NCBI GenBank assembly: GCA_001303585.1
Contig: LJTT01000002.1
Span: 5,837-69,836 of the forward strand
DNA: 64,000 nucleotides
Direction of reading: 5' to 3'
Source of the DNA: Betaproteobacteria bacterium SG8_41
Lineage (GTDB): Bacteria; Pseudomonadota; Gammaproteobacteria; Burkholderiales; SG8-41
A model generated the notes under the pieces. The model was not told the origin of the DNA, ran no database searches, and worked only from the letters and a program-made list of their open reading frames with translations. Shown here in pieces: positions 1 to 64,000 of this stretch. Within the stretch, counting starts at the first letter, position 1, and the number at the start of each line of letters is the position of its first letter. The translations under genes were made by a program, and so were the position numbers.

Positions 1-53
1 CGCACCGTATCGCGGAACTCGAGTTGTTCAGGGGTCAGATGAAGGTCATACAT
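1..53 (-). CDS. acyl-CoA dehydrogenase, first 17 codons only (gene runs off the window start)
   Basis: Reverse-strand ATG at 53 reads MYDLHLTPEQLEFRDTV, resembling the usual LTxEQxxFRD opening of acyl-CoA dehydrogenases. The fragment is too short to be certain. Confidence 0.3.
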   Translation of the reverse strand, partial: MYDLHLTPEQLEFRDTV

Positions 54-57
54 GGGT

Positions 58-92
58 AGGTTCCCGGTTCAAGGTTCAACGTTCAGGGTTCG
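58..92. repeat. tandem heptamer array (GGTTCAA-type, 5 units)
   Basis: Read directly: ggttccc ggttcaa ggttcaa cgttcag ggttcgc. The same unit family occurs at 26426-26600 and 34459-34554. Confidence 0.8.
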
Positions 93-285
93 CAGGCGAG
101 GCCCGGTCCAAGAGGCGCAATCTTAACAGCCAAGGGGCTATGGGAAAAACGACATCTCAGAATATGGAATCCGGGTGCGCCTTTGAGCCGCCGGGCGGGG
201 ATCCTCGTTCCAGATTCTGGATGAGCTTCGGCCAGCGTTCTTTTTTTGCCCTAGACAACGCCTGTTTCGCTGCCTGGATGCGCGG

Positions 286-2409
286 CTAACGCAGCACGAT
301 CAGGGCATCGGCGGCGACCACGCCCCGCCCCTGAGACCGCACCAGCAAGGGATTGATGTCCATCTCGAGAAGGCGCCCGCGCAGGTGCCAGGCCAGCTCC
401 GAGACCCGTGCAAGCGTGGCAACCAGCGCGTCGATGTCGCGCGGCGCGCTGCCGCGCACGCCATCGAAGACCGCCCGCCCCCTCAACTCTTCAATCATGG
501 CGCGCGCGTCCTCCAGACCGAACGGCGCCACGCGATAGCTCGCGTCCCCGAGCGTCTCCACAAGAATGCCGCCGAGGCCGAGCACCACGACTGGACCGAA
601 CACCGCGTCGTTGACCACTCCGATGATCGTTTCCAGCCCATCGGTGATCATTTCCGAGGCGAGCGCGCCGGCAATTCGGGCTTCAGGAGCGGCGCGCCGC
701 GCGTTGTTCAAGATCTCCGAGAGCGCGGCCTTAAGCGCCGGCCCATCGCGCACATTCAGGCGCACCGCGCCGATGTCGGTCTTGTGCGCGATGTCGCGAG
801 AGACGATCTTGACCGCCACCGGGAATGCGATGTCCGCGGGCACCCCCTCCATCGCGTCGACCGCGATGAAGCAGTCGCGCGTCACGGGCACGCCCGCCGC
901 AGCGAGGATCTTCTTGCTCTCGTTCTCATCCAGCGTCGCGGCGCCAGGAGGCAATGCCGGCGCCTTCACGCTGCGCGCGCCGTGCGCAGCGCTCCCGTGT
1001 TCGCGGCGCGCGAGCGCCGCCGAATAATCGGCAAGCCTGGCCATCGCCACGGCAGCTCGCTTCGGGGATGGCAGGACCGGAATGCCAGCCGCGCGCATGA
1101 GGCCCAGGCCCTCGGGCGCAATCTCCTCGGACATTCCGGAGAAGACAACGATGGGCTTCTCCGACGAGGACGCCGCTTTGCCCAGCAGTTCGCCGCCCAC
1201 CTGCAATTGGTTGCGCCCGGCAGCGGCGAACATGACCGCAAGCTGGTCGATTCCCGGATCGGCGAGGACCGCGTCGAACGCCTGCTGAAAATCGAGTCCG
1301 GGCACAGGCCGCGGATAGCCGGCCGTGTAGTCGATGGGATTCTTGAGCGAGCTGAGCGGCGGGAGACAGCGCCTCAGGACGTTCAATGTGTTCTCGGCAA
1401 GGGGCGGCATGGAAAGCCGCAGCTCGTCCGCCCTGTCGGCGAACATGGCCGCCGCGCCACCCGAGCCCCCCATCACCGCCACCCTGCGGCCCCCGGGCAA
1501 CCGGCCTCCAACCAGACACAGCGCAACATCGGCTGCCTCATCGAGATCGTGCACCTCGATCACGCCGCACTGCCGGAAGACGGCGCGATAGACGTCGTAG
1601 TCGCCCGTGAGATTGGCGGTATGCGACGCGGCTGCGCGCCTGCCTTGCTCCGTGTTTCCGGCCTTCAGGACGATGAGCGGTTTGCGCGCGGCAAGTGCGC
1701 GCCGCGCCGCGCGCATGAGCGCGTGCCCGTCGCTCACGCCCTCGAGGTAAGCAAGGATCACCCGCGTTTCCGCGTCATCGACATACGCCTCTATCAGCTC
1801 CGGCGCGGTGACGTCGGTCTCGTTGCCGCTCGTGACAACATGACGAAAACCCACGCCGGCTGCGGCGCAGCGCACGAGCAATGTCGTGCCGAGGCTCGCG
1901 CTTTGAAGCACCGCGGACACCGGGCCGGCTGGCAGGAGCGGGGGGCGCGTGAGGCTGCCCCATGCCGCGTAGACGCGCGCCGGAATGTTGACGAGACCGA
2001 GGCAGTTCGGCCCGATGATACGCACACCTCCTTTGCGCGCGGCGGAAAGCATCGCTTCCTCTGTCTTCTGGCCATCCGCCCCGGCTTCCCGGAAGCCGCC
2101 GCCCAGCACGACGGCAAAGGCGATACCGCGATCCCCGCACGCGCCGATGATGCCGGGGACCTGCGCCGCCGGCAGTGCAATCACCGCCACGTCGCATTCG
2201 CCGCGGACTTCGGCGACAGTCGCACAGCACGGATGGCCGGCGATTTCCGGATACTTGGGATTGACCGGGTAGATGCCGCCCTTGAAGCCGTGCTGCCGGA
2301 GCGCTGCGATCGTTTGTCCCCCGGGACGCGCCGGCTCGGCGCTGGCGCCAACGATCGCGATGCCGCGCGGATTGAAAAGCCGCTCGAACGAGCTCACTCC
2401 ACGGGCCAT
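286..2409 (-). CDS. ADP-forming acyl-CoA synthetase (fused CoA-binding and ATP-grasp domains)
   Basis: 707-aa ORF. The N-terminus FNPRGIAIVGASAEP...YPVNPKY...DVAVIALPA is the CoA-binding Rossmann signature of NDP-forming acyl-CoA synthetases, and the C-terminal half is ATP-grasp-like. Confidence 0.8.
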   Translation of the reverse strand: MARGVSSFERLFNPRGIAIVGASAEPARPGGQTIAALRQHGFKGGIYPVNPKYPEIAGHPCCATVAEVRGECDVAVIALPAAQVPGIIGACGDRGIAFAVVLGGGFREAGADGQKTEEAMLSAARKGGVRIIGPNCLGLVNIPARVYAAWGSLTRPPLLPAGPVSAVLQSASLGTTLLVRCAAAGVGFRHVVTSGNETDVTAPELIEAYVDDAETRVILAYLEGVSDGHALMRAARRALAARKPLIVLKAGNTEQGRRAAASHTANLTGDYDVYRAVFRQCGVIEVHDLDEAADVALCLVGGRLPGGRRVAVMGGSGGAAAMFADRADELRLSMPPLAENTLNVLRRCLPPLSSLKNPIDYTAGYPRPVPGLDFQQAFDAVLADPGIDQLAVMFAAAGRNQLQVGGELLGKAASSSEKPIVVFSGMSEEIAPEGLGLMRAAGIPVLPSPKRAAVAMARLADYSAALARREHGSAAHGARSVKAPALPPGAATLDENESKKILAAAGVPVTRDCFIAVDAMEGVPADIAFPVAVKIVSRDIAHKTDIGAVRLNVRDGPALKAALSEILNNARRAAPEARIAGALASEMITDGLETIIGVVNDAVFGPVVVLGLGGILVETLGDASYRVAPFGLEDARAMIEELRGRAVFDGVRGSAPRDIDALVATLARVSELAWHLRGRLLEMDINPLLVRSQGRGVVAADALIVLR

Positions 2410-3812
2410 TGCAGTTTCACCATCTTATTCATGTCGAGGCGCCCGGCAATGCGCGCCGCGGCACGATCGACTTCCCTGAGCAGCGCCTCCTGGTCGATCC
2501 GCACCAGCCGGCCGTCGCGCACGACCTGCTCGCCGGCGACGAACACGTGCCGGACGGTGTTGCCCGTCGCGCTGTAGACCAGGTTCGATACCGGGTTATA
2601 GAGCGGCTGCCACTCGGGGTGCGTAGTGTCGAAGAAGACGAAGTCAGCCTCCTTTCCGGTCTCGATCGAGCCGATGCGTTCGGCGAGCCCCGCTGCGCGG
2701 GCGCCGTTGATCGTCGCCATCTCCACCGCCTGCTCCGGCGGCACAAGGCGGGGATTGAGCCGGATTTCTTTGTAGCTGCAGGCGCAGAGGCGCATCTCCT
2801 GCACGAGGTCGACCGTACCCGAGCTGGCATGATCCGAGCCGAGACTGACATTGACGCCAAGCGCCATCAGCTCCGGATGCTTGCCCGCGGCGAGGTTGCC
2901 GTAGCCATTGTGAAGCGAGGACGAGGGGCAGCACACGAGCGAGGGCTTGCGCCGCGCCAGTATCGCGATCTCCTGCGGCTCGAACCAGCCGGCATGCAGC
3001 AGCAGCATGCGCTCATCCAGGACGCCCAGCGCTTCGAGGCGCTCGACCTCGGGTTTGCCGAACTGGACGATGCTCGAGTCACGCGTGAAGTACGAGTAGC
3101 AGCAATGCGTCTGCAGCAGCGCCTGATAGCGCTCGGCAATCTTCTTCAACGCGAGTATGAGCTCGTCGGAGCTGTTGTTCATGCCGCGAAAGGACGCGCT
3201 CACCGAGAGGCGCGGGTCCGTGCCCAGGTAGCGGTCGAAGAGCGCCTCCGTTTTGGCAATGCACTGGTCCGTGTTCTCGATCATCTCCTTCGGCATGAGG
3301 CCCGTGACGGACTTGTTGCGGTCAAAGCAGCTCACCGCCAGCACCATTCTCATGCCCGCGCCCATCACGGCCTTCACGGTCGCCTCGGGGTGGTAGTTGC
3401 CGGGCTCGATGAAACAGGTGACCCCGTGCCGCAACAGCTCGGTGGCCGCGAGCGAGACGCTGACGTGGACGTCTTCCTCGGCTGTCGCCACCTCGTACGG
3501 ATACATGTGCTCGAACAGGAACGCCTGCGCGTTGGCCTCGTCGGCCAGCCCGCGCGCCAGCTGAAACGAGGAATGCAGATGGCTGTCGATCAGTCCAGGC
3601 GTCACCACCGCGCCTTTTCCGTCCAGGATCTGCCCGGCATCCCACTCGCGCTCCAGCGCCGCGCTCTTGCCGATCGCCGCGAACTTGCCGTCCTTGACCG
3701 CTATTGCCCCGTCGCGGATGACGCGCCGCCGGGCGTCGACCGTCACGAGCCAGTCGATGTTACGCACCAGAAGATCAGCCTGCCGCGCCGGACTCATTCT
3801 TTTTCCCTCCAC
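2394..3812 (-). CDS. metal-dependent amidohydrolase (chlorohydrolase/deaminase-like subfamily)
   Basis: 472-aa ORF with a TPGLIDSHLHS metal-binding HxH motif and downstream LGSDH and D-containing motifs. It overlaps the downstream gene by 16 nt. Confidence 0.75.
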   Translation of the reverse strand: MEGKRMSPARQADLLVRNIDWLVTVDARRRVIRDGAIAVKDGKFAAIGKSAALEREWDAGQILDGKGAVVTPGLIDSHLHSSFQLARGLADEANAQAFLFEHMYPYEVATAEEDVHVSVSLAATELLRHGVTCFIEPGNYHPEATVKAVMGAGMRMVLAVSCFDRNKSVTGLMPKEMIENTDQCIAKTEALFDRYLGTDPRLSVSASFRGMNNSSDELILALKKIAERYQALLQTHCCYSYFTRDSSIVQFGKPEVERLEALGVLDERMLLLHAGWFEPQEIAILARRKPSLVCCPSSSLHNGYGNLAAGKHPELMALGVNVSLGSDHASSGTVDLVQEMRLCACSYKEIRLNPRLVPPEQAVEMATINGARAAGLAERIGSIETGKEADFVFFDTTHPEWQPLYNPVSNLVYSATGNTVRHVFVAGEQVVRDGRLVRIDQEALLREVDRAAARIAGRLDMNKMVKLQWPVE

Positions 3813-3983
3813 GGCTCGCCGGGAATCTCAGGCAGTCCCGGATTCCGATCGAGCCGCAGAACAATACCGCTGCCCGCCCCAATGGCCGGAGCACGAACCG
3901 TGAGCGGGTCGCGACGACTCGCCAACACGCGCGAAACTGGCTTCGGGCTTAACGCTCTGCGAAGGCCTTTCATTCAGACCCGC

Positions 3984-4997
3984 TCAGCCCGCGGATTTTA
4001 CCCGGGCCAGCGCCTTGAGCTCCGCGTGGAGCGCATCGGTGATCTCGATGCCGTTCTCACGGGCCGCAGCTGCCGCGCGCTGCCGCCGCGCGCCGGGAAG
4101 ACGCACCCCGTCCTCTGCCAGCATCTTCGAAACAACGGCCTCGAGACGCGAGTAGTAGACATCGGCTCCGACCGGCGCGTCCGGATCCAGGATCAAAAAC
4201 GCCTGGCCGATACGGGGTTTCCCGCCGGGCTCGAAGTACGAATCGTTCTCGAAGCCGAACGCCGCTCCGGTCAGGGCCACGCACATGAGCTCGATGGCCA
4301 GTGCAAGCGAATTGCCCTTGGCCGCGCCGATCGCCGCGAGGCTCCCGGTGAGCGCCACCTTCGCGTCCGTGGTCGGCTGCCCGTCCCGGTCTACCGCCCA
4401 GCCGAGTGGAATGGGTTTTCCCTCTTTCGCATGGACCATGATCTTGCCGCGCGTGACCTCCGTGATCGACAGGTCCACGACGATGGGCGCGGCGTCGCGC
4501 CGCGGAAACACGGCGGCAATCGGGTTGGTGCCGTAGAGCGGCGTCCGGCCGCCCCAGGCAGTGATGGCCGCCGGCGAGTTGCTGAACGCGAACCCGATTA
4601 ACCCTGCCTCCGCCGCCGGCTGCAGGTGGTAGGCCATCGCACCGGCGTGATGGCTGTTGGTGACGCCGGCGAAAGCCACGCCGTAGCGCTTGGCGCGCTT
4701 CATCGCTTCTTTAACCGCCAGCGCGGCCGCAGGAAACGCAAGGCCGCCCTTCGCGTCGACGAGGCAGGTCGCGCCCTTGCGCCGGACAACGAGCGGCTTC
4801 GCCGCTCCGTCAGCGCGGCCCTCGCGCAGGTGCTGCGCATAGAGCGCGACGCGGGAGAGCCCGTGCCCGCCGAGCCCCTCCATTTCGGCTGCGATGAGGG
4901 CCTCGCCCGTCATCCGCGCCGTGGTCGTCGAGGCGCCCGCTTTCTTGAGCGCGCGCACGGCAAGCTTCATCAATTGATCAGCAGGAAACGTCGGCAT
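3984..4997 (-). CDS. Ldh_2 family (malate/L-lactate/sulfolactate-type) NAD(P)H-dependent 2-hydroxyacid dehydrogenase
   Basis: 337-aa ORF with motifs GHGLSR, NSHHAG and GTNPIA that are typical of the Ldh_2 family. Confidence 0.8.
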   Translation of the reverse strand: MPTFPADQLMKLAVRALKKAGASTTTARMTGEALIAAEMEGLGGHGLSRVALYAQHLREGRADGAAKPLVVRRKGATCLVDAKGGLAFPAAALAVKEAMKRAKRYGVAFAGVTNSHHAGAMAYHLQPAAEAGLIGFAFSNSPAAITAWGGRTPLYGTNPIAAVFPRRDAAPIVVDLSITEVTRGKIMVHAKEGKPIPLGWAVDRDGQPTTDAKVALTGSLAAIGAAKGNSLALAIELMCVALTGAAFGFENDSYFEPGGKPRIGQAFLILDPDAPVGADVYYSRLEAVVSKMLAEDGVRLPGARRQRAAAAARENGIEITDALHAELKALARVKSAG

Positions 4998-6723
4998 CGG
5001 GGGCTGTCACTCCTTCCTTGAGCAGGGTCTCGCCCGGTTTCACGCGGGTAAATTCGACCGGCTGCGTCGCGATATCGAATTTGCCCCCGGCCCAGGTAAC
5101 GCAGGTGTAACGCGAATTCTCGAGGTCGCGCACGTCGGGAAAATCCGAGCGATAGTGCGCGCCGCGGGAATCCTCCCGCGCGGCCGCGGCAAAACAGATC
5201 GATTTCGAGACGAGGATCAGATTTTTGAGGTTCAACCAGTCATGCCACGTCAGGTTGAAGGCGAGATCGGCGCCGTCCACGCCGGTGGCATCAAGCCGCG
5301 CCTCGAGCTCGTCGAGCGCGCCGGCCGCGCGTCTGAGGGTTCCCGCGTCGCGAATGATGCCGACGTCCTCCCACATGAGGTCATAGAGCCGCTCGCGAAT
5401 CTCGACCAGGTTGCCCGCCGGCCTCCCGAGCGGCGCGCGGCACGCCGCCATTGCCGTTTCGATGGCCGCGGCGTCCGGCTCCTGGAACGCGCCGTGGCCC
5501 TTCAGCCATGCCGGCATCGCATCGCCGGCAATTCCGCCAAAGACGGTGGAATTGGCCACGCCGTTGCCGCCCAGACGGTTCGCTCCGTGCACCCCGCCCG
5601 AGTCCTCGCCGGCAACGAAGAATCCGGCAAGATCGCTCGTGCAGTCCGGATTGAAGACGACCCCGCCCATCATGTAGTGCGCCGTCGGCACGACATCGAC
5701 CAGCCCCGAAACGAGATCAAAGCCGACGTCCTCGCAGCGCTCGACCATGCCCTTGAACTCCTTGCGCACCATGACGGGATCGAGGTGGCGCATCGTGATG
5801 TAGAGCCCGCCGCGCGGTCCGACGTTGCCCTGGCGCATTTGATCGAACATGCCGCGGCTCACGATGTCGCGGGTCGCGCGCTCGTTGCGCGGATCGTAGA
5901 GGTGCATGAACCGCTCGCCCGCACCATTGAGCAGTTGGCCGCCGGCACCGCGCAAACCCTCTTCGATGATGGTGCCCGTGATGCGCGTGTGCGGGCCGGC
6001 GATAAGCCCGGTCGGATGAAACTGGACCATCTCCATGTCGCGCAGCGTGAGGCCCGCACGCAGCGCCATTGCCATGCCATCGCAGGTCTTGTCGCCCGAA
6101 GGGGTGTGGTAGCGATACATGGTCGGCCCGCCGCCCGTGGCGAGCAGCACGGCTTGCGCCTGCACGAACACGAACTCCCCGGTCCGCATGTCGATCATCA
6201 GCACGCCGGCGATCGCATCGCCTTGCTTGCTGCGGACCAGCTCGACCGCGCGGTGCTCCTCGAGGCGCTGGATGCCGCGCGCCCACACCTGTTCGGCCAG
6301 CCGGTTGATGATTTCGATCCCGGTCAAATCGCCCTTGTGCACGGTGCGGTCGAAGGTCTGCCCGGCAAAGGCCTTCTGATGCACGGTGCCATCGGGATTG
6401 CGATCGAAGAAGCAACCGAGCTCGTTCTCGAGCTCGTGGATGCGCTCGACGGCGACCTCGACCAGGGTCCAGGCGAGTTCCTGGTGCGGCAGCCACTTGC
6501 CGCCCTCGATCGTGTCCATGAAATGGCGCTCGACCGAATCCTCCGCGGCCAGCGCAACGTTATAGCCGCCCTGCACCATGCGCGTGCAGCCGCATTTGCC
6601 GAGGAGGCCCTTCACCGCGACGGTGATCGAGAGGCCCGGGTCGCGCTGGTGCGCGTGCAGCGCGGCAAAAAGCCCCGCCCCGCCCGAGCCCAGTATCAGA
6701 ATGTCAGTCTTCAGCCGCTTCAT
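4978..6723 (-). CDS. succinate dehydrogenase/fumarate reductase-type flavoprotein subunit (SdhA/FrdA-like)
   Basis: Contains the FAD dinucleotide fold DILILGSGGAGLFAA, the covalent-FAD site QFHPTG, and AHYMMGG and RLGGN motifs. ATG at 6723 (MKRLKTDIL) is preferred over the longer ORF start at 6753 because the hairpin at 6730-6818 then lies in intergenic sequence. Confidence 0.85.
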   Translation of the reverse strand: MKRLKTDILILGSGGAGLFAALHAHQRDPGLSITVAVKGLLGKCGCTRMVQGGYNVALAAEDSVERHFMDTIEGGKWLPHQELAWTLVEVAVERIHELENELGCFFDRNPDGTVHQKAFAGQTFDRTVHKGDLTGIEIINRLAEQVWARGIQRLEEHRAVELVRSKQGDAIAGVLMIDMRTGEFVFVQAQAVLLATGGGPTMYRYHTPSGDKTCDGMAMALRAGLTLRDMEMVQFHPTGLIAGPHTRITGTIIEEGLRGAGGQLLNGAGERFMHLYDPRNERATRDIVSRGMFDQMRQGNVGPRGGLYITMRHLDPVMVRKEFKGMVERCEDVGFDLVSGLVDVVPTAHYMMGGVVFNPDCTSDLAGFFVAGEDSGGVHGANRLGGNGVANSTVFGGIAGDAMPAWLKGHGAFQEPDAAAIETAMAACRAPLGRPAGNLVEIRERLYDLMWEDVGIIRDAGTLRRAAGALDELEARLDATGVDGADLAFNLTWHDWLNLKNLILVSKSICFAAAAREDSRGAHYRSDFPDVRDLENSRYTCVTWAGGKFDIATQPVEFTRVKPGETLLKEGVTAPDADVSC

Positions 6724-6729
6724 TTCGGG

Positions 6730-6818
6730 AACCGCAAAGGCGCGAAGCCGCAAAGATTACGCATAGAATCATCGACCCGGACTCCGCCGACCCTCTGCGC
6801 CTTTGCGTCTTTGCGGTT
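6730..6818. repeat. intergenic hairpin with CGCAAAG-repeat arms
   Basis: AACCGCAAAG (6730-6739) is the exact reverse complement of CTTTGCGGTT (6809-6818). The inner arms carry further cgcaaag / ctttgcg units. Confidence 0.75.
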
Positions 6819-7428
6819 AACGCTTGACGCCGAGGGAGGCGAGCGCCGCCGCCCGCTTTTCGCGCGCCGCCTTGTTTACCTGCGTGTAAAGGCTCTCCCC
6901 ATGGCTGTCCATCGACACCAGGAGCGGCCCGAACCCTTTCACGCGGAACCTCCACAGCGACTCGGGATTCAGATCATCGAGATCGACGTCCTCGATGACC
7001 TCGATCCACGTGGTCTCCAGCGCCGCCGCGCCGCCGATGACAGCGAGGTAGACGCCGCCGATTTCCTTGAACGCCGTGAGCGAGCCCTCGCGCAGCCCGC
7101 CCTTGCCGATGATGATTCGCACGCCGCACTCGCTCATCAGCGGGCGCGTGAAGCGCTCCATGCGGTCGCTCGTCGTCGTGCCGATGCAGATCGGCGCGTA
7201 GCCGCACGGGGCAGCATCGGTTTTGTCGACCCGCCTGACGTTGGGCGCGGTGTGAATTACCGCGTGGCCGTTCAGATCGAAGCGCGTCTTGCGGCCGCGA
7301 TCGAACATGTGGATCTGCGTCGCGTCACGGATGCCGTAGAGCGTGCCGTAGAGCGTGACGGTGTCGTTCACGCGCAGCTTGCGGACCTGCTCCTCCGTCA
7401 CCGGCATCTGAAAATCAAAATGCGCCAT
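6817..7428 (-). CDS. Fe-S type hydro-lyase, beta subunit (class I fumarate hydratase C-terminal / L-tartrate dehydratase TtdB-like)
   Basis: 203-aa ORF. Its size, the N-terminus (MPVTEEQVRKLRVND) and the GKGG motif fit the tartrate/fumarate Fe-S hydro-lyase beta family. Confidence 0.8.
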   Translation of the reverse strand: MAHFDFQMPVTEEQVRKLRVNDTVTLYGTLYGIRDATQIHMFDRGRKTRFDLNGHAVIHTAPNVRRVDKTDAAPCGYAPICIGTTTSDRMERFTRPLMSECGVRIIIGKGGLREGSLTAFKEIGGVYLAVIGGAAALETTWIEVIEDVDLDDLNPESLWRFRVKGFGPLLVSMDSHGESLYTQVNKAAREKRAAALASLGVKR

Positions 7429-7448
7429 GGAGAAAAACCTTTTTAACC

Positions 7449-7668
7449 GCCGATGAACGCCGATCGGACCAAAGTAAATCGTGAATCGAAAACCCGTAAC
7501 CCGTTTTACTAGCCGCAGATAAACGCAGATAAACGCCGATTACTCATTACAAGAAACAAACCCTTCCGCCATCCGCCACAGTTGTATTGCCGCCGATAGA
7601 CGCCGATCACGGCAAGAAGCAGCAGGCATTGTAATAAACATCCGCGTTTATCCGCGTTTATCTGCGGC
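7449..7668. repeat. composite decamer-repeat element (GCNGATRAAC units in both orientations) filling the alpha/beta hydro-lyase spacer
   Basis: Units read directly: gccgatgaac gccgatcgga (7449-7468); gcagataaac gcagataaac gccgat (7514-7540); gccgatagac gccgatcac (7591-7609). The inverted copy atccgcgtttatccgcgtttatctgcggc lies at 7640-7668. The arm 7512-7536 versus 7644-7668 is an inverted repeat with 1 mismatch. Confidence 0.8.
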
Positions 7669-7673
7669 TTAAG

Positions 7674-8549
7674 TCAAAAGCCGTACTCCAGGCCGCGCGG
7701 CGTGAAGGTGGCGCGGGCGCGGCGCGCGGAGTGGCACTGCATGTTGACCGCGACCGGGTTCATCGTGATATGCGTCGCCGCCGTCTCGACGTGCACCGCG
7801 AACGAGGTCGAATCCCCGCCCAGTCCCTGCGGCCCGACACCCAGCTCGTTCACCGCGCGCGAGAGCTCCGGCTCAAGCTTGGCGCCTTCCGGGTCCGCGC
7901 ATCGGCTGCCCAGCGGCCGCGTCGCGGCGACCTTGGAGAGATGGATGCACAGATCGGCGGTGCCGCCGATGCCGACGCCGACGATCGTCGGCGGGCAGGT
8001 CTTGCCGCCTGCATCCAGCACACAGTCAATGACAAATGTCTTGATCGCGTCCACACCTTCGGCCGGAATGGCCATCTTGAGCCAGGAGTTGTTCTCCGAG
8101 CCGCTGCCTTTCGGAATCATCTCGATGGACAGCGTGTCGGCATCCGGGACGAAATCGATGTTGATCACGGGCACCAGGCGGCCGCTCGACGTGTGCTGGT
8201 TAACACGCGTGAGGGGATGCACGACCGACGAGCGGATGGGATGCTCGCGCGTCGCCCGCTCGCACCCTCGCACAATCGCCTGCTTGAGCTCGTGACCCGG
8301 CACTTCCACTCCAGCGCCAATTGCCACGTTATAGATCGGGATGCCCGTGTCCTGGCAGAGCAGGTTGCGGGTGTCTTCGGCGACCGCGATGTTGCGAATC
8401 ATCGTGCCAAGCACGGCCTTCGCCGTAGCGTCCGTCTCGTCGCGGTCGAGCCGCTCGAACCCCTGCTTGATGTCGGGCGGCAGCAGCTTCAACGCCCGGA
8501 TGTAGAGTTCCTTGCACGCATCCTCGACCTGTTTCAGATCGACCTTCAT
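7674..8549 (-). CDS. Fe-S type hydro-lyase, alpha subunit (class I fumarate hydratase N-terminal / TtdA-like)
   Basis: ORF in frame with the internal ATG at 8549 (MKVDLKQVEDACKELYIRA). Motifs LCQDTG and GIGGT are typical of the alpha subunit. The longer ORF start at 8618 adds a non-conserved extension. Confidence 0.8.
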   Translation of the reverse strand: MKVDLKQVEDACKELYIRALKLLPPDIKQGFERLDRDETDATAKAVLGTMIRNIAVAEDTRNLLCQDTGIPIYNVAIGAGVEVPGHELKQAIVRGCERATREHPIRSSVVHPLTRVNQHTSSGRLVPVINIDFVPDADTLSIEMIPKGSGSENNSWLKMAIPAEGVDAIKTFVIDCVLDAGGKTCPPTIVGVGIGGTADLCIHLSKVAATRPLGSRCADPEGAKLEPELSRAVNELGVGPQGLGGDSTSFAVHVETAATHITMNPVAVNMQCHSARRARATFTPRGLEYGF

Positions 8550-8794
8550 CTGCACCCCATTCAACAAACTGCGGACGGAAACGGAAGAGCGCCCGTTCGC
8601 GCATGCCGCAAACAGCATGCGCCGCGCACCCGCCCGATTTCAATAAACAACGTCGCGAGGAAAATCCCGATCAAACATACCTCATAGACCCTCTGCCAGC
8701 AAGGCGGCAGACCGATCCCAATTCAGCAGTCGAAAGGCCACCCGGACGCGAACGGCCCATGGTGAATGGTGAAAGGATAGCGCTTTTCGTTTTA

Positions 8795-8867
8795 GTTGAT
8801 CCGCGTTCATTTGCGTGTATCCGCGGTTAATTCTGTTTTTGACCTTATCGTCGCTCATCGGCGGCCG
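8795..8867. repeat. decamer-repeat element (same family as 7449-7668)
   Basis: gatccgcgttcatttgcgtgtatccgcgg plus tcgctcatcggcggc. In reverse complement these read gcggatacac gcaaatgaac gcggatcaac and gccgatgagc. Confidence 0.6.
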
Positions 8868-8890
8868 CCACGCGGTTTTTGAGGCGAGCT

Positions 8891-10267
8891 CTAGATCCCC
8901 GCTGCCTCGACGTGAAGACGGCGCAGCTCGCCGCGCAATCGCTCGCGCAAGGCGCGGTGCGCCGGGCGGCGCGCGAGGTTGGCGAGCTCATGCGGATCGC
9001 GCTCGAGATCGTAGAGCTCATCGAGCTCGCCGTTGCGGCCGCGATTGATCCAGCGGATATATTTATGACGGTCCGTGCGCACCGCCTTGTAGCTCATACC
9101 GATGAGCCAGGGCATGGCATTTTCGGCCCAGTACTCGATGAGAATCGACTTCCGCCACCCCGCGCGCTTGCCGGACAAGAGCGGCAGCAACGAGCGGCCC
9201 TGCACCTGGGCTTCCGGCTTGCCGCCCGCCAGCTGAACCAGCGTCGGCGCGATATCCTGGCAGATCACAAGGTTTCGCACCCGCGACCGCGCCTTGATTC
9301 GCTTCGGATAGCGCGCGATGAAGGGCGCGCGTATGCCTTCCTCGTAAGCAAAGCGGCGCTCCGGGCCGAGCCCATGCTCGCCGAAAAAATAGCCGTTGTC
9401 GCCGAGAAAGAGGATCAGCGTGTTGTCGAGTTGCCCGGTTCGCTCCAGTGCATCGCAGAGCATGCCGACGCCCTCGTCGACCGAGGCCATCATCGCGGCG
9501 CGCAGGCGGATTTCCTCCTGCTCGCCGGAATGGATGGGTTTGAGCAGTTTTTGCGAGCGCTCGGTGCGCTTGATCTCGAATGCCTCCGCCCACGCCGGCT
9601 TTTGCTTCACGACTTCCCCGGGCGACAGCATGTTCGGTTTCTTTGGAAACACACAACCTTCGTAGAGGCGCTCGTGGCGCCCGGCGGGCACGTATCCAGT
9701 GACCGCCAGCGTGCCGTCCGCTGCCTGTTCCGCGTCGGGATGCACCGCCTTGTGCGCCAGGAAAAGCGACCAGGGCTTTTCGTGCCTGCGTCCCACGAAC
9801 TCCGCGGCCATCGCGTTCAGGATATCGGTGATGTAACCGGTGTGCTGCACGTAGCGGCCGTGCTCGTTCAGCTTCGGATTGGTGAGCTGCCCGTGGCCGT
9901 CGAAGCTCACCCAGTGATCGTAGCCGGGCCGCGGTGCGCCATCGTTGCCCATGTGCCACTTGCCGATGTGGGCGGTCTCGTAGCCCAGCCGTTGCAGCTG
10001 AAGATGATAGTTGGGCAGCCGGTGGCTGGCGGCGTCGCGCGCCACATTGTCGATGATGCCGTGCCGGCTTGCGTACTGTCCCGTCAGGATCGACGCGCGG
10101 TTGGGCGAGCAGATCGGTGTCGTGTGGAACGCGCGCTCGAACAGCGCACCTTCGCGCGCAATGCGGTCGATGTGCGGCGTCTTCATATACGGATGGCCGC
10201 CCGCGCCGAACTCGTCAAAGCGCAGGTCATCGACCAGGACCACCAGGAAATTGGGCTGCCGCGCCAT
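8891..10267 (-). CDS. Cys-type sulfatase (formylglycine-dependent), no recognisable signal peptide
   Basis: The N-terminus MARQPNFLVVLVDDLR runs straight into the sulfatase core. The C-x-P-x-R formylglycine motif is present (TPICSPNRASILTG), as are GKWH and LGDNG motifs. A strong SD (GGAGGAG) precedes the ATG at 10267. Confidence 0.85.
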   Translation of the reverse strand: MARQPNFLVVLVDDLRFDEFGAGGHPYMKTPHIDRIAREGALFERAFHTTPICSPNRASILTGQYASRHGIIDNVARDAASHRLPNYHLQLQRLGYETAHIGKWHMGNDGAPRPGYDHWVSFDGHGQLTNPKLNEHGRYVQHTGYITDILNAMAAEFVGRRHEKPWSLFLAHKAVHPDAEQAADGTLAVTGYVPAGRHERLYEGCVFPKKPNMLSPGEVVKQKPAWAEAFEIKRTERSQKLLKPIHSGEQEEIRLRAAMMASVDEGVGMLCDALERTGQLDNTLILFLGDNGYFFGEHGLGPERRFAYEEGIRAPFIARYPKRIKARSRVRNLVICQDIAPTLVQLAGGKPEAQVQGRSLLPLLSGKRAGWRKSILIEYWAENAMPWLIGMSYKAVRTDRHKYIRWINRGRNGELDELYDLERDPHELANLARRPAHRALRERLRGELRRLHVEAAGI

Positions 10268-10337
10268 CTGCTCTCCTCCCCAACAAATCGTCAATGCTAC
10301 GCGCCCGCCCGCGGCACGAAGGCGCGCCCGGACCTGC

Positions 10338-10685
10338 TCAGGCAACCTGCAGCAGGAACAGCATGACGGCTGCCAACGTCACGCCGGCCGCTGCGGCAAG
10401 CAGGCTCTTCTGCCAATCGCGCCAGGCGAGAAATTCCAGTGCCAACAACCGCAAGCCGCCCGCAAGATGGGCGGCAAGCAGCATCACCAACACCGTCTCT
10501 CCGATCTTGACCAGCGGCTGCTCGGTCCAGCGCAGCAAGGCATCCAGCCGGGCCGCTCCCTGCAACGCCTGGCCCAGCGCCATGAAGTGCACCGGCAGGA
10601 ACAGCGAAAGCAGGACCCCCGACGCCCGGTGCACGATGAACGCCCAATAGGCGGGATGGTTGCGCGCGCGGAAATCGCTCTTCAT
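10338..10685 (-). CDS. complex II membrane anchor, SdhC-like
   Basis: 116 aa from the internal ATG at 10685. It has three hydrophobic helices and HR(A)SGVLLSL and HLAGGLRLL motifs resembling SdhC heme/quinone-site helices. Confidence 0.6.
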   Translation of the reverse strand: MKSDFRARNHPAYWAFIVHRASGVLLSLFLPVHFMALGQALQGAARLDALLRWTEQPLVKIGETVLVMLLAAHLAGGLRLLALEFLAWRDWQKSLLAAAAGVTLAAVMLFLLQVA

Positions 10686-10695
10686 GGCGCCCCCG

Positions 10696-11052
10696 CTAGA
10701 GAAAGACCGCCCACAGCGCGCGGAAACCGAGAAAGGCAAGCACGATGCCGATCGCGAACACGGTCCAATCCAGCCCGCGCCCCCGCCAGGTGAAAGTCTC
10801 CACGAGCACGCTGCGCAGCCCGATCGGCGCATGCACCGAGACTGCCAGCACGAAGACCGCGTAAAACGCAAACCAAACGAAATTACCGCGCGTGCGCCCA
10901 AGGATTTCAGCGGCGGAGAGACCGTTGCGCACCGCATAGATCATGGTGATGAGGTGCACAACCACGCAAACCGCGAGAACCGCAGCGCTCGCTCTCTGCA
11001 ACGTCCACAACAGAACCTGCGAACTGACACTGAGCTTCCCCTCACTCATCAC
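10696..11052 (-). CDS. complex II membrane anchor, SdhD-like
   Basis: 118 aa with three hydrophobic helices. LQRASAAVLA...H and HAPIGLRSVLVE resemble SdhD. The GTG start overlaps the stop of the upstream Fe-S subunit gene (GTGA). Confidence 0.6.
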   Translation of the reverse strand: MMSEGKLSVSSQVLLWTLQRASAAVLAVCVVVHLITMIYAVRNGLSAAEILGRTRGNFVWFAFYAVFVLAVSVHAPIGLRSVLVETFTWRGRGLDWTVFAIGIVLAFLGFRALWAVFL

Positions 11053-11777
11053 TCATCACCCAGCTCGCCCTTGAGCGCTGCCATCATCGCTGCCCGCTTT
11101 AACCCGGCGATCGACGCGGTCGGCGAGAGTTTCTTGGGGCAGCGTTCCGTGCAGCTCATGTGCGTGTGACAAGCGTGGCAGCCCGCATCGCCGGCGACCG
11201 CGGCCAGGCGGGATCGGCGGTCCGTATCGCGCACGTCGTTCACCAGAGTCCATGCGCGGTTGAGCGCGGCCGGCCCAAGGTAATCCGCGTTCCATGCAAC
11301 GACGTCGCACGAGCTGTAGCAGACGCCGCAGCCGATGCATTCGATTCCAGCGTCCGCCAGGCGCCGCTCTGGGGTCTCGGGCGACACGCGCGCGAAATCA
11401 TCGCGCCGCGTTGTCGCGCCCTGAAAAGACCCGCGCGCCTGCGCCCATTTGTCGAAGAACGGCGTCATGTCCGTGACGAGGTCCTTGATCACCGGCAGGT
11501 TCGACAGCGGCCTGACCTCCAGCGCCTCGCCCCTCATGACCTCGGACACGTGCGTGCGGCAGGTCCAACGCGCGCGCCCGTTCACGGTCATGGCGCAGGA
11601 GCCGCACATGCCGACGCGGCAGGCGAATCGGTACGACAGCGTCGGGTCCAGCGAGCGCTGGATATGGGTGACGACATCGAGAACGGTCTGGCTCTCGAGC
11701 CGCGGCACCTCAAACGTCTGCAGGTGCCCCGACTCCGTCCCGCGCCAGACGGAAACGCGCAAGGTAGACACGGCCAT
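11049..11777 (-). CDS. succinate dehydrogenase/fumarate reductase iron-sulfur subunit (SdhB/FrdB-like)
   Basis: All three cluster motifs are present: CRVGMCGSCAMTVNG (2Fe-2S), CIGCGVCYSSC (4Fe-4S) and CHACHTHMSCTERCP (3Fe-4S). Confidence 0.85.
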   Translation of the reverse strand: MAVSTLRVSVWRGTESGHLQTFEVPRLESQTVLDVVTHIQRSLDPTLSYRFACRVGMCGSCAMTVNGRARWTCRTHVSEVMRGEALEVRPLSNLPVIKDLVTDMTPFFDKWAQARGSFQGATTRRDDFARVSPETPERRLADAGIECIGCGVCYSSCDVVAWNADYLGPAALNRAWTLVNDVRDTDRRSRLAAVAGDAGCHACHTHMSCTERCPKKLSPTASIAGLKRAAMMAALKGELGDE

Positions 11778-11778
11778 T

Positions 11779-11855
11779 GGTGATGGGATGAGCGACGAGG
11801 AGGGATGAGGAAAGATTGTTTCGGTGGGCTAGTCCCTCCGCCCTCATCCCTCGCG
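11779..11855. repeat. intergenic hairpin with GGGATGA-repeat arms
   Basis: ggtgatgggatgagcgacgaggagggatgagg faces tccctccgccctcatccctcgcg. The pair gagggatgagg / cctcatccctc is an exact 11-bp inverted repeat. Confidence 0.75.
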
Positions 11856-11857
11856 CG

Positions 11858-13027
11858 CTACGCGCTCTCGTAGAGGCGCGTCATCACGAACTCGCGATGG
11901 CCGAGCGCCTCGGCGGCGGTGAGCCGGCCGTTGCAGGTGCGCAGCATGATTTCCAACAGCTCGTCGCCGCACTGGTCCATGTTCTTTTCGCGCTGAAGCA
12001 AGCCCGAGACATCGAGATCGATGTGCTCGCCCATGGTGCGCGCGGTACGGGGATTGGCGGTGAGCTTGATCACCGGCACGATCGGGTTGCCGATCACGTT
12101 GCCCTGACCGGTGGGAAAGAAATGCACGGCGTAACCCGAGGCGGCGCAGAGCGTCACCATCTCGGCGGCAGCCGAGGATGAATCCATGAACCACAGCCCG
12201 GGCTTGGTCGGGGTCTCGGCCTTGTCGAGCACGCCGATCACCTTGCACTTCTTGCCGATCTTCTGGATATTGCCAAGCGCCTTTTCCTCGATCGTGGTCA
12301 GCCCGCCGGCGATGTTGCCCTTCGTCGGCTGCGACTCCGAAAGATCGTTCGTCTTGTGGCGCTCGACCACTTCCTGATAGCGGTTGAACATGGCCATGAA
12401 CCCGTCGCGAACTTCTTTCGTCGCGCAGCGGTCCGCGACGATCTGCTCACCGCCCGTGATCTCGGTTGTCTCCCCGAAGCACATCGTCACGCCGAGGGGC
12501 TCCAGCTTGTCGAATGCGTTGCCGACCGTAGGGTTCGACCCGCACCCGGAAGTCGTGTCGGATTCGCCGCACTTGGTCGAGACCCAGAGATCGCTGATCG
12601 GGCATTCGACACGCTGCAGCTCCGACGCCCACTGCACGTACTCCTTCGCCACCTTGGAGGCGCGCATGATGGTGTCGTGGTCGCCGTGGAGCTCGATGCC
12701 GAAGCCGGTCACCGGCTTGCCGGTCTTGGCAATGCCATCGACGACGCGCTTCGCCCATCCCTCTTCGATGCAGATCACGACGACCGCGGCAACGTTGGGG
12801 TTCGATCCCGCGCCGATCAACGTGCGGAAGTGGAGATCCAGGTCAGCGCCGAACTGCAGCCGGCCGTAGGGATGCGGAATCGCCAGTGTGCCCTTAACGT
12901 TGTTGGCCACCGCCTCGGCGGCGGCATTCGACAGGTCGTCGACCGGCAGGATGAGAACGTGATTGCGAACGCCGACGCGGCCATTCTCGCGGCGGTAGCC
13001 ATGGAAAGTCGTTTTTGCGGAAATCAT
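11858..13027 (-). CDS. UxaA-family hydro-/sulfo-lyase large subunit (altronate/galactarate dehydratase C-terminal domain; SuyB-like)
   Basis: 389-aa [24 protein letters not shown]...[12 protein letters not shown] matches the UxaA/GarD C-terminal domain family encoded as a stand-alone protein. Confidence 0.8.
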
Positions 13028-13103
13028 TTCAGAACCTTTTGAAGGGTGACGGATAATCAGCGATTCTTCGGCGCCGGGCGATCGCGCGCGTGCCGCGCCT
13101 CTC

Positions 13104-13385
13104 TTACCAGCGTTTGGTTTTCAGGTTGTGCACGTGAGCATGCTCGCCCACCTTGATGTCGGACACGGCGCGACCGATGTCGAAGCCGTACTTGATGACG
13201 GTCTCGTCCTTCTTGATCGCCTGGGTGGCGAGCTTGTGGCCGATCGGGATGTCGTTGAGAGCCTTGACCTTGAGCGTCGAGTCGTCTTCCATCAGCCAGC
13301 CGGTGAGCTCCTGGCCGGCCTTTACGCCCTCGACGACGATCACGCCGACGGTGTCCTTCTTGTCATGCACCAGAAAATGGATCAT
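13104..13385 (-). CDS. SAF-domain small subunit of the split UxaA-family lyase (SuyA-like)
   Basis: 93 aa from the ATG at 13385, which has an AAGGAGAGG SD. DNVGV-type opening ([10 protein letters not shown]) and IPIGHKLA...GEHAHVHN are typical of the UxaA N-terminal SAF domain. Confidence 0.75.
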
Positions 13386-13483
13386 GTCCTCTCCTTGCAG
13401 CCTTAAAATACGGCGCCGCACGCATGGCCGGCGTCAGTTCCGGGGATAATCGAGATGTGCTCTTGTTCGTGTTGGGAACGAGA

Positions 13484-15154
13484 TTATAACTTTGCCAGAC
13501 TTCGTTTCGCGACCTCGCGCTCAGCGGGATCCCGCGAGTGCCTGATCACCCATTCGAACTGCGCCCGGGCGTCACGGGTATATCCGGCGCGCGCAAGATT
13601 GAGCGCCGCTGCCAGCCGCGCCGTGGGGGCGGCAGTGGCCGGACGTGCCCGGCTGTCCGGTGCCAGCGCTGCCTGCAGGAAATAGCCCCCCGCGCGCGCA
13701 AACAGGCCGCCGGCTTCCCCGGCACGCCCGAGCGCCATGAGAAGCTCGCGCTGATGTCCCGTTCCCGCAAGCAGTAACAGGGCGGGCAGCGAGGCGTCCG
13801 CCACCTCGGGTTTTCCGGCGGAAACCATTTCCTGGCCCAGCACGATTACGCCCTGAACCGCATTGGCGGGCAGCGATTGCTTCTCGCTTGCCGCAGCCGA
13901 AAGGGCCTTGACCGCCTCCCCGGTATTTCCAGCGCGCCAATAGACCAGCGCACGCCGCGCCTCCCACTCAGCCATCGTCATGCCTGCGGGGACGGCAAGC
14001 CCTTCCCAGAACCGCGCTGCGAGCGCGGCCTCATCCCGGGCTTCAGCGATTGAACCGAGATGGTAGCGGGCCTGGCCGTCGATCGCGGTTACATCGGTGC
14101 TCGCCTGGTCGAACAGGCGCACAGCCACCGCCTCGAGCTGGCCCTCCTGCAACGACCGCACGAGCTGCAGCTGGGCGGCCTGGCGCGCCTCGAGTGAGCG
14201 CGCGCGCTGAGCCAGGTACGCAAAAAAAGCGCGCGCGATGAACGGATCCCGGCGCAGCCTTTTCGAGGCATATGCCGCCCACGCCGCATCATCCCCTACC
14301 AGCAATTGATTCAGATTGGCTGATTCCTGGGCCAGCGTCTGGTAGGTCCGCCACAGCTCCGTGGCTGCGGCGCCGGCTTCCTCGCGTGCGCCTGCGAGCT
14401 GCACCAGCTGCTCGATCGCCTCGATGCGAACTGAGCGCTTGCCGCTCAGGGCCGCAGCCTCGGCTATGACATGCCAGTGTGCACGGCCATCGCCTTTGGG
14501 GAGCCGCGCGCGCGACTGCGCGATGGCCGCATCCGGTTTGATCAGACCCGCCTTGAGCCGCAGCATCTGCCTCGCGGGGCTGCCCTCCTCGAGGCGCGCG
14601 AGCCAGTTGGCCGCGTCACGTGCCATGTCGAGCCTGAGCAATCCCTCCACGAAATGTGCCGCGGTCGCGGGCTCGAGGGGATGGTAGTCCTGCGCGAAAC
14701 GGAGCATCACGCGAAAGGCCGCATGCCCGTTGCCTTCCGCGAGATAACTGTCGATCACCAGAAGGCGCAGTTCGCGCGCATTATCGGGCAGGGCGACGGA
14801 CTGCCACAGCACCTGCGCAACCAGAGCGCGAGCCTGGGCAGGCTGTCCCGCCTGCAATGCAGCCCGGGCCGCCACCGAGAACGCCTGCTGCCGCGCGGGC
14901 TCGGGTATCGTGGCCGGGAGCGCGTCGGTTCGAGCAAGCACATCCTGATAACGCTCGAGCGCGAAAAGCGCCCGCAACCGGAGCGCCTCCCACTCGGCCC
15001 ATTGCGCATCCGTCGTCTCGCGGGGTTGCCGCTGCTCGACTCGATCGAGCGCGAGCCGCGGCGCGTCGTTCGCCAACAGCTGGCGCGTCGTCTCGAGCGC
15101 CGTCGCAGGCCCCGCGGCGGCCAGCATCAATACGGCCAAGACAATTGCGCGCAT
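13484..15154 (-). CDS. secreted Ala/Leu-rich helical-repeat (TPR-like) protein, function unknown
   Basis: 556-aa ORF with a signal-peptide-like N-terminus MRAIVLAVLMLAAAGPATALE. The composition is repetitive and helical. No catalytic motif was recognised. Confidence 0.6.
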   Translation of the reverse strand: MRAIVLAVLMLAAAGPATALETTRQLLANDAPRLALDRVEQRQPRETTDAQWAEWEALRLRALFALERYQDVLARTDALPATIPEPARQQAFSVAARAALQAGQPAQARALVAQVLWQSVALPDNARELRLLVIDSYLAEGNGHAAFRVMLRFAQDYHPLEPATAAHFVEGLLRLDMARDAANWLARLEEGSPARQMLRLKAGLIKPDAAIAQSRARLPKGDGRAHWHVIAEAAALSGKRSVRIEAIEQLVQLAGAREEAGAAATELWRTYQTLAQESANLNQLLVGDDAAWAAYASKRLRRDPFIARAFFAYLAQRARSLEARQAAQLQLVRSLQEGQLEAVAVRLFDQASTDVTAIDGQARYHLGSIAEARDEAALAARFWEGLAVPAGMTMAEWEARRALVYWRAGNTGEAVKALSAAASEKQSLPANAVQGVIVLGQEMVSAGKPEVADASLPALLLLAGTGHQRELLMALGRAGEAGGLFARAGGYFLQAALAPDSRARPATAAPTARLAAALNLARAGYTRDARAQFEWVIRHSRDPAEREVAKRSLAKL

Positions 15155-15181
15155 GGGTCGATTCTATCCCGTCCTGTTGCT

Positions 15182-15343
15182 GCCTCTGCCTCTCCAACGC
15201 ATGACAAGCCGCATCGCGTCGGCAGCCTGCGGCCTTCGCGGGTCGCATCCCCCTCAACCGGGGCCCCTGCTCCTCCGCTCATGTCGCGCCTCTGCCTCTC
15301 CAACGCACGACAAGCCGCATCGCGTCGGCAGCCCGCAGCCTGC
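15182..15343 (-). repeat. hairpin element copy A with flanking 56-bp direct duplication (X-Y-X structure)
   Basis: X copies at 15182-15237 and 15288-15343 differ at 4 positions. The core Y at 15238-15287 contains ggtcgcatccccctcaaccggggcccctgctcc. Confidence 0.8.
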
Positions 15344-15360
15344 GTGATGCCGCGTCAGAA

Positions 15361-15387
15361 ACAAAAAAGGCGGCACGAGGCCGCCTT
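15361..15387 (-). terminator. Rho-independent terminator after rplS
   Basis: The minus strand reads AAGGCGGC-cucgu-GCCGCCUU followed by UUUUUGU, 20 nt after the rplS stop. Confidence 0.75.
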
Positions 15388-15406
15388 GCGTGAGCAGGTA
15401 TGCCGA

Positions 15407-15805
15407 TTACTCCTGCGCGGCGGCCTGCTCCACCTCTTCATTCCGTGCCGTCAGTTTCTCGCGGATGCGCGCGGCCTTGCCGGTGCGCTGCCGCAGGTAA
15501 TAGAGCTTGGCGCGCCCCACGTCGCCGCGACGCTTGACCTCGATGCTGGCGATGAGCGGCGAGTAGGTCTGGAACGTCCGTTCCACCCCCTCACCCGAAG
15601 AGATCTTGCGCACGATGAACGAGGAATTGATTCCACGGTTGCGCTTGGCGATCACCACGCCCTCGTACGCCTGCAGCCGCTTGCGCTCGCCCTCGACGAC
15701 GTTCACGCTCACGACCACGGTGTCGCCCGCTGAGAACGACGGAATCCGCTTGGCGAGCCGCTTCATCTCTTCGGCTTCAAGCTGTTTGATGATATCCATG
15801 TTCAA
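15407..15805 (-). CDS. rplS: 50S ribosomal protein L19
   Basis: [12 protein letters not shown]...[18 protein letters not shown]...[11 protein letters not shown] is a clear L19 sequence. Confidence 0.95.
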
Positions 15806-16560
15806 ACTCCTTGCAGTTCCTTCTTGTATTCATCCAGCAATGCGCGCTCCTCGGCGCTGAGCGCGCGCTGCTCCAGCAAATCCGGGCGCCGCTGCCAGGT
15901 TCTGCCCAGCGCCTGCTTCAGCCGCCAGCGGGCAATCTCGCTGTGATTGCCCGAAAGCAGCACTGGCGGCACCGCCGCCTCGCCGTACGCCTCGGGCCGC
16001 GTGTAATGCGGGCAATCCAGCAAGCCGCTCACGAATGAGTCCTGGCTCGCCGACTCCGCATCGCCCAGCGTACCCGGAAGCTGGCGCACGATGCAATCCA
16101 TTACCACCATCGCCGCAAGCTCGCCGCCCGAGAGCACGTAGTCGCCGATCGAGATCTCCTCGTCGACCGCCCGGCTAACGAGCCGCTCATCCACCCCCTC
16201 GTAGCGACCTGCCAGGAGCACCACTCCGGGCAGTGCCGCGAGCTCCATCACGCGCTCGTGTTTCAGCAACTTCCCCTGCGGCGACAGGTATATCACGTGC
16301 GTGCGCTTCGCTCCCGCGCTCTCCTGCCGCTGCCGCGCCGCGGTGAGCGCCTTTTCCAGCGGCTCGACCATCATCACCATTCCCGGCCCGCCGCCGTACG
16401 GCCGGTCGTCCACGGTGCGGTAGCTGTTGGTCGCGAAATCGCGCGGATTCCACAACACCAGCTCAAACAGCCGGCGCTCACGCGCCCGGCCGGTGACGCC
16501 GCTCTCGGTCACGGCCTCGAACATCTCGGGAAACAGCGTGACCACGTCGAACTGGTACAT
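15802..16560 (-). CDS. trmD: tRNA (guanine37-N1)-methyltransferase
   Basis: [14 protein letters not shown]...[13 protein letters not shown]...[12 protein letters not shown]. The ATG at 16560 overlaps the rimM stop. Confidence 0.95.
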
Positions 16561-17042
16561 CAGTAGTCCGCGCCCCACTCCACCCGTATCACACCCGCGC
16601 CGGGATCCACTTCGCGTATCACCTGCGCAATGAACGGGATCAGCCTCTCGCGACCGTCTTCCACGACCAGCACATCATTCGCGCCGGTTTGCACGACAGC
16701 CGTCACCCGACCGAGATCCTGCTCCACCGCGTTCACAACCCTGAGGCCGATCAAGTCGGCCCAGTAGTACTCTTCCGCTCGTGCGGCCGGCAGCGCCGCA
16801 CGCGCTACCGCCACCGTCTTTCCCTTCAGCGACGCCGCCGCCTCGCGATCATCGCAGCCCTCGATCTTGGCAAGCAGCGACTGGCCCTGTGCCTTGCCGC
16901 TGGTTACTGATTGTTCCTGCCAGCCTTCTTCCCCCTCGATCCACCAGGTCCGGTAGTCGAGGAGGCTCCGCGTCTCCGCGGTAAGTGGCTGAACCTTGAT
17001 CCAGCCCTTGACGCCATGCGGGGCGATGATCCGCCCCATCAT
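16560..17042 (-). CDS. rimM: ribosome maturation factor RimM
   Basis: The internal ATG at 17042 gives [17 protein letters not shown], the canonical RimM N-terminus. The gene sits in the rpsP-rimM-trmD-rplS order. Confidence 0.85.
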
Positions 17043-17052
17043 CACCAGTTTC

Positions 17053-17307
17053 TCAGGCGGGTTTAGGTTCACCGCGCTGCTTGACCAGCCGCGCCACGGT
17101 GTCAGAAACCTGCGCGCCCTTGCCCTTCCAGTAGGCGAGCCGCTCGCGATTGACGCGCAGCCGCTCCCGCCCCTCGGGCGCCACGGGATCGTAGAAGCCG
17201 ATACGCTCGATGAAGCGCCCGTCGCGCGCGCGGCGCGAATCGGCAACAACCAGATTGAAAAACGGGCGCTTCTTGGCGCCACCGCGGGCGAGTCGGATTA
17301 CCACCAT
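17053..17307 (-). CDS. rpsP: 30S ribosomal protein S16
   Basis: [41 protein letters not shown]. Confidence 0.95.
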
Positions 17308-17510
17308 GTTCGTATCAGTCCGAAAAGCGGAAAGGGCGTGATTTTACGCTATTTTTTCGCCTTGATGCAAGGTGGGCCGCGCATGAGGCCGGGGTCGTGG
17401 CGGGGCCCGACGAGGGGTTAATTATCTGATTGGGCGGGAGTTCGTCCGGAAGCACCCGCAGAGAGAGCCGACGCGTTAACATCGCCGGCGCATCCAACCC
17501 AGGAGCCACC

Positions 17511-18362
17511 ATGAGCCCCAACACCACCCCCGAGGCCCGGCGCATCGAGCGCGCCGCGGCCGAGCGCTTCGACGCGACGTTGAGCATAGCGCCCGATGCA
17601 TCGGGCCTCGAGGAGCTCGCGCGCAACCTCGAACACCGCTCGCACCGCCGATACGCCGAACGTCCCGTGCCACCCGAGTTGCTGCAGGTGCTGTTCGCGT
17701 GCGCCTTTTCAGCGCCGTCCAAGTCCGATCTGCAGCAAGCCGACATCATTCATGTGAGCGATGCCGCGCGGCGCAGGGCAATCGTCGAGACCATTCCCGA
17801 CATGCCCTGGATCATGAACGCGCCCGTCTTCCTCATCTTTTGCGCCAATAACCGGCGGATCCGCCAGATCGGCGAGTGGCGCGGCAAGCCTTTTGTGAAC
17901 GAGCATCTCGACCACTTCATGAACGCGGCAGTGGACGCGGGTCTCGTCATGATGAATTTCATCCGCGCCGCCGAAGCTGCGGGCCTGGGAACGTGCCCGA
18001 TCAGCGCGGTGCGAAACCGTGCCGATACGGTGAGCGGCGTCCTCGAGCTTCCCCAAGGCGTGTTTCCGGTGGCCGGCCTGTGCGCAGGCTACCCCGCCGA
18101 AGCCGGCCGCATTACACCGCGGCTGCCACTGAACGTGACCGTCCACGAGGATCGCTACAGCGAGTCAGAGCTGCGCGAAAAAATCGAGGCCTACGACCGC
18201 AGGCGCCACGCCGTGCTGCCCTATCGCCGGCAGCGCAACATCGAGCGATTCGGTGAAGCGCCGTTCTACGGCTGGTCGGAGGACAAGGCGCGCCAGTATG
18301 CGGTGCCGGAGCGCACCGATTTCGGCGCGTTCATCCGCAGGCAGGGCTTCAGCCTCAAGTAG
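17511..18362 (+). CDS. nitroreductase-family NAD(P)H oxidoreductase
   Basis: The ATG at 17511 is preceded by AGGAG. RSHRRY...PSKSDLQ...ISAVRN motifs fit the NfsA-like nitroreductase fold. Confidence 0.75.
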   Translation: MSPNTTPEARRIERAAAERFDATLSIAPDASGLEELARNLEHRSHRRYAERPVPPELLQVLFACAFSAPSKSDLQQADIIHVSDAARRRAIVETIPDMPWIMNAPVFLIFCANNRRIRQIGEWRGKPFVNEHLDHFMNAAVDAGLVMMNFIRAAEAAGLGTCPISAVRNRADTVSGVLELPQGVFPVAGLCAGYPAEAGRITPRLPLNVTVHEDRYSESELREKIEAYDRRRHAVLPYRRQRNIERFGEAPFYGWSEDKARQYAVPERTDFGAFIRRQGFSLK

Positions 18363-18368
18363 CGCGGC

Positions 18369-18482
18369 GTGATGGGTGATGGGTCGAAAAGCCGTGACTT
18401 GGCGAACTCGGCAGGTCACGAGATCGGTGTTTCGGTGTTTCGGTCTTGCGCCCTCACGCGCTCCCGCCCTCGCGCTCCCGCG
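18369..18482. repeat. cluster of short tandem repeats between convergent genes
   Basis: gtgatgg x2 (18369-18382), cggtgttt x2 followed by cggtcttg (18425-18448), and cgccctc(a)cgcgctcc x2 (18449-18482). Confidence 0.75.
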
Positions 18483-18554
18483 GCAATCGAAGTAAGGCTC
18501 GTCGCGACGGGATTCCGGATCCGGAGGCGCGCATGAGGAATGCGCCGTCACAAG

Positions 18555-19907
18555 TCAGCGCATTCCCGGGAACATTCCTTTCATCGAGCGCATCATCTTC
18601 GCCATCCCCCCTTTCGACATCATTTTCATCATCTTCTGCGTCTGCTCGAACTGGTTGAGCAGACGGTTCACCTCCTGGACGGAGACGCCGGCCCCGGCCG
18701 CGATGCGCCGCTTGCGCGATGCTTTTATGACCTCAGGCTTGGCGCGCTCCTGCGCGGTCATCGAGTTGATGATGCCCTCGAGTCGGCAGATCGCGCGATC
18801 GTCCATCTGTGGCGCGCCCTGCGCCATTCGCGCAAGATCGCCGGGCAACTTGTCGAGCAAGCCCGCCACCCCGCCCATCTTTTTCATTTGCGCGACCTGT
18901 TGCTTGAAGTCCTCGAGGTCGAAACCCTTCCCGGACTTCACCTTGCGGGCGAGTTTCTCGGCTTCGGCGTGGTCGACGCTCCTGCGCACGTCCTCGATCA
19001 GCGAGAGCACATCGCCCATCCCGAGAATGCGCGAGGCCATGCGGTCCGGATAGAAGGGCTCGAGGGCGTCGAGCTTCTCGCCCACGCCTGCGAACTTGAT
19101 CGGCTTGCCGGTGACCTGCCGCACCGACAGCGCCGCGCCACCGCGGGCGTCACCGTCAAGCTTGGTGAGAATGACGCCCGTCAGCGGCAGCGCCTCTCCG
19201 AACGCCTTCGCGGTATTGACGGCGTCCTGACCCTGCATCGCGTCAACCACGAACAGCGTCTCCACCGGCTTCAGCGCCGCATGCAGCGCGGTGATCTCCC
19301 GCATCATCGCCTCGTCAATCGCAAGGCGTCCGGCGCTGTCGACGATCAGCACGTCAGCGTAGTGCTTGCGCGCATAATCGAGCGCCCGCTGCGCGATATC
19401 CACGGGGTCTTCGCCGACGGCCGAGGGAAAAAATTCGGCCTCGACCTGCTGGGCCAGCGTGCCGAGCTGCTCGATCGCCGCCGGCCGGTACACGTCGCAG
19501 CTGACGAGCAGCACCTTTTTCTTGAGCTCGCGGCGCAGCCAGCGCGCGAGCTTGCCCGAGGTCGTCGTCTTGCCCGAGCCCTGGAGGCCGGCCAGCAGAA
19601 CGACCGCCGGCGGTTGCGTGGCGAGATCGAGCGCATCGTTTTTCTCGCCCATCAGCGCCATGAGTTCCTGATGCACCACCGCGACCGCCGCCTGACCTGG
19701 TGTCAGGCTGCCGACCACCTCCTGACCGAGCGCTTTCTCGCGCACCCGCGCGACGAAATCCCGCACGACCGGCAGCGCAACGTCGGCCTCAAGCAGCGCG
19801 ACGCGCACCTCGCGCAAGGCATCCTGAATGTTGGATTCGGTCAGGCGCGCCTCGCCGCGCAGCGTCTTCATGACCCGCGAGAGGCGGTCGGTCAGGTTGT
19901 CGAACAT
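18555..19907 (-). CDS. ffh: signal recognition particle protein Ffh
   Basis: MFDNLTDRLSRVMKTLRGEARLTE..., GLQGSGKTTT, DTAGRL-like SAGRL, and a Met-rich C-terminal M domain. Confidence 0.95.
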   Translation of the reverse strand: MFDNLTDRLSRVMKTLRGEARLTESNIQDALREVRVALLEADVALPVVRDFVARVREKALGQEVVGSLTPGQAAVAVVHQELMALMGEKNDALDLATQPPAVVLLAGLQGSGKTTTSGKLARWLRRELKKKVLLVSCDVYRPAAIEQLGTLAQQVEAEFFPSAVGEDPVDIAQRALDYARKHYADVLIVDSAGRLAIDEAMMREITALHAALKPVETLFVVDAMQGQDAVNTAKAFGEALPLTGVILTKLDGDARGGAALSVRQVTGKPIKFAGVGEKLDALEPFYPDRMASRILGMGDVLSLIEDVRRSVDHAEAEKLARKVKSGKGFDLEDFKQQVAQMKKMGGVAGLLDKLPGDLARMAQGAPQMDDRAICRLEGIINSMTAQERAKPEVIKASRKRRIAAGAGVSVQEVNRLLNQFEQTQKMMKMMSKGGMAKMMRSMKGMFPGMR

Positions 19908-19935
19908 CGGCGTGAGGTTGGTGTAGACTCGTGAC

Positions 19936-20766
19936 GTGCCGGAAATTCTACCGCATCTAGCCAACGCGCTGCTCTATGCAGTGCTCGCATTGTACTTCTG
20001 GCGCACGCGCTGGCCGCGCGCCACGGAGGCGGAAGCGCCTGGCGCATCCTTCAGCGCGTTCGAGCATTATGCGGTGCTGGTCCCGCTGGCGCTCCATACC
20101 GTGCTGCTGGCGCGCTCAGCATTCTTGCCGGACGGGTTGCACCTGGGGGTCGGCAACGCCGTCTCGGCAATCCTGTGGTTGACCGTGCTGATTTACTGGA
20201 TCGGAAACTTCTTCTACCGATTGGACGGCCTGCAGGCGCTGGTGTTGCCGATCGCCGCGGCTGCCGTGCTGCTGCCGGTCCTGGTGCCGTCGCCCAGTCC
20301 GCTGCCCCACACCGAGCTCATGGTATTCAAGGTGCATTTGGTCATTGCGATGCTGGCCTACAGCCTGTTCACCATTGCGTCGCTTCACGTCCTCCTGATG
20401 ACGCTGCTCGAGCGTCGGCTGCACGACGGCGCCCTGCCGCGCGCGCTCAGCCAGCTGCCGCCATTGCTGACGATGGAAAAGCTGCTGTTCCGAATCATCT
20501 GGGCCGGCTTCATCCTGCTCACGGCGACCCTCGTGACCGGTGTCGTCTTCACGGAAGAGCTGTTCGGCAAGGCGGCAAAACTAAACCACAAGACCGTGTT
20601 CGGGGTCGTGTCTTGGATCATCTTCGCGGCGCTGCTGTGTGGCCGCCACGTCTACGGCTGGCGCGGCCGTGTCGCCGTGCGCTGGACGCTCGCTGGCTTC
20701 CTTGCCCTCGTGCTGGCCTACGTGGGCAGCAGGTTCGTGCTCGAAGTGATACTTGGCCGGGCCTAG
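19936..20766 (+). CDS. cytochrome c assembly family inner-membrane protein (YpjD/CcsA-like)
   Basis: 276-aa polytopic membrane ORF divergent from ffh, as in E. coli and Pseudomonas. The C-terminal WRGR...AYxGSRFV motif is shared with YpjD. Confidence 0.75.
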   Translation: MPEILPHLANALLYAVLALYFWRTRWPRATEAEAPGASFSAFEHYAVLVPLALHTVLLARSAFLPDGLHLGVGNAVSAILWLTVLIYWIGNFFYRLDGLQALVLPIAAAAVLLPVLVPSPSPLPHTELMVFKVHLVIAMLAYSLFTIASLHVLLMTLLERRLHDGALPRALSQLPPLLTMEKLLFRIIWAGFILLTATLVTGVVFTEELFGKAAKLNHKTVFGVVSWIIFAALLCGRHVYGWRGRVAVRWTLAGFLALVLAYVGSRFVLEVILGRA

Positions 20767-20857
20767 CATCCACCGCAACCCGCCGCGGGTGTTTGGCTCT
20801 GACAAACACTGAATCAGGATTGAGCGCCCCGGACTTCCGCATCCGCCATTCGGCAGC

Positions 20858-20887
20858 TTGACATGCCTTGTTGCGCCGCTGAATACT
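20858..20887 (+). promoter_or_regulatory. putative sigma70 promoter (TTGACA-N18-AATACT)
   Basis: A perfect -35 hexamer lies at 20858-20863 and a 4/6 -10 at 20882-20887, upstream of the CorC-family gene. This is sequence inspection only. Confidence 0.25.
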
Positions 20888-20917
20888 AAATTTTTCCCTT
20901 CATCGAGCGACCCCACA

Positions 20918-22219
20918 TTGGAAACGATCCCCGAGTCGACCCTGTTCATCGCGTTGATCATCCTGCTCGCGATTTCCGGCTTCTTTTCCATCTCGGAGAC
21001 GAGCATGGTGGCGCTCAACCGCTACCGGCTGAAGCATCTCGTGCAAAGCGGTCATACCGGTGCCAAGCTCGCGTCCAATCTGCTCGCCCGCACCGACAAG
21101 TTCCTGGGCATGGTGCTGTTCGGCAACAACCTGCTCAACGTCGCAACGGCCCTGGTCGTGGGCGAGATCGCCATACGCCACCTCGGCAACAGCCAGGCCG
21201 CGCTGCTGGTGGCAACTGCAGCGGCAACGTTCGCCATCCTGGTCTTCAGCGAGATCACGCCCAAGGTGCTCGGTGCAACCTATCCCGAGCGCGTCGCGCT
21301 GCCGGCCAGTTACGTGCTGACGCCATTGCTTCGCATCGCGCAACCGGTGGTCTGGTTCGTGAACCTGTTCGTGCAAGCGCTGCTCTGGATATTGCGTTTG
21401 CGGCCGACGGCGAGCGCGGGCGAGCACAAGCTGTCGGTCGAAGAACTGCGCACCCTCGTGCTGGAGACAGGTTATCTCCCGCAAAAGCATCAGAGCATCC
21501 TGCTCAATCTGTTCGAGCTCGAGGCGATCACGGTGGATGACGTCATGGTGCCGCGCAGTCAAATCGAAGCCTTTGACCTTGATGCGCCGCTCGACGCCAT
21601 TCGCCAGCAGATTGCCACGGCCCATCACCGGCGCCTGCTGGTCTACCGCGGCCACCTGGACGAGGTGGTGGGCACGCTACGGGTGCGCAGCGTGCTCAAT
21701 CTGGTGCAGAACGAGGAGCTCACGAAGGAACGCCTGCGCGAGATCATTCGCGAACCGTCCTTCGTGCCGGTTGGCACGCCCTTGTTTTCGCAGTTGCAGA
21801 ATTTCCAGGAGGAGCGGGACCCTTTGAGCCTGGTGGTGGATGAGTACGGGGAGCTGATGGGCCTCGTCACGATGGAGGACATCCTCGAGGAGATCATCGG
21901 CGAATTCACGACCCAGTCCCCCCTGCAGACCCGGGGCTTCGCCGAGCAGACCGATGGCAGTGTTCTCGTCGAAGGCTCGACGCTGCTGCGCGATCTCAAC
22001 CGCAAGCTGGGCTTCGGTTTCCCGCTCGACGGGCCGAAGACGTTGAATGGGTTGATCGTCGAATATCTGAGAGATATTCCGGAGCCGAACACCAGCGTAA
22101 AGATCGCGGGCTACCCCCTCGAGATCGTTCAAACGCAGGATCGGGTGGTCAAAGCCGTGCGAATCTTCCCCCCGGCGGTGACTAAGGGCCGCCCTGAGGC
22201 CCCGGGGGAGGAAAAATAG
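20918..22219 (+). CDS. HlyC/CorC-family transporter-associated protein (DUF21 + CBS pair + CorC_HlyC)
   Basis: LAISGFFSISETSMVALNRYRL is the DUF21 opening, followed by CBS-pair and C-terminal transporter-associated regions. The start is uncertain: TTG at 20918 is proposed because the ORF-track start at 20858 coincides with the TTGACA box. Confidence 0.75.
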   Translation: METIPESTLFIALIILLAISGFFSISETSMVALNRYRLKHLVQSGHTGAKLASNLLARTDKFLGMVLFGNNLLNVATALVVGEIAIRHLGNSQAALLVATAAATFAILVFSEITPKVLGATYPERVALPASYVLTPLLRIAQPVVWFVNLFVQALLWILRLRPTASAGEHKLSVEELRTLVLETGYLPQKHQSILLNLFELEAITVDDVMVPRSQIEAFDLDAPLDAIRQQIATAHHRRLLVYRGHLDEVVGTLRVRSVLNLVQNEELTKERLREIIREPSFVPVGTPLFSQLQNFQEERDPLSLVVDEYGELMGLVTMEDILEEIIGEFTTQSPLQTRGFAEQTDGSVLVEGSTLLRDLNRKLGFGFPLDGPKTLNGLIVEYLRDIPEPNTSVKIAGYPLEIVQTQDRVVKAVRIFPPAVTKGRPEAPGEEK

Positions 22220-22316
22220 GGAAAAATACGCTTTACACAGAACCCCCGAACGTGCATCATTTTGTCAACAATCGCCTCTAACCTATTGGTTAGCCGGGTC
22301 AATCGGGAGATTCAAC

Positions 22317-23540
22317 ATGGCAACTGCTGCCGCCGCCAGACGGTCGGAAGTCAAGGAGTTTAACTTCAGCTGGGTCGGCACGGACCGGGGCGGCAAAACC
22401 GTGCGCGGGGAAATGCGCGCGGTCGGCACGGCGCAAGTCAATGCGTTGCTGCGGCGCCAGGGCATCCGCGTGGTCGAGGTCAAGCGCCAGCGGCTCCGTG
22501 GCGGCACGATTACAGAGAAGGACATTACCCTGTTCACTCGCCAGCTGGCCACCATGATGAAATCCGGCGTGCCGCTGCTCCAGGCGTTCGACATCGTCGG
22601 CAAAGGCCACACCAATGCTGCCGTGTCGAAGCTTCTTTTCGACATCAAGACCGAGGTCGAGACCGGTGCGAGCTTGAAGCAGGCTTTCGAAAAGCATCCC
22701 CTCTACTTCGATGCGCTCTTCTGCAACCTGATCGGCGCGGGCGAAGCCGCCGGTATTCTCGATAGCCTGCTCGACCGCCTCGCGACCTACAAGGAAAAGA
22801 TCCTCGCCATCAAGAGCAAGATCAAGTCGGCGTTGTTCTACCCGGCGTCAATTGTTGTTGTCGCCTTCGTGATCACGTCGATCATCATGATCTTCGTCAT
22901 CCCCTCCTTCAAGTCGGTGTTCGCCAGCTTTGGCGCCGACCTTCCCGCCCCGACGCTGATGGTGATGGCCGCCTCGGATTTCTTCGTCGAGTACTGGTGG
23001 GCCATCTTTGGCGGCGTCGGCTTTGCCGGGTGGTTCTTCTTCTACACCTGGAAACGCTCCATCAAGATGCAGATGTTCATGGACAAGTTGATGTTGCGGA
23101 TTCCCGTTTTCGGCGGTCTGGTTCGCAAATCGGCGATTGCGCGGTGGACCCGCACGCTTGCGACCATGTTTGCAGCCGGTGTGCCGCTCGTCGAGGCGCT
23201 TGATTCGGTTGCGGGCGCGGCCGGCAACTACGAGTACTACGTCGCGACCAAGAAGATTCAGGGCGAGGTCTCGACCGGTTCGAGCCTCACCTCCGCGATG
23301 GCGGGCACCGAGGTTTTCCCGAATATGGTCATCCAGATGGTGACCATCGGCGAGGAGGCGGGCTCGCTCGACGCCATGCTCTCCAAAGTCGCGGATTTCT
23401 ATGAGGCGGAAGTCGACGATGCGGTCGAGGCCCTCTCGAGCCTTATGGAGCCGATGATCATGGTGGTGCTGGGCACGCTGATCGGCGGGCTCGTGATCGC
23501 CATGTACCTGCCCATCTTCAAGATGGGCCAGGCGGTCTGA
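22317..23540 (+). CDS. pilC: type IV pilus assembly platform protein PilC (GspF family)
   Basis: 407-aa ORF with duplicated GspF domains. TRQLATMMKSGVPLLQAF and TRTLATMFAAGVPLVEAL are the paired signature helices. Confidence 0.9.
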   Translation: MATAAAARRSEVKEFNFSWVGTDRGGKTVRGEMRAVGTAQVNALLRRQGIRVVEVKRQRLRGGTITEKDITLFTRQLATMMKSGVPLLQAFDIVGKGHTNAAVSKLLFDIKTEVETGASLKQAFEKHPLYFDALFCNLIGAGEAAGILDSLLDRLATYKEKILAIKSKIKSALFYPASIVVVAFVITSIIMIFVIPSFKSVFASFGADLPAPTLMVMAASDFFVEYWWAIFGGVGFAGWFFFYTWKRSIKMQMFMDKLMLRIPVFGGLVRKSAIARWTRTLATMFAAGVPLVEALDSVAGAAGNYEYYVATKKIQGEVSTGSSLTSAMAGTEVFPNMVIQMVTIGEEAGSLDAMLSKVADFYEAEVDDAVEALSSLMEPMIMVVLGTLIGGLVIAMYLPIFKMGQAV

Positions 23541-23610
23541 CAACGGGATTGAGGACAAGGGGCGCGGGGTGCGGGGCATGTGCCCCCGACTGCCAGCGCT
23601 CCCAACCGAG

Positions 23611-23638
23611 TCCTGAATCCTGAGATCCGAATCCTGGA
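23611..23638. repeat. four tandem heptamers abutting the pilD start codon
   Basis: tcctgaa tcctgag atccgaa tcctgga, immediately followed by the ATG at 23638. Confidence 0.7.
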
Positions 23639-24498
23639 TGGCTTTCCTGCAACTGCTCCAGACAACGCCCTGGTTGCTGATCACCGCCGCGGTCCTGTTC
23701 GGGCTTGTGGTCGGAAGCTTTCTCAATGTGGTGATCCACCGGCTGCCGCGCATGCTCGAGCAGGGGTGGCGGGCCGAATGCGCGGAGTTGAACGGTAATC
23801 CCGTCCCCGCCGCTGAGACCTATAACCTGGTGCTGCCCCGCTCGCGCTGCCCGCACTGCGGGCACGCCATCCGCGCCGTCGAGAACGTCCCGGTCCTCAG
23901 CTACGTCGCATTGCGCGGGCGCTGCTCCGCCTGCAAGGCAGCCATCTCGCCGCGCTATCCCGCGGTCGAGGCGCTGGCCGGCGCGCTCGCCGGCTACGTC
24001 GCGTGGCGTTTCGGCGTGAGCGCTGCCGCATTGGGCGCGATGTTGTTCGCATGGGCAATGATCGCCCTCGCGTTCATCGACCTCGACACGTTTTATCTTC
24101 CCGACAACTTGACCCTGCCGCTGCTCTGGACGGGCCTGATCTTCAATATCGGCGCGACGTTCACCGATCTCACATCTGCGGTTATCGGTGCCGCGGGGGG
24201 CTACCTCGTGCTGTGGGCCGTTTTCTGGGCGTACAAGCTCACCACCGGCAAGGAGGGAATGGGTTATGGTGACTTCAAGTTGCTCGCGGCGATCGGCGCC
24301 TGGCTGGGCTGGAAAATGCTGCCGCTCGTGATCCTGCTCTCGTCGTTCGTTGGCGCCGTCATCGGCATCGGACTTATTGTGCTCGCGCGGCGCGGACGCA
24401 ACGTGCCCATCCCTTTTGGCCCCTATCTCGCGCTCGCCGGATTGATTGCCCTGTTCTACGGCGAGCAACTCAACCGCCATTACCTTGCGCTCTTCTAG
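23638..24498 (+). CDS. pilD: prepilin peptidase / N-methyltransferase PilD (A24 family)
   Basis: Contains the zinc-binding CPHC...CSAC pairs and a GMGYGDFKL active-site Asp motif. Confidence 0.9.
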   Translation: MAFLQLLQTTPWLLITAAVLFGLVVGSFLNVVIHRLPRMLEQGWRAECAELNGNPVPAAETYNLVLPRSRCPHCGHAIRAVENVPVLSYVALRGRCSACKAAISPRYPAVEALAGALAGYVAWRFGVSAAALGAMLFAWAMIALAFIDLDTFYLPDNLTLPLLWTGLIFNIGATFTDLTSAVIGAAGGYLVLWAVFWAYKLTTGKEGMGYGDFKLLAAIGAWLGWKMLPLVILLSSFVGAVIGIGLIVLARRGRNVPIPFGPYLALAGLIALFYGEQLNRHYLALF

Positions 24499-24504
24499 CA
24501 CGCC

Positions 24505-25125
24505 GTGACGCCGTTTTGCGTGGGCCTGACCGGCGGCATCGCCTCGGGAAAATCGAGCGCCGCGGCATTGTTTGAGGAGCTCGGCGCAGCCGTCGTCGAC
24601 ACCGACGCGATCGCGCACGAGCTGACCCGGCCCGGCGGGGCTGCCATGGAGAAAATTCGCGATGCGTTCGGCCCCTCGTTCGTCGCGGCCGACGGCAGCC
24701 TCGAGCGTGCGAAGATGCGCCAGCTCGTGTTCAACGATCCGGATGCGAAAGCGAGGCTCGAGGGTATTCTCCATCCCCTGATCCGGGAGCAGGCGCGCGC
24801 GCGTATCCTTGCGGCGCAGCAACCTTATGTGATCGTGGTGGTGCCGCTCCTGGTTGAGACTGGCGCCTACCGCGACCTCATCCAGCGCGTGCTCGTCGTC
24901 GATTGCGGCGAGGAGCAGCAGGTGGCACGCGCCATGCAACGCAGCCAACTGAAGGAGGGCGAGGTGCGCTCAATCCTCGCTGCGCAGCTGTCACGCACGG
25001 AACGCCTCAAGGGCGCCGACGATGTAATCGACAACAATGGCGGAATGGAAGCGCTGCGAATGCAGGTACAGAAGCTGCACGCCAGCTACCTTTCATTGGC
25101 TCAAACGGCAACGCGCGGGTCATAA
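24505..25125 (+). CDS. coaE: dephospho-CoA kinase
   Basis: P-loop GLTGGIASGKS. Position after pilD is conserved. Confidence 0.9.
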   Translation: MTPFCVGLTGGIASGKSSAAALFEELGAAVVDTDAIAHELTRPGGAAMEKIRDAFGPSFVAADGSLERAKMRQLVFNDPDAKARLEGILHPLIREQARARILAAQQPYVIVVVPLLVETGAYRDLIQRVLVVDCGEEQQVARAMQRSQLKEGEVRSILAAQLSRTERLKGADDVIDNNGGMEALRMQVQKLHASYLSLAQTATRGS

Positions 25126-25193
25126 TTGAACGCTCGAATAGCGCCACTGTTTAATTTCAAGCCTTTATTTTTTCTGGTTTATGTTGAATACTA

Positions 25194-25994
25194 GTGCAGC
25201 GCCCCATGACCGACCTCTCTTCAACAGGCGTAAACGCCGTGATCAGCTACGAGTATCCGTTGAGTGAGCGCGTGCGGACGCTGCTGCGCCTTGAGGACCT
25301 GTTTGAGCGCGTCGAACATTTCCTGCAAAAGGACGAGCATTACGACCATCACGTCGCGCTGCTCTCGATATTCGAGATCCTCGACGTCTCGGGGCGCGCG
25401 GATCTCAAATCCGACCTCCTTCAGGAGCTGGAACGCCAGAAACAGGTTCTCGAGGGTCTGCGCGGCAATCCCGAAATCTCGGAACCGGCGCTGGACAAGG
25501 TCCTCGCGCAGATCGATCATGCCGCCGCAAATCTGTTCCAGACCTCCGGCAAGGTTGGCCAGGAGCTGCGCGACAACGACTGGCTGATGAGCATCCGTCA
25601 GCGCACAAACATCCCCGGCGGGGTGTGCGAATTCGACCTGCCGTCATATCACTACTGGCTCCAGCAACATCCCGATCAGCATCGGCGCGACCTCCAGTCG
25701 TGGCTTGCGCCGTTCCTGCCGATTCGCGAGGCGATCGCGATCGTCCTGCGCATCTTGCGCGAGAGCGGCAAGACGACCGCCCAGCTCGCGCAGCAGGGGG
25801 TCTACCAGCAGATGATGGCCGGGCGCGTCGCCCAGATGGTGCGAATCCGACTGAAACGCGAGCACCATTTCGTCCCTGAAATCAGCGCGAACAAGTATGC
25901 GCTCAATATTCGTTTCACGACGCAGGAAGGGGTGCAGCGCCCGAAGCCGGCCGAGACGGACGTCGAGTTCGAGCTCACCTTCTGCAACCTATAG
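25194..25994 (+). CDS. zapD: cell division protein ZapD
   Basis: YEYPLSERVRTLLRLEDLF ... IPGGVCEFDLPSYHYWL ... FELTFC aligns along its length with E. coli ZapD (YacF). The true start may be the ATG at 25206. Confidence 0.85.
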   Translation: MQRPMTDLSSTGVNAVISYEYPLSERVRTLLRLEDLFERVEHFLQKDEHYDHHVALLSIFEILDVSGRADLKSDLLQELERQKQVLEGLRGNPEISEPALDKVLAQIDHAAANLFQTSGKVGQELRDNDWLMSIRQRTNIPGGVCEFDLPSYHYWLQQHPDQHRRDLQSWLAPFLPIREAIAIVLRILRESGKTTAQLAQQGVYQQMMAGRVAQMVRIRLKREHHFVPEISANKYALNIRFTTQEGVQRPKPAETDVEFELTFCNL

Positions 25995-26218
25995 CGCTGT
26001 TCCGGGCCTAAAAGGGCATCGGCCACGGGAACAGAAGAAAACGTCCGGAACGGGAAACCAGAGCGCCGCGGCGACGGGCCCGCGGGCAAATGGCGGACAC
26101 GAGCCGGGACCTCAATTGGTTTGATTCTCTTCGCTCTCGATTTTTATCCCATTCCGTGAATTTCCGTGACTAATGCTTGCCGTTGACCTTTGCTCGATGA
26201 AATTCTCGGTGTGTTCCC

Positions 26219-26419
26219 GTGGCTGAATCGCGCCTTGTTGCCTGCCCGACTTGCGGCGCGCCTGTGTCATGGACGCCCGAAAGTGCCTGGCGCCCGTTCT
26301 GCTCGAAGCGGTGCAAGATGATCGACCTTGGGGCATGGGCGACCGAGCGTTACCGCGTGCCGGTATCGGAGGACCCGGGGAATGCGAGTCCGGAGGAGCC
26401 GGAGGAGCGCGGCTCCTAG
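26219..26419 (+). CDS. yacG: DNA gyrase inhibitor YacG (zinc-ribbon)
   Basis: CPTCGAPV...[17 protein letters not shown] is the YacG signature. Confidence 0.85.
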
Positions 26420-26425
26420 CCTCAC

Positions 26426-26600
26426 GGGTTCAAGTTTCAAGTTTGGGCGATGGCTGTACGCGAAGTTTCTCGCATTGAACTTCGAACATGGAACTTTGAA
26501 CCCGGAACTCGAAACTCGAAACTCGAAACTCGAAACTCGAAACTCGAAACTCGAAACTCGAAACTCGAAACTCGGAACCCGGAACCCGGAACATTGAACG
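26426..26600. repeat. asymmetric hairpin/microsatellite: GAAACTC heptamer array (9 perfect units plus degenerate flanks) opposite a short complementary arm
   Basis: The left arm is gttcaag tttcaag tttgggc (26426-26447). The right arm is a GAACNNN-type heptamer series from about 26474, with 9 exact GAAACTC units at 26511-26573, then ggaaccc x2. It lies between convergent yacG and the Nudix gene. Confidence 0.9.
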
Positions 26601-26607
26601 CCGACCG

Positions 26608-27588
26608 TCAGGCCGGCGGCCAGGCGCCGCGCATCATGCTGATGCCGTGAGCACCCGCTTGCCACGCCGTTTCAATGTCGGAGTGATTGAGACCCCCCAA
26701 GGCGTAGACCGGCAGAGGATAATCGGCAATGAGCGTCGCGAAATGGTCCCACCCGATGCCTCGTGCTTCCGGATGGCTCGGCGTGGCCTTCACAGGACCC
26801 AGGACCACGAAGTCTGCCCCGATCGCCACGGCCCGGGTCAGTTCGAGCTCGTTGTGACAGGAAGCGCCTACGAGCTCGAGCGCAGGTCTACGATCGAGCT
26901 GCATTAGCTGCCCGGCCGTAAGGTGAACTCCATCGGCGCCCGACTTCAGCGCCAGCGCGATGTTGCCGTTTACGAGCACGCGCGCGCCATGCTCCCGCGC
27001 AAGCTGCATGACGTGCACGAGGAGGCGCGCGAGTTCCTCTTCCGCCATCTGCTTCTCCCTCACCTGGATGAGCCTCAGGCCGCCCGCAAGCGCCCGATCG
27101 AGGCAGCGCAAAAACCCTTCGCGTCCAAGTTCGCTGGCATGGCTTATTGCGTACACAGGGGGCAAACGAAGCGCGCGCATGATCGGTGCATTGGCTGGAA
27201 GGAGCGGCGCGACGCCGACCGCCACGGGCAGCTGCCACGAAAAGCGCTGGTTCTCGCGCCCGTGCAGCGTCCCGCACCATCGGACCACCCGAAAGAAGCG
27301 CAGGCGCACCGCAGCGTGCTCGTAGTCGTAATCCCGGGTAAGCCAGGGATAGGCAAGCTCGACGTCGATCCCGAGTTCCTCGTGCAGCTCGCGTCCAAGC
27401 GCCGCTTGCGGTGATTCGCCCGGCTCTATCTTTCCGCCCGGAAATTCCCAGTAGCCTGCATAGACTTTGCCGGCCGGGCGCTGGCCCAAAAGAATGCAGC
27501 CGTCCGCGCGGCTGATCACGGCGGCAGCGACTTCTACTCGGTTGGCGGAAATGGGAATCGGGGGCGCGGGGTGACGGGCGGCGCTCAC
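26608..27588 (-). CDS. Nudix (MutT-like) hydrolase fused to a thiamine-phosphate-synthase-like (ThiE/TenI) domain
   Basis: Nudix box GGKIEPGESPQAALGRELHEELGI, with a TIM-barrel ThiE-like C-terminal half (GADGVHL...GADFVVLGPV). The GTG at 27588 overlaps the upstream stop (GTGA). Confidence 0.8.
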   Translation of the reverse strand: MSAARHPAPPIPISANRVEVAAAVISRADGCILLGQRPAGKVYAGYWEFPGGKIEPGESPQAALGRELHEELGIDVELAYPWLTRDYDYEHAAVRLRFFRVVRWCGTLHGRENQRFSWQLPVAVGVAPLLPANAPIMRALRLPPVYAISHASELGREGFLRCLDRALAGGLRLIQVREKQMAEEELARLLVHVMQLAREHGARVLVNGNIALALKSGADGVHLTAGQLMQLDRRPALELVGASCHNELELTRAVAIGADFVVLGPVKATPSHPEARGIGWDHFATLIADYPLPVYALGGLNHSDIETAWQAGAHGISMMRGAWPPA

Positions 27589-28472
27589 TTCTGCCTTTTG
27601 CTGTGCGCCTTCATTCTTTCTCTTCCCGCCCAGTCGCGCGCGAACTGCCACGCCACGCGCCCGCTGCGCGAGCCCCGCTGCAGCGCCCATTGCAGCGCGG
27701 CACGCTGCACCGGCTCCGCGTGCGCGCCGGACACCTTGAAGTATTCAAGCCATATCGCGACGATGCGCAGATAGTCTTCCTGATCGAAAGGATAGAACGA
27801 GACCCACAGACCGAAGCGTTCGGAAAGCGATATCTTCTCCTCCGATGTCTCGCTTGGGTGAATCTCCTCGCCAACATGGCGGTAACCGAGATTCTCATCC
27901 ATGTACTCCGGCATCAGGTGGCGCCGGTTGGAAGTCGCGTAGATAACACAGTTCTCGGAGGCGGCCGCAATCGAGCCGTCCAGCACCACCTTGAGCGCCT
28001 TAAAACCCGGCTCATCGGCCTCGAAGGAGAGGTCATCGCAATACAGGATAAAGCGCTCCGGGCGCTGGAAGATGCGGTCAACGATATCCGGCAGGTCGAC
28101 CAGATCCTGCTTGTCGACCTCGATCAGCCGCAGGCCGCGCGACGAGTACTTGTTCAGCAGCGCCTTGATGAGGGAGGACTTCCCCGTGCCGCGCGCCCCC
28201 GTCAACAGCACGTTATTGGCGGGCAGGCCTTCCACGAACTGACGCGTATTCTGCTCGACCAGCTCCTTTTGGGCGTCGATGCCCTGGAGGTCCTTCAGGC
28301 TGATGCGATGCACGTGGCGGACGGGCTCGATGCTCCCGCGGTTGTTGCCCTTTCGCCAGCGAAAGGCGATTGAGGCGTTCCAATCAGTGGGCGGGGCATC
28401 GCGCGGCAGCAGCTGCTCCAGACGCGTAAGCAGCCCTTCCGCCTGCTTGATCAATTTGGACGTATCAGTCAT
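27585..28472 (-). CDS. AAA-type ATP-binding protein (DUF815 family)
   Basis: Walker A LLTGARGTGKSS and Walker B ILYCDDLSF. The position between argJ and the Nudix gene matches Pseudomonas. Confidence 0.75.
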   Translation of the reverse strand: MTDTSKLIKQAEGLLTRLEQLLPRDAPPTDWNASIAFRWRKGNNRGSIEPVRHVHRISLKDLQGIDAQKELVEQNTRQFVEGLPANNVLLTGARGTGKSSLIKALLNKYSSRGLRLIEVDKQDLVDLPDIVDRIFQRPERFILYCDDLSFEADEPGFKALKVVLDGSIAAASENCVIYATSNRRHLMPEYMDENLGYRHVGEEIHPSETSEEKISLSERFGLWVSFYPFDQEDYLRIVAIWLEYFKVSGAHAEPVQRAALQWALQRGSRSGRVAWQFARDWAGRERMKAHSKRQK

Positions 28473-28488
28473 GACAAATCAAGAGCTT

Positions 28489-28581
28489 AACCGCAAAGAC
28501 GCGAAGGCGCAAAGGTCGCGCAAGGTCTTCTGAAGGTTCTCGTCCTCGGCTCGCTTTGCGAGCCCGCTGCGTCTTCGCGCC
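28489..28581. repeat. intergenic hairpin with CGCAAAG/AAGACGC-type arms
   Basis: The left arm aaccgcaaagacgcgaaggcgcaaagg pairs as two nested 7-bp helices (aagacgc/gcgtctt and cgcaaag/ctttgcg) with the right arm ctcgctttgcgagcccgctgcgtcttcgcgcc. Confidence 0.7.
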
Positions 28582-28596
28582 TAGCAGTTCAGCCAT

Positions 28597-29835
28597 TCAG
28601 GTTCTGTACTCTGCATTGATGGTGACGTAATCGTGCGACAGATCGCACGTCCAGACGGTGGCCGTCGCGCTACCGCGGTTCAATGTGACGCGGATCGAAA
28701 TTTCCGGCTGCTTCATCACCCGCTGCCCGTCTGATTCCCGATAGCCCGGATGACGGCCGCCATTCTTCACGACCAGGACGTCGTCCAGATAAAGATCGAT
28801 CTTGTCGACAGCAAGATCGGAGATCCCGGCTTTGCCCACCGCGGCGAGGATCCGGCCAAGATTGGGATCCGATGCAAAAAAAGCGGTCTTGACGAGCGGC
28901 GAATGCGCGATGGCATAGGCAATGCGCCGGCACTCCTCGTCTCTGCGCCCGCCTTCGATCCGGATGGTGATGAACTTGGTCGCGCCCTCGCCATCTCGAA
29001 TAATCGACTGCGCCAGTTCCGCCGCCACCGCGGTAACGCCCTGCATCAGCTCCTGGTACTCAGCGCTTCCGGCATCCCGGATTTCCGGCGCGGAGGCCCG
29101 GCCGGTCGAAATCAGCACAAAGGCGTCGTTAGTGGACGTGTCCCCGTCCACGGTGATGCAGTTGAAGGAGTGGTTTGCCGCCTGGGCTACCGCCGCGCGC
29201 GCCAGCGCCAGTGACAACGGCGCATCGGTTGCGACGAATGCCAGCATGGTCGCCATATTGGGATGAATCATGCCCGCGCCCTTTGCGATACCCGTCACCG
29301 TCACGGTCTGTCCACCAATGCTGACCCGGCGGGAAGCAGCCTTGGGCAGGGTGTCCGTCGTCATGATGGCCTCCGCGGCCGCCAGCCAGTTGTCCTCGCG
29401 CAGATTTGCAAGGCAGTCCGGCAGTCCGGCCCCGATCTTCTCGACCGGCAATGGCTCCATGATCACGCCCGTCGAAAACGGCAACACCTGCGCCGAAGAG
29501 CATCCGAGCAGCGCCGCCAGCTGGGCGCAGCTCTGACGAGCCGCGCTCATGCCTTCCTTGCCGGTACCGGCGTTGGCACATCCGGTGTTAACCAGCAACG
29601 CCTTGATCGACGCGTCGGGATCGAGCATCGTGAGATGCTGCCGCGCCACCACGACCGGAGCGGCGCAGAAGCGGTTTTGCGTGAACACCGCCGCCACGCG
29701 CGAACCGTCTTCGAGCTTGACCACAAGCAGATCCTTGCGGCCCGGCTTTCCGATCTCGGCTTGCGCCACGCCAAGACTCACGCCGTTGACGGGCTTCAAA
29801 TACTGGGGGTCGGGACGCTTGAGGTTGACGGGCAT
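28597..29835 (-). CDS. argJ: bifunctional glutamate N-acetyltransferase / amino-acid acetyltransferase
   Basis: GFxAAG-like [16 protein letters not shown], the autoproteolysis site region [11 protein letters not shown], and a full-length 412-aa match to the ArgJ architecture. Confidence 0.95.
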
Positions 29836-29953
29836 TGGCAGCCGTTGCCACGAAGGTGAACGCTGGGGCGAATTATATCGGGGAAACGCCGTGTTTCCTC
29901 CGGCGCGCGATCCGTGGAGCGGGCTCGCTCACTGCTCGCGTTTCCGGCGTCCC

Positions 29954-32776
29954 TCAGCGCAGGCGGCCGTGGCAGTGCTTGTACTTCTTGCCAGAGCCGC
30001 AGGGACAGGGGTCATTGCGCCCGACCTTCTGGCCCTCGCGCACGAAGGGCTGCTGGGGCTTTTCCGCCACGGCCACATCGCTGTCCTCCTCCGTTTGCGC
30101 GACAGCTTCAGGGCCTCTTCCGTATTCCGCATGCTGGTACTGGATGTTCTGCGGAATCTCGGGCTCCTCGACTTCCGCCAGCTCTTCTGCGTTGCGAATC
30201 TGGACCGTCATCAGGATCCGCGTGACTTCTGTCTTGACCATGTCGAGCAGCAACGAGAACAGGGCGAAGGCCTCGCGCTTGTATTCCTGGCTCGGATTCT
30301 TTTGCGCGTAGCTGCGCAGATGAATGCCCTGACGCAGATGGTCGAGCGCCGTCAGGTGCTCGCGCCAGTGGCTGTCCAGACTTTGCAGCATGATTGCGCG
30401 CTCGTATTGACTCATCGCCTCGCGCTGGACGATGGCGGTACGCTCGCGATAGCGCTCGTGCGCGGCAGCGATGATACGGGCCTCCAGCTCCTCCTCATCG
30501 AGCTCGGGCTCGTCTTTCAGCCACTGCTGGATGGGAACCTTCAGCTGCAGCTCGGCGTCAAGCGTTCGCTCGAGGCCCGCAATGTCCCATTGTTCTTCCA
30601 TGGTCCCCGGCACGATATGCTCGCGGACATGGCTTTTGATGACGTCGGCGCGCATAGCGGCGATAGTCTCGGCCACGTCGGCCGTCTCCAGCAGATCGTT
30701 GCGCTGCTGATAGATGACCCTGCGTTGATCGTTAGCCACATCGTCATACTCGAGCAGGTGCTTGCGCATGTCGAAATTGCGAGCCTCGACCTTGCGCTGG
30801 GCGTTCTCGATGGAGCGTGTCACCCACGGGTGCTCGATTGCCTCGCCCTCCGGCATCTTGAGCCGATCCATAATGGCCGCGACCCGGTCGGAGGCGAATA
30901 TCCGTAACAGCGGGTCTTCGAGCGAAAGGTAGAAGCGGCTCGAGCCGGGATCGCCCTGGCGCCCCGACCGGCCGCGCAACTGGTTGTCGATACGGCGCGA
31001 TTCGTGCCGCTCGGTGCCGATAATGTGCAGCCCGCCTGCCGCAACCACCTGGTTGTGCAGCTTCTGCCACTCGAAACGCATCTCTGCCGCTTTGTTCTTC
31101 TTGCTGGCCTCATCGAGCGCCGGGTCCGCCAGCATTCGATTGATTTCGGGCTCGGGATTGCCGCCCAGCACGATGTCGGTGCCACGGCCGGCCATGTTCG
31201 TTGCGATGGTAACCATCTTGGGCCGTCCGGCCTGCACGACGATCTCGGCTTCGCGCGCGTGCTGTTTCGCGTTGAGCACATTGTGCGGCAGGCCGTCCTG
31301 TTTGAGCATGCCCGACAGCAACTCCGAATTCTCGATGGACGTCGTGCCCACCAGCGCCGGCTGGCCGCGCTGATAACAGTCCTTGATGTCGTTGATGATC
31401 GCCTGATATTTCTCGCGCGACGTGCGATAGACCTGATCCATGCGATCTTCGCGGACCATCGGCATGTGCGTCGGGATTACCACGGTTTCCAGACCGTAGA
31501 TTTGCTGGAACTCGTAGGCTTCGGTATCCGCCGTGCCGGTCATCCCGGCAAGCTTGCGGTACATCCTGAAGTAGTTCTGGAAGGTAATCGTCGCCAGCGT
31601 CTGATTCTCGCGCTGTATGTCGAGCCCCTCCTTGGCCTCGATCGCCTGGTGCAGCCCTTCAGACCAGCGACGGCCGGGCATCAGCCGCCCGGTGAACTCA
31701 TCGACAATGACGATCTCGCCATTCTGCACGACATACTGCTGGTCACGGTGGAACAGGGAATGCGCCCTCAGCGCCGCGTTGAGATGGTGCATGAGCACGA
31801 TGTTGCTCGGGTCGTAAAGGCTGGAGCCCTCCGTTAGCAGGCCGGCCTTGGCCATCAGCTCCTCGGCGTGCTCATGGCCCTCCTCGGACATGATTACCTG
31901 GTGCGCCTTCTCGTCGACCCAGAAATCGCCCGGTCCGTTTTCTTCCTTCTGCCGCGTTAGCCTCGGGGCAATCTGGTTGGTTCTGATGTAGAGATCGGTC
32001 GTGTCCTCTGCCTGCCCCGAGATGATGAGCGGCGTTCTCGCTTCGTCGATCAGGATCGAGTCAACCTCGTCCACGATCCCGAAATGCAGCCCGCGCTGCA
32101 CCTTCTCGGAAACGTGATAAACCATGTTGTCGCGCAGATAATCGAAGCCGAATTCATTGTTGGTGCCATAGGTGATATCGGCACCGTAGGCCTGCTGCTT
32201 GAGCGTGTGCTCCATCTGCGAAAGGTTGACCCCGACCGTCAACCCGAGGAAACGGTAGAGCTTGCCCATCCAGTCCGCGTCGCGCTGCGCGAGGTAATCG
32301 TTGACGGTAACAATGTGCACGCTCTCGCCACCGAGGGCGTTCAGGTAAGCAGGCAGGGTTGCCACCAGCGTCTTGCCCTCGCCGGTGCGCATTTCCCCGA
32401 TCTTGCCGCTGTGCAGGGCGATGCCGCCAATGAGCTGCACGTCGAAATGCCGCATGTTGAGCGTGCGTCGCCCCGCTTCACGTACAACCGCGAACGCCTC
32501 CGGCAACAGCTCATCAACGGCATCGCGGCGCGTTTTCGACCGCTCCAGTTCGAGCTGGCCCGCCCGTTCGGAGTCGCCGTCGGTGTTGTCGGGCACTTTC
32601 GCTACGGCATCGCGCACGCGCGCGCGGAACTCGTCGGTTTTCGCGCGCAACTCCGCGTCGGTCAGCTTCTCGACCTGCGGGCCGAGCGCGTTGATGGCGC
32701 GCACCTGGCGTTGGTACTGCCGGAGCAGCCGATCGTTACGGCTGCCGAAGATTTTACTCAGGACGTTCTGGATCAT
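29954..32776 (-). CDS. secA: preprotein translocase ATPase SecA
   Basis: MRTGEGKTL Walker [20 protein letters not shown], and the C-terminal zinc finger [14 protein letters not shown]. Confidence 0.97.
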
Positions 32777-32848
32777 CCGTTCAGCAAGCTAAACAAAAAG
32801 GGGTGGGGAAACTCGCCCCACCCCTTAGAAATTTCTATCTATCAACGG

Positions 32849-33787
32849 TCAGCCGGGCAAACGCAAGAATCGCTTTGGGTTCACCGACGCTCCACGTCGC
32901 CGCACCTCGAAGTGCAGATGTGAGCCGGTTGCACGGCCCGTCTTTCCAACCTTGCCGATCTGCACGCCCCGCACCACCAGGTCGCCGACTTTTACCAGCC
33001 GCTTGGATGCGTGCGCGTAACGTGTGATCAGACCGTTGCCGTGGTCGATTTCGATCATCTTACCATACTGCGGGTGCGTGCCAGAGAAGATCACGACGCC
33101 GCCGGCTGCCGCGTAGATCGGCGTACCGGTCTCGGCCATCACGTCGATGCCCTCGTGAAAAGCGCGCTGCCCGGTAAACGGATCGATACGCCAGCCGTAG
33201 TTGGAGGAATACCATCCGCCCTCGACCGGCAACATGGTCGGTATCAGCTTCTTCTTGGCGCTATCGACCGCGAACAAGGAATCCAGGATACCGAGCTTGT
33301 CGCTGCGGTCGTCAACTTGCCGCGTCAGCAATTCGAGCTGCTCCGTGAAATCACCAAGCGAGAGGTCCTGCGACGGCAGTGTTGACACCGCGCCGCCGCG
33401 GCCCGGGCGCTCCCCGAACATGAGGTCCTGCGGCTTGAAACCCGCCAGCTTCGCAAGCCGTTCGCCAACGGTGTCCAGGCGCAACAGCTGTGCCTGCATT
33501 TCGCCCAGCTTGACCGCCATGGCACTGAGATTTTCGCGCAGGTAGGCCTGAGCTTTCTCGTGTTGCTCCTGCTGCAGCGCGAATTGGCGCTTCTGCGCCG
33601 CCAACACGATAGACTCGACGTACGGGAGCTTGATGTCGCCGGCGAAGCGAAGCGCCGTGTAATGCAGCATCGCCCCGAGCATCAGGACCGTGAGGACAAA
33701 GCCCAGTCCCATCAGAAAAAGCTGCGGCAGGCCAAGGGTGAACGTTTTCGCCCTGGCCAACTTTTCGGAAACTAGAATAACATTCAT
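32849..33787 (-). CDS. M23 family metallopeptidase (membrane-anchored, coiled-coil N-terminal region)
   Basis: The ATG at 33787 has a GGGGGGAG SD and is followed by an N-terminal TM helix. The C-terminal part carries HEGIDV...HGNGLITRYAH...GSHLHFEV (LytM/M23 motifs). Confidence 0.85.
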   Translation of the reverse strand: MNVILVSEKLARAKTFTLGLPQLFLMGLGFVLTVLMLGAMLHYTALRFAGDIKLPYVESIVLAAQKRQFALQQEQHEKAQAYLRENLSAMAVKLGEMQAQLLRLDTVGERLAKLAGFKPQDLMFGERPGRGGAVSTLPSQDLSLGDFTEQLELLTRQVDDRSDKLGILDSLFAVDSAKKKLIPTMLPVEGGWYSSNYGWRIDPFTGQRAFHEGIDVMAETGTPIYAAAGGVVIFSGTHPQYGKMIEIDHGNGLITRYAHASKRLVKVGDLVVRGVQIGKVGKTGRATGSHLHFEVRRRGASVNPKRFLRLPG

Positions 33788-33809
33788 CGTCTCCCCCCGC
33801 CGCACGTTC

Positions 33810-34253
33810 ATGCCCGCCCAAAAGATCGGCGATCTGCTTCTACAATCCAGTGAACTTCGCGCCCTGTCCCGCCGCGCGCAATACCTGGCGGAACTGCAGC
33901 GCGCTGTCCTAGAGGCGATCCCCCGCCCACTCGCCAGTGCGACCCGTGTCAAGAGCCTGCGGTCTGGAACGGTCCTTATTGCGGCCGATAATGCGGCCGT
34001 CGCCGCCAAGCTCAGGCAACTCGCCCCGCGTGTACTCGAACACCTGCAGAAACGCGACGGTCAGGTTACTGGAATCAGAATAGAAGTTCAAGTTACGATG
34101 CAACAGATCCGGCCTGGAAAAACTTCACGAAATCAAGGCCTCGATACCCGGATTCTCAGCGATTTTCAGCGGTTGGCGGACCGCTTGAAGGAGTCCCCGC
34201 TGAAGCATGCCGTGACGCGTTTGGTGCAGCGCCACAAACGCGGTGAGAAATAG
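33810..34253 (+). CDS. DUF721 (DciA-like) protein
   Basis: 147 aa from the ATG at 33810. It sits divergent from the M23 peptidase between secA and lpxC, the same position as the DUF721 gene in Pseudomonas. The pattern LRSGTLLIAADNAAVAAKLRQ fits DUF721. Confidence 0.65.
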   Translation: MPAQKIGDLLLQSSELRALSRRAQYLAELQRAVLEAIPRPLASATRVKSLRSGTVLIAADNAAVAAKLRQLAPRVLEHLQKRDGQVTGIRIEVQVTMQQIRPGKTSRNQGLDTRILSDFQRLADRLKESPLKHAVTRLVQRHKRGEK

Positions 34254-34260
34254 GTCCCAT

Positions 34261-34446
34261 TCAGATCACGAGCACCAACCGCTCGAGAGCGTAGAGCGTC
34301 AGGAAAACCAGCAGGAAGACGAACCCGAACTGAAAGACGCGCCACGCAAACGTGAGATAGCGCCGATTTCGCGTGAACAGGTAAAGCGCGACCGAACCGA
34401 CCAGGGCAATCAGGACCAGGATCCCGACCAGCCTCAGAACCAGCAT
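34261..34446 (-). CDS. small two-helix membrane protein (hypothetical)
   Basis: 61-aa ORF with two clear hydrophobic helices separated by TRNRRY. No recognised family. Confidence 0.4.
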   Translation of the reverse strand: MLVLRLVGILVLIALVGSVALYLFTRNRRYLTFAWRVFQFGFVFLLVFLTLYALERLVLVI

Positions 34447-34458
34447 GACCCCGCCTAG

Positions 34459-34554
34459 TTCAAGGTTTCAGGTTCAAGGTTCAAGGTTCAACGTTCAAGG
34501 TTCGGCGCGAAGCTCGGAACTTTGAACTCGGAACTTTGGACATTGAATCCGGCG
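34459..34554. repeat. hairpin with GTTCAAG heptamer arms downstream of lpxC
   Basis: The left arm has 7 heptamers: gttcaag gtttcag gttcaag gttcaag gttcaac gttcaag gttcggc. The right arm is roughly complementary: ctcggaa ctttgaa ctcggaa ctttgga cattgaa tccggcg. Confidence 0.85.
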
Positions 34555-34573
34555 CGCCATGGATAGTCGGCGC

Positions 34574-35485
34574 TTAGGCTGGCTGTGGCTGCCAGGCAAG
34601 GAACACAGGCGCATCTTCCACGCGCTCGAAACTCGCGAATTCCCAGGCCTTGCGATCTTCCAGCAGGCGCCGCAGCAGCAAATTGTTGAGCGCGTGCCCC
34701 GACTTGTATCCGGAGAACGCCCCGATCAGCGGGTGGCCCAGCAGATAGAGATCACCGATCGCGTCGAGGACCTTGTGTTTGACGAACTCATCCTCGTAGC
34801 GTAGTCCGTCAGTGTTGAGCACGCGGTACTCGTCCATGACGATGGCGTTGTCGAGGCTCCCGCCCAGTGCGAGGCCTTGACCGCGCATGGTCTCGACGTC
34901 CTGCATGAAGCCGAAGGTGCGCGCGCGGCTGACTTCCTTGACGTAGGAGGTCGTGGAGAAATCAACGGCGACCGATTGCCGCATCTTGTCGAACACCGGG
35001 TGATCGAAGTCAATGCTCAGCGACAGCTTGAAGCCATTGTGCGGCTCGAGCCGAACCCATTTCTCGCCTTCTTCAACCTCGACCGGGTTCAGAACGCGGA
35101 TGAACTTCTTGGGCGCAACCTGCTCTTCAATGCCGGCCGACTGAAGCAGGAATACGAAGGGACCGGCGCTGCCATCCATGATCGGCACTTCCGGCGCCGA
35201 GAGGTCAACGTAGGCGTTGTCGATGCCAAGGCCTGCGAGCGCGGACATCAGGTGCTCAACGGTGGAGATTCGAACACCGCCCTGTTCGAGACAGGAGGAA
35301 AGGCGCGTATCGCCCACCGAGTGTGGCGTGGCCTTGATCTCGACGGGCTGCGCGAGGTCGGTACGGCGAAAGATGATCCCGCTATTCGCCGGCGCCGGTC
35401 GCAGCGTCATGTAGACCTTCGCGCCGGTATGCAAACCGACACCGGTGGCCCGGATCAGATTCTTGAGCGTACGCTGATGGATCAA
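34574..35485 (-). CDS. lpxC: UDP-3-O-acyl-N-acetylglucosamine deacetylase
   Basis: [24 protein letters not shown]...TVEHLMSAL...[10 protein letters not shown]. Confidence 0.95.
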
Positions 35486-35772
35486 CTGAAAACTTTCTGA
35501 TTTTTCATGTTGTTACAGCGCGAATTTTAACATGCCGCGGTGCTGCCATGCAAAAAGATTGTAACCAAACGTGATTCGCCCTCCGCTTTCGACACTTAGG
35601 ATGACCGATCACGGCGTGCGAACGGGTATCCGTTGGCATACAAGCCCACGACAACGTGTCGCCGCCAGGCGACGCTGGTCGCTCCAACACCCCCAGTTGA
35701 GCCGCCTCGGCACCGGCCCTGCGCCCGTGAGCGTCGAGTCCGGTCTACCCGCCTCGCATTGCAGTAAGGCGG

Positions 35773-36936
35773 CTAATCAGCCTGCTTGCGCAGGAACGCC
35801 GGGATATCAAGCATCTCGACGCCGGATTGCCGCATCGCCTCGATGGTGGCGTCGCGGTTGCGCTTCGAGCGCATGACCGCAGGCATTTCAAGCGCACCGT
35901 AGTCCACGTCGAGCGGCTGATTGTCGGTTCCGGTCTTCGTGGTCACGACGGTCAGGGGTTTCGGCTGCTGGCGTATCGCCGGCTTGCCAAGCCCGGTCGC
36001 GACGATGGTGACGCGCAGATTGTCGTCCAGCGCCTCGTCGTACACCGTGCCTACGATCTTGTGCGCGCCGTCTGCCGCGAAGGACCCGATGGTCTCCATC
36101 ACATCGTAGAGTTCCTGGAGCTGGAAGGACTCCTGGTTTGCGGAGATGTTGACGAGCACGCCGCGCGCATCGGCAATGTTGATGTCCTCGAGCAGCGGGC
36201 ATGCCACTGCTTGCTCCGCCGCCAGCCGCGCCCGGTCGGACCCTGCTGACTTGGCCGAGCCCATCATCGCCATTCCCATTTCCGCCATGACCGTGCGCAC
36301 GTCTGCGAAGTCGACGTTGATCATGCCCGGACAACTGATGATTTCCGCGATGCCGGCGACAGCGCCGTGCAGTACGTCGTTTGCCGCCCTGAATGCCTCG
36401 TGCAGCGTCACCTTGTTGCCAAGCACCTGCATCAGCTTGTCATTGGGTATCACGATCAATGAGTCGACATACTCGCCGAGTTGGTCGAGGCCTTCGAGCG
36501 CGGTTCGCTGGCGCTTGCCCTCGAAGCCGAACGGCTTGGTGACCACCGCCACCGTGAGAATACCGAGCTCCTTGGCGATCTCGGCGACGACCGGCGCGGC
36601 ACCCGTGCCGGTGCCTCCGCCCATGCCCGCAGTAAGGAAGAGCATGTCGGCCCCTGCGATCGTCTCCGCGATGCGCTCGCGGTCCTCCAGAGCCGACTGG
36701 CGCCCGATTTCCGGGTTCGCGCCGGCGCCCAGCCCCTTGGTGATATTTGTGCCGAGCTGCAGTTGCACCTTCGCCTGCGTGCGCTTGAGTGCCTGCACGT
36801 CAGTGTTAGCCGAAATGAACTCGACCCCTTTGACGCCCTGCACGATCATATGGTCAACGGCATTTCCGCCGCAGCCGCCCACGCCGACGACCTTGATCAC
36901 GGCTTCCTGCGCCTGGGAATCTACGATTTCAAACAT
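35773..36936 (-). CDS. ftsZ: cell division GTPase FtsZ
   Basis: GVGGCGGNAV, the GGGTGTGAAP tubulin signature, and NTDVQAL. The ATG at 36936 has an AAAGGAGA SD. Confidence 0.97.
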   Translation of the reverse strand: MFEIVDSQAQEAVIKVVGVGGCGGNAVDHMIVQGVKGVEFISANTDVQALKRTQAKVQLQLGTNITKGLGAGANPEIGRQSALEDRERIAETIAGADMLFLTAGMGGGTGTGAAPVVAEIAKELGILTVAVVTKPFGFEGKRQRTALEGLDQLGEYVDSLIVIPNDKLMQVLGNKVTLHEAFRAANDVLHGAVAGIAEIISCPGMINVDFADVRTVMAEMGMAMMGSAKSAGSDRARLAAEQAVACPLLEDINIADARGVLVNISANQESFQLQELYDVMETIGSFAADGAHKIVGTVYDEALDDNLRVTIVATGLGKPAIRQQPKPLTVVTTKTGTDNQPLDVDYGALEMPAVMRSKRNRDATIEAMRQSGVEMLDIPAFLRKQAD

Positions 36937-37011
36937 TGAGTCTCCTTTCAATTGATCAATGACCCAGAATGGCTAAACCCCTATTTCACGGATACTGAAT
37001 GCCTCATTGCC

Positions 37012-38250
37012 CTAGAAATTTCCCGCAAACCACGATTTCATTCTTTCCAGCACCTGCTGGAACGAGCTGATGTTCATGCGCGCCGCTTCCTTGAGCCGGT
37101 GCTGCTCGAGACCCGCGAGCAGCAGGCCAACCCCGGTCGAGAAGCGCGGATGGCGTACGTATTCCGCCAGCGTCCCGCCGTAGCCCGGATGCCCGACGCG
37201 CACCGGCATGTGGAAAAGCTCTTCGCCGAGCTCGACCATTCCCTGCATGACACTCGAGCCCCCGGTAATCACAACGCCCGCCGAAAGCAGCTCCTCGTAG
37301 CCGCTGCGGCGCAACTCCGACTGCACTAGCGAATAGAGTTCCTCGACGCGGGGCTCGATCACTTCCGAGAGCGTCTTGCGCGAGAGCTGGCGCGGCTCCC
37401 GGTCGCCGAGCCCCGGCACCTCGACCATGTCCTGCGGATCGGCAAGCTGGGATAGCGCGCACCCGTAGCGCTCCTTTATCTCCTCGGCGTCCTTGGTGGG
37501 CGTGCGCAGGGCCATCGCGATATCATTGGTTATCTGGTCGCCGGCGATCGGTATCACCGCGGTATGGCGAATCGCGCCGTGCGTGAACACAATGAGGTCG
37601 GTCGTCCCGCCGCCGATGTCCACCAGTGCCACACCGAGATCCTTCTCGTCCTCGGAGATGACCGCCAGCGCGGACGCGAGGGGCTGCAGGATGAGATCGC
37701 GCACCTCCAACCCGCAGCGGCGCACGCACTTCACGATGTTCTGCGCCGCGGATACCGCGCCGGTCACGATGTGCACCTTGACCTCGAGCCGCACCCCGCT
37801 CATGCCAAGGGGCTCGCGCACATCCTCCTGCCCGTCGATGATGAATTCCTGGTTGAGAACGTGCAGGATCTGCTGGTCGTTCGGGATCTGCACCGCCCGC
37901 GCGGTGTCTATGACGCGCTCGATGTCGACCTGGGCGACCTCTTTGTCCTTCACCGGCACCATGCCCTGCGAGTTGAAGCTGCGCACGTGGCTGCCGGCGA
38001 TCCCGGTGTAGACCTCCCGGATCTTGCAGTCGGCCATGAGCTCGGCTTCCTCCAACGCGCGCTGGATGGCGTTCACCGTTGTCTCGATGTTGACGACCAC
38101 GCCTTTCTTGAGTCCGCGCGACGGATGCTGGCCCATACCGATGATCTCGAACCCGCCCTCTGGCCGGAGCTCGGCGACGATCGCGACGATCTTGCACGTC
38201 CCGATGTCCAGCCCAACCAACAGCTTCTTGTTGTCTCTTGGCTTGCTCAT
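37012..38250 (-). CDS. ftsA: cell division protein FtsA
   Basis: LVGLDIGTCKIVAIV...VDIGGGTTDL actin-fold motifs. Lies between ftsQ and ftsZ. Confidence 0.95.
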   Translation of the reverse strand: MSKPRDNKKLLVGLDIGTCKIVAIVAELRPEGGFEIIGMGQHPSRGLKKGVVVNIETTVNAIQRALEEAELMADCKIREVYTGIAGSHVRSFNSQGMVPVKDKEVAQVDIERVIDTARAVQIPNDQQILHVLNQEFIIDGQEDVREPLGMSGVRLEVKVHIVTGAVSAAQNIVKCVRRCGLEVRDLILQPLASALAVISEDEKDLGVALVDIGGGTTDLIVFTHGAIRHTAVIPIAGDQITNDIAMALRTPTKDAEEIKERYGCALSQLADPQDMVEVPGLGDREPRQLSRKTLSEVIEPRVEELYSLVQSELRRSGYEELLSAGVVITGGSSVMQGMVELGEELFHMPVRVGHPGYGGTLAEYVRHPRFSTGVGLLLAGLEQHRLKEAARMNISSFQQVLERMKSWFAGNF

Positions 38251-38268
38251 TACGACGTCCCCGGCCCC

Positions 38269-39009
38269 CTATCCAGTCTCGCGTCCACGCTTCGGCGCCG
38301 TCTCCGGAGGACCAGCCTCGGGAATACGCACCGCAAATCCGTTTGCATAGCGAAGGTCCACATACTCGATGGGCTGCTCCAGCGGCGCCACGGCACGGTC
38401 GTACGCCGCAACGAAGCGGTCAAAGCGGGCTTCGATCTGCTCGCGCCCGAGCTCCAGCGTGAGCCCGCCCTCGAGCTTTACCTGCCAGGCGCGTCGAGGC
38501 GAGACCTGCACCTGCACCGGCCGCAGGCCGATGCCGGCAAGTCGCCGGCGGAAGTATTCGTACTGGATGGCCATTTCCTTGGCCGCTCCGGGCGGGCCTG
38601 TGAATACGGGCAGCGGCCCGCTGTAGGCTGCCTCGAAGCGCTCGCCGTACGTGTTCACCAGTGCGGTTTTGGCCCAGCGCGCCAGCGGCTGGTGCTCTTC
38701 AAACCTGACCTCAAGCCGGTCCGGCCAGTGCCGCCGCAGCTCGACGCTTCGCACCCATGGCAACCGCGTGAAAGCATGCCGAATGGCATCGAGGTCGAGG
38801 GTAAAGAAATTCCCCTTGAGTTCGCGCCGCACGATGATCTCGATCTGGTGGCGAGTGACATGCGAGGGCGCGATTTCGACCCGGACTTCACGCAGCGGGA
38901 ATATCGGAAGCTGTATCGTGAACGCAACCGCCACGAACAGCGCGAGCAGCACCGCGATGCCGTAGAGCGCGCTGGCGGCCGCATTGAGGATGTCCGGTCT
39001 ATCCCACAT
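38269..39009 (-). CDS. ftsQ: cell division protein FtsQ
   Basis: The internal ATG at 39009 is followed by a TM helix and then POTRA-like RHQIEIIVRRELKGNFFTLDL. Position fits the dcw cluster. Confidence 0.85.
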   Translation of the reverse strand: MWDRPDILNAAASALYGIAVLLALFVAVAFTIQLPIFPLREVRVEIAPSHVTRHQIEIIVRRELKGNFFTLDLDAIRHAFTRLPWVRSVELRRHWPDRLEVRFEEHQPLARWAKTALVNTYGERFEAAYSGPLPVFTGPPGAAKEMAIQYEYFRRRLAGIGLRPVQVQVSPRRAWQVKLEGGLTLELGREQIEARFDRFVAAYDRAVAPLEQPIEYVDLRYANGFAVRIPEAGPPETAPKRGRETG

Positions 39010-39062
39010 GGCTTCGCCCGTTTCGGGTACCGAGCTCCGGGTTCCGGTTTCGAGGTGTCGGC

Positions 39063-39974
39063 TTAGCCCACATGCGCCGACTCCAATATCCGCACGCACA
39101 AATCTTCAAACGAGACTCCTCTGGCGCGGGCCGCCATCGGCACCAGGCTGTGGTCCGTCATCCCCGGCACGGTGTTGACCTCGAGCAGGTAAGGATCGCC
39201 CGCACGGTCCAGCATCAGGTCGACGCGCCCCCAGCCGCAGCAGCCCAGAAGTTCGAAGGCGGCGAGGGCTACCTGGCGCATGCGTTGCTCCTCCGCGTCC
39301 GGCAATCCGCAAGGGCAGATATAGCGCGTGTCATCGGCGACGTATTTCGCCTGGTAGTCGTAAAACGTCCGCGGTGTCTCGAGGCGTATCAATGGCAGCG
39401 GCTCGTCGTCGAGAATTCCGGCAGTGAGCTCAACGCCCTCGATAAAGGCTTCGGCGATCACCGCCTTGTCATAGCGGGCGGCCAGCTCATACGCCTCGCC
39501 GAGCGCCTCGACCGACGCGGCCTTCGTCATGCCGATTGACGAGCCTTCGCTTGCGGGCTTCACCATCACCGGCAGTCCCAGTCGGTCCACCACCCGCAAG
39601 TAGTCGGTTCGCGGCGTGAGCAGCTCATAGGCCGGGGTTGGCATTCCGGCTGCCTGCCACAGGAGCTTGGTGCGCCACTTGTCCATGGCGAGCGCGCTCG
39701 CCATGACGCCACTGCCGGTATAGGGAATGCCGAGATATTCGAGCGCGCCCTGCACCGTTCCGTCTTCGCCGAAACGGCCGTGCAACGCGACAAAGGCGCG
39801 CTCGAATTTCCCGGCGGCGAGCTCGTCCAGCCGCTGCTCGCGCGGATCGAAGGCATGAGCATCCACACCGCTCCTCTTCAGGGCAGCGAGCACCATCGCC
39901 CCGCTCTTGAGCGAGATCTCCCTCTCGGCCGAGCGGCCGCCCATTAACACCGCGACCTTTCCAAAATTACCCAT
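39063..39974 (-). CDS. ddl: D-alanine--D-alanine ligase
   Basis: [22 protein letters not shown]...[14 protein letters not shown]...EVNTVPGMT. Confidence 0.95.
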
Positions 39975-40115
39975 CCATCACTCTCCGGCCTGCCCATTCG
40001 CTTGGGCATCCGCACGTGCACCTTCGGGGTCGCACCCCACCAAGAACGTGGGGCCCCTGCTCCGCCCTCCGGTGCCCCCGCCCATCAAGACCGCTACCTT
40101 TCCAAACTTGCTCAC
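39937..40115 (-). repeat. hairpin element copy B inside the ddl 5' end, with diverged duplication of the ddl start (X-Y-X)
   Basis: X copies at 39937-39974 and 40078-40115 have 31 of 38 positions identical. The core Y at 39975-40077 contains ggggtcgcaccccaccaagaacgtggggcccctgctcc. Confidence 0.8.
39978..40115 (-). CDS. leader ORF created by the duplication (45 codons; N-terminus mimics Ddl)
   Basis: The GTG at 40115, 6 nt after the murB stop, reads [14 protein letters not shown]..., runs through the element, and ends at the TGA at 39980-39978, 3 nt before the ddl ATG. Translation is untested. Confidence 0.35.
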   Translation of the reverse strand: MSKFGKVAVLMGGGTGGRSRGPTFLVGCDPEGARADAQANGQAGE

Positions 40116-40121
40116 GACCGT

Positions 40122-41111
40122 TCACCGTTCACCCACAATGCGCACTTCGCGCTCCAGTTCGATCCCGAACTTTTCGCGCACGCTGCGTTCCGCCAGCTCG
40201 ATGAGCGCCTCGATATCGGACGCGCTTGCCCCGCCGGTATTGACGATGAAGTTCGCGTGCTTATCCGAGATCTGTGCACCGCCGATGACGCGCCCCTTCA
40301 GCCCGCAGGCCTCGATCAGCCGCGCAGCGTAATCGTTCGGCGGATTGCGAAACACGGAACCGGCGTTGGGTTTCTCGAGCGGCTGCGTCGAGAGACGCCT
40401 TTGCAGCAGTCCCTTGATGATGCGGCGCGACGACTGGCGGTCGCCGCGGGGAAGACGGAAGATCGCGGCAACGAACCATTCTTTGGGCCGATCGGGGGTG
40501 AACGATAGAGAGTCAGGCTCGCCGGTTTCTGGTACCGGTTGCCCCACGCCTTGATCCTTCAGGCGCACGTGGCGGTAGTCGATCTCGTAGTCCTCCGGAA
40601 AACGCTCGCGCAAGGTGCCGCTGCGATCGATCGTCACTGCACGCGCCACGATCTTCCAGGTCTCGCCGCCGAAACAGCCTGCATTCATCGCGAGCGCGCC
40701 GCCCACCGTGCCCGGTATGCCCGCGAGGAATTCCGCCCCCCTGAAACCATGCATTGCCGCAAAGCGCGCGACTTTCGGGCTCGCGATGCCGGCCTCGGCG
40801 TAGATCTCGCCGTGCCCGTTTTCGACGCGCCCGACCCGGATCGCCCGCAGCGCCCACTGCATCAGGATCACCGTGCCGCGCACGCCCGCGTCGCGCACCA
40901 GCAGGTTGCTCCCGAGGCCCACGATGTGCACCGGCTCGCTCACCGACAGGGAACGCAGGAAGGCGGTCAGATCGTCGAGGTCGGCCGGAAAATACGCCCG
41001 GTCCGCGGGACCGCCGACGCGCCAGCTCGTGTGGCGCGCCATCGGCTCGTCCTGCCGCAGCTCCCCGCGCAGAGTCACGACCCGTTTCTCAGGGTCCGTT
41101 ATCGCGTTCAT
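40122..41111 (-). CDS. murB: UDP-N-acetylenolpyruvoylglucosamine reductase
   Basis: [11 protein letters not shown]...GLGSNLLV...GSVFRNP. The start overlaps the murC stop. Confidence 0.95.
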
Positions 41112-42538
41112 GCCGCTCCTCCGTTTACGCTGCGCACCCGGTTTGCGAGTTGGATGGCCACAGTGCCTATGGAACCCGCGCCCATCGTGAGCACCACATC
41201 GCCGTCGCGCGCCAATGCCAGGATCTCAGCCGGCAACTGGGACACCTTTTCCACAAAGACCGGTTCCACCTTGCCCTGCACCCTCACAGCCCGTGCAAGC
41301 GCCCGCCCATCGGCCGCCACGATGGGCGCCTCACCCGCCGCGTAAACCTCGGTCAGAATGACCGCGTCCGCTGTGGAAAGGACCGTGACGAAGTCCTCGA
41401 AGCAATCGCGGGTGCGCGTGTAGCGATGGGGCTGGAATGCAAGCAGAAGCCTTCGCTTCGGGAAAGCGCCGCGCGCCGCCGCCAGCGTCGCTGCCATCTC
41501 CGCGGGATGGTGGCCGTAATCGTCAATCAGCGTGAAGCTGCCTCCGCCCGGCAGCCGCACCTTTCCGAACTGCTGGAAGCGGCGGCCGACTCCCTTGAAC
41601 TGGGCGAGCGCCCGGGCGATCTTCTTCTCGGGCACACCCAGCTCCAGACCGACGGCAACCGCCGCGAGCGCATTGCGCACGTTGTGCACGCCCGGAAGGT
41701 TGAGCGTAATGGCCAGCTTGCCGTTGCCGGACGCGGCGCCTGAAGGGCCCGACCGCTCGACCTGGAAGCGCATTTGCCCGCCACTCGCGATCACGTCAAC
41801 AGCGCGTACATGCGCGTCAGGAGAAAGTCCGTAGGGAGTGACCGGCTTGCTCAACTGGGGCATGATGGTCCGGACGTTCGGGTCATCGATGCAAAGGACG
41901 GCCATGCCGTAGAACGGCAGGCGCTGCAGGAAATCGACAAATGCCTGCCGCAGCTTGTCCAGAGAATGGTCATAGGTCTCCATGTGGTCAGCGTCGATAT
42001 TGGTGACCACGGCGACCACGGGTTGCAGGTAAAGGAAAGATGCGTCGGATTCATCGGCTTCGGCCACGATGAACTCGCCGGCACCGAGCTTGGCATTGCT
42101 GCCCGCCGCTTCGAGCCTGCCACCGATCACGAACGTGGGATCCAGTCCGCCTTCCGCGAGCACGCTCGCGACGAGACTGGTCGTGGTGGTCTTGCCATGG
42201 GTGCCGGCCACCGCGATGCCTTGTTTCAGCCGCATCAACTCGGCGAGCATCAGCGCCCGCGGAACCACCGGGACCTTCGCGCCGCGCGCGGCAACGACCT
42301 CGGGGTTGTCGTCCCGCACAGCACTCGATATGACGACCGCGTCGGCGCCCGCGACATGCTCGGCGGAGTGACCGCTGCGGATGCGGGCGCCAAGCCCGCG
42401 CAAGCGGCGCGTCACCGCGTTGTCCGCAAGATCGGAGCCACTCACCGCGTAACCGAGATTGAGCAGCACCTCGGCGATGCCGCACATGCCGGCGCCGCCT
42501 ATCCCCACGAAATGCACATGCTTCACCTTGTGTTTCAT
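41108..42538 (-). CDS. murC: UDP-N-acetylmuramate--L-alanine ligase
   Basis: [25 protein letters not shown]...[12 protein letters not shown] at 42538 with an AAGGAG SD. Confidence 0.95.
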
Positions 42539-42744
42539 CGGCGGCAGCTCCTTGCCCGCGACACGACACAGCCGGCGGCCCACGCCGATCGCGGCCGGTC
42601 GCATCCCCTCGCAAAAACCGCAAGGGGCCCCTGCTCCCTGCTCTCAGCGGTCCCGCCTATCCCCACGAAATGCACATGCTTCACCTTGTGTTTCATCGGC
42701 GGCAGCTCCTTGCCCGCGACACGACACAGCCGGCGGCCGACGCC
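42495..42744 (-). repeat. hairpin element copy C inside the murC 5' end, with a 92-bp near-perfect duplication (X-Y-X)
   Basis: X copies at 42495-42586 and 42653-42744 differ at a single position (42581 c versus 42739 g). The core Y at 42587-42652 contains ggtcgcatcccctcgcaaaaaccgcaaggggcccctgctcc. Confidence 0.9.
42535..42696 (-). CDS. leader ORF created by the duplication (53 codons; first 15 residues identical to MurC)
   Basis: The ATG at 42696 carries a duplicated SD. The ORF reads [15 protein letters not shown], crosses the element, changes frame relative to murC, and stops at a TGA that overlaps the genuine murC ATG (ATGA at 42538-42535). Translation is untested. Confidence 0.35.
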
Positions 42745-42782
42745 ACCTGAGCCCGGTCTGCGTTCTGCCTTCTGCCTTCGGG

Positions 42783-43853
42783 TCATGCGGCCAGCTCCGC
42801 GCAAACTTTCGCGACAGCGCGCGTGGCATCGGGTTTGCCCACGGCACGCGCCTGTTGCGCCATGGCAAGCAGCCGCTCGCGTGTCAATCCAGCCAGCATC
42901 TCGGCAAGCCGCTGCGGCGTGAATTCCAGCTGGGGAATCAGCAGGGCAGCGCCGCGATCCGCAAGGAACCGCGCGTTGAGGATCTGGTGGTCATCCACGG
43001 CGTGCGGGTAGGGCACCAGCACGGAAGCCAATCCCGCCGCCGCGATCTCGGCGATGGTGGTGGCGCCCGCGCGGCAAATGATGAGATCGGACTCGCCGTA
43101 GCGCGCCGCAATGTCGTCGATGAAAGCCGTCACCTCAGCCTCGACGCCGCGCTCCTGGTAAGAGCGCCGGACTGCCTCCTCGTGCGCGCCTCCTGCCTGG
43201 TGCAGGACCCGCGGGCGCGCTTGCTCGGGCACGAGCGCCAGCGCATCGGGTAATGTCGTATTGAGCACCCGCGCGCCCTGGCTGCCACCCATCACCAGGA
43301 TCCTCAGGCGCCCGCCCCGTTCCCGGTAGCGGTTTTCGGGAGGCGCCATCACCACGATCTCCGCCCGCACCGGATTGCCGGTGATGATCACTGCAGTAGC
43401 TTCGCCAAATGCCTCGGGAAACGTGGTGAGCACCCGGTCGGCAAGCTTCGCCAGGACCCGGTTAGCGAGGCCGGCCACCGAATTCTGCTCGTGAATCGCC
43501 AAAGGGCGGTTGAACAGCGCCGCCATCATTGCGCCGGGAAACGAGACGTAGCCGCCCATGCCGAGCACGACGTCCGGGCGGTGCGAGAAGATCGCGCGTG
43601 CGGCCTGCCAGAACGCCAGGAGCAGCTGCGCGGGCAGCAAGGCCGCCTGCAGCACGTTGCGGCCCCGCACGCCCGAGAACCGGACCCACGCCATTGCGTA
43701 GCGGCGCTGGGGAATCAGACCCGCCTCCATCCCGGCCCGGCTACCCATCCAGACCACGTTCCAGCCCTCGGCGCGCAGATACTCCGCCACAGCGAGGCCG
43801 GGGAAAATGTGGCCGCCCGTGCCCCCGGCCATGATCATGATCGTCCGGCTCAC
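42783..43853 (-). CDS. murG: undecaprenyldiphospho-muramoylpentapeptide beta-N-acetylglucosaminyltransferase
   Basis: IMIMAGGTGGHIFPGLAVA...MGGSQGA. GTG start at 43853. Confidence 0.95.
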   Translation of the reverse strand: MSRTIMIMAGGTGGHIFPGLAVAEYLRAEGWNVVWMGSRAGMEAGLIPQRRYAMAWVRFSGVRGRNVLQAALLPAQLLLAFWQAARAIFSHRPDVVLGMGGYVSFPGAMMAALFNRPLAIHEQNSVAGLANRVLAKLADRVLTTFPEAFGEATAVIITGNPVRAEIVVMAPPENRYRERGGRLRILVMGGSQGARVLNTTLPDALALVPEQARPRVLHQAGGAHEEAVRRSYQERGVEAEVTAFIDDIAARYGESDLIICRAGATTIAEIAAAGLASVLVPYPHAVDDHQILNARFLADRGAALLIPQLEFTPQRLAEMLAGLTRERLLAMAQQARAVGKPDATRAVAKVCAELAA

Positions 43854-43953
43854 TTCAGCACCCTCTGTTCACCACAGCAGCAAACACAGGCAGAGGAAAG
43901 TTTTTCGACAGGAATCTTCGTGACCCTGTGTCTCCGTGGTTCAGCGCACCGGC

Positions 43954-45114
43954 TCATACGGTATGCCCCCGCATGATCTGGCGGTTCTCCCAATCGACGC
44001 GCAGCAGCACCGCGATCGAGCAGCACGTCGCTGCGATCGCGCTGCCCCCGAATGACAGCAGGGGAAGCGTAAGCCCCTTGGTCGGCAACGTTCCCGTATT
44101 GACACCGATGTTGACGATCGCCTGCACGCCGATCCAAATCCCGATACCGTTGGCGACCAGTGCCGCGAAATGGCGCTCGAGCATCGCAGCGCGACGCCCT
44201 ATCGCGAATGCGCGCATCACGATCCAGGCAAAAGCGAGAACGATCGCCATCACCGCCACGAAGCCAAGCTCTTCGGCAATCACGGCAAGCAGAAAATCGG
44301 TGTGCGCCTCAGGCAGGTAGAAGAGCTTCTCCACGCTCGCCCCGAGGCCGACACCGAACCACTCGCCGCGCCCGAAAGCGATCAGCGCGTGCGAGAGCTG
44401 ATAGCCGGTGCCGTAGGGGTCGGCCCAGGGGTCCATGAAGCCGATCACGCGCTGCAGCCGATAGGGCGAGGCGAGAATCAGGAGCACGAATCCCGCCAGC
44501 AGCAACATCATCAGCCCCGCGAAGAGTTTCCAGTTCATGCCGCCCAGGAAGAGAATCCCCATCGCGATCACGGTGATCACAACGAACGCGCCGAAGTCCG
44601 GCTCGCGCAGCAGCAGACCCCCGATGACCAGCATCACCATCAGCATCGGTAGAAACCCGCGCCGCAGGCTGTCCATGTGCACCGCCTTGCGCACGGTGTA
44701 ATCCGCGGCATAGAGCACCACGAAAAGCTTCATGAACTCGGAGGGCTGGAGATTCACGAAGTAGAGCGATAGCCACCTTTTGCTGCCGTTCACCTCGCGC
44801 CCGATGCCGGGCACCAGCACCAGGGCGAGAAGCACCGCGCCGACGAGGAACAGCCAGGGCGCCGCCTGCTGCCACACCCGCAGCGGCACCTGGAACGCGA
44901 CGAGCGCTGCCATAACGCCTGCACCGACGAAAAGTGCGTGCCGCACCAGGTAGTAGCTTGCCTGGTATCCGGACGCGCGGCTCGCCTCTGCAATCGCAAT
45001 CGACGCGGAATAAACCATCACGACACCCAGCCCGAGCATGAGCAGCGTCATCCACATGAGCGTCTGGTCGTACTCGGCGAGCGGCAGACGGGCGTTGGCT
45101 TCCGAGTAAAACAC
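43954..45114 (-). CDS. ftsW: peptidoglycan glycosyltransferase / lipid II flippase-family FtsW
   Basis: Polytopic SEDS protein ([14 protein letters not shown]...LPEAHTDF...[16 protein letters not shown]). The GTG at 45114, 1 nt after the murD stop, is preferred over the long ORF start. Confidence 0.9.
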
Positions 45115-45115
45115 G

Positions 45116-46522
45116 TCAGCCCTCCTTCCGCGCGAGCGCCTGCACCGCTGCCACAAAGACTTGGCCGCGATGCTGATAATTGCGGAACATGTCGAAGCTT
45201 GCGCAGGCCGGCGAGAGCAGCACTGCGTCGCCCGCCCGCGAGGCACGGCGCGCCGCGGCAACCGCCTGCTCCATGTCGCGCGCATGCTCGAGGGGCACGC
45301 CGGTTCCAGACAGGGCCTGCTCGATTCGATCGGCGTCGCGCCCGATCAGGACGACAGCCCGCGCGTGGCGCTGTATCGCGGAAGCAAGCGGACTGAAGTC
45401 CTGTCCTTTTCCGTCCCCGCCCGCGATGAGCACGACGGGCTGGCCCATACCCGAGAGCGCCGCCACGGTCGCGCCCACGTTGGTGCCTTTCGAGTCGTCA
45501 TAAAAGGTCACGCCCGCGAATTCCGCCACGCGTTGCGCGCGATGGGGCAGCCCCTCGAAGCGGCGCAGCGCGTCCGCTGCCGAAGCTTCAGGCATTCCGA
45601 CAGCATGCGTCAGCGCGCAGGCAGCCAGGGCGTTGGCGGCGTTGTGCTCTCCCGCGAGCGGAAGCTCGGCAAGCGCCATCAGGCGATGCGAGCCGTGGGC
45701 CAGCGCGCGCGCGCCGCGCGTCTCCGTGACGCCCCATTCCGACTCCGCGCGCGGTGCCGAGAGCCCAAACGTGAAAATGGTGCGGCCGGCGCGCGCCATG
45801 CTCTTGCTCCAGCGGTCATCCCGGTTGAGGACCTGGACGCCGTTGCCAGCAAACACGCGCGACTTCGCGGCCGCGTAATCTTCCATCCCGTCGTAGCGGT
45901 CGAGGTGATCTTCCGTGAGATTGAGCACCGTTGCGGCGTCCGGCGCCAAATGCACCGTGCTTTCGAGCTGGAAGCTCGACAGTTCGATCACGAAAACATC
46001 CGGCGCGACCGGGGCGTCTTCGACATCAGCCAGCGCATCGAGAACCGGCAGGCCGATGTTTCCCGCGACCACCGTATTGCGGCCGGCCGCGCCGCAAATC
46101 GCGCCAGCCATGGCAGTGACGGTGCTCTTGCCATTCGATCCGGTGACAGCGAGGACTTGCGCATTGCGCGCCGGACTGGACGGCAGGGCCTGCGCGAACA
46201 GCTCCACATCGCCGACGAGCGGCACGCCCCGCCCCGAGGCCCGCGCGATCGGCGCCTCGCGCCGGTCGAGCCCGGGGCTGATCGCAATGCCATCTGCGTC
46301 CCGGAACGTCTCGTCGCTGAAGGCGCCCGTGACGAGCGGGACGTGGGGCAGCTCGCGAGCAAGCTGCGCGGCGTGGGGCGGCTCGGGACGGCTGTCCGCC
46401 ACCCGCACCCGCGCGCCGCGGCGCGCCAGCCAGCGCGTCATCGAAAGCCCCGTATCACCGAGCCCGAGCACGATCACTTTTCGTCCACTCCAATCCACAG
46501 AATCCGTCCGAGCGCCGCTCAA
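45116..46522 (-). CDS. murD: UDP-N-acetylmuramoylalanine--D-glutamate ligase
   Basis: [13 protein letters not shown]...[10 protein letters not shown]. The start is ambiguous (TTG at 46522 or GTG at 46498). Confidence 0.93.
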
Positions 46523-46565
46523 CGCCTGTCAACGACGATGTCGGAGCTCTTGACGCTCTTGGTTC

Positions 46566-46592
46566 CACGTTCATCTGCGTTCATCTGCGGTT
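46566..46592. repeat. tandem decamer (GTTCATCTGC x2) between mraY and murD
   Basis: cacgttcatctgcgttcatctgcggtt. The reverse complement GCAGATGAAC x2 differs by 1 nt from the GCAGATAAAC units at 7514-7533. Confidence 0.8.
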
Positions 46593-46596
46593 TCAT

Positions 46597-47682
46597 TCAA
46601 CGTAGCTTCAGGGTCGAAAGCCCCACCAGCACCAGCATCATCGTGATAATCCAGAAACGGACGACGACCTGGTTCTCCTTCCAGCCCTTCAATTCGTAGT
46701 GGTGATGCAGCGGCGCCATTCGAAAGATGCGCTTGCCGGTCAGCTTGAACGACGCGACCTGGAGCATCACCGAAAGCGTCTCCACCACGAAGACGCCGCC
46801 CATGATGAAGAGCACGATCTCCTGCCTCACGATGACCGCGATGGTTCCCAGCGCAGCGCCCAGCGCGAGCGCACCGACATCGCCCATGAACACTTCCGCC
46901 GGATAGGCGTTGAACCAGAGAAAGGCTAGCCCTGCTCCCGCGATTGCGCCGCAGATCACCGCCAGCTCGCCCGCGCCTGGAATGAAGGGAAAACCGAGAT
47001 ACTTGGAAAACACAGCATGGCCGGCGACGTAAGCGAAGATGCCAAGCGCGCCTCCGATCATTACCGTGGGCATGATCGCGAGGCCGTCGAGCCCGTCGGT
47101 CAGATTAACGGCATTGCTCGTTCCGACGATCACGAAATAGGTCATCACGATGAAGCCGAACGCGCCGAGCGGATACGCAATCTCCTTGAAGAACGGCACG
47201 ATGAAGACCGTCTGCGCCGGCAGATTCGTGTAGAAAGCGAGATACCCGGCGGCAGTCAGTCCCACGATCGATTGCCACAGGAATTTGGATCGCGCCGACA
47301 GCCCCTTGGGATTGCGCCGCACCACCTTGCGGTAGTCGTCCACCCAGCCGATGCCGCCGAAACCAATCGTCACCCAGAGGACAATCCATACCAGGCGATT
47401 CTCGAGGTCGGCCCACAGCAGCACCGTCGCCGTGATCGAAACCAACATCAACGCCCCGCCCATGGTGGGGGTCCCGGCTTTCGCGAGATGCGTTTGCGGC
47501 CCGTCGTCGCGTACCGACTGGCCAATCTTGTAGGCCGTGAGCTTGCGGATCATCGCGGGACCGACGACGAAGGAGATGACGAGCGCGGTTAGGCACGCCA
47601 GCACCGCGCGCAACGTGATGTAATTGAACACGTTGAACGCGCGCACTTCCCGGGCAAGAAACTGGGCAAGCTCTAGCAGCAT
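46597..47682 (-). CDS. mraY: phospho-N-acetylmuramoyl-pentapeptide transferase
   Basis: MLLELAQFL...[11 protein letters not shown]...[13 protein letters not shown]. Confidence 0.96.
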
Positions 47683-47743
47683 GCGTCACTCCCCGCGAGA
47701 AGCCGCAAAGTGGCCGATCGGGCGCTTGGATGAATCACGTGAT

Positions 47744-49174
47744 TCACGGCCGCGCTCCCTCCCTCTTTTCCCCCGTCGCCTCGCCTTCGAGGGCAAACGC
47801 CCTGACGATCCGCTCCATACGCATGAAGCGCGAGCCTTTGACGAGCACGGTCACCGACGGAGCAAGCCGCTGCTCGATTTCGGCCAGCAGGTCCTCGAGA
47901 CGGTCGAAATGCCGGGCGCCCGTTCCGAAGGCGCGCGCCGCGTGAGCCGAAAGCTCACCCAGCGTGTAGACGCGGTCGACGCCGAGCGCGCGGGCCGCGT
48001 TTCCGATCTCCGTGTGCAACGCCGCCGCATCCGTGCCGAGCTCGCCCATGTCCCCGAGGACCAGCAGCTTCTCCCCGGGTGCCCGGCCGAGCACGGCGAG
48101 CGCCGCGCGCGCGGACTCCGGATTCGCGTTGTAGGTGTCGTCGATCAGCGTTGCACCGTTCACGGCCGCCCTGTATTGCAGCCGCCCCTTCACGCCGGCG
48201 AAACGGCCAAGCCCGGCCGCAATCGTGGCCGCGGGCACTTTCAACGCAACCGCGGCAGCGCTGGCGGCGAGCGCGTTGCGCACATTGTGCAGGCCGGGGG
48301 CTTTGAGTATCGCGGCCGCTTCGCCCAGCGGCGTCTTGAGTACGATTTCGCTATCGAGAAAACGCAGCTTGTAGGCCGCGGTCACGGCCGCCTGGCTCTC
48401 CAGACCGAATTCGATCCGCTTGCGCGCGGCTGCGAGCTCACGAAGGATCGGTGCGTAGCGGTCATCCGCGTTGATCACAGCCGTACCTTCAGGGCCGAGA
48501 CCCTCGAATATCTCTCCCTTCGCGCGCGCGATCTCCTCGACGGAGCCGAAGAACTCGATGTGCGCCGGGCCCACGTTATTCACGAGCGCGACATCCGGCG
48601 CGGCAAGCCGCGCCAGGTAGCGAATCTCCCCGGCGTGATTCATGCCCATCTCGACCACCGCATAGCGGTGGTCCGCCCGCAGCTCGAGCAGCGTGAGGGG
48701 CACGCCGATGTCGTTGTTGAGATTCCCGCGCGTGGCAAGCACGCCGGATTCCGGGTCGGCGGCGCGGGATTCGGCCGTTGCGGTCTCGCGCAGAATGGAA
48801 GCCAGCATTTCCTTCACGGTGGTCTTGCCATTGCTGCCCGTGAGCGCGACCAGCGGCAGCGAGAATTTGCTCCGCCAGTACGCCGCGAGCTGGCCCAGGG
48901 CGAGCCGCGTGTTTCCGACGATCAGGAGCGGCAAGGCGCCCGACTTATCCTGAATTTCCGATCCCGGATCCTGCACCAGCGCGCCGGCTGCACGCTGCTT
49001 CGCGGCCTGCAACAGGAAATCGTGACCGTCGAAGCGCTCCCCCTTGAGCGCCACGAACAACGCGCGCGGCGCGAGTGCGCGCGTGTCGGTGCTGACCGCT
49101 TCGAAAACACGGTCCTCGCCCCGCAGCCGCGCCGAGATCGCCCGCGCCGCTTCTGACAGATGCATCATCGTCAT
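47744..49174 (-). CDS. murF: UDP-N-acetylmuramoyl-tripeptide--D-alanyl-D-alanine ligase
   Basis: The ATG at 49174 overlaps the murE stop (ATGA). VSTDTRAL...LTGSNGKTT...YNANPES. Confidence 0.93.
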   Translation of the reverse strand: MTMMHLSEAARAISARLRGEDRVFEAVSTDTRALAPRALFVALKGERFDGHDFLLQAAKQRAAGALVQDPGSEIQDKSGALPLLIVGNTRLALGQLAAYWRSKFSLPLVALTGSNGKTTVKEMLASILRETATAESRAADPESGVLATRGNLNNDIGVPLTLLELRADHRYAVVEMGMNHAGEIRYLARLAAPDVALVNNVGPAHIEFFGSVEEIARAKGEIFEGLGPEGTAVINADDRYAPILRELAAARKRIEFGLESQAAVTAAYKLRFLDSEIVLKTPLGEAAAILKAPGLHNVRNALAASAAAVALKVPAATIAAGLGRFAGVKGRLQYRAAVNGATLIDDTYNANPESARAALAVLGRAPGEKLLVLGDMGELGTDAAALHTEIGNAARALGVDRVYTLGELSAHAARAFGTGARHFDRLEDLLAEIEQRLAPSVTVLVKGSRFMRMERIVRAFALEGEATGEKREGARP

Positions 49175-50676
49175 AGGGCTGCGAGCGCCTCCCGCGCCAC
49201 CGCTGCGTCGGAGAAAGGATGCTTCACACCCTCGATCTCCTGGTAGTTCTCGTGGCCCTTGCCTGCGACGAGCACAATATCGCCCCGTTGCGCGCCGGCG
49301 ATCGCGGCCTCGATGGCATCGCGGCGGTCGGCGTTGACACAAAGTTCTCGTTTTCCGCGGCGCGCCCCTTCGAGGATGTCCACGATGATCGCGTGCGGAT
49401 CCTCGCTGCGCGGATTGTCGGAAGTGACCACTACGCTGTCGGCAAGACGCGCAGCGATCCGCCCCATTTGCGGGCGCTTTCCGCGGTCACGGTCACCGCC
49501 GCAACCAAATACGCAGATGAGGCGTGACGGGTGACCGGTGACCGGTGACCGGTGGAGCATGAGCTCGCGCAGGGAGCGCAGCACCTTCTCCAGGGCATCG
49601 GGCGTGTGCGCGTAGTCAACGACCACCAGCGGTTTTGCGCCACCGCCGACCCGCTGCATGCGTCCAGGCAATGGCTTGAGGCGCGCCAGCGCCGCGACAC
49701 CACGCCGCAGCGTGACACCGCTCGCCAGGAGCACCGCGAGTGTGCCCAGCAGGTTGGACGCGTTGAAACGGCCAAGCGCCGGGCTCACGACCCGCGCCGA
49801 TCCCCATGGCGTTTTCACGCGGAAGCTGATTCCGCTCATATCCGTGCGCACGTCGGTGCCGGAAACCAGGATCGCGCGCGTGGCGCGCGCGCTGCCAAAC
49901 CCGTAGCCGATCACTCTGAGTCCCGGCCGCCGGATCCGTCCTGCCAGGTGCACCCCGAACTCGTCATCGAGGTTGACGACCGCGTGCTGCAGCGAATCCC
50001 AGGCAAAGAGCTTCGCCTTCGCCTCGCGATATCGCCGCATCGTGCGGTGGTATTCGAGGTGATCGCGCGAGAGGTTCGTGAACAGCGCAACATCGAACTC
50101 CACGCCGGCGACGCGGTCCTGATCGAGGCCGATCGACGAGACTTCCATGCTGACGGCTTGCGCGCCGCGCCGTGCAAATTCAGCCAGCTGCGAATGCAGC
50201 CAGACGGCGTCCGGCGTAGTGTTCGCCACGGGGCGCAACGGCGGGCGCAGGCCGTATCCGAGCGTGCCAATCACCGCGCAACGCCGTCCCGCGGCGCTCA
50301 GCGCCTGTGCGATCCACTGGCTGCACGTGGTCTTCCCGTTGGTGCCGCTCACCCCGACAACCCACAGCCGGCTGCTCGGCTCGGAGCAGACGCGGCTCGC
50401 GATCTCTCCCGCATACCGGCGCAGGTTTCGCACTGAAAGGTTGGGCACCTTGCAGCGCGCATCCCATGCGTATCCCTTGCGCTCCCATAACACCGAAACT
50501 GCGCCGCGTGCGATCGCTTCGGCAATGAAGTCACGGCCATCGCGTGTTTCGCCCGGGTACGCCACAAAAGTGTCGCCGGGCCTCACCGCACGGCTGTCGC
50601 AGGCAAGCCGGGAAATGCGCAGCGCGTCGACTGCTTTCCAGTCGACCGCTCCGGCCGGTGCGTATTCATGTCTCAA
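49171..50676 (-). CDS. murE: UDP-N-acetylmuramoyl-L-alanyl-D-glutamate--2,6-diaminopimelate ligase
   Basis: VSGTNGKTT...DYAHTPDALEKVL...FGCGGDRDRGKRP...DNPR. Confidence 0.95.
   Translation of the reverse strand: MRHEYAPAGAVDWKAVDALRISRLACDSRAVRPGDTFVAYPGETRDGRDFIAEAIARGAVSVLWERKGYAWDARCKVPNLSVRNLRRYAGEIASRVCSEPSSRLWVVGVSGTNGKTTCSQWIAQALSAAGRRCAVIGTLGYGLRPPLRPVANTTPDAVWLHSQLAEFARRGAQAVSMEVSSIGLDQDRVAGVEFDVALFTNLSRDHLEYHRTMRRYREAKAKLFAWDSLQHAVVNLDDEFGVHLAGRIRRPGLRVIGYGFGSARATRAILVSGTDVRTDMSGISFRVKTPWGSARVVSPALGRFNASNLLGTLAVLLASGVTLRRGVAALARLKPLPGRMQRVGGGAKPLVVVDYAHTPDALEKVLRSLRELMLHRSPVTGHPSRLICVFGCGGDRDRGKRPQMGRIAARLADSVVVTSDNPRSEDPHAIIVDILEGARRGKRELCVNADRRDAIEAAIAGAQRGDIVLVAGKGHENYQEIEGVKHPFSDAAVAREALAAL
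49524..49558. repeat. heptamer array (GTGACCG x3 exact, plus degenerate flanking units) inside the murE coding sequence
   Basis: gtgacgg gtgaccg gtgaccg gtgaccg gtggagc. On the coding strand this encodes LHRSPVTGHPS. Confidence 0.85.
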
Positions 50677-50713
50677 TGCTCGGTCCCCGGTATTGGCTCC
50701 TCGTCCCCTGTTT

Positions 50714-52450
50714 TCACACTTCTTCCTTTAGAACGGGCCCGCCCTCCGGCGGCTGGGCCACGTTGTCCACGGGCGCGTCGTAGTCCACCCCGAGCAGTCG
50801 CAGCCCGCCGGCCACGACCCGCGCAAAGACGGGCGCTGCCACGACTCCGCCAAAATGCTCGCCCAGGGTGGGTTCGTCCAGCATGACGGCGACGATGAGA
50901 CGGGGCTGCGATGCGGGTGCGAATCCAACGAAGCTGGAGATGTACCGGTCCGCGGCGTAGCTTCCACCGATGAGTTTGTGGCTCGTCCCCGTCTTGCCGG
51001 CGACGCGATAGCCGGCGATCTGCGCGCGCATTGCAGTGCCACCCGGCTGCACGACCATTTCCAGCATCCGGCGCACCTGCCGAGCCGTCTTGCGCGAGAT
51101 CACCTGCTGCGAATCTGGCGGCAGCTGCCGCTTGACCATCGACAACGGCTTGAGCTCGCCCTCGGTGGCGAAGATCAGGTAGGCGCGCGCCAGTTGCAGC
51201 AAGGAGACCGAGACGCCGTGGCCGTAAGAGATGGTTGCATGCTCGATCGGGCGCCAGGTCGCAGCCGCGCGCAGCTTGCCGGACACCTCGCCCGGGAAAC
51301 CCGAGTGCGGCGCGGTGCCGAATCCAACCTTGTTGAAAAGGGCCCACAACTTCTGCGGCTCCATGCCGAGCGCCATCTTGGCGGTACCGACATTGGAGGA
51401 TTTCTGGATCACCTGCGCCACCGTCAGCGCACCGTGCGGGTGGGCATCGTGGATCACCCGGTTACCGATCGCGAGCTGTCCCGGCGCGGTCTGGATCACG
51501 CTTTCCGGTTTCACGGCGCCGGCCTCGAGCGCTGCGGCCACCGTGAACGGCTTCAGGGTCGAGCCCGGTTCGAACAGGTCGGTCACGGCGCGATTGCGTG
51601 TGCGCCGCGGGTCGAGCTTGCCCCGATTGTTGGGATTGAATGAGGGCGCGTTGGCCATCGCCAGCACTTCGCCCGTCTCGACGTCGAGCACCACGATGCC
51701 ACCGGCCTTGGCGCGGTGCCCCGCCACCGCTGACTTCAGTTCCCGGTAGGCGAGGTACTGAATGCGGGCATCGATTGACAGTCTGAGCGTGCTGCCGTCC
51801 CGCGGCGTACGGATGCTCTCGACGTCTTCCACGATCTGGCCGAGACGATCCTTTATCACCCGCCGGCTGCCGGGCTGGCCCGCGAGCACGTTGTCGAAAG
51901 CGAGCTCGAGCGCTTCCTGCCCCCGGTCATCGACATTCGTGAAGCCGATGAGGTGCGCGATCACCTCGCCGGCCGGATAGTAGCGGCGGTATTCGCGCTG
52001 AAGGAAAACGCCCGGCATGCCGAGCGCAACCACCCGCGCGGCATCCTCCGGGGCAAGCTGGCGCTTGAGATACACGAACTCGCGCCGGGTGTCCTTCAAG
52101 CGATGCTCCAGTTCGGAGCGCTTGAGGCCAAGCAAGCGTGCCAGTCGCGCGCGCTGCTGCGGCGTGGCCTCGACGTCCGCCGGGCTGGCCGCCACCGACT
52201 CCACCGGCGTTGAGATAGCGAGCGGCTCATCGTTGCGGTCGACGATCCGGCCGCGCGTCGCGCTGATCTCGATGACGCGCGTGAAACGGGACTCGCCTTT
52301 TTGCTGCAAGAAGTCGTTGTGCAGCCCCTGGAGATAGAGCGCGCGTCCCGCAAGCCCGCCAAAACACGCCATGAGCAGCACCAGCAGCAGCCGTGAGCGC
52401 CATGTCGGCAGACGCAGCGGCGGCGCACGGCGGCGGGCCGCCGGGCTCAT
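50714..52450 (-). CDS. ftsI: peptidoglycan D,D-transpeptidase FtsI (PBP3)
   Basis: The internal ATG at 52450 overlaps the ftsL stop (ATGA). A TM helix is followed by the STLKP active-site motif (EPGSTLKPF), SSN and KTGT motifs. Confidence 0.93.
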   Translation of the reverse strand: MSPAARRRAPPLRLPTWRSRLLLVLLMACFGGLAGRALYLQGLHNDFLQQKGESRFTRVIEISATRGRIVDRNDEPLAISTPVESVAASPADVEATPQQRARLARLLGLKRSELEHRLKDTRREFVYLKRQLAPEDAARVVALGMPGVFLQREYRRYYPAGEVIAHLIGFTNVDDRGQEALELAFDNVLAGQPGSRRVIKDRLGQIVEDVESIRTPRDGSTLRLSIDARIQYLAYRELKSAVAGHRAKAGGIVVLDVETGEVLAMANAPSFNPNNRGKLDPRRTRNRAVTDLFEPGSTLKPFTVAAALEAGAVKPESVIQTAPGQLAIGNRVIHDAHPHGALTVAQVIQKSSNVGTAKMALGMEPQKLWALFNKVGFGTAPHSGFPGEVSGKLRAAATWRPIEHATISYGHGVSVSLLQLARAYLIFATEGELKPLSMVKRQLPPDSQQVISRKTARQVRRMLEMVVQPGGTAMRAQIAGYRVAGKTGTSHKLIGGSYAADRYISSFVGFAPASQPRLIVAVMLDEPTLGEHFGGVVAAPVFARVVAGGLRLLGVDYDAPVDNVAQPPEGGPVLKEEV

Positions 52451-52728
52451 CGCTTCTCCTCCGCGGCCGCTGGCGCGATGACGCGCACGCGCGCGGCAGG
52501 CGGCACCTGCATACCAAGCGCCCGGGTTGCGATCTTCTCGATGCGCGCGTGCATGGCCCAGGTGCCCTGCTCGAGTTGCAGCTGCCCCCATTCGACCTCC
52601 AGCTGCCGGGCGACATCCTGTTCCTTCTGCAGCTCCACGTAGAGCTTGCGCGAACGGTGCTGCGAGGTCACCAGCGCCAGCGCGCAAGCGATGAGGACCG
52701 CAAACAAGATCAAGTTCACTCTGACCAT
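52447..52728 (-). CDS. ftsL: cell division protein FtsL
   Basis: 93 aa with an N-terminal TM helix and then a coiled coil (LYVELQKEQDVARQLEVEWGQLQLEQ). Lies between rsmH and ftsI. Confidence 0.88.
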   Translation of the reverse strand: MVRVNLILFAVLIACALALVTSQHRSRKLYVELQKEQDVARQLEVEWGQLQLEQGTWAMHARIEKIATRALGMQVPPAARVRVIAPAAAEEKR

Positions 52729-52729
52729 G

Positions 52730-53668
52730 CTAGCGCTCCGAGTCCGCCAATCTCTCGGCGACGCGCATGATCGCGCTGCGCGCGCGCGGATTCGCCGCGA
52801 CTTCTTCGCTGGAGGGCTTCACGGTGCGGCCCATAAGGCGCAGGCGCGGCTGCGGCAGATCACGTGCCCGTACCGGCAGGCGCGCGGGCAGGCGGTCAGG
52901 GCGGCTTTCCTCGCGCAGGAAGCGCTTCACGATGCGATCCTCGAGCGAGTGAAAGCTGATCACCACGAGACGCCCGCCCGGGGCGAGCAACTCTACGCTT
53001 TGAGGCAGGGCTAGCGACAATTCCTCAAGCTCCTGATTGACGTGAATCCGTAAAGCTTGAAACGTGCGCGTCGCCGGGTCCTGGTTTGGTTCGCGCGTGG
53101 GAACGGCTTTTGCCACGATCGCGGCAAGTTCTCGTGTGGAGCCAACAGGTCCCCGCGCTCGAGCCGCAACAATCGCTGCTGCAATCTGTTTAGCAAACCG
53201 TTCTTCGCCATACGTTTTTATTACCTCCCGGATTTCTTGCTCGGGTGCATGCGCCAGCCAGTCCGCGGCCGTGCGGCCGCTGCCCGGATCCATGCGCATA
53301 TCGAGCGGGGCATCGAATCGAAAGCTGAAACCGCGCGCCGCCTCCTCGAGCTGTGGCGAGGAGACGCCGAGATCGAGCAGGATCCCGTCCGCCTGGGCAA
53401 CGCCCGCCCGAGCAGCGAGTTCGGCAAGCCGGCTGAACCGGCCATGCAGCATGCGAAAGCGCCCGTCTCCAATCTCTCCTCCGGCGGACACCGCCTGTGG
53501 ATCGCGATCGAGCGCAACGAGCCTGCCGTTCGTTCCCAGCCGCGCCAGGATCAAACGGCTGTGTCCGCCGCGCCCGAATGTGCAATCGACGTAGATTCCG
53601 TCGCTGCGCACATTCAATCCATCTACTGCTTCCTCCAGCAAAACCGCGGTATGTGAGCGCACGCTCAC
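52730..53668 (-). CDS. rsmH: 16S rRNA (cytosine1402-N4)-methyltransferase
   Basis: [13 protein letters not shown]...[12 protein letters not shown]...[10 protein letters not shown]...[11 protein letters not shown]. Confidence 0.95.
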
Positions 53669-54111
53669 AAGGAGAAGCCCTCCAGCTCAGGCGGCAATCC
53701 GCCCGCACCGAAACCGCCGGTCCGTTCCATCAGTTGCTCCCAGTTGTCCTCGTTCCAGAGCTCGAACCTGTTGCCTTGGCCGACGAGGACGACGTTCTTC
53801 TCGAGGTGCGCGTAGCTGCGCAGCGCCGGGGACACAAGGATGCGCGCGGTCGCGTCCATCTGGACGTCTTCGGCGTAACCGACCAGTCGCCGCTGCAGTT
53901 CCCGTATTTGCGCATTGAAGCTCGAGAGCGACATGAGCTTCTGCTCGATGGGCTCCCAGTCCGGCAGGGGATAAATCAGGACGCAGCGATCCGAGTCGGC
54001 CGTAAGCACGAGATGGCCGCTGCAGCGCGCGACCAACGCATCGCGATGGCGGGCGGGCACCGCCAGTCGGCCTTTGTTGTCCAGGTTGAGCTGTGTGACG
54101 CCGCGAAACAC
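53665..54111 (-). CDS. mraZ: transcriptional regulator MraZ
   Basis: [23 protein letters not shown] plus a second SpoVT/AbrB-like repeat. It is the first gene of the dcw cluster. Confidence 0.95.
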
Positions 54112-54170
54112 GAGTCCCCTTTATTCCGCAGAAAATGATGTCTCCCGCACTTCGGCAAAAAAGACAGCAT

Positions 54171-54199
54171 GTCCCACATTTCTCCACTTCTTCCCACTA
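54171..54199 (-). promoter_or_regulatory. MraZ operator: three GTGG(G/A) boxes at exact 10-bp spacing
   Basis: The minus strand reads aGTGGGAagaaGTGGAGaaatGTGGGAc, 60-88 nt upstream of the mraZ ATG. This matches the known triple TGGGN direct-repeat MraZ site of E. coli. Confidence 0.7.
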
Positions 54200-54224
54200 T
54201 ATTGAAAAGGATTTGGAGGGTCAA
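54196..54224 (-). promoter_or_regulatory. putative Pmra sigma70 promoter (TTGACC-N17-TATAGT)
   Basis: On the minus strand, TTGACC lies at 54224-54219 and TATAGT at 54201-54196, with a 17-nt spacer. The -10 overlaps the first MraZ box. Confidence 0.55.
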
Positions 54225-54439
54225 GGGAGACCAGGCCGGTTTCTTTATTTAGGACAAAGACTTATGAGGCATAGCTGAGACGGGGCGGTAGTTTTGAAAT
54301 TGCGTTCAATTACCATTTTTAAACATGAAGTTAAAATAAGAATATGACAAATGACTTTAAGATTTTGCTCCGGCCGTACGGCGCGTTTCGTGAAATAAGT
54401 CCTGTTGCAGCAGACCAACAACGGAGATGGGAAACCGAA

Positions 54440-54977
<538 letters not shown>

Positions 54978-55032
54978 CAATGCAAATCTTACTCTTTTGA
55001 CGCGCCGGCGCCGCGAAGGTTGCAGGCGCGTT

Positions 55033-55656
55033 TCAACCCGGCGCGGACGGATGCAAGGCGCGCACGGCTGCGAGCACGCCCAGCAGATTGTGATCGCGCA
55101 CGCCGAGCTCGGTGAGGTGGTCGATGGTGCGCGTGAGGTAGTCGATGTTGGATCCCCGTTCGCCGTGGCACGTTGCCACGAGTCGCGCAGTTTCCTCGAC
55201 TGAAAGCCGCCCGGCGTACCCGGGATGTTCGACATTCGCGACGAACGTCAGCACGCGTGTCTCATGTCCGGCAAGCCGCGCGCGCATGAGACGAGGCTCG
55301 TACACCCGCCGGCGCATTTCGCGCGCCCAGAGACCCGTGAGCGCCGTGTCGACGTCGTCCGTGGCGACCTGATACGCAATGCCGCGGCAGGCGCCACCAC
55401 GGTCGAGGCCCAGAACAAGACCCGGCCGCCTCGCCGTGCCACGCCACCGCGTCGAATAGACGCATAGTGCGCGGTGATAACCGTATACCAGCGCGGGCGC
55501 CCACTTCACATAGGGGAAACCCGGATCCCACATGAGCGATCCGTAGCCGAAAACCCACAGCTCGCCGGGTGGCAGCGCGAACTCCGATGGATGGGGAATC
55601 GGGAAAGCATCCCGGGCAGCGGCGTGCGCTGCATCCTCAACATCTGCCCGGCGCAT
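55033..55656 (-). CDS. ChaC-like gamma-glutamylcyclotransferase
   Basis: The internal ATG at 55656 gives a 207-aa product with the motif WVFGYGSLMWDPGF. Confidence 0.8.
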   Translation of the reverse strand: MRRADVEDAAHAAARDAFPIPHPSEFALPPGELWVFGYGSLMWDPGFPYVKWAPALVYGYHRALCVYSTRWRGTARRPGLVLGLDRGGACRGIAYQVATDDVDTALTGLWAREMRRRVYEPRLMRARLAGHETRVLTFVANVEHPGYAGRLSVEETARLVATCHGERGSNIDYLTRTIDHLTELGVRDHNLLGVLAAVRALHPSAPG

Positions 55657-55660
55657 CGGC

Positions 55661-56692
55661 TTAAGCGAGCCGCCAATCCACGGCGGAGCCGGCGCGGAAC
55701 GGCACCAACGCGTCCGTGCCGAAGGCGATCTCGGCTGGAACCGACCATGGCTCATCAACCAGCTCAATCACGTCGCTATTGACCGGCAATCCGTAAAATG
55801 CCGCACCGTGGCGGCTCGCAAACCCTTCGAGTTTCCCGAGTGCGCCCGCGGCGGCAAAGACCTCGCAATAGAGCTCGATGCCGGCGTGTGCCGTGTAAAT
55901 GCCGGCACAGCCGCAGTCGGTCTCCTTCGTCGCGCGCGCGTGCGGTGCGCTATCGGTGCCCAGGAAGAACTTGGGATTTCCGCTGATGGCGGCCTGCACC
56001 AGAGCCGCTCGATGCGATTCGCGTTTCAGCAGCGGCAGGCAATAGTGATGCGGGCGCATCCCGCCGGCGAACAGCGCGTTGCGGCTGAGCAGGAGGTGAT
56101 GCGCTGTGATGGTCGCTGCGACCTGCGCTGGCGCCTGCGTCACGAAATCTGCTGCCTCGCGTGTCGTGATGTGCTCCATGACAAGTCGCAGCCCCGGAAA
56201 GCGCCGGGCGAGCGGCGCGAGCACCCGCTCGATGAACACGCGCTCGCGGTCGAACACGTCGACGCCGGGGTCAGTGACCTCACCGTGCACCAGCAGTGGC
56301 ATGCCGTGCTTCTCCATGGCTTCGATCACGCGGTGACACCTGGCAAGATCGGTTACACCCGAATCCGAGTTGGTCGTCGCGCCTGCCGGGTAATATTTGA
56401 CGGCGTGCACGAAGGTGCTGGCACGCGCTTCCGCGATCTCCTCCGGCTGCGTGTTGTCCGTGAGGTAAAGCGTCATCAGCGGCTCGAACCTGGCGCCGGC
56501 CGGCATGGCCGCGAGAATACGTTCGCGGTACGCCAGGGCCATTCCGGTCGTCGTCACTGGCGGCCTGAGGTTGGGCATCACGATGGCGCGCGCGAAGCGC
56601 CGCGCCGTATCCGGCAGCACGGCGCGAAGATGCTCGCCGTCGCGCAGGTGCAGGTGCCAGTCGTCGGGGCGGATGATCGTGATGCGCGTCAT
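55661..56692 (-). CDS. pyrC: dihydroorotase (homodimeric class II type)
   Basis: [14 protein letters not shown]...MPNL...[11 protein letters not shown]...HGE...CLP(L)LK...GTDSAPH. Confidence 0.93.
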
Positions 56693-56696
56693 TGCG

Positions 56697-56795
56697 CGGG
56701 GAATAGTAAATGGGGAATGGGGAATAGTAAAACCAGGCGCGCGCGCAGATCAGTCATTCGCACTTCGCACTTCCCATTTCCTATTTCCCATGTCC
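56697..56795. repeat. hairpin with GGGGAAT-type repeat arms between pyrC and rsmI
   Basis: ggggaatagtaaatggggaatggggaatag faces cacttcgcacttcccatttcctatttcccat. Confidence 0.75.
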
Positions 56796-57659
56796 TTTCA
56801 GCGTCAGCGCAAGCTTGTAGAGCTCGTTCCGGCGGCCGCCCGTCAATTTCACCGTCAGATCCACTGCCTGCTTGACTGGCAGCTCGGCGAGCAGCACCTC
56901 CAGCGTCCGGCGCCCCTCACTGGAATCCTCTGTCAGTGCCGCCGCGCCTTCAACAAGCAGGACGAATTCCCCGCGGCGGCGATTTGCGTCAGCCTCGACC
57001 CATTGCGGGGCCAGCGCCAGCGTGCAGACGTGGATCGACTCAAAGGCCTTGGTAAGCTCGCGCGCGATGACCACGCGCCGGGCCGCGCCCAGTACCTCGC
57101 TCATGTCGTGCAGGCACTCGGCGATCCGATGCGGCGCCTCGTAGAAAACGAGGGTATAGGGCAGCGCTGCGAGCGCGGCAAGCGCGCGCCGGCGCGCGCC
57201 GCCCTTCGACGGAAGAAATCCGAAAAACAGGAAATGCGGCGTCTCGAGACCCGCCGCGGCAAGCGCGGTGACTGCCGCATTGGCGCCCGGCACCGGGGTC
57301 ACGCTGTATCCGGCGTCCCGCACTGCCGATACCAGCACGGCACCGGGATCGGATATGGCCGGCGTTCCCGCGTCGCACACGAGAGCAAGCGATCGGCCCG
57401 CGCCGAGCAAGGCCAGCGCCTGTTTCACGGCACGCCGCTCGTTGTGCTCGTGCACGGCGATCAGCCGCTTGGGGATGCCGTAGTGATCGAGCAGCCGCCG
57501 CGTGATCCGGGTGTCCTCCGCGGCGATCGCGTCGGCGCTCTTCAATACGTCGAGCGCGCGCAAACTGATGTCCCGCAGATTTCCAATCGGGGTGGCCACT
57601 ACATATAATGTCGGTTCCCGTTTCCGATTGGTTGCCTCATGCGCTGCGGCGTGCTCCAT
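56781..57659 (-). CDS. rsmI: 16S rRNA (cytidine1402-2'-O)-methyltransferase
   Basis: LYVVATPIGNLRDISLRAL...DAGTPAISDPG (tetrapyrrole-methylase fold). Divergent from lpoA, as in Pseudomonas. Confidence 0.92.
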   Translation of the reverse strand: MEHAAAHEATNRKREPTLYVVATPIGNLRDISLRALDVLKSADAIAAEDTRITRRLLDHYGIPKRLIAVHEHNERRAVKQALALLGAGRSLALVCDAGTPAISDPGAVLVSAVRDAGYSVTPVPGANAAVTALAAAGLETPHFLFFGFLPSKGGARRRALAALAALPYTLVFYEAPHRIAECLHDMSEVLGAARRVVIARELTKAFESIHVCTLALAPQWVEADANRRRGEFVLLVEGAAALTEDSSEGRRTLEVLLAELPVKQAVDLTVKLTGGRRNELYKLALTLKGHGK

Positions 57660-58922
57660 CGCTGGCTCGTAGTGCCGTTTACTGCGGCGATACTATACGG
57701 GGGCGCACTCGCGATAGCCAGTGAGGTGATCACGGCGCCTGCGCCGCCACCGCCGCCGCTCGGTCCTCCGATTCCGCTTCCGCCGTCGGGCACGGGTCCC
57801 CTCGTGCTGCCACCGATCACGCCCGTCGCGCCGGCGACAGCGCCGCAGCCCCCGTTGCCGAGCGTTGAGCCCGCGGCGCCGAGCGCCCCCGCGACGGCTC
57901 CACAGCCGCCGCTCGCGCCTGCCGCTCCCGACCCGTACGGCGTGCCGCACATTGCGCTGCTCCTCCCGCTCAAGTCGGCGACGTTCGGTCGGCTGGCCGA
58001 GGCGGTCAAGAACGGCTTCCTCGCAGCGGCCAAGGTCCAGGGAAGCGAGCCGCTGCCGCTGCGGGTCTATGCTGTTGGTGATGACCCCGGCCAGATTGTG
58101 TCGAGTTACACCACCGCGCTCGCAGGGGGCGCGCGTATCGTGGTCGGGCCGCTAACGCGCGACGGCGTAACAGCGATCGCAGGCAATCCAATTCCGGTCC
58201 CGACGCTGGCGCTGAACGTGCCCAACGCCGGGACGACGGCGCCCGTGAATCTCTACATGCTGAGCCTGCGCGCCGAAGCGGAAGCGCAGCAGGTCGCGCA
58301 GCTCGCGTTCCAGGATGGCTGGCGCAAGGCCATATCAGTGAGCGCAGACAACGCGCTGATGCTGAGAATTAATCGCGCCTTCGTCGACGAATTCACGCGG
58401 CTCGGGGGCGCGCTCGTAGCCGAATATGCCTTCACGAGCGATCCGGCGAGCTTGTCCCGGATCAAGGAAGCAGCCGGGCTGGGCGTCGCGGACATGGCCT
58501 TCCTGGCGCTCGATTTCTCCCAGGCACGCCTGGCGCGCCCCTACCTCGATCCCCTGGCGCTCTACGCGACGTCGCAGGTCAACCCGGGGGCGATGGGACC
58601 GCTCGCGGGGTTCGATCTGGCCGGCGTGCACTTCCTGGATATGCCCTGGCTTTTGCAACCCGACCACCCCGCAGTCATGATCTATCCCCGCGCCCTTTAT
58701 CGCGAGACCGCGGATCGCGAACGTCTCTACGCGCTTGGCATCGACGCCTTCCGCATCGCGGGCGCCTTGCTGGCAGGCAACGCCGCCGTGGAGATCGACG
58801 GCGTTACCGGCCAGATCAAACTGGGACCCGACCAGCAGTTCGTGCGCAGCCTCACAGCCGCGCAATTCAGCCAGGGCAAGCTCACCATCACCGGCCCGAG
58901 AGCGCAGGGCCTGCCCCGGTGA
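57639..58922 (+). CDS. lpoA: penicillin-binding protein activator LpoA-like (periplasmic-binding-protein fold) with Pro-rich N-terminal linker
   Basis: Signal-like N-terminus, then a Pro/Ala-rich region with a repeated APATAPQPPL, then IALLLPLKS...GARIVVGPL of the type-1 PBP fold. Conserved rsmI-lpoA-yraN context. An in-frame GTG at 57672 is an alternative start. Confidence 0.75.
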   Translation: MRCGVLHRWLVVPFTAAILYGGALAIASEVITAPAPPPPPLGPPIPLPPSGTGPLVLPPITPVAPATAPQPPLPSVEPAAPSAPATAPQPPLAPAAPDPYGVPHIALLLPLKSATFGRLAEAVKNGFLAAAKVQGSEPLPLRVYAVGDDPGQIVSSYTTALAGGARIVVGPLTRDGVTAIAGNPIPVPTLALNVPNAGTTAPVNLYMLSLRAEAEAQQVAQLAFQDGWRKAISVSADNALMLRINRAFVDEFTRLGGALVAEYAFTSDPASLSRIKEAAGLGVADMAFLALDFSQARLARPYLDPLALYATSQVNPGAMGPLAGFDLAGVHFLDMPWLLQPDHPAVMIYPRALYRETADRERLYALGIDAFRIAGALLAGNAAVEIDGVTGQIKLGPDQQFVRSLTAAQFSQGKLTITGPRAQGLPR

Positions 58923-59272
58923 GCGGCCGGGGCGATTCGGCCGAGGCCCTGGCAGCGACTTTCCTGCAGCGCCGCGGGCTCAGAATTCTGTCCCGCAACT
59001 ACCGCTGCCGTTTCGGGGAAATCGACCTCGTGGCCGAGAGCGGCAGAACGCTCGTCTTCGTCGAGGTGCGGGCGCGCAGATCGGACGACTTTGGCGGCCC
59101 CGGTGAGAGCATCACCGTGGCCAAGCGCCGCCGGCTTGTCGCTGCGGCCCGACATTTCCTGGCGGCGGCCGGCGATCGCGCCGCCCGGTTCGACGTCGTG
59201 CTCCTCCGCGGCGAGCCGCCGCAGATCGAGTGGATCACGGACGCGTTTGGTGAAGACAACGCGCGCCGGTAG
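58919..59272 (+). CDS. yraN: YraN family (UPF0102) endonuclease-like protein
   Basis: GEIDLVAE...LVFVEVRAR...RFDVV. Confidence 0.88.
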   Translation: MSGRGDSAEALAATFLQRRGLRILSRNYRCRFGEIDLVAESGRTLVFVEVRARRSDDFGGPGESITVAKRRRLVAAARHFLAAAGDRAARFDVVLLRGEPPQIEWITDAFGEDNARR

Positions 59273-59277
59273 AATAG

Positions 59278-59894
<617 letters not shown>

Positions 59895-59895
<1 letters not shown>

Positions 59896-60461
59896 TGCGC
59901 CAACTTGCGATCGCCGTGCTTCTGATCCTGCCCCTGCTGCATGGCTGCACCGCCGCTTTGATTGGCGGCGCGGCTGCCGGCGGCTACATGGTGGCGGAGG
60001 ACCGCCGCACCATGGGCACAATGACCGAGGACGAGGGCATCGAGATCAAGGCCGCGAGCCGTATCGGCAATCGCTTCAAGGAGGCCGTCCACATCAACGT
60101 CACGAGCTACAACCGGATGGTGCTCCTCACCGGGGAAGTCCCCGATGCAGCCACGAAGGCCGGAGTCGAGCGCATCGCGCGCGCGGTCGAGAACGTGCGC
60201 GGCGTCTACAACGAGCTCGCGATAGCCGGCGTGAGCTCCTACACCGTGCGATCGAACGATTCGCTCATCACCTCCAAGGTCAAGGGCCGCTTTGTCGACG
60301 CCGGGAAATTTCACGCGCTGCACGTCAAGGTCGTGACGGAGAACAGCATCGTCTACCTGATGGGGCTGGTGAAGAAGCAGGAGGCGCAGGACGCGACGGA
60401 GATCGCGCGTACCACGAGCGGCGTGCAAAGGGTCGTGCGGGTGTTCGAATATATCGACTGA
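59895..60461 (+). CDS. BON-domain outer-membrane lipoprotein (DolP/YraP-like)
   Basis: Lipobox LLHGC, followed by two BON-like repeats (NVTSYNRMVLLTGEV and HVKVVTENSIVYLMGLV). Confidence 0.85.
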
Positions 60462-60480
60462 GGAGGCGAATTGGATTGTT

Positions 60481-60573
60481 ATGGGTGATGGGCGATGGGC
60501 GATGGGCGATGACCGAACGCCGTTGGTTTAGACGCGGTTGCCGTTCACGATTCCCGATTTCCCATTCCCTGTT
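60481..60573. repeat. hairpin with GGGCGAT / GGGAAAT repeat arms between convergent genes
   Basis: atgggtgatgggcgatgggcgatgggcgatgacc faces cacgattcccgatttcccattccctg. Confidence 0.8.
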
Positions 60574-60579
60574 TTCGAT

Positions 60580-61008
60580 CTACCGCACATAACGCCGTAA
60601 GCCGCGCATCAGCGGCCCGATCAGCGGCAGCTTCTCGTAGAGTTCCTCGGCCGCGTCCCAGTAGTCACGGTGGTAGTTGACCTTGCCCGCCGCGTCGAAT
60701 TTGAGCAGCGTCACGCCATGAATGCGCCGCGCCGTTGCGGGCTGCCAGGCGCGCATCCGGAAATCGAAATCCCAGACCAACACACCGGATTTGCCCTCCT
60801 CAATGCGCTCGGTTACCCGAAAGCGCGGGTCGGCCAGGTGGCGGTACATGCGCTCGAAGATCGCCTGGATCTCCGGTAGCGTGCGGACCTCGTTGAACGG
60901 GTCCTTGAAATAGCATTCTGCCGCGTAGTAACGGCCCATCTCGCCTAGCGACTCGCGGTCAAGCTTCTCGTAGTACGCCACGAGGGCGTCGATCGTCGCG
61001 TGACTCAC
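60580..61008 (-). CDS. SnoaL-like / NTF2-fold protein
   Basis: The GTG at 61008 overlaps the SDR stop (GTGA) and gives a 142-aa product. YYAAECYFKDPFNEV...VNYHRDYWD is typical of SnoaL-like polyketide-cyclase-fold proteins. Confidence 0.7.
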   Translation of the reverse strand: MSHATIDALVAYYEKLDRESLGEMGRYYAAECYFKDPFNEVRTLPEIQAIFERMYRHLADPRFRVTERIEEGKSGVLVWDFDFRMRAWQPATARRIHGVTLLKFDAAGKVNYHRDYWDAAEELYEKLPLIGPLMRGLRRYVR

Positions 61009-61781
61009 AAGCCGGTGGCCTTGTGAACGAGGTAAAAATACCAGCGGTAAGGCAACAGGCGCAGCAGCTTCATGACGCGGGTGAAGCGTTTCGGGAAATG
61101 GATCTCGAACTCGCCCCGTTCCAGCCCGCGCAGTATTTCCCGCGCCGCCTCCGGCGGCTCGATCAGCGCGGGCATCTTGAACTCGTTTTGGTCGGTGAGA
61201 GGGGTGCGGACGAAACCAGGATTGATAAGATAGACGCCGATGCCTTTTGGCGCCAGGTCCAGATACAGTGTTTCGGCGAGGTTGATCAGCGCCGCCTTGG
61301 TCGCCCCGTACACCAGCGCCTGCGGCAATCCGCGATAACCCGCGACGCTGGACACGATTCCCAGCGCGCCGTGTCCCTGCTCCATCAGTCGCCGGACCAC
61401 CGCCGGCAGACCATCGAGCACGCCCAGCAGATTGGCGGCAACGATGTCCCGCGCCTCGCGGGGCTCGATGTCCCATGCGCGCTGCGGTGCATGGGTGCCC
61501 GCCACGTACAGCACTAGCGTGACTTCGCCCCACGCCGCCACGATTCGCTCGAGAGCCGCCGCAACCGCGCCCTCGTGCGTCACGTCGAGCGGCTCTACCA
61601 GGGCGTGCGCCGGTCGGGATCGGGCAATGTCCTCGAGCGGCGCCCGGCGGCGCGCCGAAAGCGCAACCCTCGCGCCACGCTCGATAAACGCTGCGGAGAG
61701 TGCCGCGCCGATGCCGCTTGACGCGCCGATCACCCAGACACGCTGTCGCGACCAATCCCGGATCGGCGTATTGAGTGCCAT
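61005..61781 (-). CDS. short-chain dehydrogenase/reductase (SDR)
   Basis: VWVIGASSGIGAAL Rossmann motif and the YGATKAAL catalytic YxxxK. Confidence 0.88.
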   Translation of the reverse strand: MALNTPIRDWSRQRVWVIGASSGIGAALSAAFIERGARVALSARRRAPLEDIARSRPAHALVEPLDVTHEGAVAAALERIVAAWGEVTLVLYVAGTHAPQRAWDIEPREARDIVAANLLGVLDGLPAVVRRLMEQGHGALGIVSSVAGYRGLPQALVYGATKAALINLAETLYLDLAPKGIGVYLINPGFVRTPLTDQNEFKMPALIEPPEAAREILRGLERGEFEIHFPKRFTRVMKLLRLLPYRWYFYLVHKATGL

Positions 61782-62309
61782 CTAGCGCTTATGGAAGGAG
61801 AGCGTGACCTCGCCGAGCGTAAATCCGAACTTGCTCATGCGCGAGCGGTTCAGCATCACCGTGTCGTCGACCAGGAACATCCAGTCGTCGAAATCGACCT
61901 CGTAGACCTTTTCGTCCACGGGGAGCCGCAGGACATAGCGCCACCGCAGCGCATTCCCATAAGCCTCGCCCTCGGCCACCCCCACGACATCGTCGGCGGT
62001 CCCGCGATAGCGATTCTCGTCCAGCTTCTCGATGCGCCAGACGCGCCGGCTCGTGGTCCCATCAGCGTAAGTGAACTTTTCGTCGAGCGTCCCGACATTG
62101 CCGCTCCAGCGCCCCTCGATCCGCACCGTGAACCGCTTCACCACCTTCCCGCTGCGATCCTGGAACATGCCGTGAGCATCGAGCTCGCCGTTGAAGTAGC
62201 GCGCAAGGTCGAGCACCGGCTGCTCCGAGCGATAGCTCTCGACCGAAGGGCTGGCGCACCCCGCAAACGCAAGCGCGCTGCCTACCAAGGCAAGCCACGA
62301 CCGTTTCAT
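61782..62309 (-). CDS. DUF3833-family lipoprotein
   Basis: Lipobox LAFAGC. LDLARYFNG...AHGMFQDRSG...RFTVxIxGxW matches the DUF3833 pattern. Confidence 0.7.
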   Translation of the reverse strand: MKRSWLALVGSALAFAGCASPSVESYRSEQPVLDLARYFNGELDAHGMFQDRSGKVVKRFTVRIEGRWSGNVGTLDEKFTYADGTTSRRVWRIEKLDENRYRGTADDVVGVAEGEAYGNALRWRYVLRLPVDEKVYEVDFDDWMFLVDDTVMLNRSRMSKFGFTLGEVTLSFHKR

Positions 62310-63607
62310 ATCGCTTCTCCTTCGAGTTGGCGCTGACGCACACGCGGCGCGGTTTCGATCGGCGCGCGCAGCAGTATGAGCGCCGCGATGACGCGAATGG
62401 CGCAGGGCATCAAGGCGTAAACCCCGGCGAGCGCCAACGAAGGCGTGCCAGGACGGTAACCAAGAAGATCAAGCAGGGGGAACGCAGCCCCCGCTGCGGC
62501 AGCGAGCGCGAACTTCTCGAGCATGTGCCATAAGCCGAAGTAGGACCCATCGGGCCTCGAGCGGCCCGCGCGCTCGTCATGGTCGATCACGTCCGCAAGC
62601 ATGGAGGCGGGCAATGCCAGGTCCGCCCCGAAGGCGAGGCCGGAGAGCGCACACACCAGCGCAAAGGCCAGCGCATCGCCTTCGCCCAGCGAAAATGCCC
62701 AGACGAACGCCACGACGCTCGCGCCCATTGCGGTCAGCCAAGCGTGCTTCTTGCCGATCCAGTGCGCAAGACGCACCCAGAGCGGCATGCCGGCAGCACC
62801 ACAGACGAAGTAAATCGCCAGAAACGCGCCCGCAAGGTCGGGACGGCGCAAGATGTCGCCGACGTAAAAGAGCACCAGCGTCGCCGGCACCGCGGCCGCG
62901 ACGCCATTCACCAGGAACACCAGCGCCAGCCAGCGGAAACCAGGATTCGCGAGCGGCGCAACCAGGGCCCGCAGGCGCAGCGGCTCCGGTTTCGCGCGGG
63001 GCAGCCTCGCCGCAGGCAGCCCGAACCGGAGCGTGACCGCGGCCGCAACCAACAGCAGGACCACGAAAACGACGCTGAACCACGCGAACCCCGCCTCCCG
63101 GCCCAGGCGGGACGAGAGGACCTCCGGGAGCGCCGCGGCCAGTAGCACGCCCACGAGCGCAGCCGCGCCGCGCGCGGCGGTAATGCGCGTTCGTTCATCG
63201 TAGTCGCGCGAAGCCGCGCTGCCGATCGAGAAATAGGCAATGCTCGAGGCACTCAGACCGAGGTAAACGAGGATCAGGCTGATCGCGAGCCAAGTCCCCA
63301 GCCCCCCGGATTCGGGAGGGTTGAACAGCAGCACCATGCCGAGCGCAAGAAAAGGCACCGCGGCCGCGATGATGACACGCCGGCCGCCGTAGCGTTCCGG
63401 GACGCGGTCGGTCAGCAAGCCGAGGAGCGGGTCGGACAGCGCATCGAGCGCGCGCAGGACGAGTAACAGCACGCCGATCGTCGCCAGTGGCAGCCCCAGT
63501 TCCGCATAGTACTTGGGGGCATGAACGTAGATCGGCAAGGCCGCTGCCGCAAGCGGCAACGCGAGCGCCGCATACGCGGCGAGCCACCCTGAGCGGATCG
63601 CGCTCAT
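62306..63607 (-). CDS. MFS transporter (GPH-like)
   Basis: 433-aa ORF with about 12 predicted TM segments and a DRxxxRxGRRR-like loop (LTDRVPERYGGRRV). Confidence 0.8.
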   Translation of the reverse strand: MSAIRSGWLAAYAALALPLAAAALPIYVHAPKYYAELGLPLATIGVLLLVLRALDALSDPLLGLLTDRVPERYGGRRVIIAAAVPFLALGMVLLFNPPESGGLGTWLAISLILVYLGLSASSIAYFSIGSAASRDYDERTRITAARGAAALVGVLLAAALPEVLSSRLGREAGFAWFSVVFVVLLLVAAAVTLRFGLPAARLPRAKPEPLRLRALVAPLANPGFRWLALVFLVNGVAAAVPATLVLFYVGDILRRPDLAGAFLAIYFVCGAAGMPLWVRLAHWIGKKHAWLTAMGASVVAFVWAFSLGEGDALAFALVCALSGLAFGADLALPASMLADVIDHDERAGRSRPDGSYFGLWHMLEKFALAAAAGAAFPLLDLLGYRPGTPSLALAGVYALMPCAIRVIAALILLRAPIETAPRVRQRQLEGEAI

Positions 63608-64000
63608 TGAGACCCGAGCAGGGCGGCGCGAAGCTCGGGACGCCGCGTGCGCTCATCCAGCCAGATTGCAAAAAACGCGCGCGCGAACTCGGCGTCGGGG
63701 ATGCTCCCCAGGATGCGGCCCGCCGAGTAGAACGCGACGCCGTCGCCCGGCAGATGAACGCCGATCAACCGGTCCCCAGCGGCGACGTCGGGGAAGATGC
63801 GTCGCATCGCCGCCAGCCAGCGCAACAGCTGCTCCTCACTGCCCAGGGCCATGCGGCGCATCTCCTCAGCGCTCGTCTCCGCCAGCCGTTCACCGGGAAT
63901 CGAGCGCGCGTAGCGTAACTCGAGCGCGAACGGCGCGTCGAATGACCACTGCCGGCCTTTGACCCACAGCCGCGCATCGTAGACCTGGAAACCGAACCAG
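63604..64000 (-). CDS. chalcone-isomerase-like family protein (5' end outside window)
   Basis: The frame stays open to the window end (WFGFQVYDARLWV...ELRYARSI...). The C-terminus FARAFFAIWLDERT is typical of bacterial chalcone-isomerase-like proteins. Confidence 0.65.
   Translation of the reverse strand, partial: WFGFQVYDARLWVKGRQWSFDAPFALELRYARSIPGERLAETSAEEMRRMALGSEEQLLRWLAAMRRIFPDVAAGDRLIGVHLPGDGVAFYSAGRILGSIPDAEFARAFFAIWLDERTRRPELRAALLGSQ

Follow-up and report, generated by a model that had tools for sequence, protein, structure and literature searches.

We favour, with moderate confidence, the reading that the three hairpin elements in the 64 kb window (the whole stretch of DNA analysed here, which comes from the short-read MAG 'Betaproteobacteria bacterium SG8_41') are copies of a REP-like structured repeat with a MIRU-like organisation, whose spread and amplification would be due to short-homology recombination or template switching. 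The local 'duplications' beside the element would then be tandem units of the element plus adjoining host sequence, and not the footprints of a new kind of transposon; by re-creating the SD and start region of the gene that is interrupted, such units would leave that gene intact. The upstream copy retains the old start codon, and a putative relay ORF that begins there crosses the hairpin and ends on, or no more than 3 nt from, the true start. Such an ORF could maintain translational coupling by handing ribosomes to the next gene, and its translation may be why upstream copies are retained and homogenised. This reading is built on the observed anatomy, distribution and covariation of the element, on empty sites and copy-number variation among relatives, and on the conservation of the relay reading frames.

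The pattern GGTCGCAYCCC-N(8-16)-GGGGCCCCTGCTCC (plus strand) has exactly three matches in the window (Table 1), which on the minus strand read GGAGCAGGGGCCCC-hairpin-GGGG(A/U)GCGACC, and a covariance model from 65 foreign and window copies recovers the same three cores (E about 1e-11) with no further window sequence below E = 0.6. All three copies lie between operon genes and are oriented with these minus-strand host genes, and they are singlets, with neither inverted doublets nor alternating orientation seen among them. Copy 1 is bracketed by repeats of 57 nt that are 93% identical (66-67 nt if gapped), copy 2 by repeats of 37 nt that are 84% identical (39937-39973 and 40078-40114), and copy 3 by repeats of 92 nt with 1 mismatch, extending to 111 nt at 92% identity. 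Apart from heptamer arrays there are no other long, high-identity direct repeats less than 400 nt apart in the 64 kb, and the association of repeats with the element is thus not due to chance. The preliminary description had reported three cores in one orientation, each within a local direct repeat, and both observations hold, with all cores on the minus strand and repeats of 57, 37-38 and 92 nt. A survey of the window ORFs also agrees with its statement that the window has no transposase or Cas1-like gene: no transposase-like or cas-like ORF is evident, and no RAYT gene was found among them.

Table 1. Features of the three element copies in the window (nucleotide positions; all on the minus strand)
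Feature	Position	Strand	Description
Core hairpin, copy 1	15241..15273	-	GGAGCAGGGGCCCC-GGUUGAG-GGGGAUGCGACC on the minus strand; 46.3 bits, E 2.9e-11
5' arm, copy 1	15274..15287	-	GCGACAUGAGCGGA; includes (A)UGA, a motif characteristic of 5' flanks in 'family A'
Downstream repeat, site 1	15182..15238	-	Element 3' arm (CGCGAAGGCCGCAGGCUGCCGAC) and host segment X2
Upstream repeat, site 1	15288..15344	-	A0 (diverged 3'-arm-like stretch) and host segment X1
Core hairpin, copy 2	40028..40063	-	Within the former 5' end of ddl; 45.5 bits
Whole murB-ddl insert	39975..40077	-	5' arm, core, 3' arm, about 35 nt, SD-like GGAGAG, UGA
X1, original ddl start	40078..40115	-	GUG AGC AAG ... AUG GGC GG, 6 nt past the murB stop
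X2, duplicated, now functional ddl start	39937..39974	-	AUG GGU AAU ... AUG GGC GG
ddl relay ORF (predicted)	39978..40115	-	45 codons and stop; opens at the old ddl start and crosses the hairpin; UGA 3 nt before the new ddl AUG
Core hairpin, copy 3	42597..42637	-	Inserted after murC codon 15; 48 bits
5' arm, copy 3	42638..42652	-	GACCGCUGAGAGCAG
Upstream repeat, murC site	42653..42744	-	End of 3'-arm-like stretch, murC SD, AUG and first 15 codons (pseudo-start)
Downstream repeat, murC site	42495..42586	-	Holds the true murC start (AUG at 42538-42536)
murG stop to first repeat	42745..42782	-	(GAAGGCA)-type heptads and GCAGACC
murC relay ORF (predicted)	42535..42786	-	83 codons and stop; AUGA overlaps join its AUG to the murG stop and its UGA to the true murC AUG

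The structure of the element is apparent from the larger set of copies. The 145 copies examined give an alignment with 24 invariant columns and a co-varying stem extension; in 65 copies, for example, pair 18-32 is GC in 39 and AU in 19, and pair 19-31 is CG in 36, UA in 9, AU in 7 and GC in 5. The stem covariation first noted from the window is thereby confirmed, with 0 of 500 shuffles reaching the observed score. The element comprises an invariant GGAGCA/UGCGACC helix with a GGGG internal loop and a CCCC/GGGG stem with its co-varying extension, and is larger than the core, with a copy-specific outer stem (P1) in which own-locus flanks pair better than foreign flanks (-21.1 vs -17.3 kcal/mol, p = 6e-15). 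The GGAGCAGGGG strand also pairs better than its complement (-21.1 vs -18.7 kcal/mol, p = 1e-14), a difference due to G·U pairs on the sense strand. An SD-like GGAG(G) is often found at the 3' end of the element, just before the next start codon. About 26 nucleotides of the core are strictly conserved across genera, which implies a trans-acting factor and counts against the reading that we favour.

Orthologous junctions, whose comparison had been suggested in the preliminary description, include empty sites both at murB-ddl and downstream of rplS. At murB-ddl the whole insert is missing from L120 (whose MurB is 90% identical) and L123, and the window, L121, L122 and L094 have a filled site, with the identical insertion point after ATGGGCGG. 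ORFs from the old ddl start, such as that now predicted to be opened by X1 in the window, are 45, 44 and 75 codons long in three of the four genomes with a filled site, within units of 141, 135 and 228 nt, and end 0-3 nt before the true start. The arrangement here is a clean X-element-X, upstream of which no older copy is seen, and there is microhomology of 4-5 nt at both junctions (GGGCG at the left and GGTG at the right, as read from the alignment). This event, at least, was a genuine insertion that came with a 38-nt duplication, and in this respect it speaks against the homology-driven reading that we favour. The element downstream of the rplS terminator, which lies upstream of a gene for a 556-aa secreted protein (ATG at 15154), is absent from the orthologous sites of L126 and L127, and X2 there runs on into host sequence that is present in these two empty sites.

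The number of copies of the duplicated host segment at murG-murC is one in L121 (0 intact cores), two in the window, L122 and L123 (1 intact core) and three in L094 (2 intact cores), with a common insertion point after GG(N)ATAGGCGG. The ORF from the ATG overlapping the murG stop is open in all five genomes (83, 34, 36, 35 and 90 codons), and each terminates on a stop overlapping a murC-type start; ORFs that begin at the pseudo-start end in ATGA or TAATG, after 53 codons in L122, L123 and the window and after 51 codons in each of two cases in L094. All five have an ORF, opened either at the old start or at the ATGA overlap with murG, whose stop is 0-3 nt away from the true start. From alignment by eye, we read the sequence that separates the first repeat from the murG stop as the probable remnant of an older element copy whose hairpin has been lost; in L121 its orthologue has kept GGAUGCGACC at its end, and the 3' arm comes next.

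Overall, the orthologous dcw sites of relatives have identical insertion points and hold the duplicated local segment in 0, 1, 2 or 3 copies. Because empty sites exist, the element with its duplication is the derived state, and the murC and ddl insertions are, to judge from the same insertion point in diverged genomes, inherited. The copies of a repeat have genome-specific sequence in common when they come from one genome and differ between genomes; they are homogenised, and their high identity therefore does not date the insertion. Under the recombinational reading the duplications would arise by unequal recombination between short homologies or by replicative template switching, without staggered transposase cuts, and the GC-rich motifs GGCGG and (A/G)TGA and resident 3'-arm remnants are candidate homologies. 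Unit number could later shift by unequal exchange, and recombination between repeats could empty a site precisely. An assembly artefact was considered and rejected, with the same architectures present in the independent assemblies L001, L124, L121-L123 and L094. Together with a degenerate CRISPR-like mini-array, suggested by the 3' half of the core, which bears a loose resemblance to type I-E CRISPR repeats, an artefact might be suspected in a window from a short-read MAG; recurrence in at least six independent assemblies, inter-core sequences that are local and near-identical rather than unique spacers, the lack of a match to any Rfam CRISPR-DR and of an evident cas-like ORF in the window make both extremely improbable.

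In an exact-pattern scan of species-representative genomes, more than 118 stretches carry the element, and among the matches listed almost all of these are from uncultured Burkholderiales or 'Betaproteobacteria' MAGs; only 2 matches were seen in 2.9 million viral contigs. Around 20 loci contain tandem arrays of 2-4 near-identical units (element plus flank) with periods of 108-143 nt. The preliminary description proposed to test whether every copy is bracketed by a local duplication; locus-specific flanking repeats are present at only 24 (22%) to 33 (31%) of 108 copies from other genomes; that all three window copies have long repeats, set against this proportion elsewhere, counts against the reading that we favour. 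The long target-site duplication that had been proposed survives in part, in that there are empty sites and a significant association with local duplications, but not as a uniform footprint, since repeats occur at 22-31% of copies elsewhere, range from about 10 to 137 nt, and form arrays of 2-4 units.

These data bear directly on whether a dedicated enzyme, encoded elsewhere, inserts a non-autonomous element by widely staggered cuts, with a long duplication made each time and lost in older copies. We consider this unlikely, although the empty sites, the clean ddl site with nothing upstream, the strong enrichment of repeats beside the element, the duplication of gene ends of either strand, and a core whose conservation across genera suggests a protein partner are all in accord with it. 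The variation in repeat length is unlike any fixed stagger, the locus-specific repeat is absent from 69-78% of copies, and the arrays and the change in copy number at one inherited site fit unequal exchange and not repeated transposition. Furthermore, the upstream repeats at murC and rplS begin with a remnant of the element's 3' arm, as fits homology-driven events, and neither the window nor the fetched loci yielded a transposase.

The genomic context was assessed from rough ORF calls for 102 copies with both neighbours. Co-directionality with both is seen for 47 and antisense orientation to both for 19; the element is thus preferentially, and not exclusively, found in gaps between co-directional genes, and the roughly 55 of 102 copies outside a co-directional sense context count against the reading that we favour. 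The clearest cases lie at stop/start overlaps (ATGA) or 0-45 nt into the downstream gene, and upstream genes end with TGA 4-5 nt, or TAG 13 nt, before the core. The co-directional enrichment and sense-strand G·U pairs are also what would be seen if the hairpin were a non-mobile, host-evolved cis-regulatory RNA (for example one that stabilises or processes mRNA) beside incidental local tandem duplications; this is very unlikely given its presence at dozens of unrelated loci per lineage, its patchiness among close relatives, the empty sites, and the copies antisense to both neighbouring genes.

The element is like the REP, BIME and REPIN sequences of Proteobacteria in that it is a short GC-rich hairpin with many dispersed copies in subfamilies; composite clusters with alternating core orientation are present in some subfamilies (L003, L005, L111 and L125). 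GCGNAGC-type loops, which form stable DNA mini-hairpins, are frequent. The invariant flanks are of the GGAGC...GCGAC type found in the table of REP consensus sequences (PMC2817692), and ordered tandem REPIN clusters that take in flanking sequence have been described (PMC3116915). The element could accordingly be a classical REP/REPIN, mobilised as a single-stranded DNA hairpin by a single-copy RAYT (an HUH tyrosine transposase) encoded elsewhere, with P1 as an IS200/IS605-like pairing of guide and target, supported by the complementarity of the 3' arm to the 5' flank or target, and with tandem units as secondary 'ordered REPIN clusters'. We find this decidedly improbable. IS200/IS605-type insertion leaves no duplication, whereas here repeats flank all of the window copies and a minority of others; the window copies are singlets and not inverted doublets; and the core, headed by GGAGCAGGGG, appears to lack the GTAG head, a (G)TAG 13 nt upstream being present in one subfamily only, where it doubles as the stop codon of the upstream gene. 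The G·U asymmetry favours a structure of the sense strand, although the same asymmetry would be expected of this strand as single-stranded DNA, and tblastn with one RayT query on only 0.95 Mb of loci, a weak test, gives no RAYT match. A RAYT or another enzyme may be encoded elsewhere in these genomes, which counts against the reading that we favour. Unlike REP/BIME/REPIN sequences, which are mainly found after convergent genes, the window singlets lie inside operons and even in gene 5' ends, and are accompanied by duplications of junctions and gene starts and by predicted relay ORFs.

Mycobacterial MIRUs reportedly occupy sites within operons, and the overlap of their ORFs with the stop and start codons of the adjoining genes couples translation. 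The window copies resemble MIRU-VNTRs in being intercistronic within operons and oriented with the genes (3/3), in their tandem units of variable copy number between related genomes (1-3 at murC, empty or filled at ddl, arrays of up to 4), and in predicted unit ORFs overlapping the upstream stop and downstream start (five genomes at murC, three at ddl). The likeness is one of layout and no membership is claimed, with the phylum different and the sequences presumably unrelated; the present element has units of 106-158 nt (up to 228 nt) with a strictly conserved, co-varying hairpin as their centre, and these units take in true coding sequence of the host, namely the initial 13-15 codons of ddl and murC. 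No Rfam match or described counterpart in the literature was found for the element; the earlier statement that it fits no described class is nevertheless too strong, as tandem REPIN clusters with flanks have been described (PMC3116915). MIRUs, for their part, share its layout inside operons. Empty and filled sites and direct target repeats around the insert are shared with MITEs and IS elements, which differ in that the element has copy-specific outer arms in place of family-wide terminal inverted repeats, no transposase that we could find, no fixed repeat length, and most copies without a detectable repeat. REP sequences are said to mark the join points of duplications, and template switching to correct quasipalindromes. 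Duplications formed by template switching or short homology are similarly variable in length, with GC-rich microhomology at their borders and the element at the join point, and template switching keeps hairpin arms complementary; these are sporadic mutations, unlike the recurrent, inherited and apparently selected product seen here.

In L070, L077 and L096 the duplicated, partly host-specific junction is complementary to the 3' arm of P1; this counts against the reading that we favour, as insertion might have followed a more specific chemistry of a guide-like or fold-back kind. A doubtful extension is that the element is a mobile 'translational-coupling cassette' with its own 5' stop and 3' SD, in which pairing of the 3' arm with the target (the P1 stem) selects gene junctions and templated integration (target-primed, or by fold-back with template switching) duplicates a variable stretch of target. 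If so, it could enter the starts of essential genes without killing the host, by a chemistry unlike that of DDE, HUH or serine/tyrosine recombinase systems. 

In support of the reading that we favour, single copies of 'family A' have the ATGA junction duplicated by 10-20 nt, with locus-specific variants common to both junction copies and a consensus GGAGG gained by the downstream copy. In 8 of 12 'family A' copies there is an in-frame, open putative relay ORF, the lengths differing by multiples of three (binomial p = 0.019); we note that open frames are common in 70%-GC DNA and that this statistic is modest. In the antisense cases L013, L028, L030, L004/L085 and L095 it is the gene ends on the other strand that are duplicated, which indicates that the duplication is a DNA-level event filtered by gene integrity.

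The plus-strand pattern GGTCGCAYCCC-N(8-16)-GGGGCCCCTGCTCC has exactly three matches in the window by pattern search (15241-15273, 40028-40063 and 42597-42637), and a covariance model of the core likewise detects only these three copies there (E ~1e-11). Read on the minus strand the core is GGAGCAGGGGCCCC-loop-GGGG(A/U)GCGACC, and this is the sense strand for every gene adjoining the three cores, namely rplS, the gene for a 556-aa secreted protein, and the dcw genes ftsW-murG-murC-murB-ddl-ftsQ, all of which are on the minus strand. The preliminary description had all copies in the orientation of their host genes and bracketed by direct repeats of local sequence; both hold for all three. Heptamer micro-arrays excepted, no further direct repeats that are long, closely spaced and highly identical occur in the window's 64 kb.

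Direct repeats of local sequence at the three element sites of the window
Site	Repeat copies	Strand	Length and match
Site 1 (rplS-downstream)	15182-15238 / 15288-15344	minus	57 nt, 93% identity
Site 2 (murB-ddl)	39937-39973 / 40078-40114	minus	37 nt, 84% identity
Site 3 (murG-murC)	42495-42586 / 42653-42744	minus	92 nt, one mismatch

Site 1 has the element past the rplS terminator and ahead of the next gene; the other two insertions are within the first codons of genes. At site 2 the insertion follows ddl codon 13 (...TTG ATG GGC GG^), with the upstream repeat copy being the original ddl start (GTG AGC AAG, 6 nt past the murB stop) and the downstream copy the functional one (ATG GGT AAT...). 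At site 3 it follows murC codon 15 (...GTG GGG ATA GGC GG^), and the repeat holds the murC SD, the ATG and the first 15 codons. The longest murC ORF (41108-42604, minus) opens at an ATG within the element, ahead of the conserved start (42538) by 22 codons. The murC start could be set wrongly by automatic annotation, and likewise that of ddl, a practical concern with gene callers.

An exact-pattern scan of one genome per species gave at least 118 stretches, and the matches listed come almost entirely from MAGs of uncultured Burkholderiales, "Betaproteobacteria", Casimicrobiaceae, Thiobacillus or Sulfuricella. Several carrier MAGs are titled Streptomycetaceae, Enterobacteriaceae or Bacteroidota (loci L045, L050, L055, L069, L070, L087, L096, L105, L109, L112 and L114), and these are probably mislabelled or mis-binned betaproteobacterial contigs. 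There are only 2 matches among 2.9 million viral contigs, and on this count a phage or plasmid origin of the element was rejected; the exact core occurs on two contigs classed as 'viral' in IMG/VR (L128 2522-2555 and L129 7824-7854).

Among 65 distinct copies, 24 alignment columns show no variation, and the extension of the stem co-varies (pair 18-32: GC 39 / AU 19; pair 19-31: CG 36 / UA 9 / AU 7 / GC 5), with 0/500 shuffles reaching the observed covariation score; the covariation between copies proposed earlier is thus upheld. The element exceeds the core, and its flanks (the 5' and 3' arms) pair as a copy-specific outer stem, more strongly with the flank of the same locus (-21.1 kcal/mol) than with foreign flanks (-17.3; p = 6e-15). 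The GGAGCAGGGG strand also pairs more strongly than its complement (-21.1 vs -18.7, p = 1e-14), pointing to G·U pairs on that strand, and the orthologous ddl copies of the window and of L094, a relative at the dcw locus, differ by a compensatory outer-stem change (GCACC/GGTGC vs GCGCT/AGGCGC). The flanks distinguish subfamilies, some of which are composite clusters with cores in alternating orientation, as in BIMEs and REPINs; such clusters, at L111 634-922, L125 1040-1440, L003, L019, L033, L041 and L101, combine the core with variants (GGTCAGATCCCC...GGGGCCCCTCTTCC; GGTCGCATCCCCGCAAGCGGGGC). A second, unrelated palindromic repeat of the type CCCTCTCCC...GGGAGAGGG often adjoins the hairpin element or lies in nearby spacers (e.g. 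L126 880-985, in the trmD-rplS spacer, and L005, L038, L043 and L056). Rfam has no family for the element, either for the whole window at the gathering threshold or for 39850-42850 at E <= 10; the sole match in the window at the gathering threshold is a bacterial RNase P class A RNA (54446-54977, minus strand, 274 bits). Full-text searches of the searchable literature with core sequences returned unrelated primer matches only, and keyword searches brought up REP/REPIN papers and none on this hairpin family. We conclude that the element is a real, undescribed family.

Flanking repeats in other genomes were assessed by comparing each copy's 5' flank with its own downstream region, using foreign downstream regions as the control. 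A locus-specific repeat exceeds the cross-locus 99th percentile in 24 of 108 copies and the 95th in 33, and this same-locus versus cross-locus test rules out a universal flanking duplication; the expectation that every copy would be bracketed thus fails elsewhere. The shortest repeats are duplicated ATGA junctions of about 10-20 nt, others measure 36-94 nt, and the longest reaches 137 nt (L103). Some 20 loci consist of two to four near-identical units in array, repeating every 108-143 nt. Where the neighbouring gene is on the opposite strand, the repeats hold its 3' or 5' end, as with rho (L028, L030), ilvD (L004, L085) and others (L013, L095), which argues that the duplication is a DNA-level event whose survivors keep their genes intact.

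Alignment of orthologous junctions reveals the empty sites that had been looked for, at murB-ddl in L120 (MurB 90% identical) and L123 (83%), and downstream of rplS in L126 and L127. In the empty murB-ddl sites the murB stop is followed by 13-25 nt and then GTGAGCAAG...ATGGGCGG^CCGCTCGG. The site is filled at the identical nucleotide in the window, L122 (82%), L121 (86%) and L094, and in L121 the insert, of ~190 nt with a degenerate core, is bracketed by a perfect repeat of 38 nt, while in L094 the repeat measures 55 nt; the ddl insert bears GGAGAG and a TGA immediately before the second start. L120, the closest relative sampled at the dcw locus, is without the ddl insert, which fits a precise loss by recombination between repeats. 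At murG-murC the insertion point is the same in the window, L121, L122, L123 and L094, and the number of units varies: in L121 the local segment occurs once, and ahead of it stand (GAAGGCR)n heptads and a GGATGCGACC that lacks the hairpin and leads into the 3' arm; in the window, L122 and L123 the segment occurs twice, with one intact core; and in L094 it occurs three times, with two cores and a period of 155 nt. Downstream of rplS, L124 (protein 97% identical) is the same as the window, and L125 has a large composite cluster with the host segment in single copy. The repeat copies share genome-specific sequence within a genome and differ between genomes, indicating that the sites are inherited while the units are homogenised, by concerted evolution or re-duplication, and change in number.

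Several copies contain what we term relay ORFs, frames that run from an old or pseudo-start, through the hairpin, to the true start of the downstream gene. In a single-copy subgroup, family A, the element sits in the stop/start overlap with the layout [..GGCGGC ATGA][GCAG-core-3' arm-about 30 nt-GGAGG][GGCGGC ATGA-gene 2]. Translation of the upstream gene would end at the first junction copy, whose TGA precedes the core by 4-5 nt, and the downstream gene starts at the ATG of the second, with a consensus GGAGG now ahead of it; at L070, L077 and L096, locus-specific variants are common to both junction copies and, complemented, to the 3' arm. The ATG of the first junction opens a 36-39-codon ORF in 8/12 copies, which passes through the hairpin and ends on a TGA overlapping the real start, with lengths varying by multiples of three (p = 0.019). 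An all-frame scan for stop-start coupling is too noisy in GC-rich DNA and was used for family A only.

The pattern is clearer in the dcw genes. The murC pseudo-start opens an ORF of 53 codons in the window, L122 and L123 (unit 158 nt) and of 51 codons, twice, in L094 (unit 155 nt), every one terminating in ATGA or TAATG. The old ddl start opens ORFs of 45, 44 and 75 codons in the window, L094 and L121 (units 141, 135 and 228 nt), terminating 0-3 nt ahead of the true start; in L122, the fourth filled site, pattern search finds no start codon on the upstream copy. ORFs from the ATG overlapping the murG stop are open in 5/5 genomes (83, 34, 36, 35 and 90 codons), and each stop overlaps a murC-type start, including in L121 with its hairpin-less remnant only. 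The core frame differs between murC and ddl, so that a peptide is not the conserved entity and a conserved peptide encoded by the core is ruled out. We infer from these reading frames that relay ORFs would preserve translational coupling across the insert, and such coupling would account for the retention of the upstream start copies.

The preliminary proposal of a new transposon class with a long target-site duplication survives in part: the element is real, repeats flank it and empty sites exist, but the duplication is not universal and spans 10-137 nt, a range that does not fit a fixed staggered cut. GC-rich microhomology marks the borders: the murC, ddl and ilvD 5' junctions have GGCGG-type motifs, and the two ddl junctions have GGGCG and GGTG, one each, as read from the alignment. 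The upstream repeat copy at the murC and rplS sites starts with diverged sequence left over from the element's own 3' arm. Together with the variable repeat length, these features lead us to favour short-homology unequal exchange or replicative template switching as the source of the duplications. The nascent strand would depart from the host at a GGCGG or (A/G)TGA motif, copy a donor element, and rejoin the host via homology with a resident remnant or with the start region; rejoining upstream of where it had left would yield a duplication, and rejoining at that very point only a junction-length repeat. Later unequal exchange would alter the unit number, and the outer stem could stay complementary through quasipalindrome-type template switching. 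For ddl, where there is no upstream element copy and the empty sites are clean, a simple tandem duplication is rejected as the sole origin; this event, lacking a resident remnant, shows that insertion and duplication can happen together. A dedicated enzyme, or a guide-like role of the outer stem, could conceivably take part in insertion, and we regard a genuinely new guide-directed, duplication-generating mechanism as a minority possibility and rather improbable.

Among known systems, REP/BIME/REPIN sequences (PMC2817692) are similar in their hairpin, in the invariant GGAGC...GCGAC flanks and in having subfamilies and composite clusters, and ordered tandem REPIN clusters "including the flanking sequences" are described in Pseudomonas fluorescens SBW25, their mechanism being not known (PMC3116915). 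The case for membership in the RAYT-REP family falls short on three counts: the core itself has no GTAG head; no RAYT was found in the window or, in a weak test by tblastn with an approximate query, in 0.95 Mb of fetched loci; and target duplication is not known for REP insertion. Mycobacterial MIRUs are found within operons, with variable unit number and ORFs overlapping the neighbouring stop and start codons, and the element is like them in all three respects. The copy-specific outer arms and variable repeat length depart from the defining features of MITEs and IS elements, and a CRISPR-like array is ruled out by the near-identical local sequence between cores and the lack of an Rfam match. 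The best-supported reading of the sequence comparisons is that of a REP-like structured repeat with MIRU-like organisation, whose flanking duplications would rebuild gene starts and allow relay translation.

If this reading is correct, even the most constrained parts of a genome, such as stop/start overlaps and the opening codons of murC and ddl, both essential for the cell wall, are open to colonisation by a selfish or semi-domesticated repeat, with polarity avoided because the duplicated start and the read-through ORF hand ribosomes to the real gene. A large uncultured clade would thereby have its own, hairpin-based counterpart to the MIRUs of mycobacteria, of independent origin, and a natural system in which to study termination-reinitiation relays, the concerted evolution of micro-arrays and the way in which REP-like sequences spread. 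Copy-number polymorphism could also serve as a strain marker.

Heptanucleotide arrays are a further feature of the window, with AACTCGA x10.4 (26506-26578), GTTCAAG x6.6 (34458-34503), GTGACCG x4.4 (49524-49554) and ATGGGCG x4.4 (60481-60511), and similar arrays are present at related loci (e.g. L109 and the L094 murB-ddl spacer). GGTGAAC heptads overlap the murB stop (40116-40135) and vary in number among relatives (two in the window, three in L120, four in L121, and many degenerate ones in L094). The (GAAGGCR)n heptads directly follow the murG stop in variable number (window 42745-42782, L121 1395-1430, L123 1812-1860), remain within the open relay ORF, and may derive from a GAGCAGG GAGCAGG motif in an older copy of the element whose hairpin has been lost. 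The motif 'cccgaaggcag' upstream of repeats was considered as a degenerate older core and rejected, since it occurs only in the window and L085 and at murC is part of the orthologous heptad-rich spacer; the stretch is possibly a remnant of an element that lost its hairpin. At L054, whose core is at 4564-4604 of the locus on the minus strand, a half core (GAAGCAGTGGCCCCGCACG...) continues the second junction copy, in the stretch 67-110 nt 3' of the core, and may supply the N-terminal codons of the downstream ORF.

Follow-up and report, generated by a model that had tools for sequence, protein, structure and literature searches.

How did the first codons of ddl come to stand twice at the murB-ddl junction of Betaproteobacteria bacterium SG8_41, and what is the reading frame that runs from the first copy to the second? 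The original prediction was made from one stretch of 64,000 nucleotides of contig LJTT01000002.1 (the window). It held that the ddl start was duplicated and diverged mainly at synonymous positions, either under selection on a leader peptide that mimics the Ddl N-terminus or by acquisition of one copy from a diverged homologue. The junction was compared here with the rest of the window and with contigs encoding close Ddl homologues (the relatives), whose organisms are uncultured MAGs. With a probability of about 0.6, insertion of an element, E, duplicated its target in ddl, and the leftover upstream start drives a reading frame across E to ddl.

The duplicated ddl start

On the minus strand the genes follow in the order murC (to 41108), murB (41111-40122), ddl, ftsQ and ftsA. 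Duplication of the ddl start was confirmed. The upstream copy (T1) and the true start (T2) span 38 nt, and a repeat search returned them as 37 nt with 84% identity (31/37 matches) at a spacing of 141 nt. The probability of at least 31 matches in 37 was 1e-12 per pair. Over the whole window 2.6e-5 such repeats were expected at most 400 nt apart, and composition-preserving shuffles (n = 5) yielded 0 against 6 segments observed; the pairing is thus not a matter of chance. T1 and T2 differ exactly as first listed, in the start codon, in 3 nt of codons 2-3 and at three synonymous third positions (GTA/GTC, GTC/GTG, TTG/TTA). The GTG of T1, 6 nt past the murB stop, stands at the ancestral ddl position, as had been supposed: in L212, a relative with an empty site, the ddl GTG overlaps the murB TGA. 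In L128-L130, ddl starts a few nt past the murB stop. The predicted leader frame of 45 codons (the relay ORF) is also present; its TGA (39980-39978) is followed by TGG and then by the ddl ATG, a gap of 3 nt. The layout T1-E-T2 was found at ddl in the independent assemblies L001, L002/L003, L208/L209/L210 and L214 as well, and because related organisms share it the duplication is not an assembly artefact.

Table 1. Positions of the duplicated gene starts, E copies and relay ORFs in the window.
Feature	Position	Strand	Remarks
murB stop TGA	40122..40124	-	heptamer repeat GTGAACG x2.4 at 40117-40133
T1, upstream ddl-start copy	40078..40115	-	GTGAGCAAGTTTGGAAAGGTAGCGGTCTTGATGGGCGG; GTG 40115-40113; ancestral murB-coupled position
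E at ddl	40013..40079	-	covariance-model match 55.1 bits, E-value 5.7e-10
3' extension of the insert	39987..40015	-	GTGCGGATGCCCAAGCGAATGGGCAGGCC; degenerate inverted copy of the target junction inside
Relay (leader) ORF, 45 codons	39978..40115	-	T1 GTG, through E, to TGA
GGAGAG TGA TGG	39975..39986	-	resembles the murB end GGA GAG GCG TGA (L004, L211, L214)
T2, true ddl start	39937..39974	-	ATGGGTAATTTTGGAAAGGTCGCGGTGTTAATGGGCGG; ddl gene 39063-39974
murC upstream duplicate	42648..42758	-	5' UTR and first 15 murC codons; ATG 42696-42694
Second E copy	42582..42653	-	after murC codon 15 (...ATAGGCGG); covariance model 51.9 bits, E-value 2.9e-9
murC relay ORF, 53 codons	42535..42696	-	TGA 42537-42535 overlaps true ATG 42538-42536 (ATGA)
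murC downstream duplicate	42490..42600	-	holds the true murC start
Third locus	15182..15344	-	between rplS and a 556-aa gene; duplicate 15288-15344, E 15226-15289, duplicate 15182-15238

Further copies in the window

When the ddl junction was compared with the window by BLAST, similar stretches came up at 15.2 kb and at the start of murC. All three exact occurrences of the 14-mer GGAGCAGGGGCCCC are on the minus strand, and each has a duplicated target of 37-111 nt around it; E lies at ddl, at the murC start and in one intergenic region. The duplication at murC is 111 nt long (92% identity, spacing 158) and that at 15.2 kb 57 nt (93% identity, spacing 106). The ddl duplication is one instance of a rule, E together with a duplicated target (T1-E-T2). 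At murC, E and the duplication are present in L001, and the site is empty in L002 and L004. The longest murC ORF in the window begins within E, and annotated ddl relatives are called 10 residues short.

Element E and its family

E is about 65 nt in length and has a core of GGAGCAGGGGCCCC, a loop and GGGGATGCGAC. The ddl copy folds as a rod-like hairpin. Its outer stem pairs GGCACC with GGTGC, GGAG/AAG makes an internal loop, and after the P2 stem come AGCAGGGG, the hairpin CCCCAC-GTTCTTG-GTGGGG and TGCGAC; a single deletion has removed the A that is conserved in GGGGATGCGAC. In 127 aligned copies the invariant core was AGCAGGGG-CCCC...GGGG-ATGCGAC within the rod-like hairpin. The family was defined by a covariance model (R1) of this core, the CCCC...GGGG hairpin and ATGCGAC, closed by P2 and a covarying outer stem, and the ddl copy belongs to it with the one deletion named. 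In the window the model found exactly three copies at E-values of 1.3e-8 or less, and no other match below 1.

A scan for the core pattern, with one genome per species, located E at 120 loci or more, almost all in betaproteobacterial MAGs; hosts include Burkholderiales, Casimicrobiaceae, Nitrosomonadales, Thiobacillus, Gallionella and Sulfuricella. Many loci are tandem arrays with a period of 100-136 nt, which are open in two frames where the period is a multiple of 3 and closed in all frames at other periods. Many copies elsewhere have no visible duplication. Between carriers of the ddl insertion, E is better conserved than the surrounding coding DNA (92-95% between L214 and L208, against ~83% for ddl). 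Only L002 departs from this, its core being decayed.

Covariation was seen in the apical stem P3 (GC 73, AU 30, UA, CG, others). One register of the outer stem across subfamilies fits only ~40% of cells, and per-copy duplex energies were therefore used: the 5' and 3' flanks of the same copy pair better than mismatched flanks (-17.4 vs -12.6 kcal/mol, p = 4e-27). Of 127 copies, 113 fold better as sense than as antisense strand; this is the outcome to expect when G-U pairs contribute, and it suggests that the structure matters as RNA. Searches of the whole window against Rfam 15 at gathering thresholds returned RNase P alone and no family matching E; at E-values up to 10, the ddl region and the L016 array gave chance matches only. 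A literature search with the core sequence returned unrelated primer matches only.

Occupied and empty sites in relatives

The ddl insertion is present at the same site in L001 and L002/L003 (Ddl 90% identical to that of the window), L208/L209/L210 (88%) and L214 (85%). The site is empty in L004-L007 and L211 (84%) and in L212/L213 (85%). Carriers are 81-96% alike in ddl nucleotides and the empty lineages fall outside their group, so the insertion is old and inherited. A metagenome scan with Ddl returned, among the matches listed, relatives at 79% identity or less, including L139, L147 and L168.

The empty sites also bear on the origin of the sequence before ddl. In L004, L211 and L214 murB ends in GGA GAG GCG TGA, and heptamer repeats separate it from the start of ddl; in carriers GGAGAG-TGA-TGA/TGG stands directly upstream of the true ddl start. 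The GGAGAG Shine-Dalgarno and the TGA had been attributed to the element; to judge by their match with murB 3' ends of the L004/L211/L214 type, they are most likely the duplicated murB end, host sequence rather than element sequence, and the duplicated target therefore likely began in the last murB codons.

Some of these comparisons favour the idea that recombination brought in one of the copies (either the upstream one, or the downstream one along with E) from a diverged lineage. L214 is a mosaic, with a murB end and upstream copy of the empty-site type of L004/L211 and an element and downstream copy 95-100% identical to those of L208. The history of E is also decoupled from that of ddl, as seen in L002 vs L208, and recombination of this kind would account for L091 and L118, described below, too. 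Yet both ddl copies of the window carry a derived T at codon 10 (TTG, TTA), where other lineages have CTG. The upstream SKF agrees with the N-terminus of the real Ddl in the nearest relatives (P0006, P0010, P0027), so no foreign donor is needed; the change, to GNF, took place in the functional copy, in the lineage of the window and L001. Nor does a diverged donor by itself account for the continued conservation of codons in the upstream copy throughout a clade 81-87% identical in ddl, and we regard this origin as highly improbable.

Reading frames from the duplicated starts

In an ancestor of the lineage E was inserted after ddl codon 13, and its target was duplicated directly. The repeated stretch has a length of at least 38 nt; a length of about 55-60 nt is probable, with one end in the last codons of murB, ahead of its stop, and the other at ddl codon 13. 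Downstream of E a complete start of ddl, Shine-Dalgarno included, was thereby rebuilt, and for that reason the essential gene survived. On the reading that we favour, the upstream copy would retain the original start, translationally coupled to murB, and so open the frame of 45 codons through the hairpin. Ribosomes coming from murB would re-initiate at the old start, unwind E, terminate at the ddl start and re-initiate there, so that murB-ddl coupling would be preserved across a structured insert of 141 nt. The act of translation would matter, not the peptide.

For each duplicated start, the first stop of the ORF that it opens was located relative to the true start codon. At ddl the stop lies at -6 in the window, L001 and L214, at -3 in L002, at +5 in L139 and at +1 (ATGA) in L168 and L147. 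The ORF of L147 has 82 codons and crosses two E copies (245 nt). In L208 the stop is at -22 after a 1-nt insertion. At murC it is at +1 (ATGA) in the window, L001 and L118, with spacings of 158 and 149, and at hslR of L017 at +1 (TTGA). The stop thus falls within -6 to +5 in 11 of 12 lineages. Counting one lineage per independent 5'-end insertion (ddl, murC, hslR), it does so in 7/7 events against 1/14 alternative frames (Fisher p = 7e-5). In the window the frame is preserved over the spacing of 141 nt by two compensating 1-nt indels, one of them the lost A of GGGGATGCGAC.

Ancestrally the stop of murB adjoins or overlaps the start of ddl (GTGA in L212 and L168, ATGA in L147), an arrangement characteristic of translational coupling (PMC12548453). 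Neither a promoter nor a terminator was predicted at the murB-ddl junction. A leader of the attenuation type found no support, as no terminator-like site occurs in 39800-40300 and the middle of the peptide is not conserved. From geometry and recurrence, the role of the 45-codon ORF is most likely that of a translational relay. We infer that it is translated and needed, and insertions at gene starts seem to persist only where an ORF leads from the earlier, coupled start to the later one.

Stop codons are almost absent from the GC-rich E in every frame and frequent at gene boundaries; part of the ORF architecture could for that reason be structural. A rival view is that the insertion happened as described and that the upstream copy and its ORF are inert. 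On that view ddl would use its own Shine-Dalgarno, and the ORF would close beside the start for no other reason than that the former murB stop was duplicated with the target. The duplicated segment does carry a stop at or overlapping the start (GGAGAG-TGA, ATGA), and E has hardly a stop codon in any frame. The stop at -22 in L208 followed a frameshift and is tolerated without evident harm. Since ddl has its own GGAGAG 8 nt upstream, coupling may be unnecessary for it. Taken as a whole, the leader region folds no more stably than shuffled sequence does (z-score about 0). Against an inert ORF stands the count of frames, for only one in three reaches the duplicated stop and yet all seven events use it, and the frame has been kept through indels in the window and over the two elements of L147. 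We consider inertness unlikely, and the ending of the ORF next to the ddl start appears to matter.

Synonymous divergence of the copies

The near-purely synonymous divergence that had been noted between T1 and T2 (pS 0.60, pN 0.07) holds among orthologues too. The upstream copies of the window, L001, L002, L208 and L214 show 6 variable sites in ten codons, all synonymous, with 0 non-synonymous vs 1-5 synonymous differences between orthologous copies. Taken at face value, these figures speak for purifying selection on a functional 45-residue leader peptide, or on its Ddl-like N-terminus, through regulation or mimicry. The rest of the peptide does not behave accordingly: its central third is frame-shifted between the window and L001/L214 (GTGGRSRGPTFLVG vs VPEGGAGAPRSLRG) and is unrelated in L002, and in L147, where no more than M-S-K of Ddl is duplicated, the ORF is nevertheless laid out in the same way.

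The same excess of pS over pN was found at other loci. At the duplicated murC start of L118 pS is 0.83 and pN 0.03, and the hslR start of L017 shows the pattern as well. It recurs (pS 0.59, pN 0.06) in L091, in an orphan copy of a gene 3' end on the opposite strand, which keeps its stop codon and has no start codon and no open frame. The copies of the 92-nt murC unit are 96-99% identical within a genome and 77-81% between the window and L001; the E copies at murC have diverged about as much as this between-genome figure. The murC duplicates evolve in concert within each genome. Because a startless orphan copy shows the same pattern and the murC duplicates evolve in concert, gene conversion or recombination explains the synonymous-only divergence better than a selected peptide. 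A peptide kept for its own function, as the original prediction would have it, is very unlikely.

Under the relay reading the upstream ddl copy would have been overwritten repeatedly, either in gene conversion with the functional copy as donor or when it recombined with functional alleles, and the copies would diverge only synonymously because the overwriting sequence is itself under selection. Probably the ORF matters and the peptide does not. Gene conversion is hard to invoke for the pairs at 77-81% (L118, L091), for which allelic recombination must be assumed.

Origin of the duplications

Duplications measured 28, 29, 35, 37, 41, 47, 51, 53, 57, 61, 74, 94, 111 and 123 nt. They occur in both orientations, at the 5' as well as the 3' ends of genes. 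In L025 and L045 the junctions run into element-like sequence. Inverted copies of the target junction were found in L013 (10 nt), L017 (11 nt), L044 (8 nt) and L168 (13 nt). At ddl such a copy is clearer in L002, L139 and L168 (GGCCGCCCA...) than in the insert of the window. Over 14 loci, the presence of an inverted copy in every insert was not significant (p = 0.06).

As to how the insertion generates the duplication, the varying lengths, the use of both gene ends and orientations, the element-like junctions and the inverted copies in some inserts would fit replicative template switching, followed by selection for rebuilt gene ends; staggered cleavage by a transposase would fit less well. Tentatively, E could be an undescribed mobile, non-coding hairpin, structured as RNA, that spreads by copy choice or template switching, possibly from an RNA template, and whose long and variable duplications would make its insertion self-rescuing. 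If so, E could settle within essential genes at their ends, since every insertion would restore the end of the gene and create a relay ORF.

Comparison with known repeats

In function, MIRUs come closest to E. They insert at start codons, the ORF of the repeat overlaps the start of the host gene by 4 nt, and the arrangement is thought to permit insertion with little effect on expression (PMC12548453). Both are short intercistronic repeats at gene starts in operons, sometimes in tandem, with an ORF that ends at the host start. The coupling geometry of E is MIRU-like, with the stop 3 nt before the ATG at ddl and the ATGA overlap at murC. By their description, MIRUs differ in belonging to another phylum, in having an unrelated sequence and in their architecture: the relay ORF of E starts at the duplicated host start and not inside the repeat, the insert lies within a target duplication of 28-123 nt, and E is a conserved rod-like hairpin.

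BRE is closest in kind and host. It is a GC-rich betaproteobacterial repeat of ~90 bp that is transcribed and lies mainly between genes, commonly as tandem arrays that vary in copy number; it sometimes overlaps ORF ends or lies within ORFs, and its function and mobility are unknown (PMC3110155). E likewise has betaproteobacterial hosts, intergenic sites, variable-copy tandem arrays and occasional overlap with ORF ends. The BRE consensus (TTTTTTTGGCCGCGGGCCGCCCAAGGCAAAAAAGCCCCCTTGGGGGGCAGCAAGCCCGC...) is different, and neither a target duplication nor a coupled ORF is reported for BRE. The published list of BRE sequences (Hot et al. 2011, PMC3110155) has none of the core words GGGGCCCC, AGCAGGGG and GATGCGAC and no 8-mer of the E core. 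The BRE-like 12-mer GGCCGCCCAAGG was considered as a module shared by E and BRE and was rejected, as it occurs only in ddl inserts (5/162 in the family).

E shares hairpin structure and co-transcription with REP/REPIN, ERIC and Correia/NEMIS elements, but the long duplications set it apart. REPs, REPINs and Correia elements are not known to make a target duplication of more than 2 nt. REP-type elements are dispersed, co-transcribed hairpin repeats after coding regions, with some in genes, and probably act as RNA (PMC3733652). Duplication is unmentioned in the REP survey paper. A REP/REPIN mobilised by RAYT is a palindrome of 20-40 nt that ends in a GTAG or CGTC tag, and its repeats flank a RAYT gene. 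E has an internal GNAG loop, but a tag of that kind was not recognised at its ends, and RAYT genes did not adjoin the E copies examined. A transposase between inverted E pairs was considered and rejected, as only RidA-like and HypC genes are flanked by such pairs.

As in transposition, a direct repeat of the target flanks an inserted mobile sequence. The duplication made by E is long and variable (28 to ~123 nt), whereas that of transposons is fixed at 2-15 nt, and no transposase or terminal inverted repeats were evident at E. The inserts with an inverted target junction also set E apart, and would point to template switching, not staggered cleavage. A literature search for long target duplications returned eukaryotic elements and the IS1202 family only.

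Implications

Small repeats between genes, among them REP, ERIC, BRE and MIRU, are plentiful, but little is known about their mobility and their tolerance by hosts. The E family offers a clear and repeatable picture of how an element enters essential cell-wall genes within their opening codons. Such an insertion would be tolerated because the long duplication restores the start of the gene and because the frame opened at the former start closes on the restored one. This gives a testable rule for how operon translation may survive structured insertions, and such insertions would be a natural source of upstream ORFs. The duplicated copies indicate that gene conversion can yield selection-like synonymous patterns in non-functional duplicates. 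The displaced gene calls at murC and in the ddl relatives are a warning for annotation.

Insertions at ddl in relatives

L168, a locus from a distant relative whose Ddl is 62% identical, also has two copies of the ddl start, with the duplication at the codon used in the window. The two L168 copies of the start match each other at 37 of 38 positions. The sequence between them was not recognized by the covariance model built from copies of E (the ~65-nt rod-like hairpin repeat), and it holds a further copy of the target in inverted orientation (CCGCCCATCA...TTTCCA), giving a direct-inverted-direct layout. In L147 the space between murB and ddl is occupied by two oppositely oriented copies of E, with a duplicated target of just ~11 nt. 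The reading frame across this insert comprises 82 codons; its ATG overlaps the murB stop and its TGA overlaps the ddl ATG.

Inverted target copies were also identified 3' of the hairpin in the inserts of three other loci (L013, L017 and L044). These are exact inverted copies, 8-11 nt long, of the uninterrupted target; they span the insertion point and are located 15-30 nt past the element core. The outer stem of the L013 hairpin itself matches target sequence.

Gene 3' ends and tandem arrays

E was also located inside the final codons of genes (L091, L045, L058, L103 and L025); it occurs there on both strands, and the 3' end of the gene is duplicated. The orphan copy in L091, a duplicated gene-end fragment, retains its reading frame and stop codon (ADIEQTMVIGAHGPYRVHVILVA*), and differs by 10 synonymous and 3 non-synonymous changes. 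The orphan copy in L045 is frame-shifted.

Arrays of 3-5 tandem element units were found in five loci (listed below). They start right where the upstream gene stops, the junction often being TAG followed directly by CG, and finish with a Shine-Dalgarno-like GGAGGCCG ahead of the next gene. Arrays with a period divisible by 3 (117, 114, 108) have two of their frames open, and in those with a period of 115 or 136 every frame is closed.

Coordinates of features in the window and in loci from other genomes
Feature	Location	Orientation	Remarks
Bacterial RNase P RNA class A	window 54446-54977	-	Rfam match, 274 bits
Tandem heptamer arrays	window 58-91, 23611-23636, 26429-26592, 34458-34535, 40117-40133
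Tandem heptamer arrays, further	window 42757-42779, 49524-49554, 56698-56795, 60481-60511
murC, longest ORF	window 41108-42604		498 aa
murC start from homology and duplicated unit	window 42538-42536		ATG, 476 aa
Duplicated ddl start	L168 3370-3525
Paired E copies, murB-ddl	L147 275-523
E at gene 3' end	L091 about 470-690	minus
Tandem E array	L016 5580-5950
Tandem E array	L070 3160-3650
Tandem E array	L029 1660-1965
Tandem E array	L051
Tandem E array	L085

Other repeats and RNAs

RNase P RNA was the sole match in an Rfam search of the window. The window is rich in tandem heptamer repeats (e.g. AACTCGA x10, GTTCAAG x6.6, GTGACCG x4.4 and ATGGGCG x4.4). Both arrays checked for position lie at a gene boundary (GTGAACG 3' of the murB stop, AGGCAGA 3' of the murG stop), and the same junctions in relatives carry other heptamers (CCCGTGA, CCAGTGA). 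Intergenic heptamer arrays of a similar kind have been reported from Beggiatoaceae, Xanthomonas and Nostoc.

Annotation of gene starts

Several relatives with an empty site at the ddl start carry Ddl gene calls of 293 aa that begin at an internal MGG (L004-L007 calls; P0015, P0019, P0024, P0026). The real ddl start in L004 is a GTG downstream of heptamer repeats; these short calls therefore look like a shortfall of annotation and not a biological difference. The longest murC ORF takes its ATG from within E (GGGGATGCGACC). Judged by homology and the duplicated unit, the true murC start is the internal ATG, and automatic annotation would probably assign this gene a false N-terminus.

Follow-up and report, generated by a model that had tools for sequence, protein, structure and literature searches.

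Duplicated murC start around a member of a structured repeat family, with a candidate relay frame between murG and murC in Betaproteobacteria bacterium SG8_41

Translational coupling by termination and reinitiation, via overlapping stop and start codons (AUGA, UAAUG), is found in the trp operon and many others. The junction described here lies between murG and murC in a 64,000 nt stretch of the genome of Betaproteobacteria bacterium SG8_41, referred to below as the window. It resembles such coupling in that the stop of an upstream frame shares nucleotides with the downstream AUG, the Shine-Dalgarno sequence (SD) lies inside the upstream frame, and murG and murC themselves form ATGA overlaps in 46/70 relatives. 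Unlike in classic coupling, the upstream frame is not a gene but a non-conserved relay of 53 or 83 codons across an inserted repeat, a bridge between two genes that formerly overlapped.

In the bicistronic design (BCD) of synthetic expression cassettes, the SD of the target gene lies within a short leader cistron that ends in an overlapping stop/start. The junction is similar, with a leader cistron that stops on the target start, the target SD embedded in it, and a presumed role in which translating ribosomes unfold structure near the start. It differs from BCD in being natural, repeated and apparently mobile, and in having a leader that begins at the preceding stop or at a duplicated gene start. 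If correctly read, the array is a natural counterpart of this engineered design.

The repeat itself recalls the intergenic palindromic repeats REP/BIME, ERIC/IRU, Correia/NEMIS, the Neisseria NIMEs and the Rickettsia RPEs. Like these it is small (approximately 70-170 nt), dispersed, structured and mostly intergenic within transcription units, and occurs as solo, tandem and inverted-pair copies; RPEs are also located inside reading frames. We found no similarity to REP, ERIC, Correia, NIME or RPE-type families in Rfam or using literature strings. The element differs from these families by its insertion point at stop/start overlaps, by the SD and open relay frame that it carries, and by long gene-start duplications (29-92 nt) in place of short, fixed target duplications. 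In brief, REP/BIME units are imperfect palindromes of 20-40 nt with a 5' GTAG-type head, usually in inverted pairs, whereas the element has a unit of approximately 110 nt and no GTAG head, and only some subfamilies form inverted pairs. The fixed short target-site duplication of MITEs was not found either, as the flanking repeats vary from 7 to 92 nt. The 5' domain is a long imperfect palindrome, and the outer ends of the element are direct repeats (GGCGGCATGAG), not inverted ones.

Leader-peptide attenuators, such as those of trp, his and pheST, also have a short ORF 5' of a biosynthetic gene and overlapping a hairpin. The murC leader differs from them in having no conserved U-run, no regulatory codon run, no detected alternative pairing and no conserved leader peptide, and its geometry is stop-on-start, not stop-before-terminator. 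Slippage or unequal recombination can also duplicate the 5' end of a gene in simple tandem. Such a duplication is similar in copy number (2-3) and in the homogenisation of the copies, but the copies in the window are separated by 66 nt of foreign, family-typical spacer. Copies joined head to tail were found only in loci L078 and L182, which contain plain, element-free 83-nt tandem repeats of the murC start. Coupling by termination-reinitiation is already known; the element family, judged from Rfam and the literature strings, is apparently undescribed.

The murG-murC junction of the window

The features of the junction are as follows.

42783..43853, minus strand: murG CDS from the ORF list; its stop TGA 42785-42783 overlaps ATG 42786-42784
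42745..42782, minus strand: filler CCCGAAGGCAGAAGGCAGAACGCAGACCGGGCTCAGGT, 3' of the murG stop, assigned by comparison with loci L205-L209
42653..42744, minus strand: upstream copy of the 92-nt repeat, a copy of the element 3' domain followed by a murC pseudo-start
42587..42652, minus strand: element 5' domain, the 66-nt spacer (nhmmer match 42577-42657, E=4.8e-10)
42495..42586, minus strand: downstream copy of the 92-nt repeat, the element 3' domain followed by the true murC start
41108..42538, minus strand: murC CDS, 476 aa from ATG 42538
42535..42696, minus strand: 53-codon leader ORF, from ATG 42696 to TGA 42537-42535
42535..42786, minus strand: 83-codon relay ORF, the long form; its ATG 42786 overlaps the stop of murG and its own stop is TGA 42537-42535

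The murG homologue on contig L001 has the Pfam domains Glyco_transf_28 and Glyco_tran_28_C, and the window MurC is identical to KPK20585.1 of Betaproteobacteria bacterium SG8_41. The start of MurG is called differently in other records, and the mechanical ORF call lists murC with 498 aa from ATG 42604.

The two direct repeats (42653-42744 and 42495-42586 on the minus strand) are 92 nt long, differ by one mismatch and are offset by 158 nt. At this offset 86 identical bases (42495-42580 against 42653-42738) are followed by the mismatch (42581/42739) and five more identical bases. Since GACCGG also stands 5' of both copies, a repeat search gives a longer pair of 111 nt (42490-42600 against 42648-42758) with 92% identity. 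A match of 92 nt with one mismatch cannot be due to chance. Elsewhere in the 64-kb window a single direct repeat comes near this length and identity, a 57-nt pair with 93% identity (15182-15238/15288-15344), and it flanks another copy of the murC-spacer element.

A reading made from the sequence alone, hereafter the sequence-only reading, had described the repeat as a duplication of the murC start. About half of it is element sequence and not murC upstream sequence: 48 nt are element 3' domain with its SD, and 44 nt are murC codons 1-15. In the upstream copy the 3' domain covers 42697-42744, including the SD AAGGAG (42706-42711), and the pseudo-start covers 42653-42696 (ATG 42696, codons 1-15). 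In the downstream copy the 3' domain is found at 42539-42586, with AAGGAG at 42548-42553, and codons 1-15 of the true start at 42495-42538. Other parts of that reading held: the upstream copy has the SD and ATG proposed for it, the element follows its codon 15 (with the same junction in six other lineages), and the downstream copy restores an intact murC of 476 aa from ATG 42538.

The upstream copy is not flanked 5' by a copy of the 66-nt spacer. The filler at 42745-42782 consists of GAAGGCA-type heptamer repeats, common to L205-L209, followed by GACCGG, as at the end of the element core (offset-158 identity run 42595-42600). A reading of 42745-42782 as a first element with a decayed core was withdrawn because L205-L209 have the GAAGGCA heptamer filler at this place. 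Upstream of the pseudo-start, only GACCGG and the 48-nt 3' domain look element-derived.

The leader ORF consists of the 15 murC codons and 38 more, and its TGA (42537-42535) shares TG with the murC ATG (42538-42536), giving ATGA. The 53 codons described earlier are thus present, but the frame is open for longer, 83 codons from ATG 42786, and runs through filler, pseudo-start and element with GGAG 9 nt 5' of this ATG. In the ORF list the translation of ORF 42535..42804 ends in SCRR*. ATG 42786 occupies the ancestral position of the murC start, where the empty site of locus L203 has gcGGAGctggcggcacgATGAgacac.

The source of the window is a short-read metagenome-assembled genome (MAG), and a falsely expanded repeat, arising in assembly or binning, was considered. 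The structure is identical in three assemblies: that of the MAG, JGI contig L001 and ENA contig L002, a MEGAHIT contig assembled with k=141, which exceeds the repeat length, with the reservation that L001 and L002 possibly come from the same samples as the MAG or related ones. The murC pseudo-start architecture is also present in assemblies from many unrelated projects and in other lineages. An artefact is hardly conceivable against this evidence; the duplicated murC start is real.

The element family

By sequence comparison, the spacer belongs to a dispersed and structured intergenic element of approximately 110 nt, of which it forms the 5' hairpin domain. A rod-like imperfect hairpin is predicted for this domain in the window. 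Its invariant core is GCAGGGGCCC (42634-42625) ... GGGATGCGACC (42607-42597), and its apical stem, CCCCUUGCG/CGCGAGGGG, covaries. The invariant core of the family is GCAGGGGCCC-stem/loop-GGGAUGCGACC, and the consensus of the left end is (G)GCGNC(A/G)TGAGC or GCGCGCCGGAGCG. The 3' domain is variable, is partly paired to an internal GCCGCC-type segment, extends approximately 45-60 nt past the palindromic 5' domain (P1-P4) and ends in the SD; one helix pairs adjacent to the SD. The window copy aligns over its full length with solo copies.

The consensus structure has 22 pairs, with 94.5% of cells paired and 29 double-change cells; 0/500 shuffles reached this, and the maximum in slid controls was 9. 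In the apical stem, 35 double changes were counted over 135 copies. A single alignment of all 135 copies recovers the core helices only, because the register of the outer helices varies between subfamilies. It is covariation that argues for the predicted structure: thermodynamic stability was dropped as evidence, since in fold prediction the window copy does not exceed shuffled sequence in stability (z = -0.48).

An nhmmer search of the window with the 135-copy profile found three copies only, at murC, at ddl and near rplS. The two further copies are as follows.

39972..40124, minus strand: murB-ddl copy with the same architecture; element, by nhmmer, at 40011-40079
15182..15344, minus strand: third copy, between the rplS terminator and the gene of a 556-aa signal-peptide protein; element at 15226-15289

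The murB-ddl copy has, in order, the murB stop (40124-40122), a ddl pseudo-start (GTG 40114), the element, the leader stop TGA (39980-39978) and the ddl ATG (39974), and its direct repeats (40078-40106 and 39937-39965) are 29 nt long with 3 mismatches. The third copy is flanked by the 57-nt direct repeats mentioned above (93%), which are element 3'-domain sequence, so that it corresponds to approximately 1.5 tandem units. Beyond the window, the element core is present in 13/82 related loci; metagenomes have at least 120 stretches with it, and viral contigs have 6. Rfam 15 gave no match at E<=10 in 42300-43000 and none at gathering score in 15 element-bearing loci (84.6 kb). Literature searches with core-motif strings, and on repeats with translational coupling, gave nothing relevant to this element.

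Solo copies sit exactly at ATGA stop/start overlaps of co-transcribed genes. The left ATGA keeps the stop of the upstream gene and starts a short ORF across the element. This ORF terminates on the start codon of the next gene, 5' of which lies the SD supplied by the element. The sites of the element include ftsQ-ftsA, murE-murF, ABC-transporter-like genes, positions after stops with no following gene, and inverted pairs. Between co-directional genes 37 copies are in sense and 9 in antisense orientation. The flanking repeats are shortest for solo copies (7-19 nt) and longer at ddl (29-52 nt) and murC (45-92 nt), and many copies have none that can be detected. The long repeats were considered as a regular target-site duplication; this was rejected, as most solo copies have 7-19 nt or none. 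The gene-start duplications have exact limits, the start codon at one end and the insertion point at the other.

A conserved micro-protein (MSREQGP...) was likewise considered and rejected, as three frames are used and the hairpin lengths are not multiples of 3. The core is translated as GMRP, GDAT or GCDRPR depending on the copy, the sequence of the leader peptide is not conserved, and Pfam gave no match.

A covarying, structured element in the 5' leaders of murC and ddl of several lineages, with one helix adjoining the SD, would also be expected of a cis-regulatory RNA (riboswitch, protein-binding leader or attenuator) acting on the alanine-using ligases MurC and Ddl. We consider this very improbable. 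The element is found at many unrelated junctions and is absent from the closest relatives, Rfam has no match in 42300-43000 or in the 15 loci, and runs of regulatory codons are missing from the leader. As the U-run lacks conservation, there is no terminator. One terminator-like call was made in the spacer (42634-42620 + GGTTTTTGCG). Its T-run is only the loop of the covarying stem and the loops of other copies are unrelated to it, and terminator and attenuator were both rejected.

We tentatively suggest, with rather less than even confidence, that the element belongs to a structured, probably mobile family of uncultured Betaproteobacteria and their phage-like contigs, which targets coupled stop/start overlaps and brings its own SD and relay frame, and whose insertions within genes survive only together with a duplicated start. 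Carrying this coupling kit, the element could therefore colonise essential operons such as dcw and leave coupling unbroken. Where it enters a gene at a look-alike site (GGCGG...ATGAGC in murC, GGCGG in ddl), only start-duplicating events would persist, and these would give rise to pseudo-start arrays of variable copy number that may also tune expression. Four dcw junctions are affected in one genome.

Relay frames and proposed translational coupling

We suggest that the relay ORF (83 or 53 codons) is translated by ribosomes that have finished murG or have loaded at the two AAGGAG sites. These would melt the hairpins of the element, terminate at the UGA within AUGA and start again at the AUG of murC, and the essential murC would therefore stay translationally coupled to murG despite the insertion. 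The overall reading, in which a tandem array surrounds a member of a structured repeat family, the relay ORF keeps coupling and the copies are homogenised, seems to us the probable one.

The ATGA geometry described in the sequence-only reading is real and is conserved across lineages and in other copies of the element. Among 11 murC pseudo-start repeats from 9 lineages the leader frame is open to the true murC start in all, and the leader stop falls within -2 to +8 nt of that start in 11/11; in the ddl arrays it falls -6 to +5 nt from the start in 6/6. The spacing of the murC repeats is 2 mod 3 in 10/11 (158, 155, 140, 83), the exception being 148. In the ATGAGC subfamily the ATG-to-ATG distance is 2 mod 3 in 21/27 copies (104, 107, 110, 113, 128, 131) and the stop overlaps the start in 19/27, with the core read in different frames; the geometry is thus retained despite changes in sequence and length. 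Family copies share ancestry and the frame counts are for this reason not independent events; by distinct length classes the 2-mod-3 excess is modest (4/5 for murC; 6 vs 5 classes for the ATGAGC subfamily). In locus L078, ftsQ has lost its own stop and reads through the element to the ftsA ATGA.

Junctions with other fillers provide a comparison. Among 70 murG-murC junctions, in the betaproteobacterial spacers of at least 25 nt, a relay ORF leads from the murG stop to the murC start in 14/17, where 5.4 are expected from shuffles, and this excess is independent of the filler sequence. For spacers of at least 82 nt the numbers are 12/15 vs approximately 3.7 expected. Together, the murC arrays (11/11), the ddl arrays (6/6) and the spacers (14/17) offer comparative support for the kept coupling proposed in the sequence-only reading, and coupling of murG and murC via the relay ORF is to that extent supported by comparison. 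Long open frames are common in GC-rich DNA.

murC could be translated without any relay, from its own AAGGAG. In a rival explanation the element is a selfish repeat with no role in coupling, tolerated because murC uses this SD, and the ATGA geometry is a by-product of insertion at ATGA sites, an inherited frame and the scarcity of stops in GC-rich DNA; we hold this to be unlikely, though it is the strongest of the rivals. The SD of murC is complete, and shuffled short spacers (37-46 nt) give a relay in 0.83-0.85 of trials. Of the 21 in-frame copies 13 share a length of 110 nt, maybe by descent, and solo copies are flanked by a duplicated ATGA, so that the left ORF start and the right TGA are built in. 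These points are countered by the excess in spacers of at least 82 nt, by relays across unrelated fillers (heptamer arrays, a second inverted-repeat element and this element family), and by length variants that keep the frame (104, 107, 110, 113, 131; 83, 140, 155, 158). The use of the core in three different frames, the ftsQ read-through that still ends at the ftsA ATGA, and the orientation bias of 37 vs 9 also stand against it.

If the relay reading is true, repeats can live inside tightly coupled essential operons while translation remains coupled. It would also account for odd duplications of gene starts and for small ORFs, which will mislead annotation pipelines, and the more than 120 copies and 17 spacer-bearing murG-murC junctions would form a comparative test set for the rules of termination-reinitiation.

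Age and history of the arrays

Six other lineages, with MurC 70-79% identical to that of the window, have pseudo-start, element and true start with the same junction, and one of these lineages has three copies. Two further contigs begin inside the element, and contain element and junction. In all element-bearing lineages that retain GGCGG (six loci and the window) the left junction is GGCGG followed by GACCGACAYGAGCAGG-like sequence; loci L036 and L081 have a diverged form. The murC element is placed after the GGCGG of codons 14-15, and the stretch from the start codon to the insertion is duplicated. In the SG8_41 genome the repeat also takes in the element 3' domain, giving 92 nt.

The sequence-only reading had counted one mismatch in 92 bp, which we confirm, and had concluded that the event is recent, which does not fit the existence of a family with homogenised arrays elsewhere. 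Within a genome the array copies differ at 0-4 of 36 nt, while the mean between genomes is 8.3. The arrays are accordingly either old or recurrent, and homogenised, because copies are near-identical within genomes and different between them. A fresh one-off event is an unlikely origin, and concerted evolution or array turnover appears a better explanation for the near identity of the two copies in the window. The repeats would be kept near-identical by gene conversion or unequal crossing-over, and the same recombination could expand an array, as in the three copies of locus L005, or remove it scarlessly, as at the empty sites of close relatives.

A comparison with relatives had been proposed. 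The closest ones, L203/L204 (93% MurC identity) and L205-L209 (92%), have no array, and their sites are empty or different; the six lineages at 70-79% have it. Its absence from the closest relatives, together with the single mismatch in 92 nt, would agree with a single recent event, an insertion of the element into murC with the gene rescued by a 92-bp duplication that came at the same time or in compensation. We find such an event improbable. The same architecture and junction recur at 70-79% MurC identity, where the variable parts have diverged to saturation, loci L080 and L088 share an array with 3-4 differences between copies, and 48 of the 92 nt are element sequence. Copies without any difference in L036, L081 and L005 suggest that homogenisation is a general process. 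The patchy distribution could reflect horizontal gain, as opposed to old age followed by loss. As the two closest relatives have no array, it may also have been gained or re-expanded within the SG8_41 lineage.

The murG-murC locus

The dcw cluster is represented in the window by mraY, murD, ftsW, murG, murC, murB, ddl, ftsA and ftsZ; murE, murF and ftsQ were placed via junction sequence and homology. A spacer of 244 nt separates murG and murC.

43853-42783, minus strand, murG
42538-41108, minus strand, murC

The sequence-only reading described a repeat of the murC start, an upstream Shine-Dalgarno sequence (SD) with ATG, and a TGA overlapping the true ATG. We found all three again. The repeat spans 92 nt (42495-42586 and 42653-42744, compared at an offset of 158), with 42581/42739 as the sole mismatch. 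A repeat search reports 111 nt at 92% because a weak similarity, GACCGG, extends 14 nt further upstream. The upstream copy, the pseudo-start, carries AAGGAG, an ATG at 42696 and murC codons 1-15. Its frame, the leader or relay, crosses the 66 nt spacer and the second leader copy and stops at TGA 42537-42535, within the ATGA of the true murC start. Contigs L001 (JGI) and L002 (ENA, MEGAHIT, k=141) have base-for-base the same structure, from samples that are possibly not independent. We take the architecture to be biological on the basis of its recurrence in other lineages.

A mechanical ORF call makes murC 498 aa long from ATG 42604 (41108-42604, minus strand), which lies inside the repeat element described below (GGGATGCGACC). 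P0013, a protein record in the 90% cluster, likewise has 498 aa. The element has probably led to a wrongly called start in the 498 aa form.

A dispersed structured element

The sequence between the two starts belongs to a dispersed family of about 110 nt, with a 5' hairpin domain holding the core and a variable 3' domain ending in an SD. The core, GCAGGGGCCC-N(5-19)-GGG(A/G)TGCGACC, occurs three times in the window.

murC, minus strand, element copy 1
approximately 40011-40079, minus strand, element copy 2, murB-ddl junction
approximately 15226-15289, minus strand, element copy 3, between rplS and the gene of a 556 aa secreted protein with a signal peptide

The third copy (15182-15344, minus strand) sits after the rplS terminator. 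It is flanked by 57 nt repeats, 93% identical, that consist of element 3' domain sequence, and it therefore amounts to approximately 1.5 tandem units, in non-coding surroundings. Outside the window, 13 of 82 related loci examined contain the core, as do at least 120 metagenome stretches and six viral-contig stretches. Two phage-like IMG/VR contigs, L213 and L215, hold a composite subfamily of approximately 170 nt, three to four occurrences each, with the same core module followed by extra hairpins (...GGTCGCNGGCATCCCC...GATCCCCCTGCGGGGGCCCC...). Rfam 15 gave no match to the element, and a literature search with the core strings found no relevant context.

A position-wise consensus places the left boundary approximately 17-23 nt ahead of the core. 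One common subfamily reads ...GGCGGC ATGAGC AGGRA GCAGGGGCCCC-loop-GGGGATGCGACC GRCCGCGATTGCCGCC GGNCGCCGACA-(~35 nt variable)-CGGAGGCGGCGGC ATGA... and the murC copy of the window can be aligned to it over its full length, from TGAG (42646) to the murC ATG. Thus, 48 nt of the "murC leader" in the 92 nt repeat belong to the element 3' domain, SD included. Where its neighbours are co-directional, the element is in sense orientation in 37 cases and antisense in nine.

RNAalifold on 23 copies gave a rod of four helices, P1 (GCGGCA/UGCCGC), P2 (GC/GC), P3 (GCA/UGC) and the apical stem P4, and a fifth helix in which GCCGCC pairs with the GGCGGC adjoining the SD. In this structure 94.5% of the cells are paired and two-sided changes affect nine pairs (29 cells); none of 500 shuffles equalled this count, and slid controls reached at most nine cells. 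The apical stem alone has 35 double changes in a 135-copy alignment. The case for structure rests on covariation, because folding of the window copy is predicted to be no more stable than that of shuffled sequence (z = -0.48). The constraint may act on RNA or on single-stranded DNA.

The element resembles the REP/BIME, ERIC, Correia, NIME and RPE intergenic palindromic repeats in appearance. However, it lacks the GTAG head that defines REP, the fixed target duplication of a MITE, and the terminator and regulatory codons of an attenuator. It is an intergenic structured repeat, distinguished by a conserved relay frame and by associated gene-start duplications.

Relay frames across gene junctions

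In the window, a frame of 83 codons is open from an ATG on the murG stop (42786-42784), with the ancestral GGAG 9 nt upstream, to the TGA on the murC ATG, crossing heptamer filler, pseudo-start and element. In all 11 murC repeats the first stop of the leader lies -2 to +8 nt from the true start, and 10 of them (four of the five length classes) have spacings of 2 mod 3; these counts, like those that follow for the ATGAGC subfamily, concern family copies related by descent, and GC-rich DNA often contains long ORFs. In that subfamily the left ATG overlaps the TGA of the upstream gene. The ATG-to-ATG distance is 2 mod 3 (104, 107, 110, 113, 128 or 131) in 21 of the 27 copies that are followed by a co-directional gene, and 19 of the 21 place the stop exactly on the next ATG. 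The core reads as GMRP, GDAT or GCDRPR depending on the copy, so selection would favour the whole open frame, not a particular peptide; a Pfam search of the relay peptides found nothing. In locus L078 (4700-4960) the ftsQ stop within the left end of the element is mutated from ATGA to AAGA, and FtsQ runs through the whole element, gaining approximately 37 residues, to end on the ftsA ATGA.

Betaproteobacterial murG-murC junctions were also surveyed independently of the element (n=70). A 4 nt overlap is present in 46 and a spacer of at least 25 nt in 17. A relay ORF from an ATG or GTG on the murG stop to -2 to +8 nt of the murC start spans 14 of these 17 spacers, against 5.4 expected from shuffled spacer interiors; among spacers of 82 nt or more it is 12 of 15 against approximately 3.7. 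The fillers include heptamer arrays, the 110 nt family and another inverted-repeat element (CCGCAGAGACGCAGAG type).

The coupling of murC to upstream translation, as proposed from sequence alone, has gained comparative support. Read directly from the sequences, the stop-on-start geometry is conserved despite changes in length and filler, and the relay frame contains an SD with a helix adjoining it. We suggest that ribosomes coming off murG, or loading at either AAGGAG, would translate the relay and unfold the element. They would then terminate on the UGA and reinitiate at the murC AUG that it overlaps, which would restore the coupling once given by the ancestral ATGA overlap. Recombination would maintain the repeats, and the number of pseudo-starts (one to three) may modulate ribosome delivery to murC. 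In its working, the region would be like classical termination-reinitiation coupling and like a synthetic bicistronic design. We are highly confident in the identity of the parts, and consider a relay function somewhat more probable than its absence.

The ddl junction holds a second array.

39937-40124, minus strand, ddl array: murB stop, GTG 40114 as pseudo-start, element, TGA, 3 nt, true ATG 39974

Its 29 nt repeats have three mismatches, and this copy is more diverged than that at murC. In all six ddl arrays the leader ends -6 to +5 nt from the start. Further ddl arrays are found in L203, L004, L005, L042 and L049, with inverted-pair versions in L015 and L020. L203, though without a murC array, retains a ddl copy with a 38 nt repeat, and in L205 and L206 the site is empty and filled with ACGGTRA heptamers.

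The ftsW-murG junction (43850-43957, minus strand) is bridged likewise, by 33 codons from ATGA 43957 to GTGA 43853. Its 100 nt spacer is occupied by an inverted-repeat element of another kind (CCACGGAGACACAGGG...CCTCTGCCTGTGT), flanked by TGAGCCGG repeats and related to the CCGCAGAGACGCAGAG-type elements of L003 and L036. The mraY-murD junction (46519-46599, minus strand) is probably bridged too, by 25 codons from TGA-ATG 46599-46594 to TTGA 46522. This ORF crosses CGCAGATGAA repeats, and its TGA overlaps a TTG that is the first possible, putative murD start.

Distribution, age and origin of the start arrays

We surveyed the upstream regions of MurC homologues and used a motif to look for repeats of the murC start; pseudo-start arrays turned up in nine lineages.

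Spacing of murC start copies
158 nt: window, L080 and L088; element present
155 nt: L008, and twice in L005 (three starts)
148 nt: L036; element present
140 nt: L081; element present
83 nt: twice in L078, and L182; plain tandem duplication without the core element

The element is also present in L004 and L039, contigs that begin inside it. L005 (4001-4320) has three identical murC starts with two full elements between them at a 155 nt period, and is direct evidence of a change in array copy number. In L078 (639-850, three copies) and L182 (28-160, minus strand, two copies) each 28-codon leader of the 83 nt repeat stops in ATGA on the next start; murC pseudo-start arrays can therefore arise or persist without the element. 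In four loci (L008, L080, L088 and L081) the ATG on the murG stop, the ancestral position of the murC start, is the pseudo-start.

Wherever a lineage with the element has kept GGCGG, its left junction is the same: GGCGG and then GACCGACAYGAGCAGG-like sequence. This suggests a single origin. Among lineages with MurC 70-79% identical, divergence of the variable 3' domains is complete. Within one genome, 0-4 of 36 nt differ between copies, and orthologous copies from different genomes differ by 8.3 on average; for seven of the nine genomes, the nearest neighbour of the pseudo-start is the true start of its own genome. The array is common to L080 and L088 and its copies have diverged, and the duplication is therefore older than the split of this pair.

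These comparisons indicate that the architecture is old or recurrently transferred, that gene conversion or unequal crossing-over homogenises the arrays, and that these can expand, as in L005, and be lost precisely via recombination between repeats. The one mismatch in 92 would thus date the last homogenisation and not the origin. The recent one-off duplication of the sequence-only reading is largely replaced by arrays shared among distant lineages and homogenised within genomes. The array is absent from the nearest relatives (MurC 92-93% identical) and present in distant ones (70-79%). L203 and L204 (93%) have the plain overlap gcacgATGAgacac; L205-L209 (92%) have an 82 nt spacer of GAAGGCA heptamers and an SD, with neither element nor duplication. 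With this distribution, gain by transfer within the SG8_41 lineage is possible, next to precise loss from an old array.

Solo copies of the element directly follow a stop/start overlap, and the short repeats on their flanks contain ATGA. Filled sites in L160 and L181 are matched by the empty murE-murF junction of the window, and that in L182 by its empty ftsQ-ftsA junction (ftsA start ATGAGCAAG). Native murC codons 14-20 are GGCGGCGCCGGCATGAGCGGC in most relatives, a close mimic of the element terminal GGCGGCGGCATGAGC, and ddl has GGCGG at codons 12-13. We speculate that microhomology-mediated template switching left the gene at GGCGG and re-entered at the start-codon (A/G)TGAG, which would account for repeats that extend as far as the start codon. 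Insertion inside murC or ddl would be lethal unless the gene start was duplicated; only duplicating events would survive and be observed. Codons 19-20 of murC (42480-42494, minus strand) are ATG TGC (Met-Cys) in SG8_41 and close relatives and ATG AGC (Met-Ser) in other relatives; the murC sequence that resembles the ATGAGC terminus is thus modified in the SG8_41 lineage.

Heptamer tandem repeats (AACTCGA, GGTTCAA, GAAGGCA, AACGGTG/ACGGTRA and CGAAACC-like) serve as intergenic filler.

26464-26603, heptamer filler
58-92, heptamer filler
34456-34504, heptamer filler
42760-42782, heptamer filler
40115-40128, heptamer filler
approximately 39010-39060, heptamer filler

TAACTGA heptamer repeats in Beggiatoaceae are reportedly the subject of one paper, PMC4679880. 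L205 and L206 have longer heptamer arrays at both the murG-murC and murB-ddl junctions. With a 7 nt unit, every copy gained or lost shifts any relay frame.
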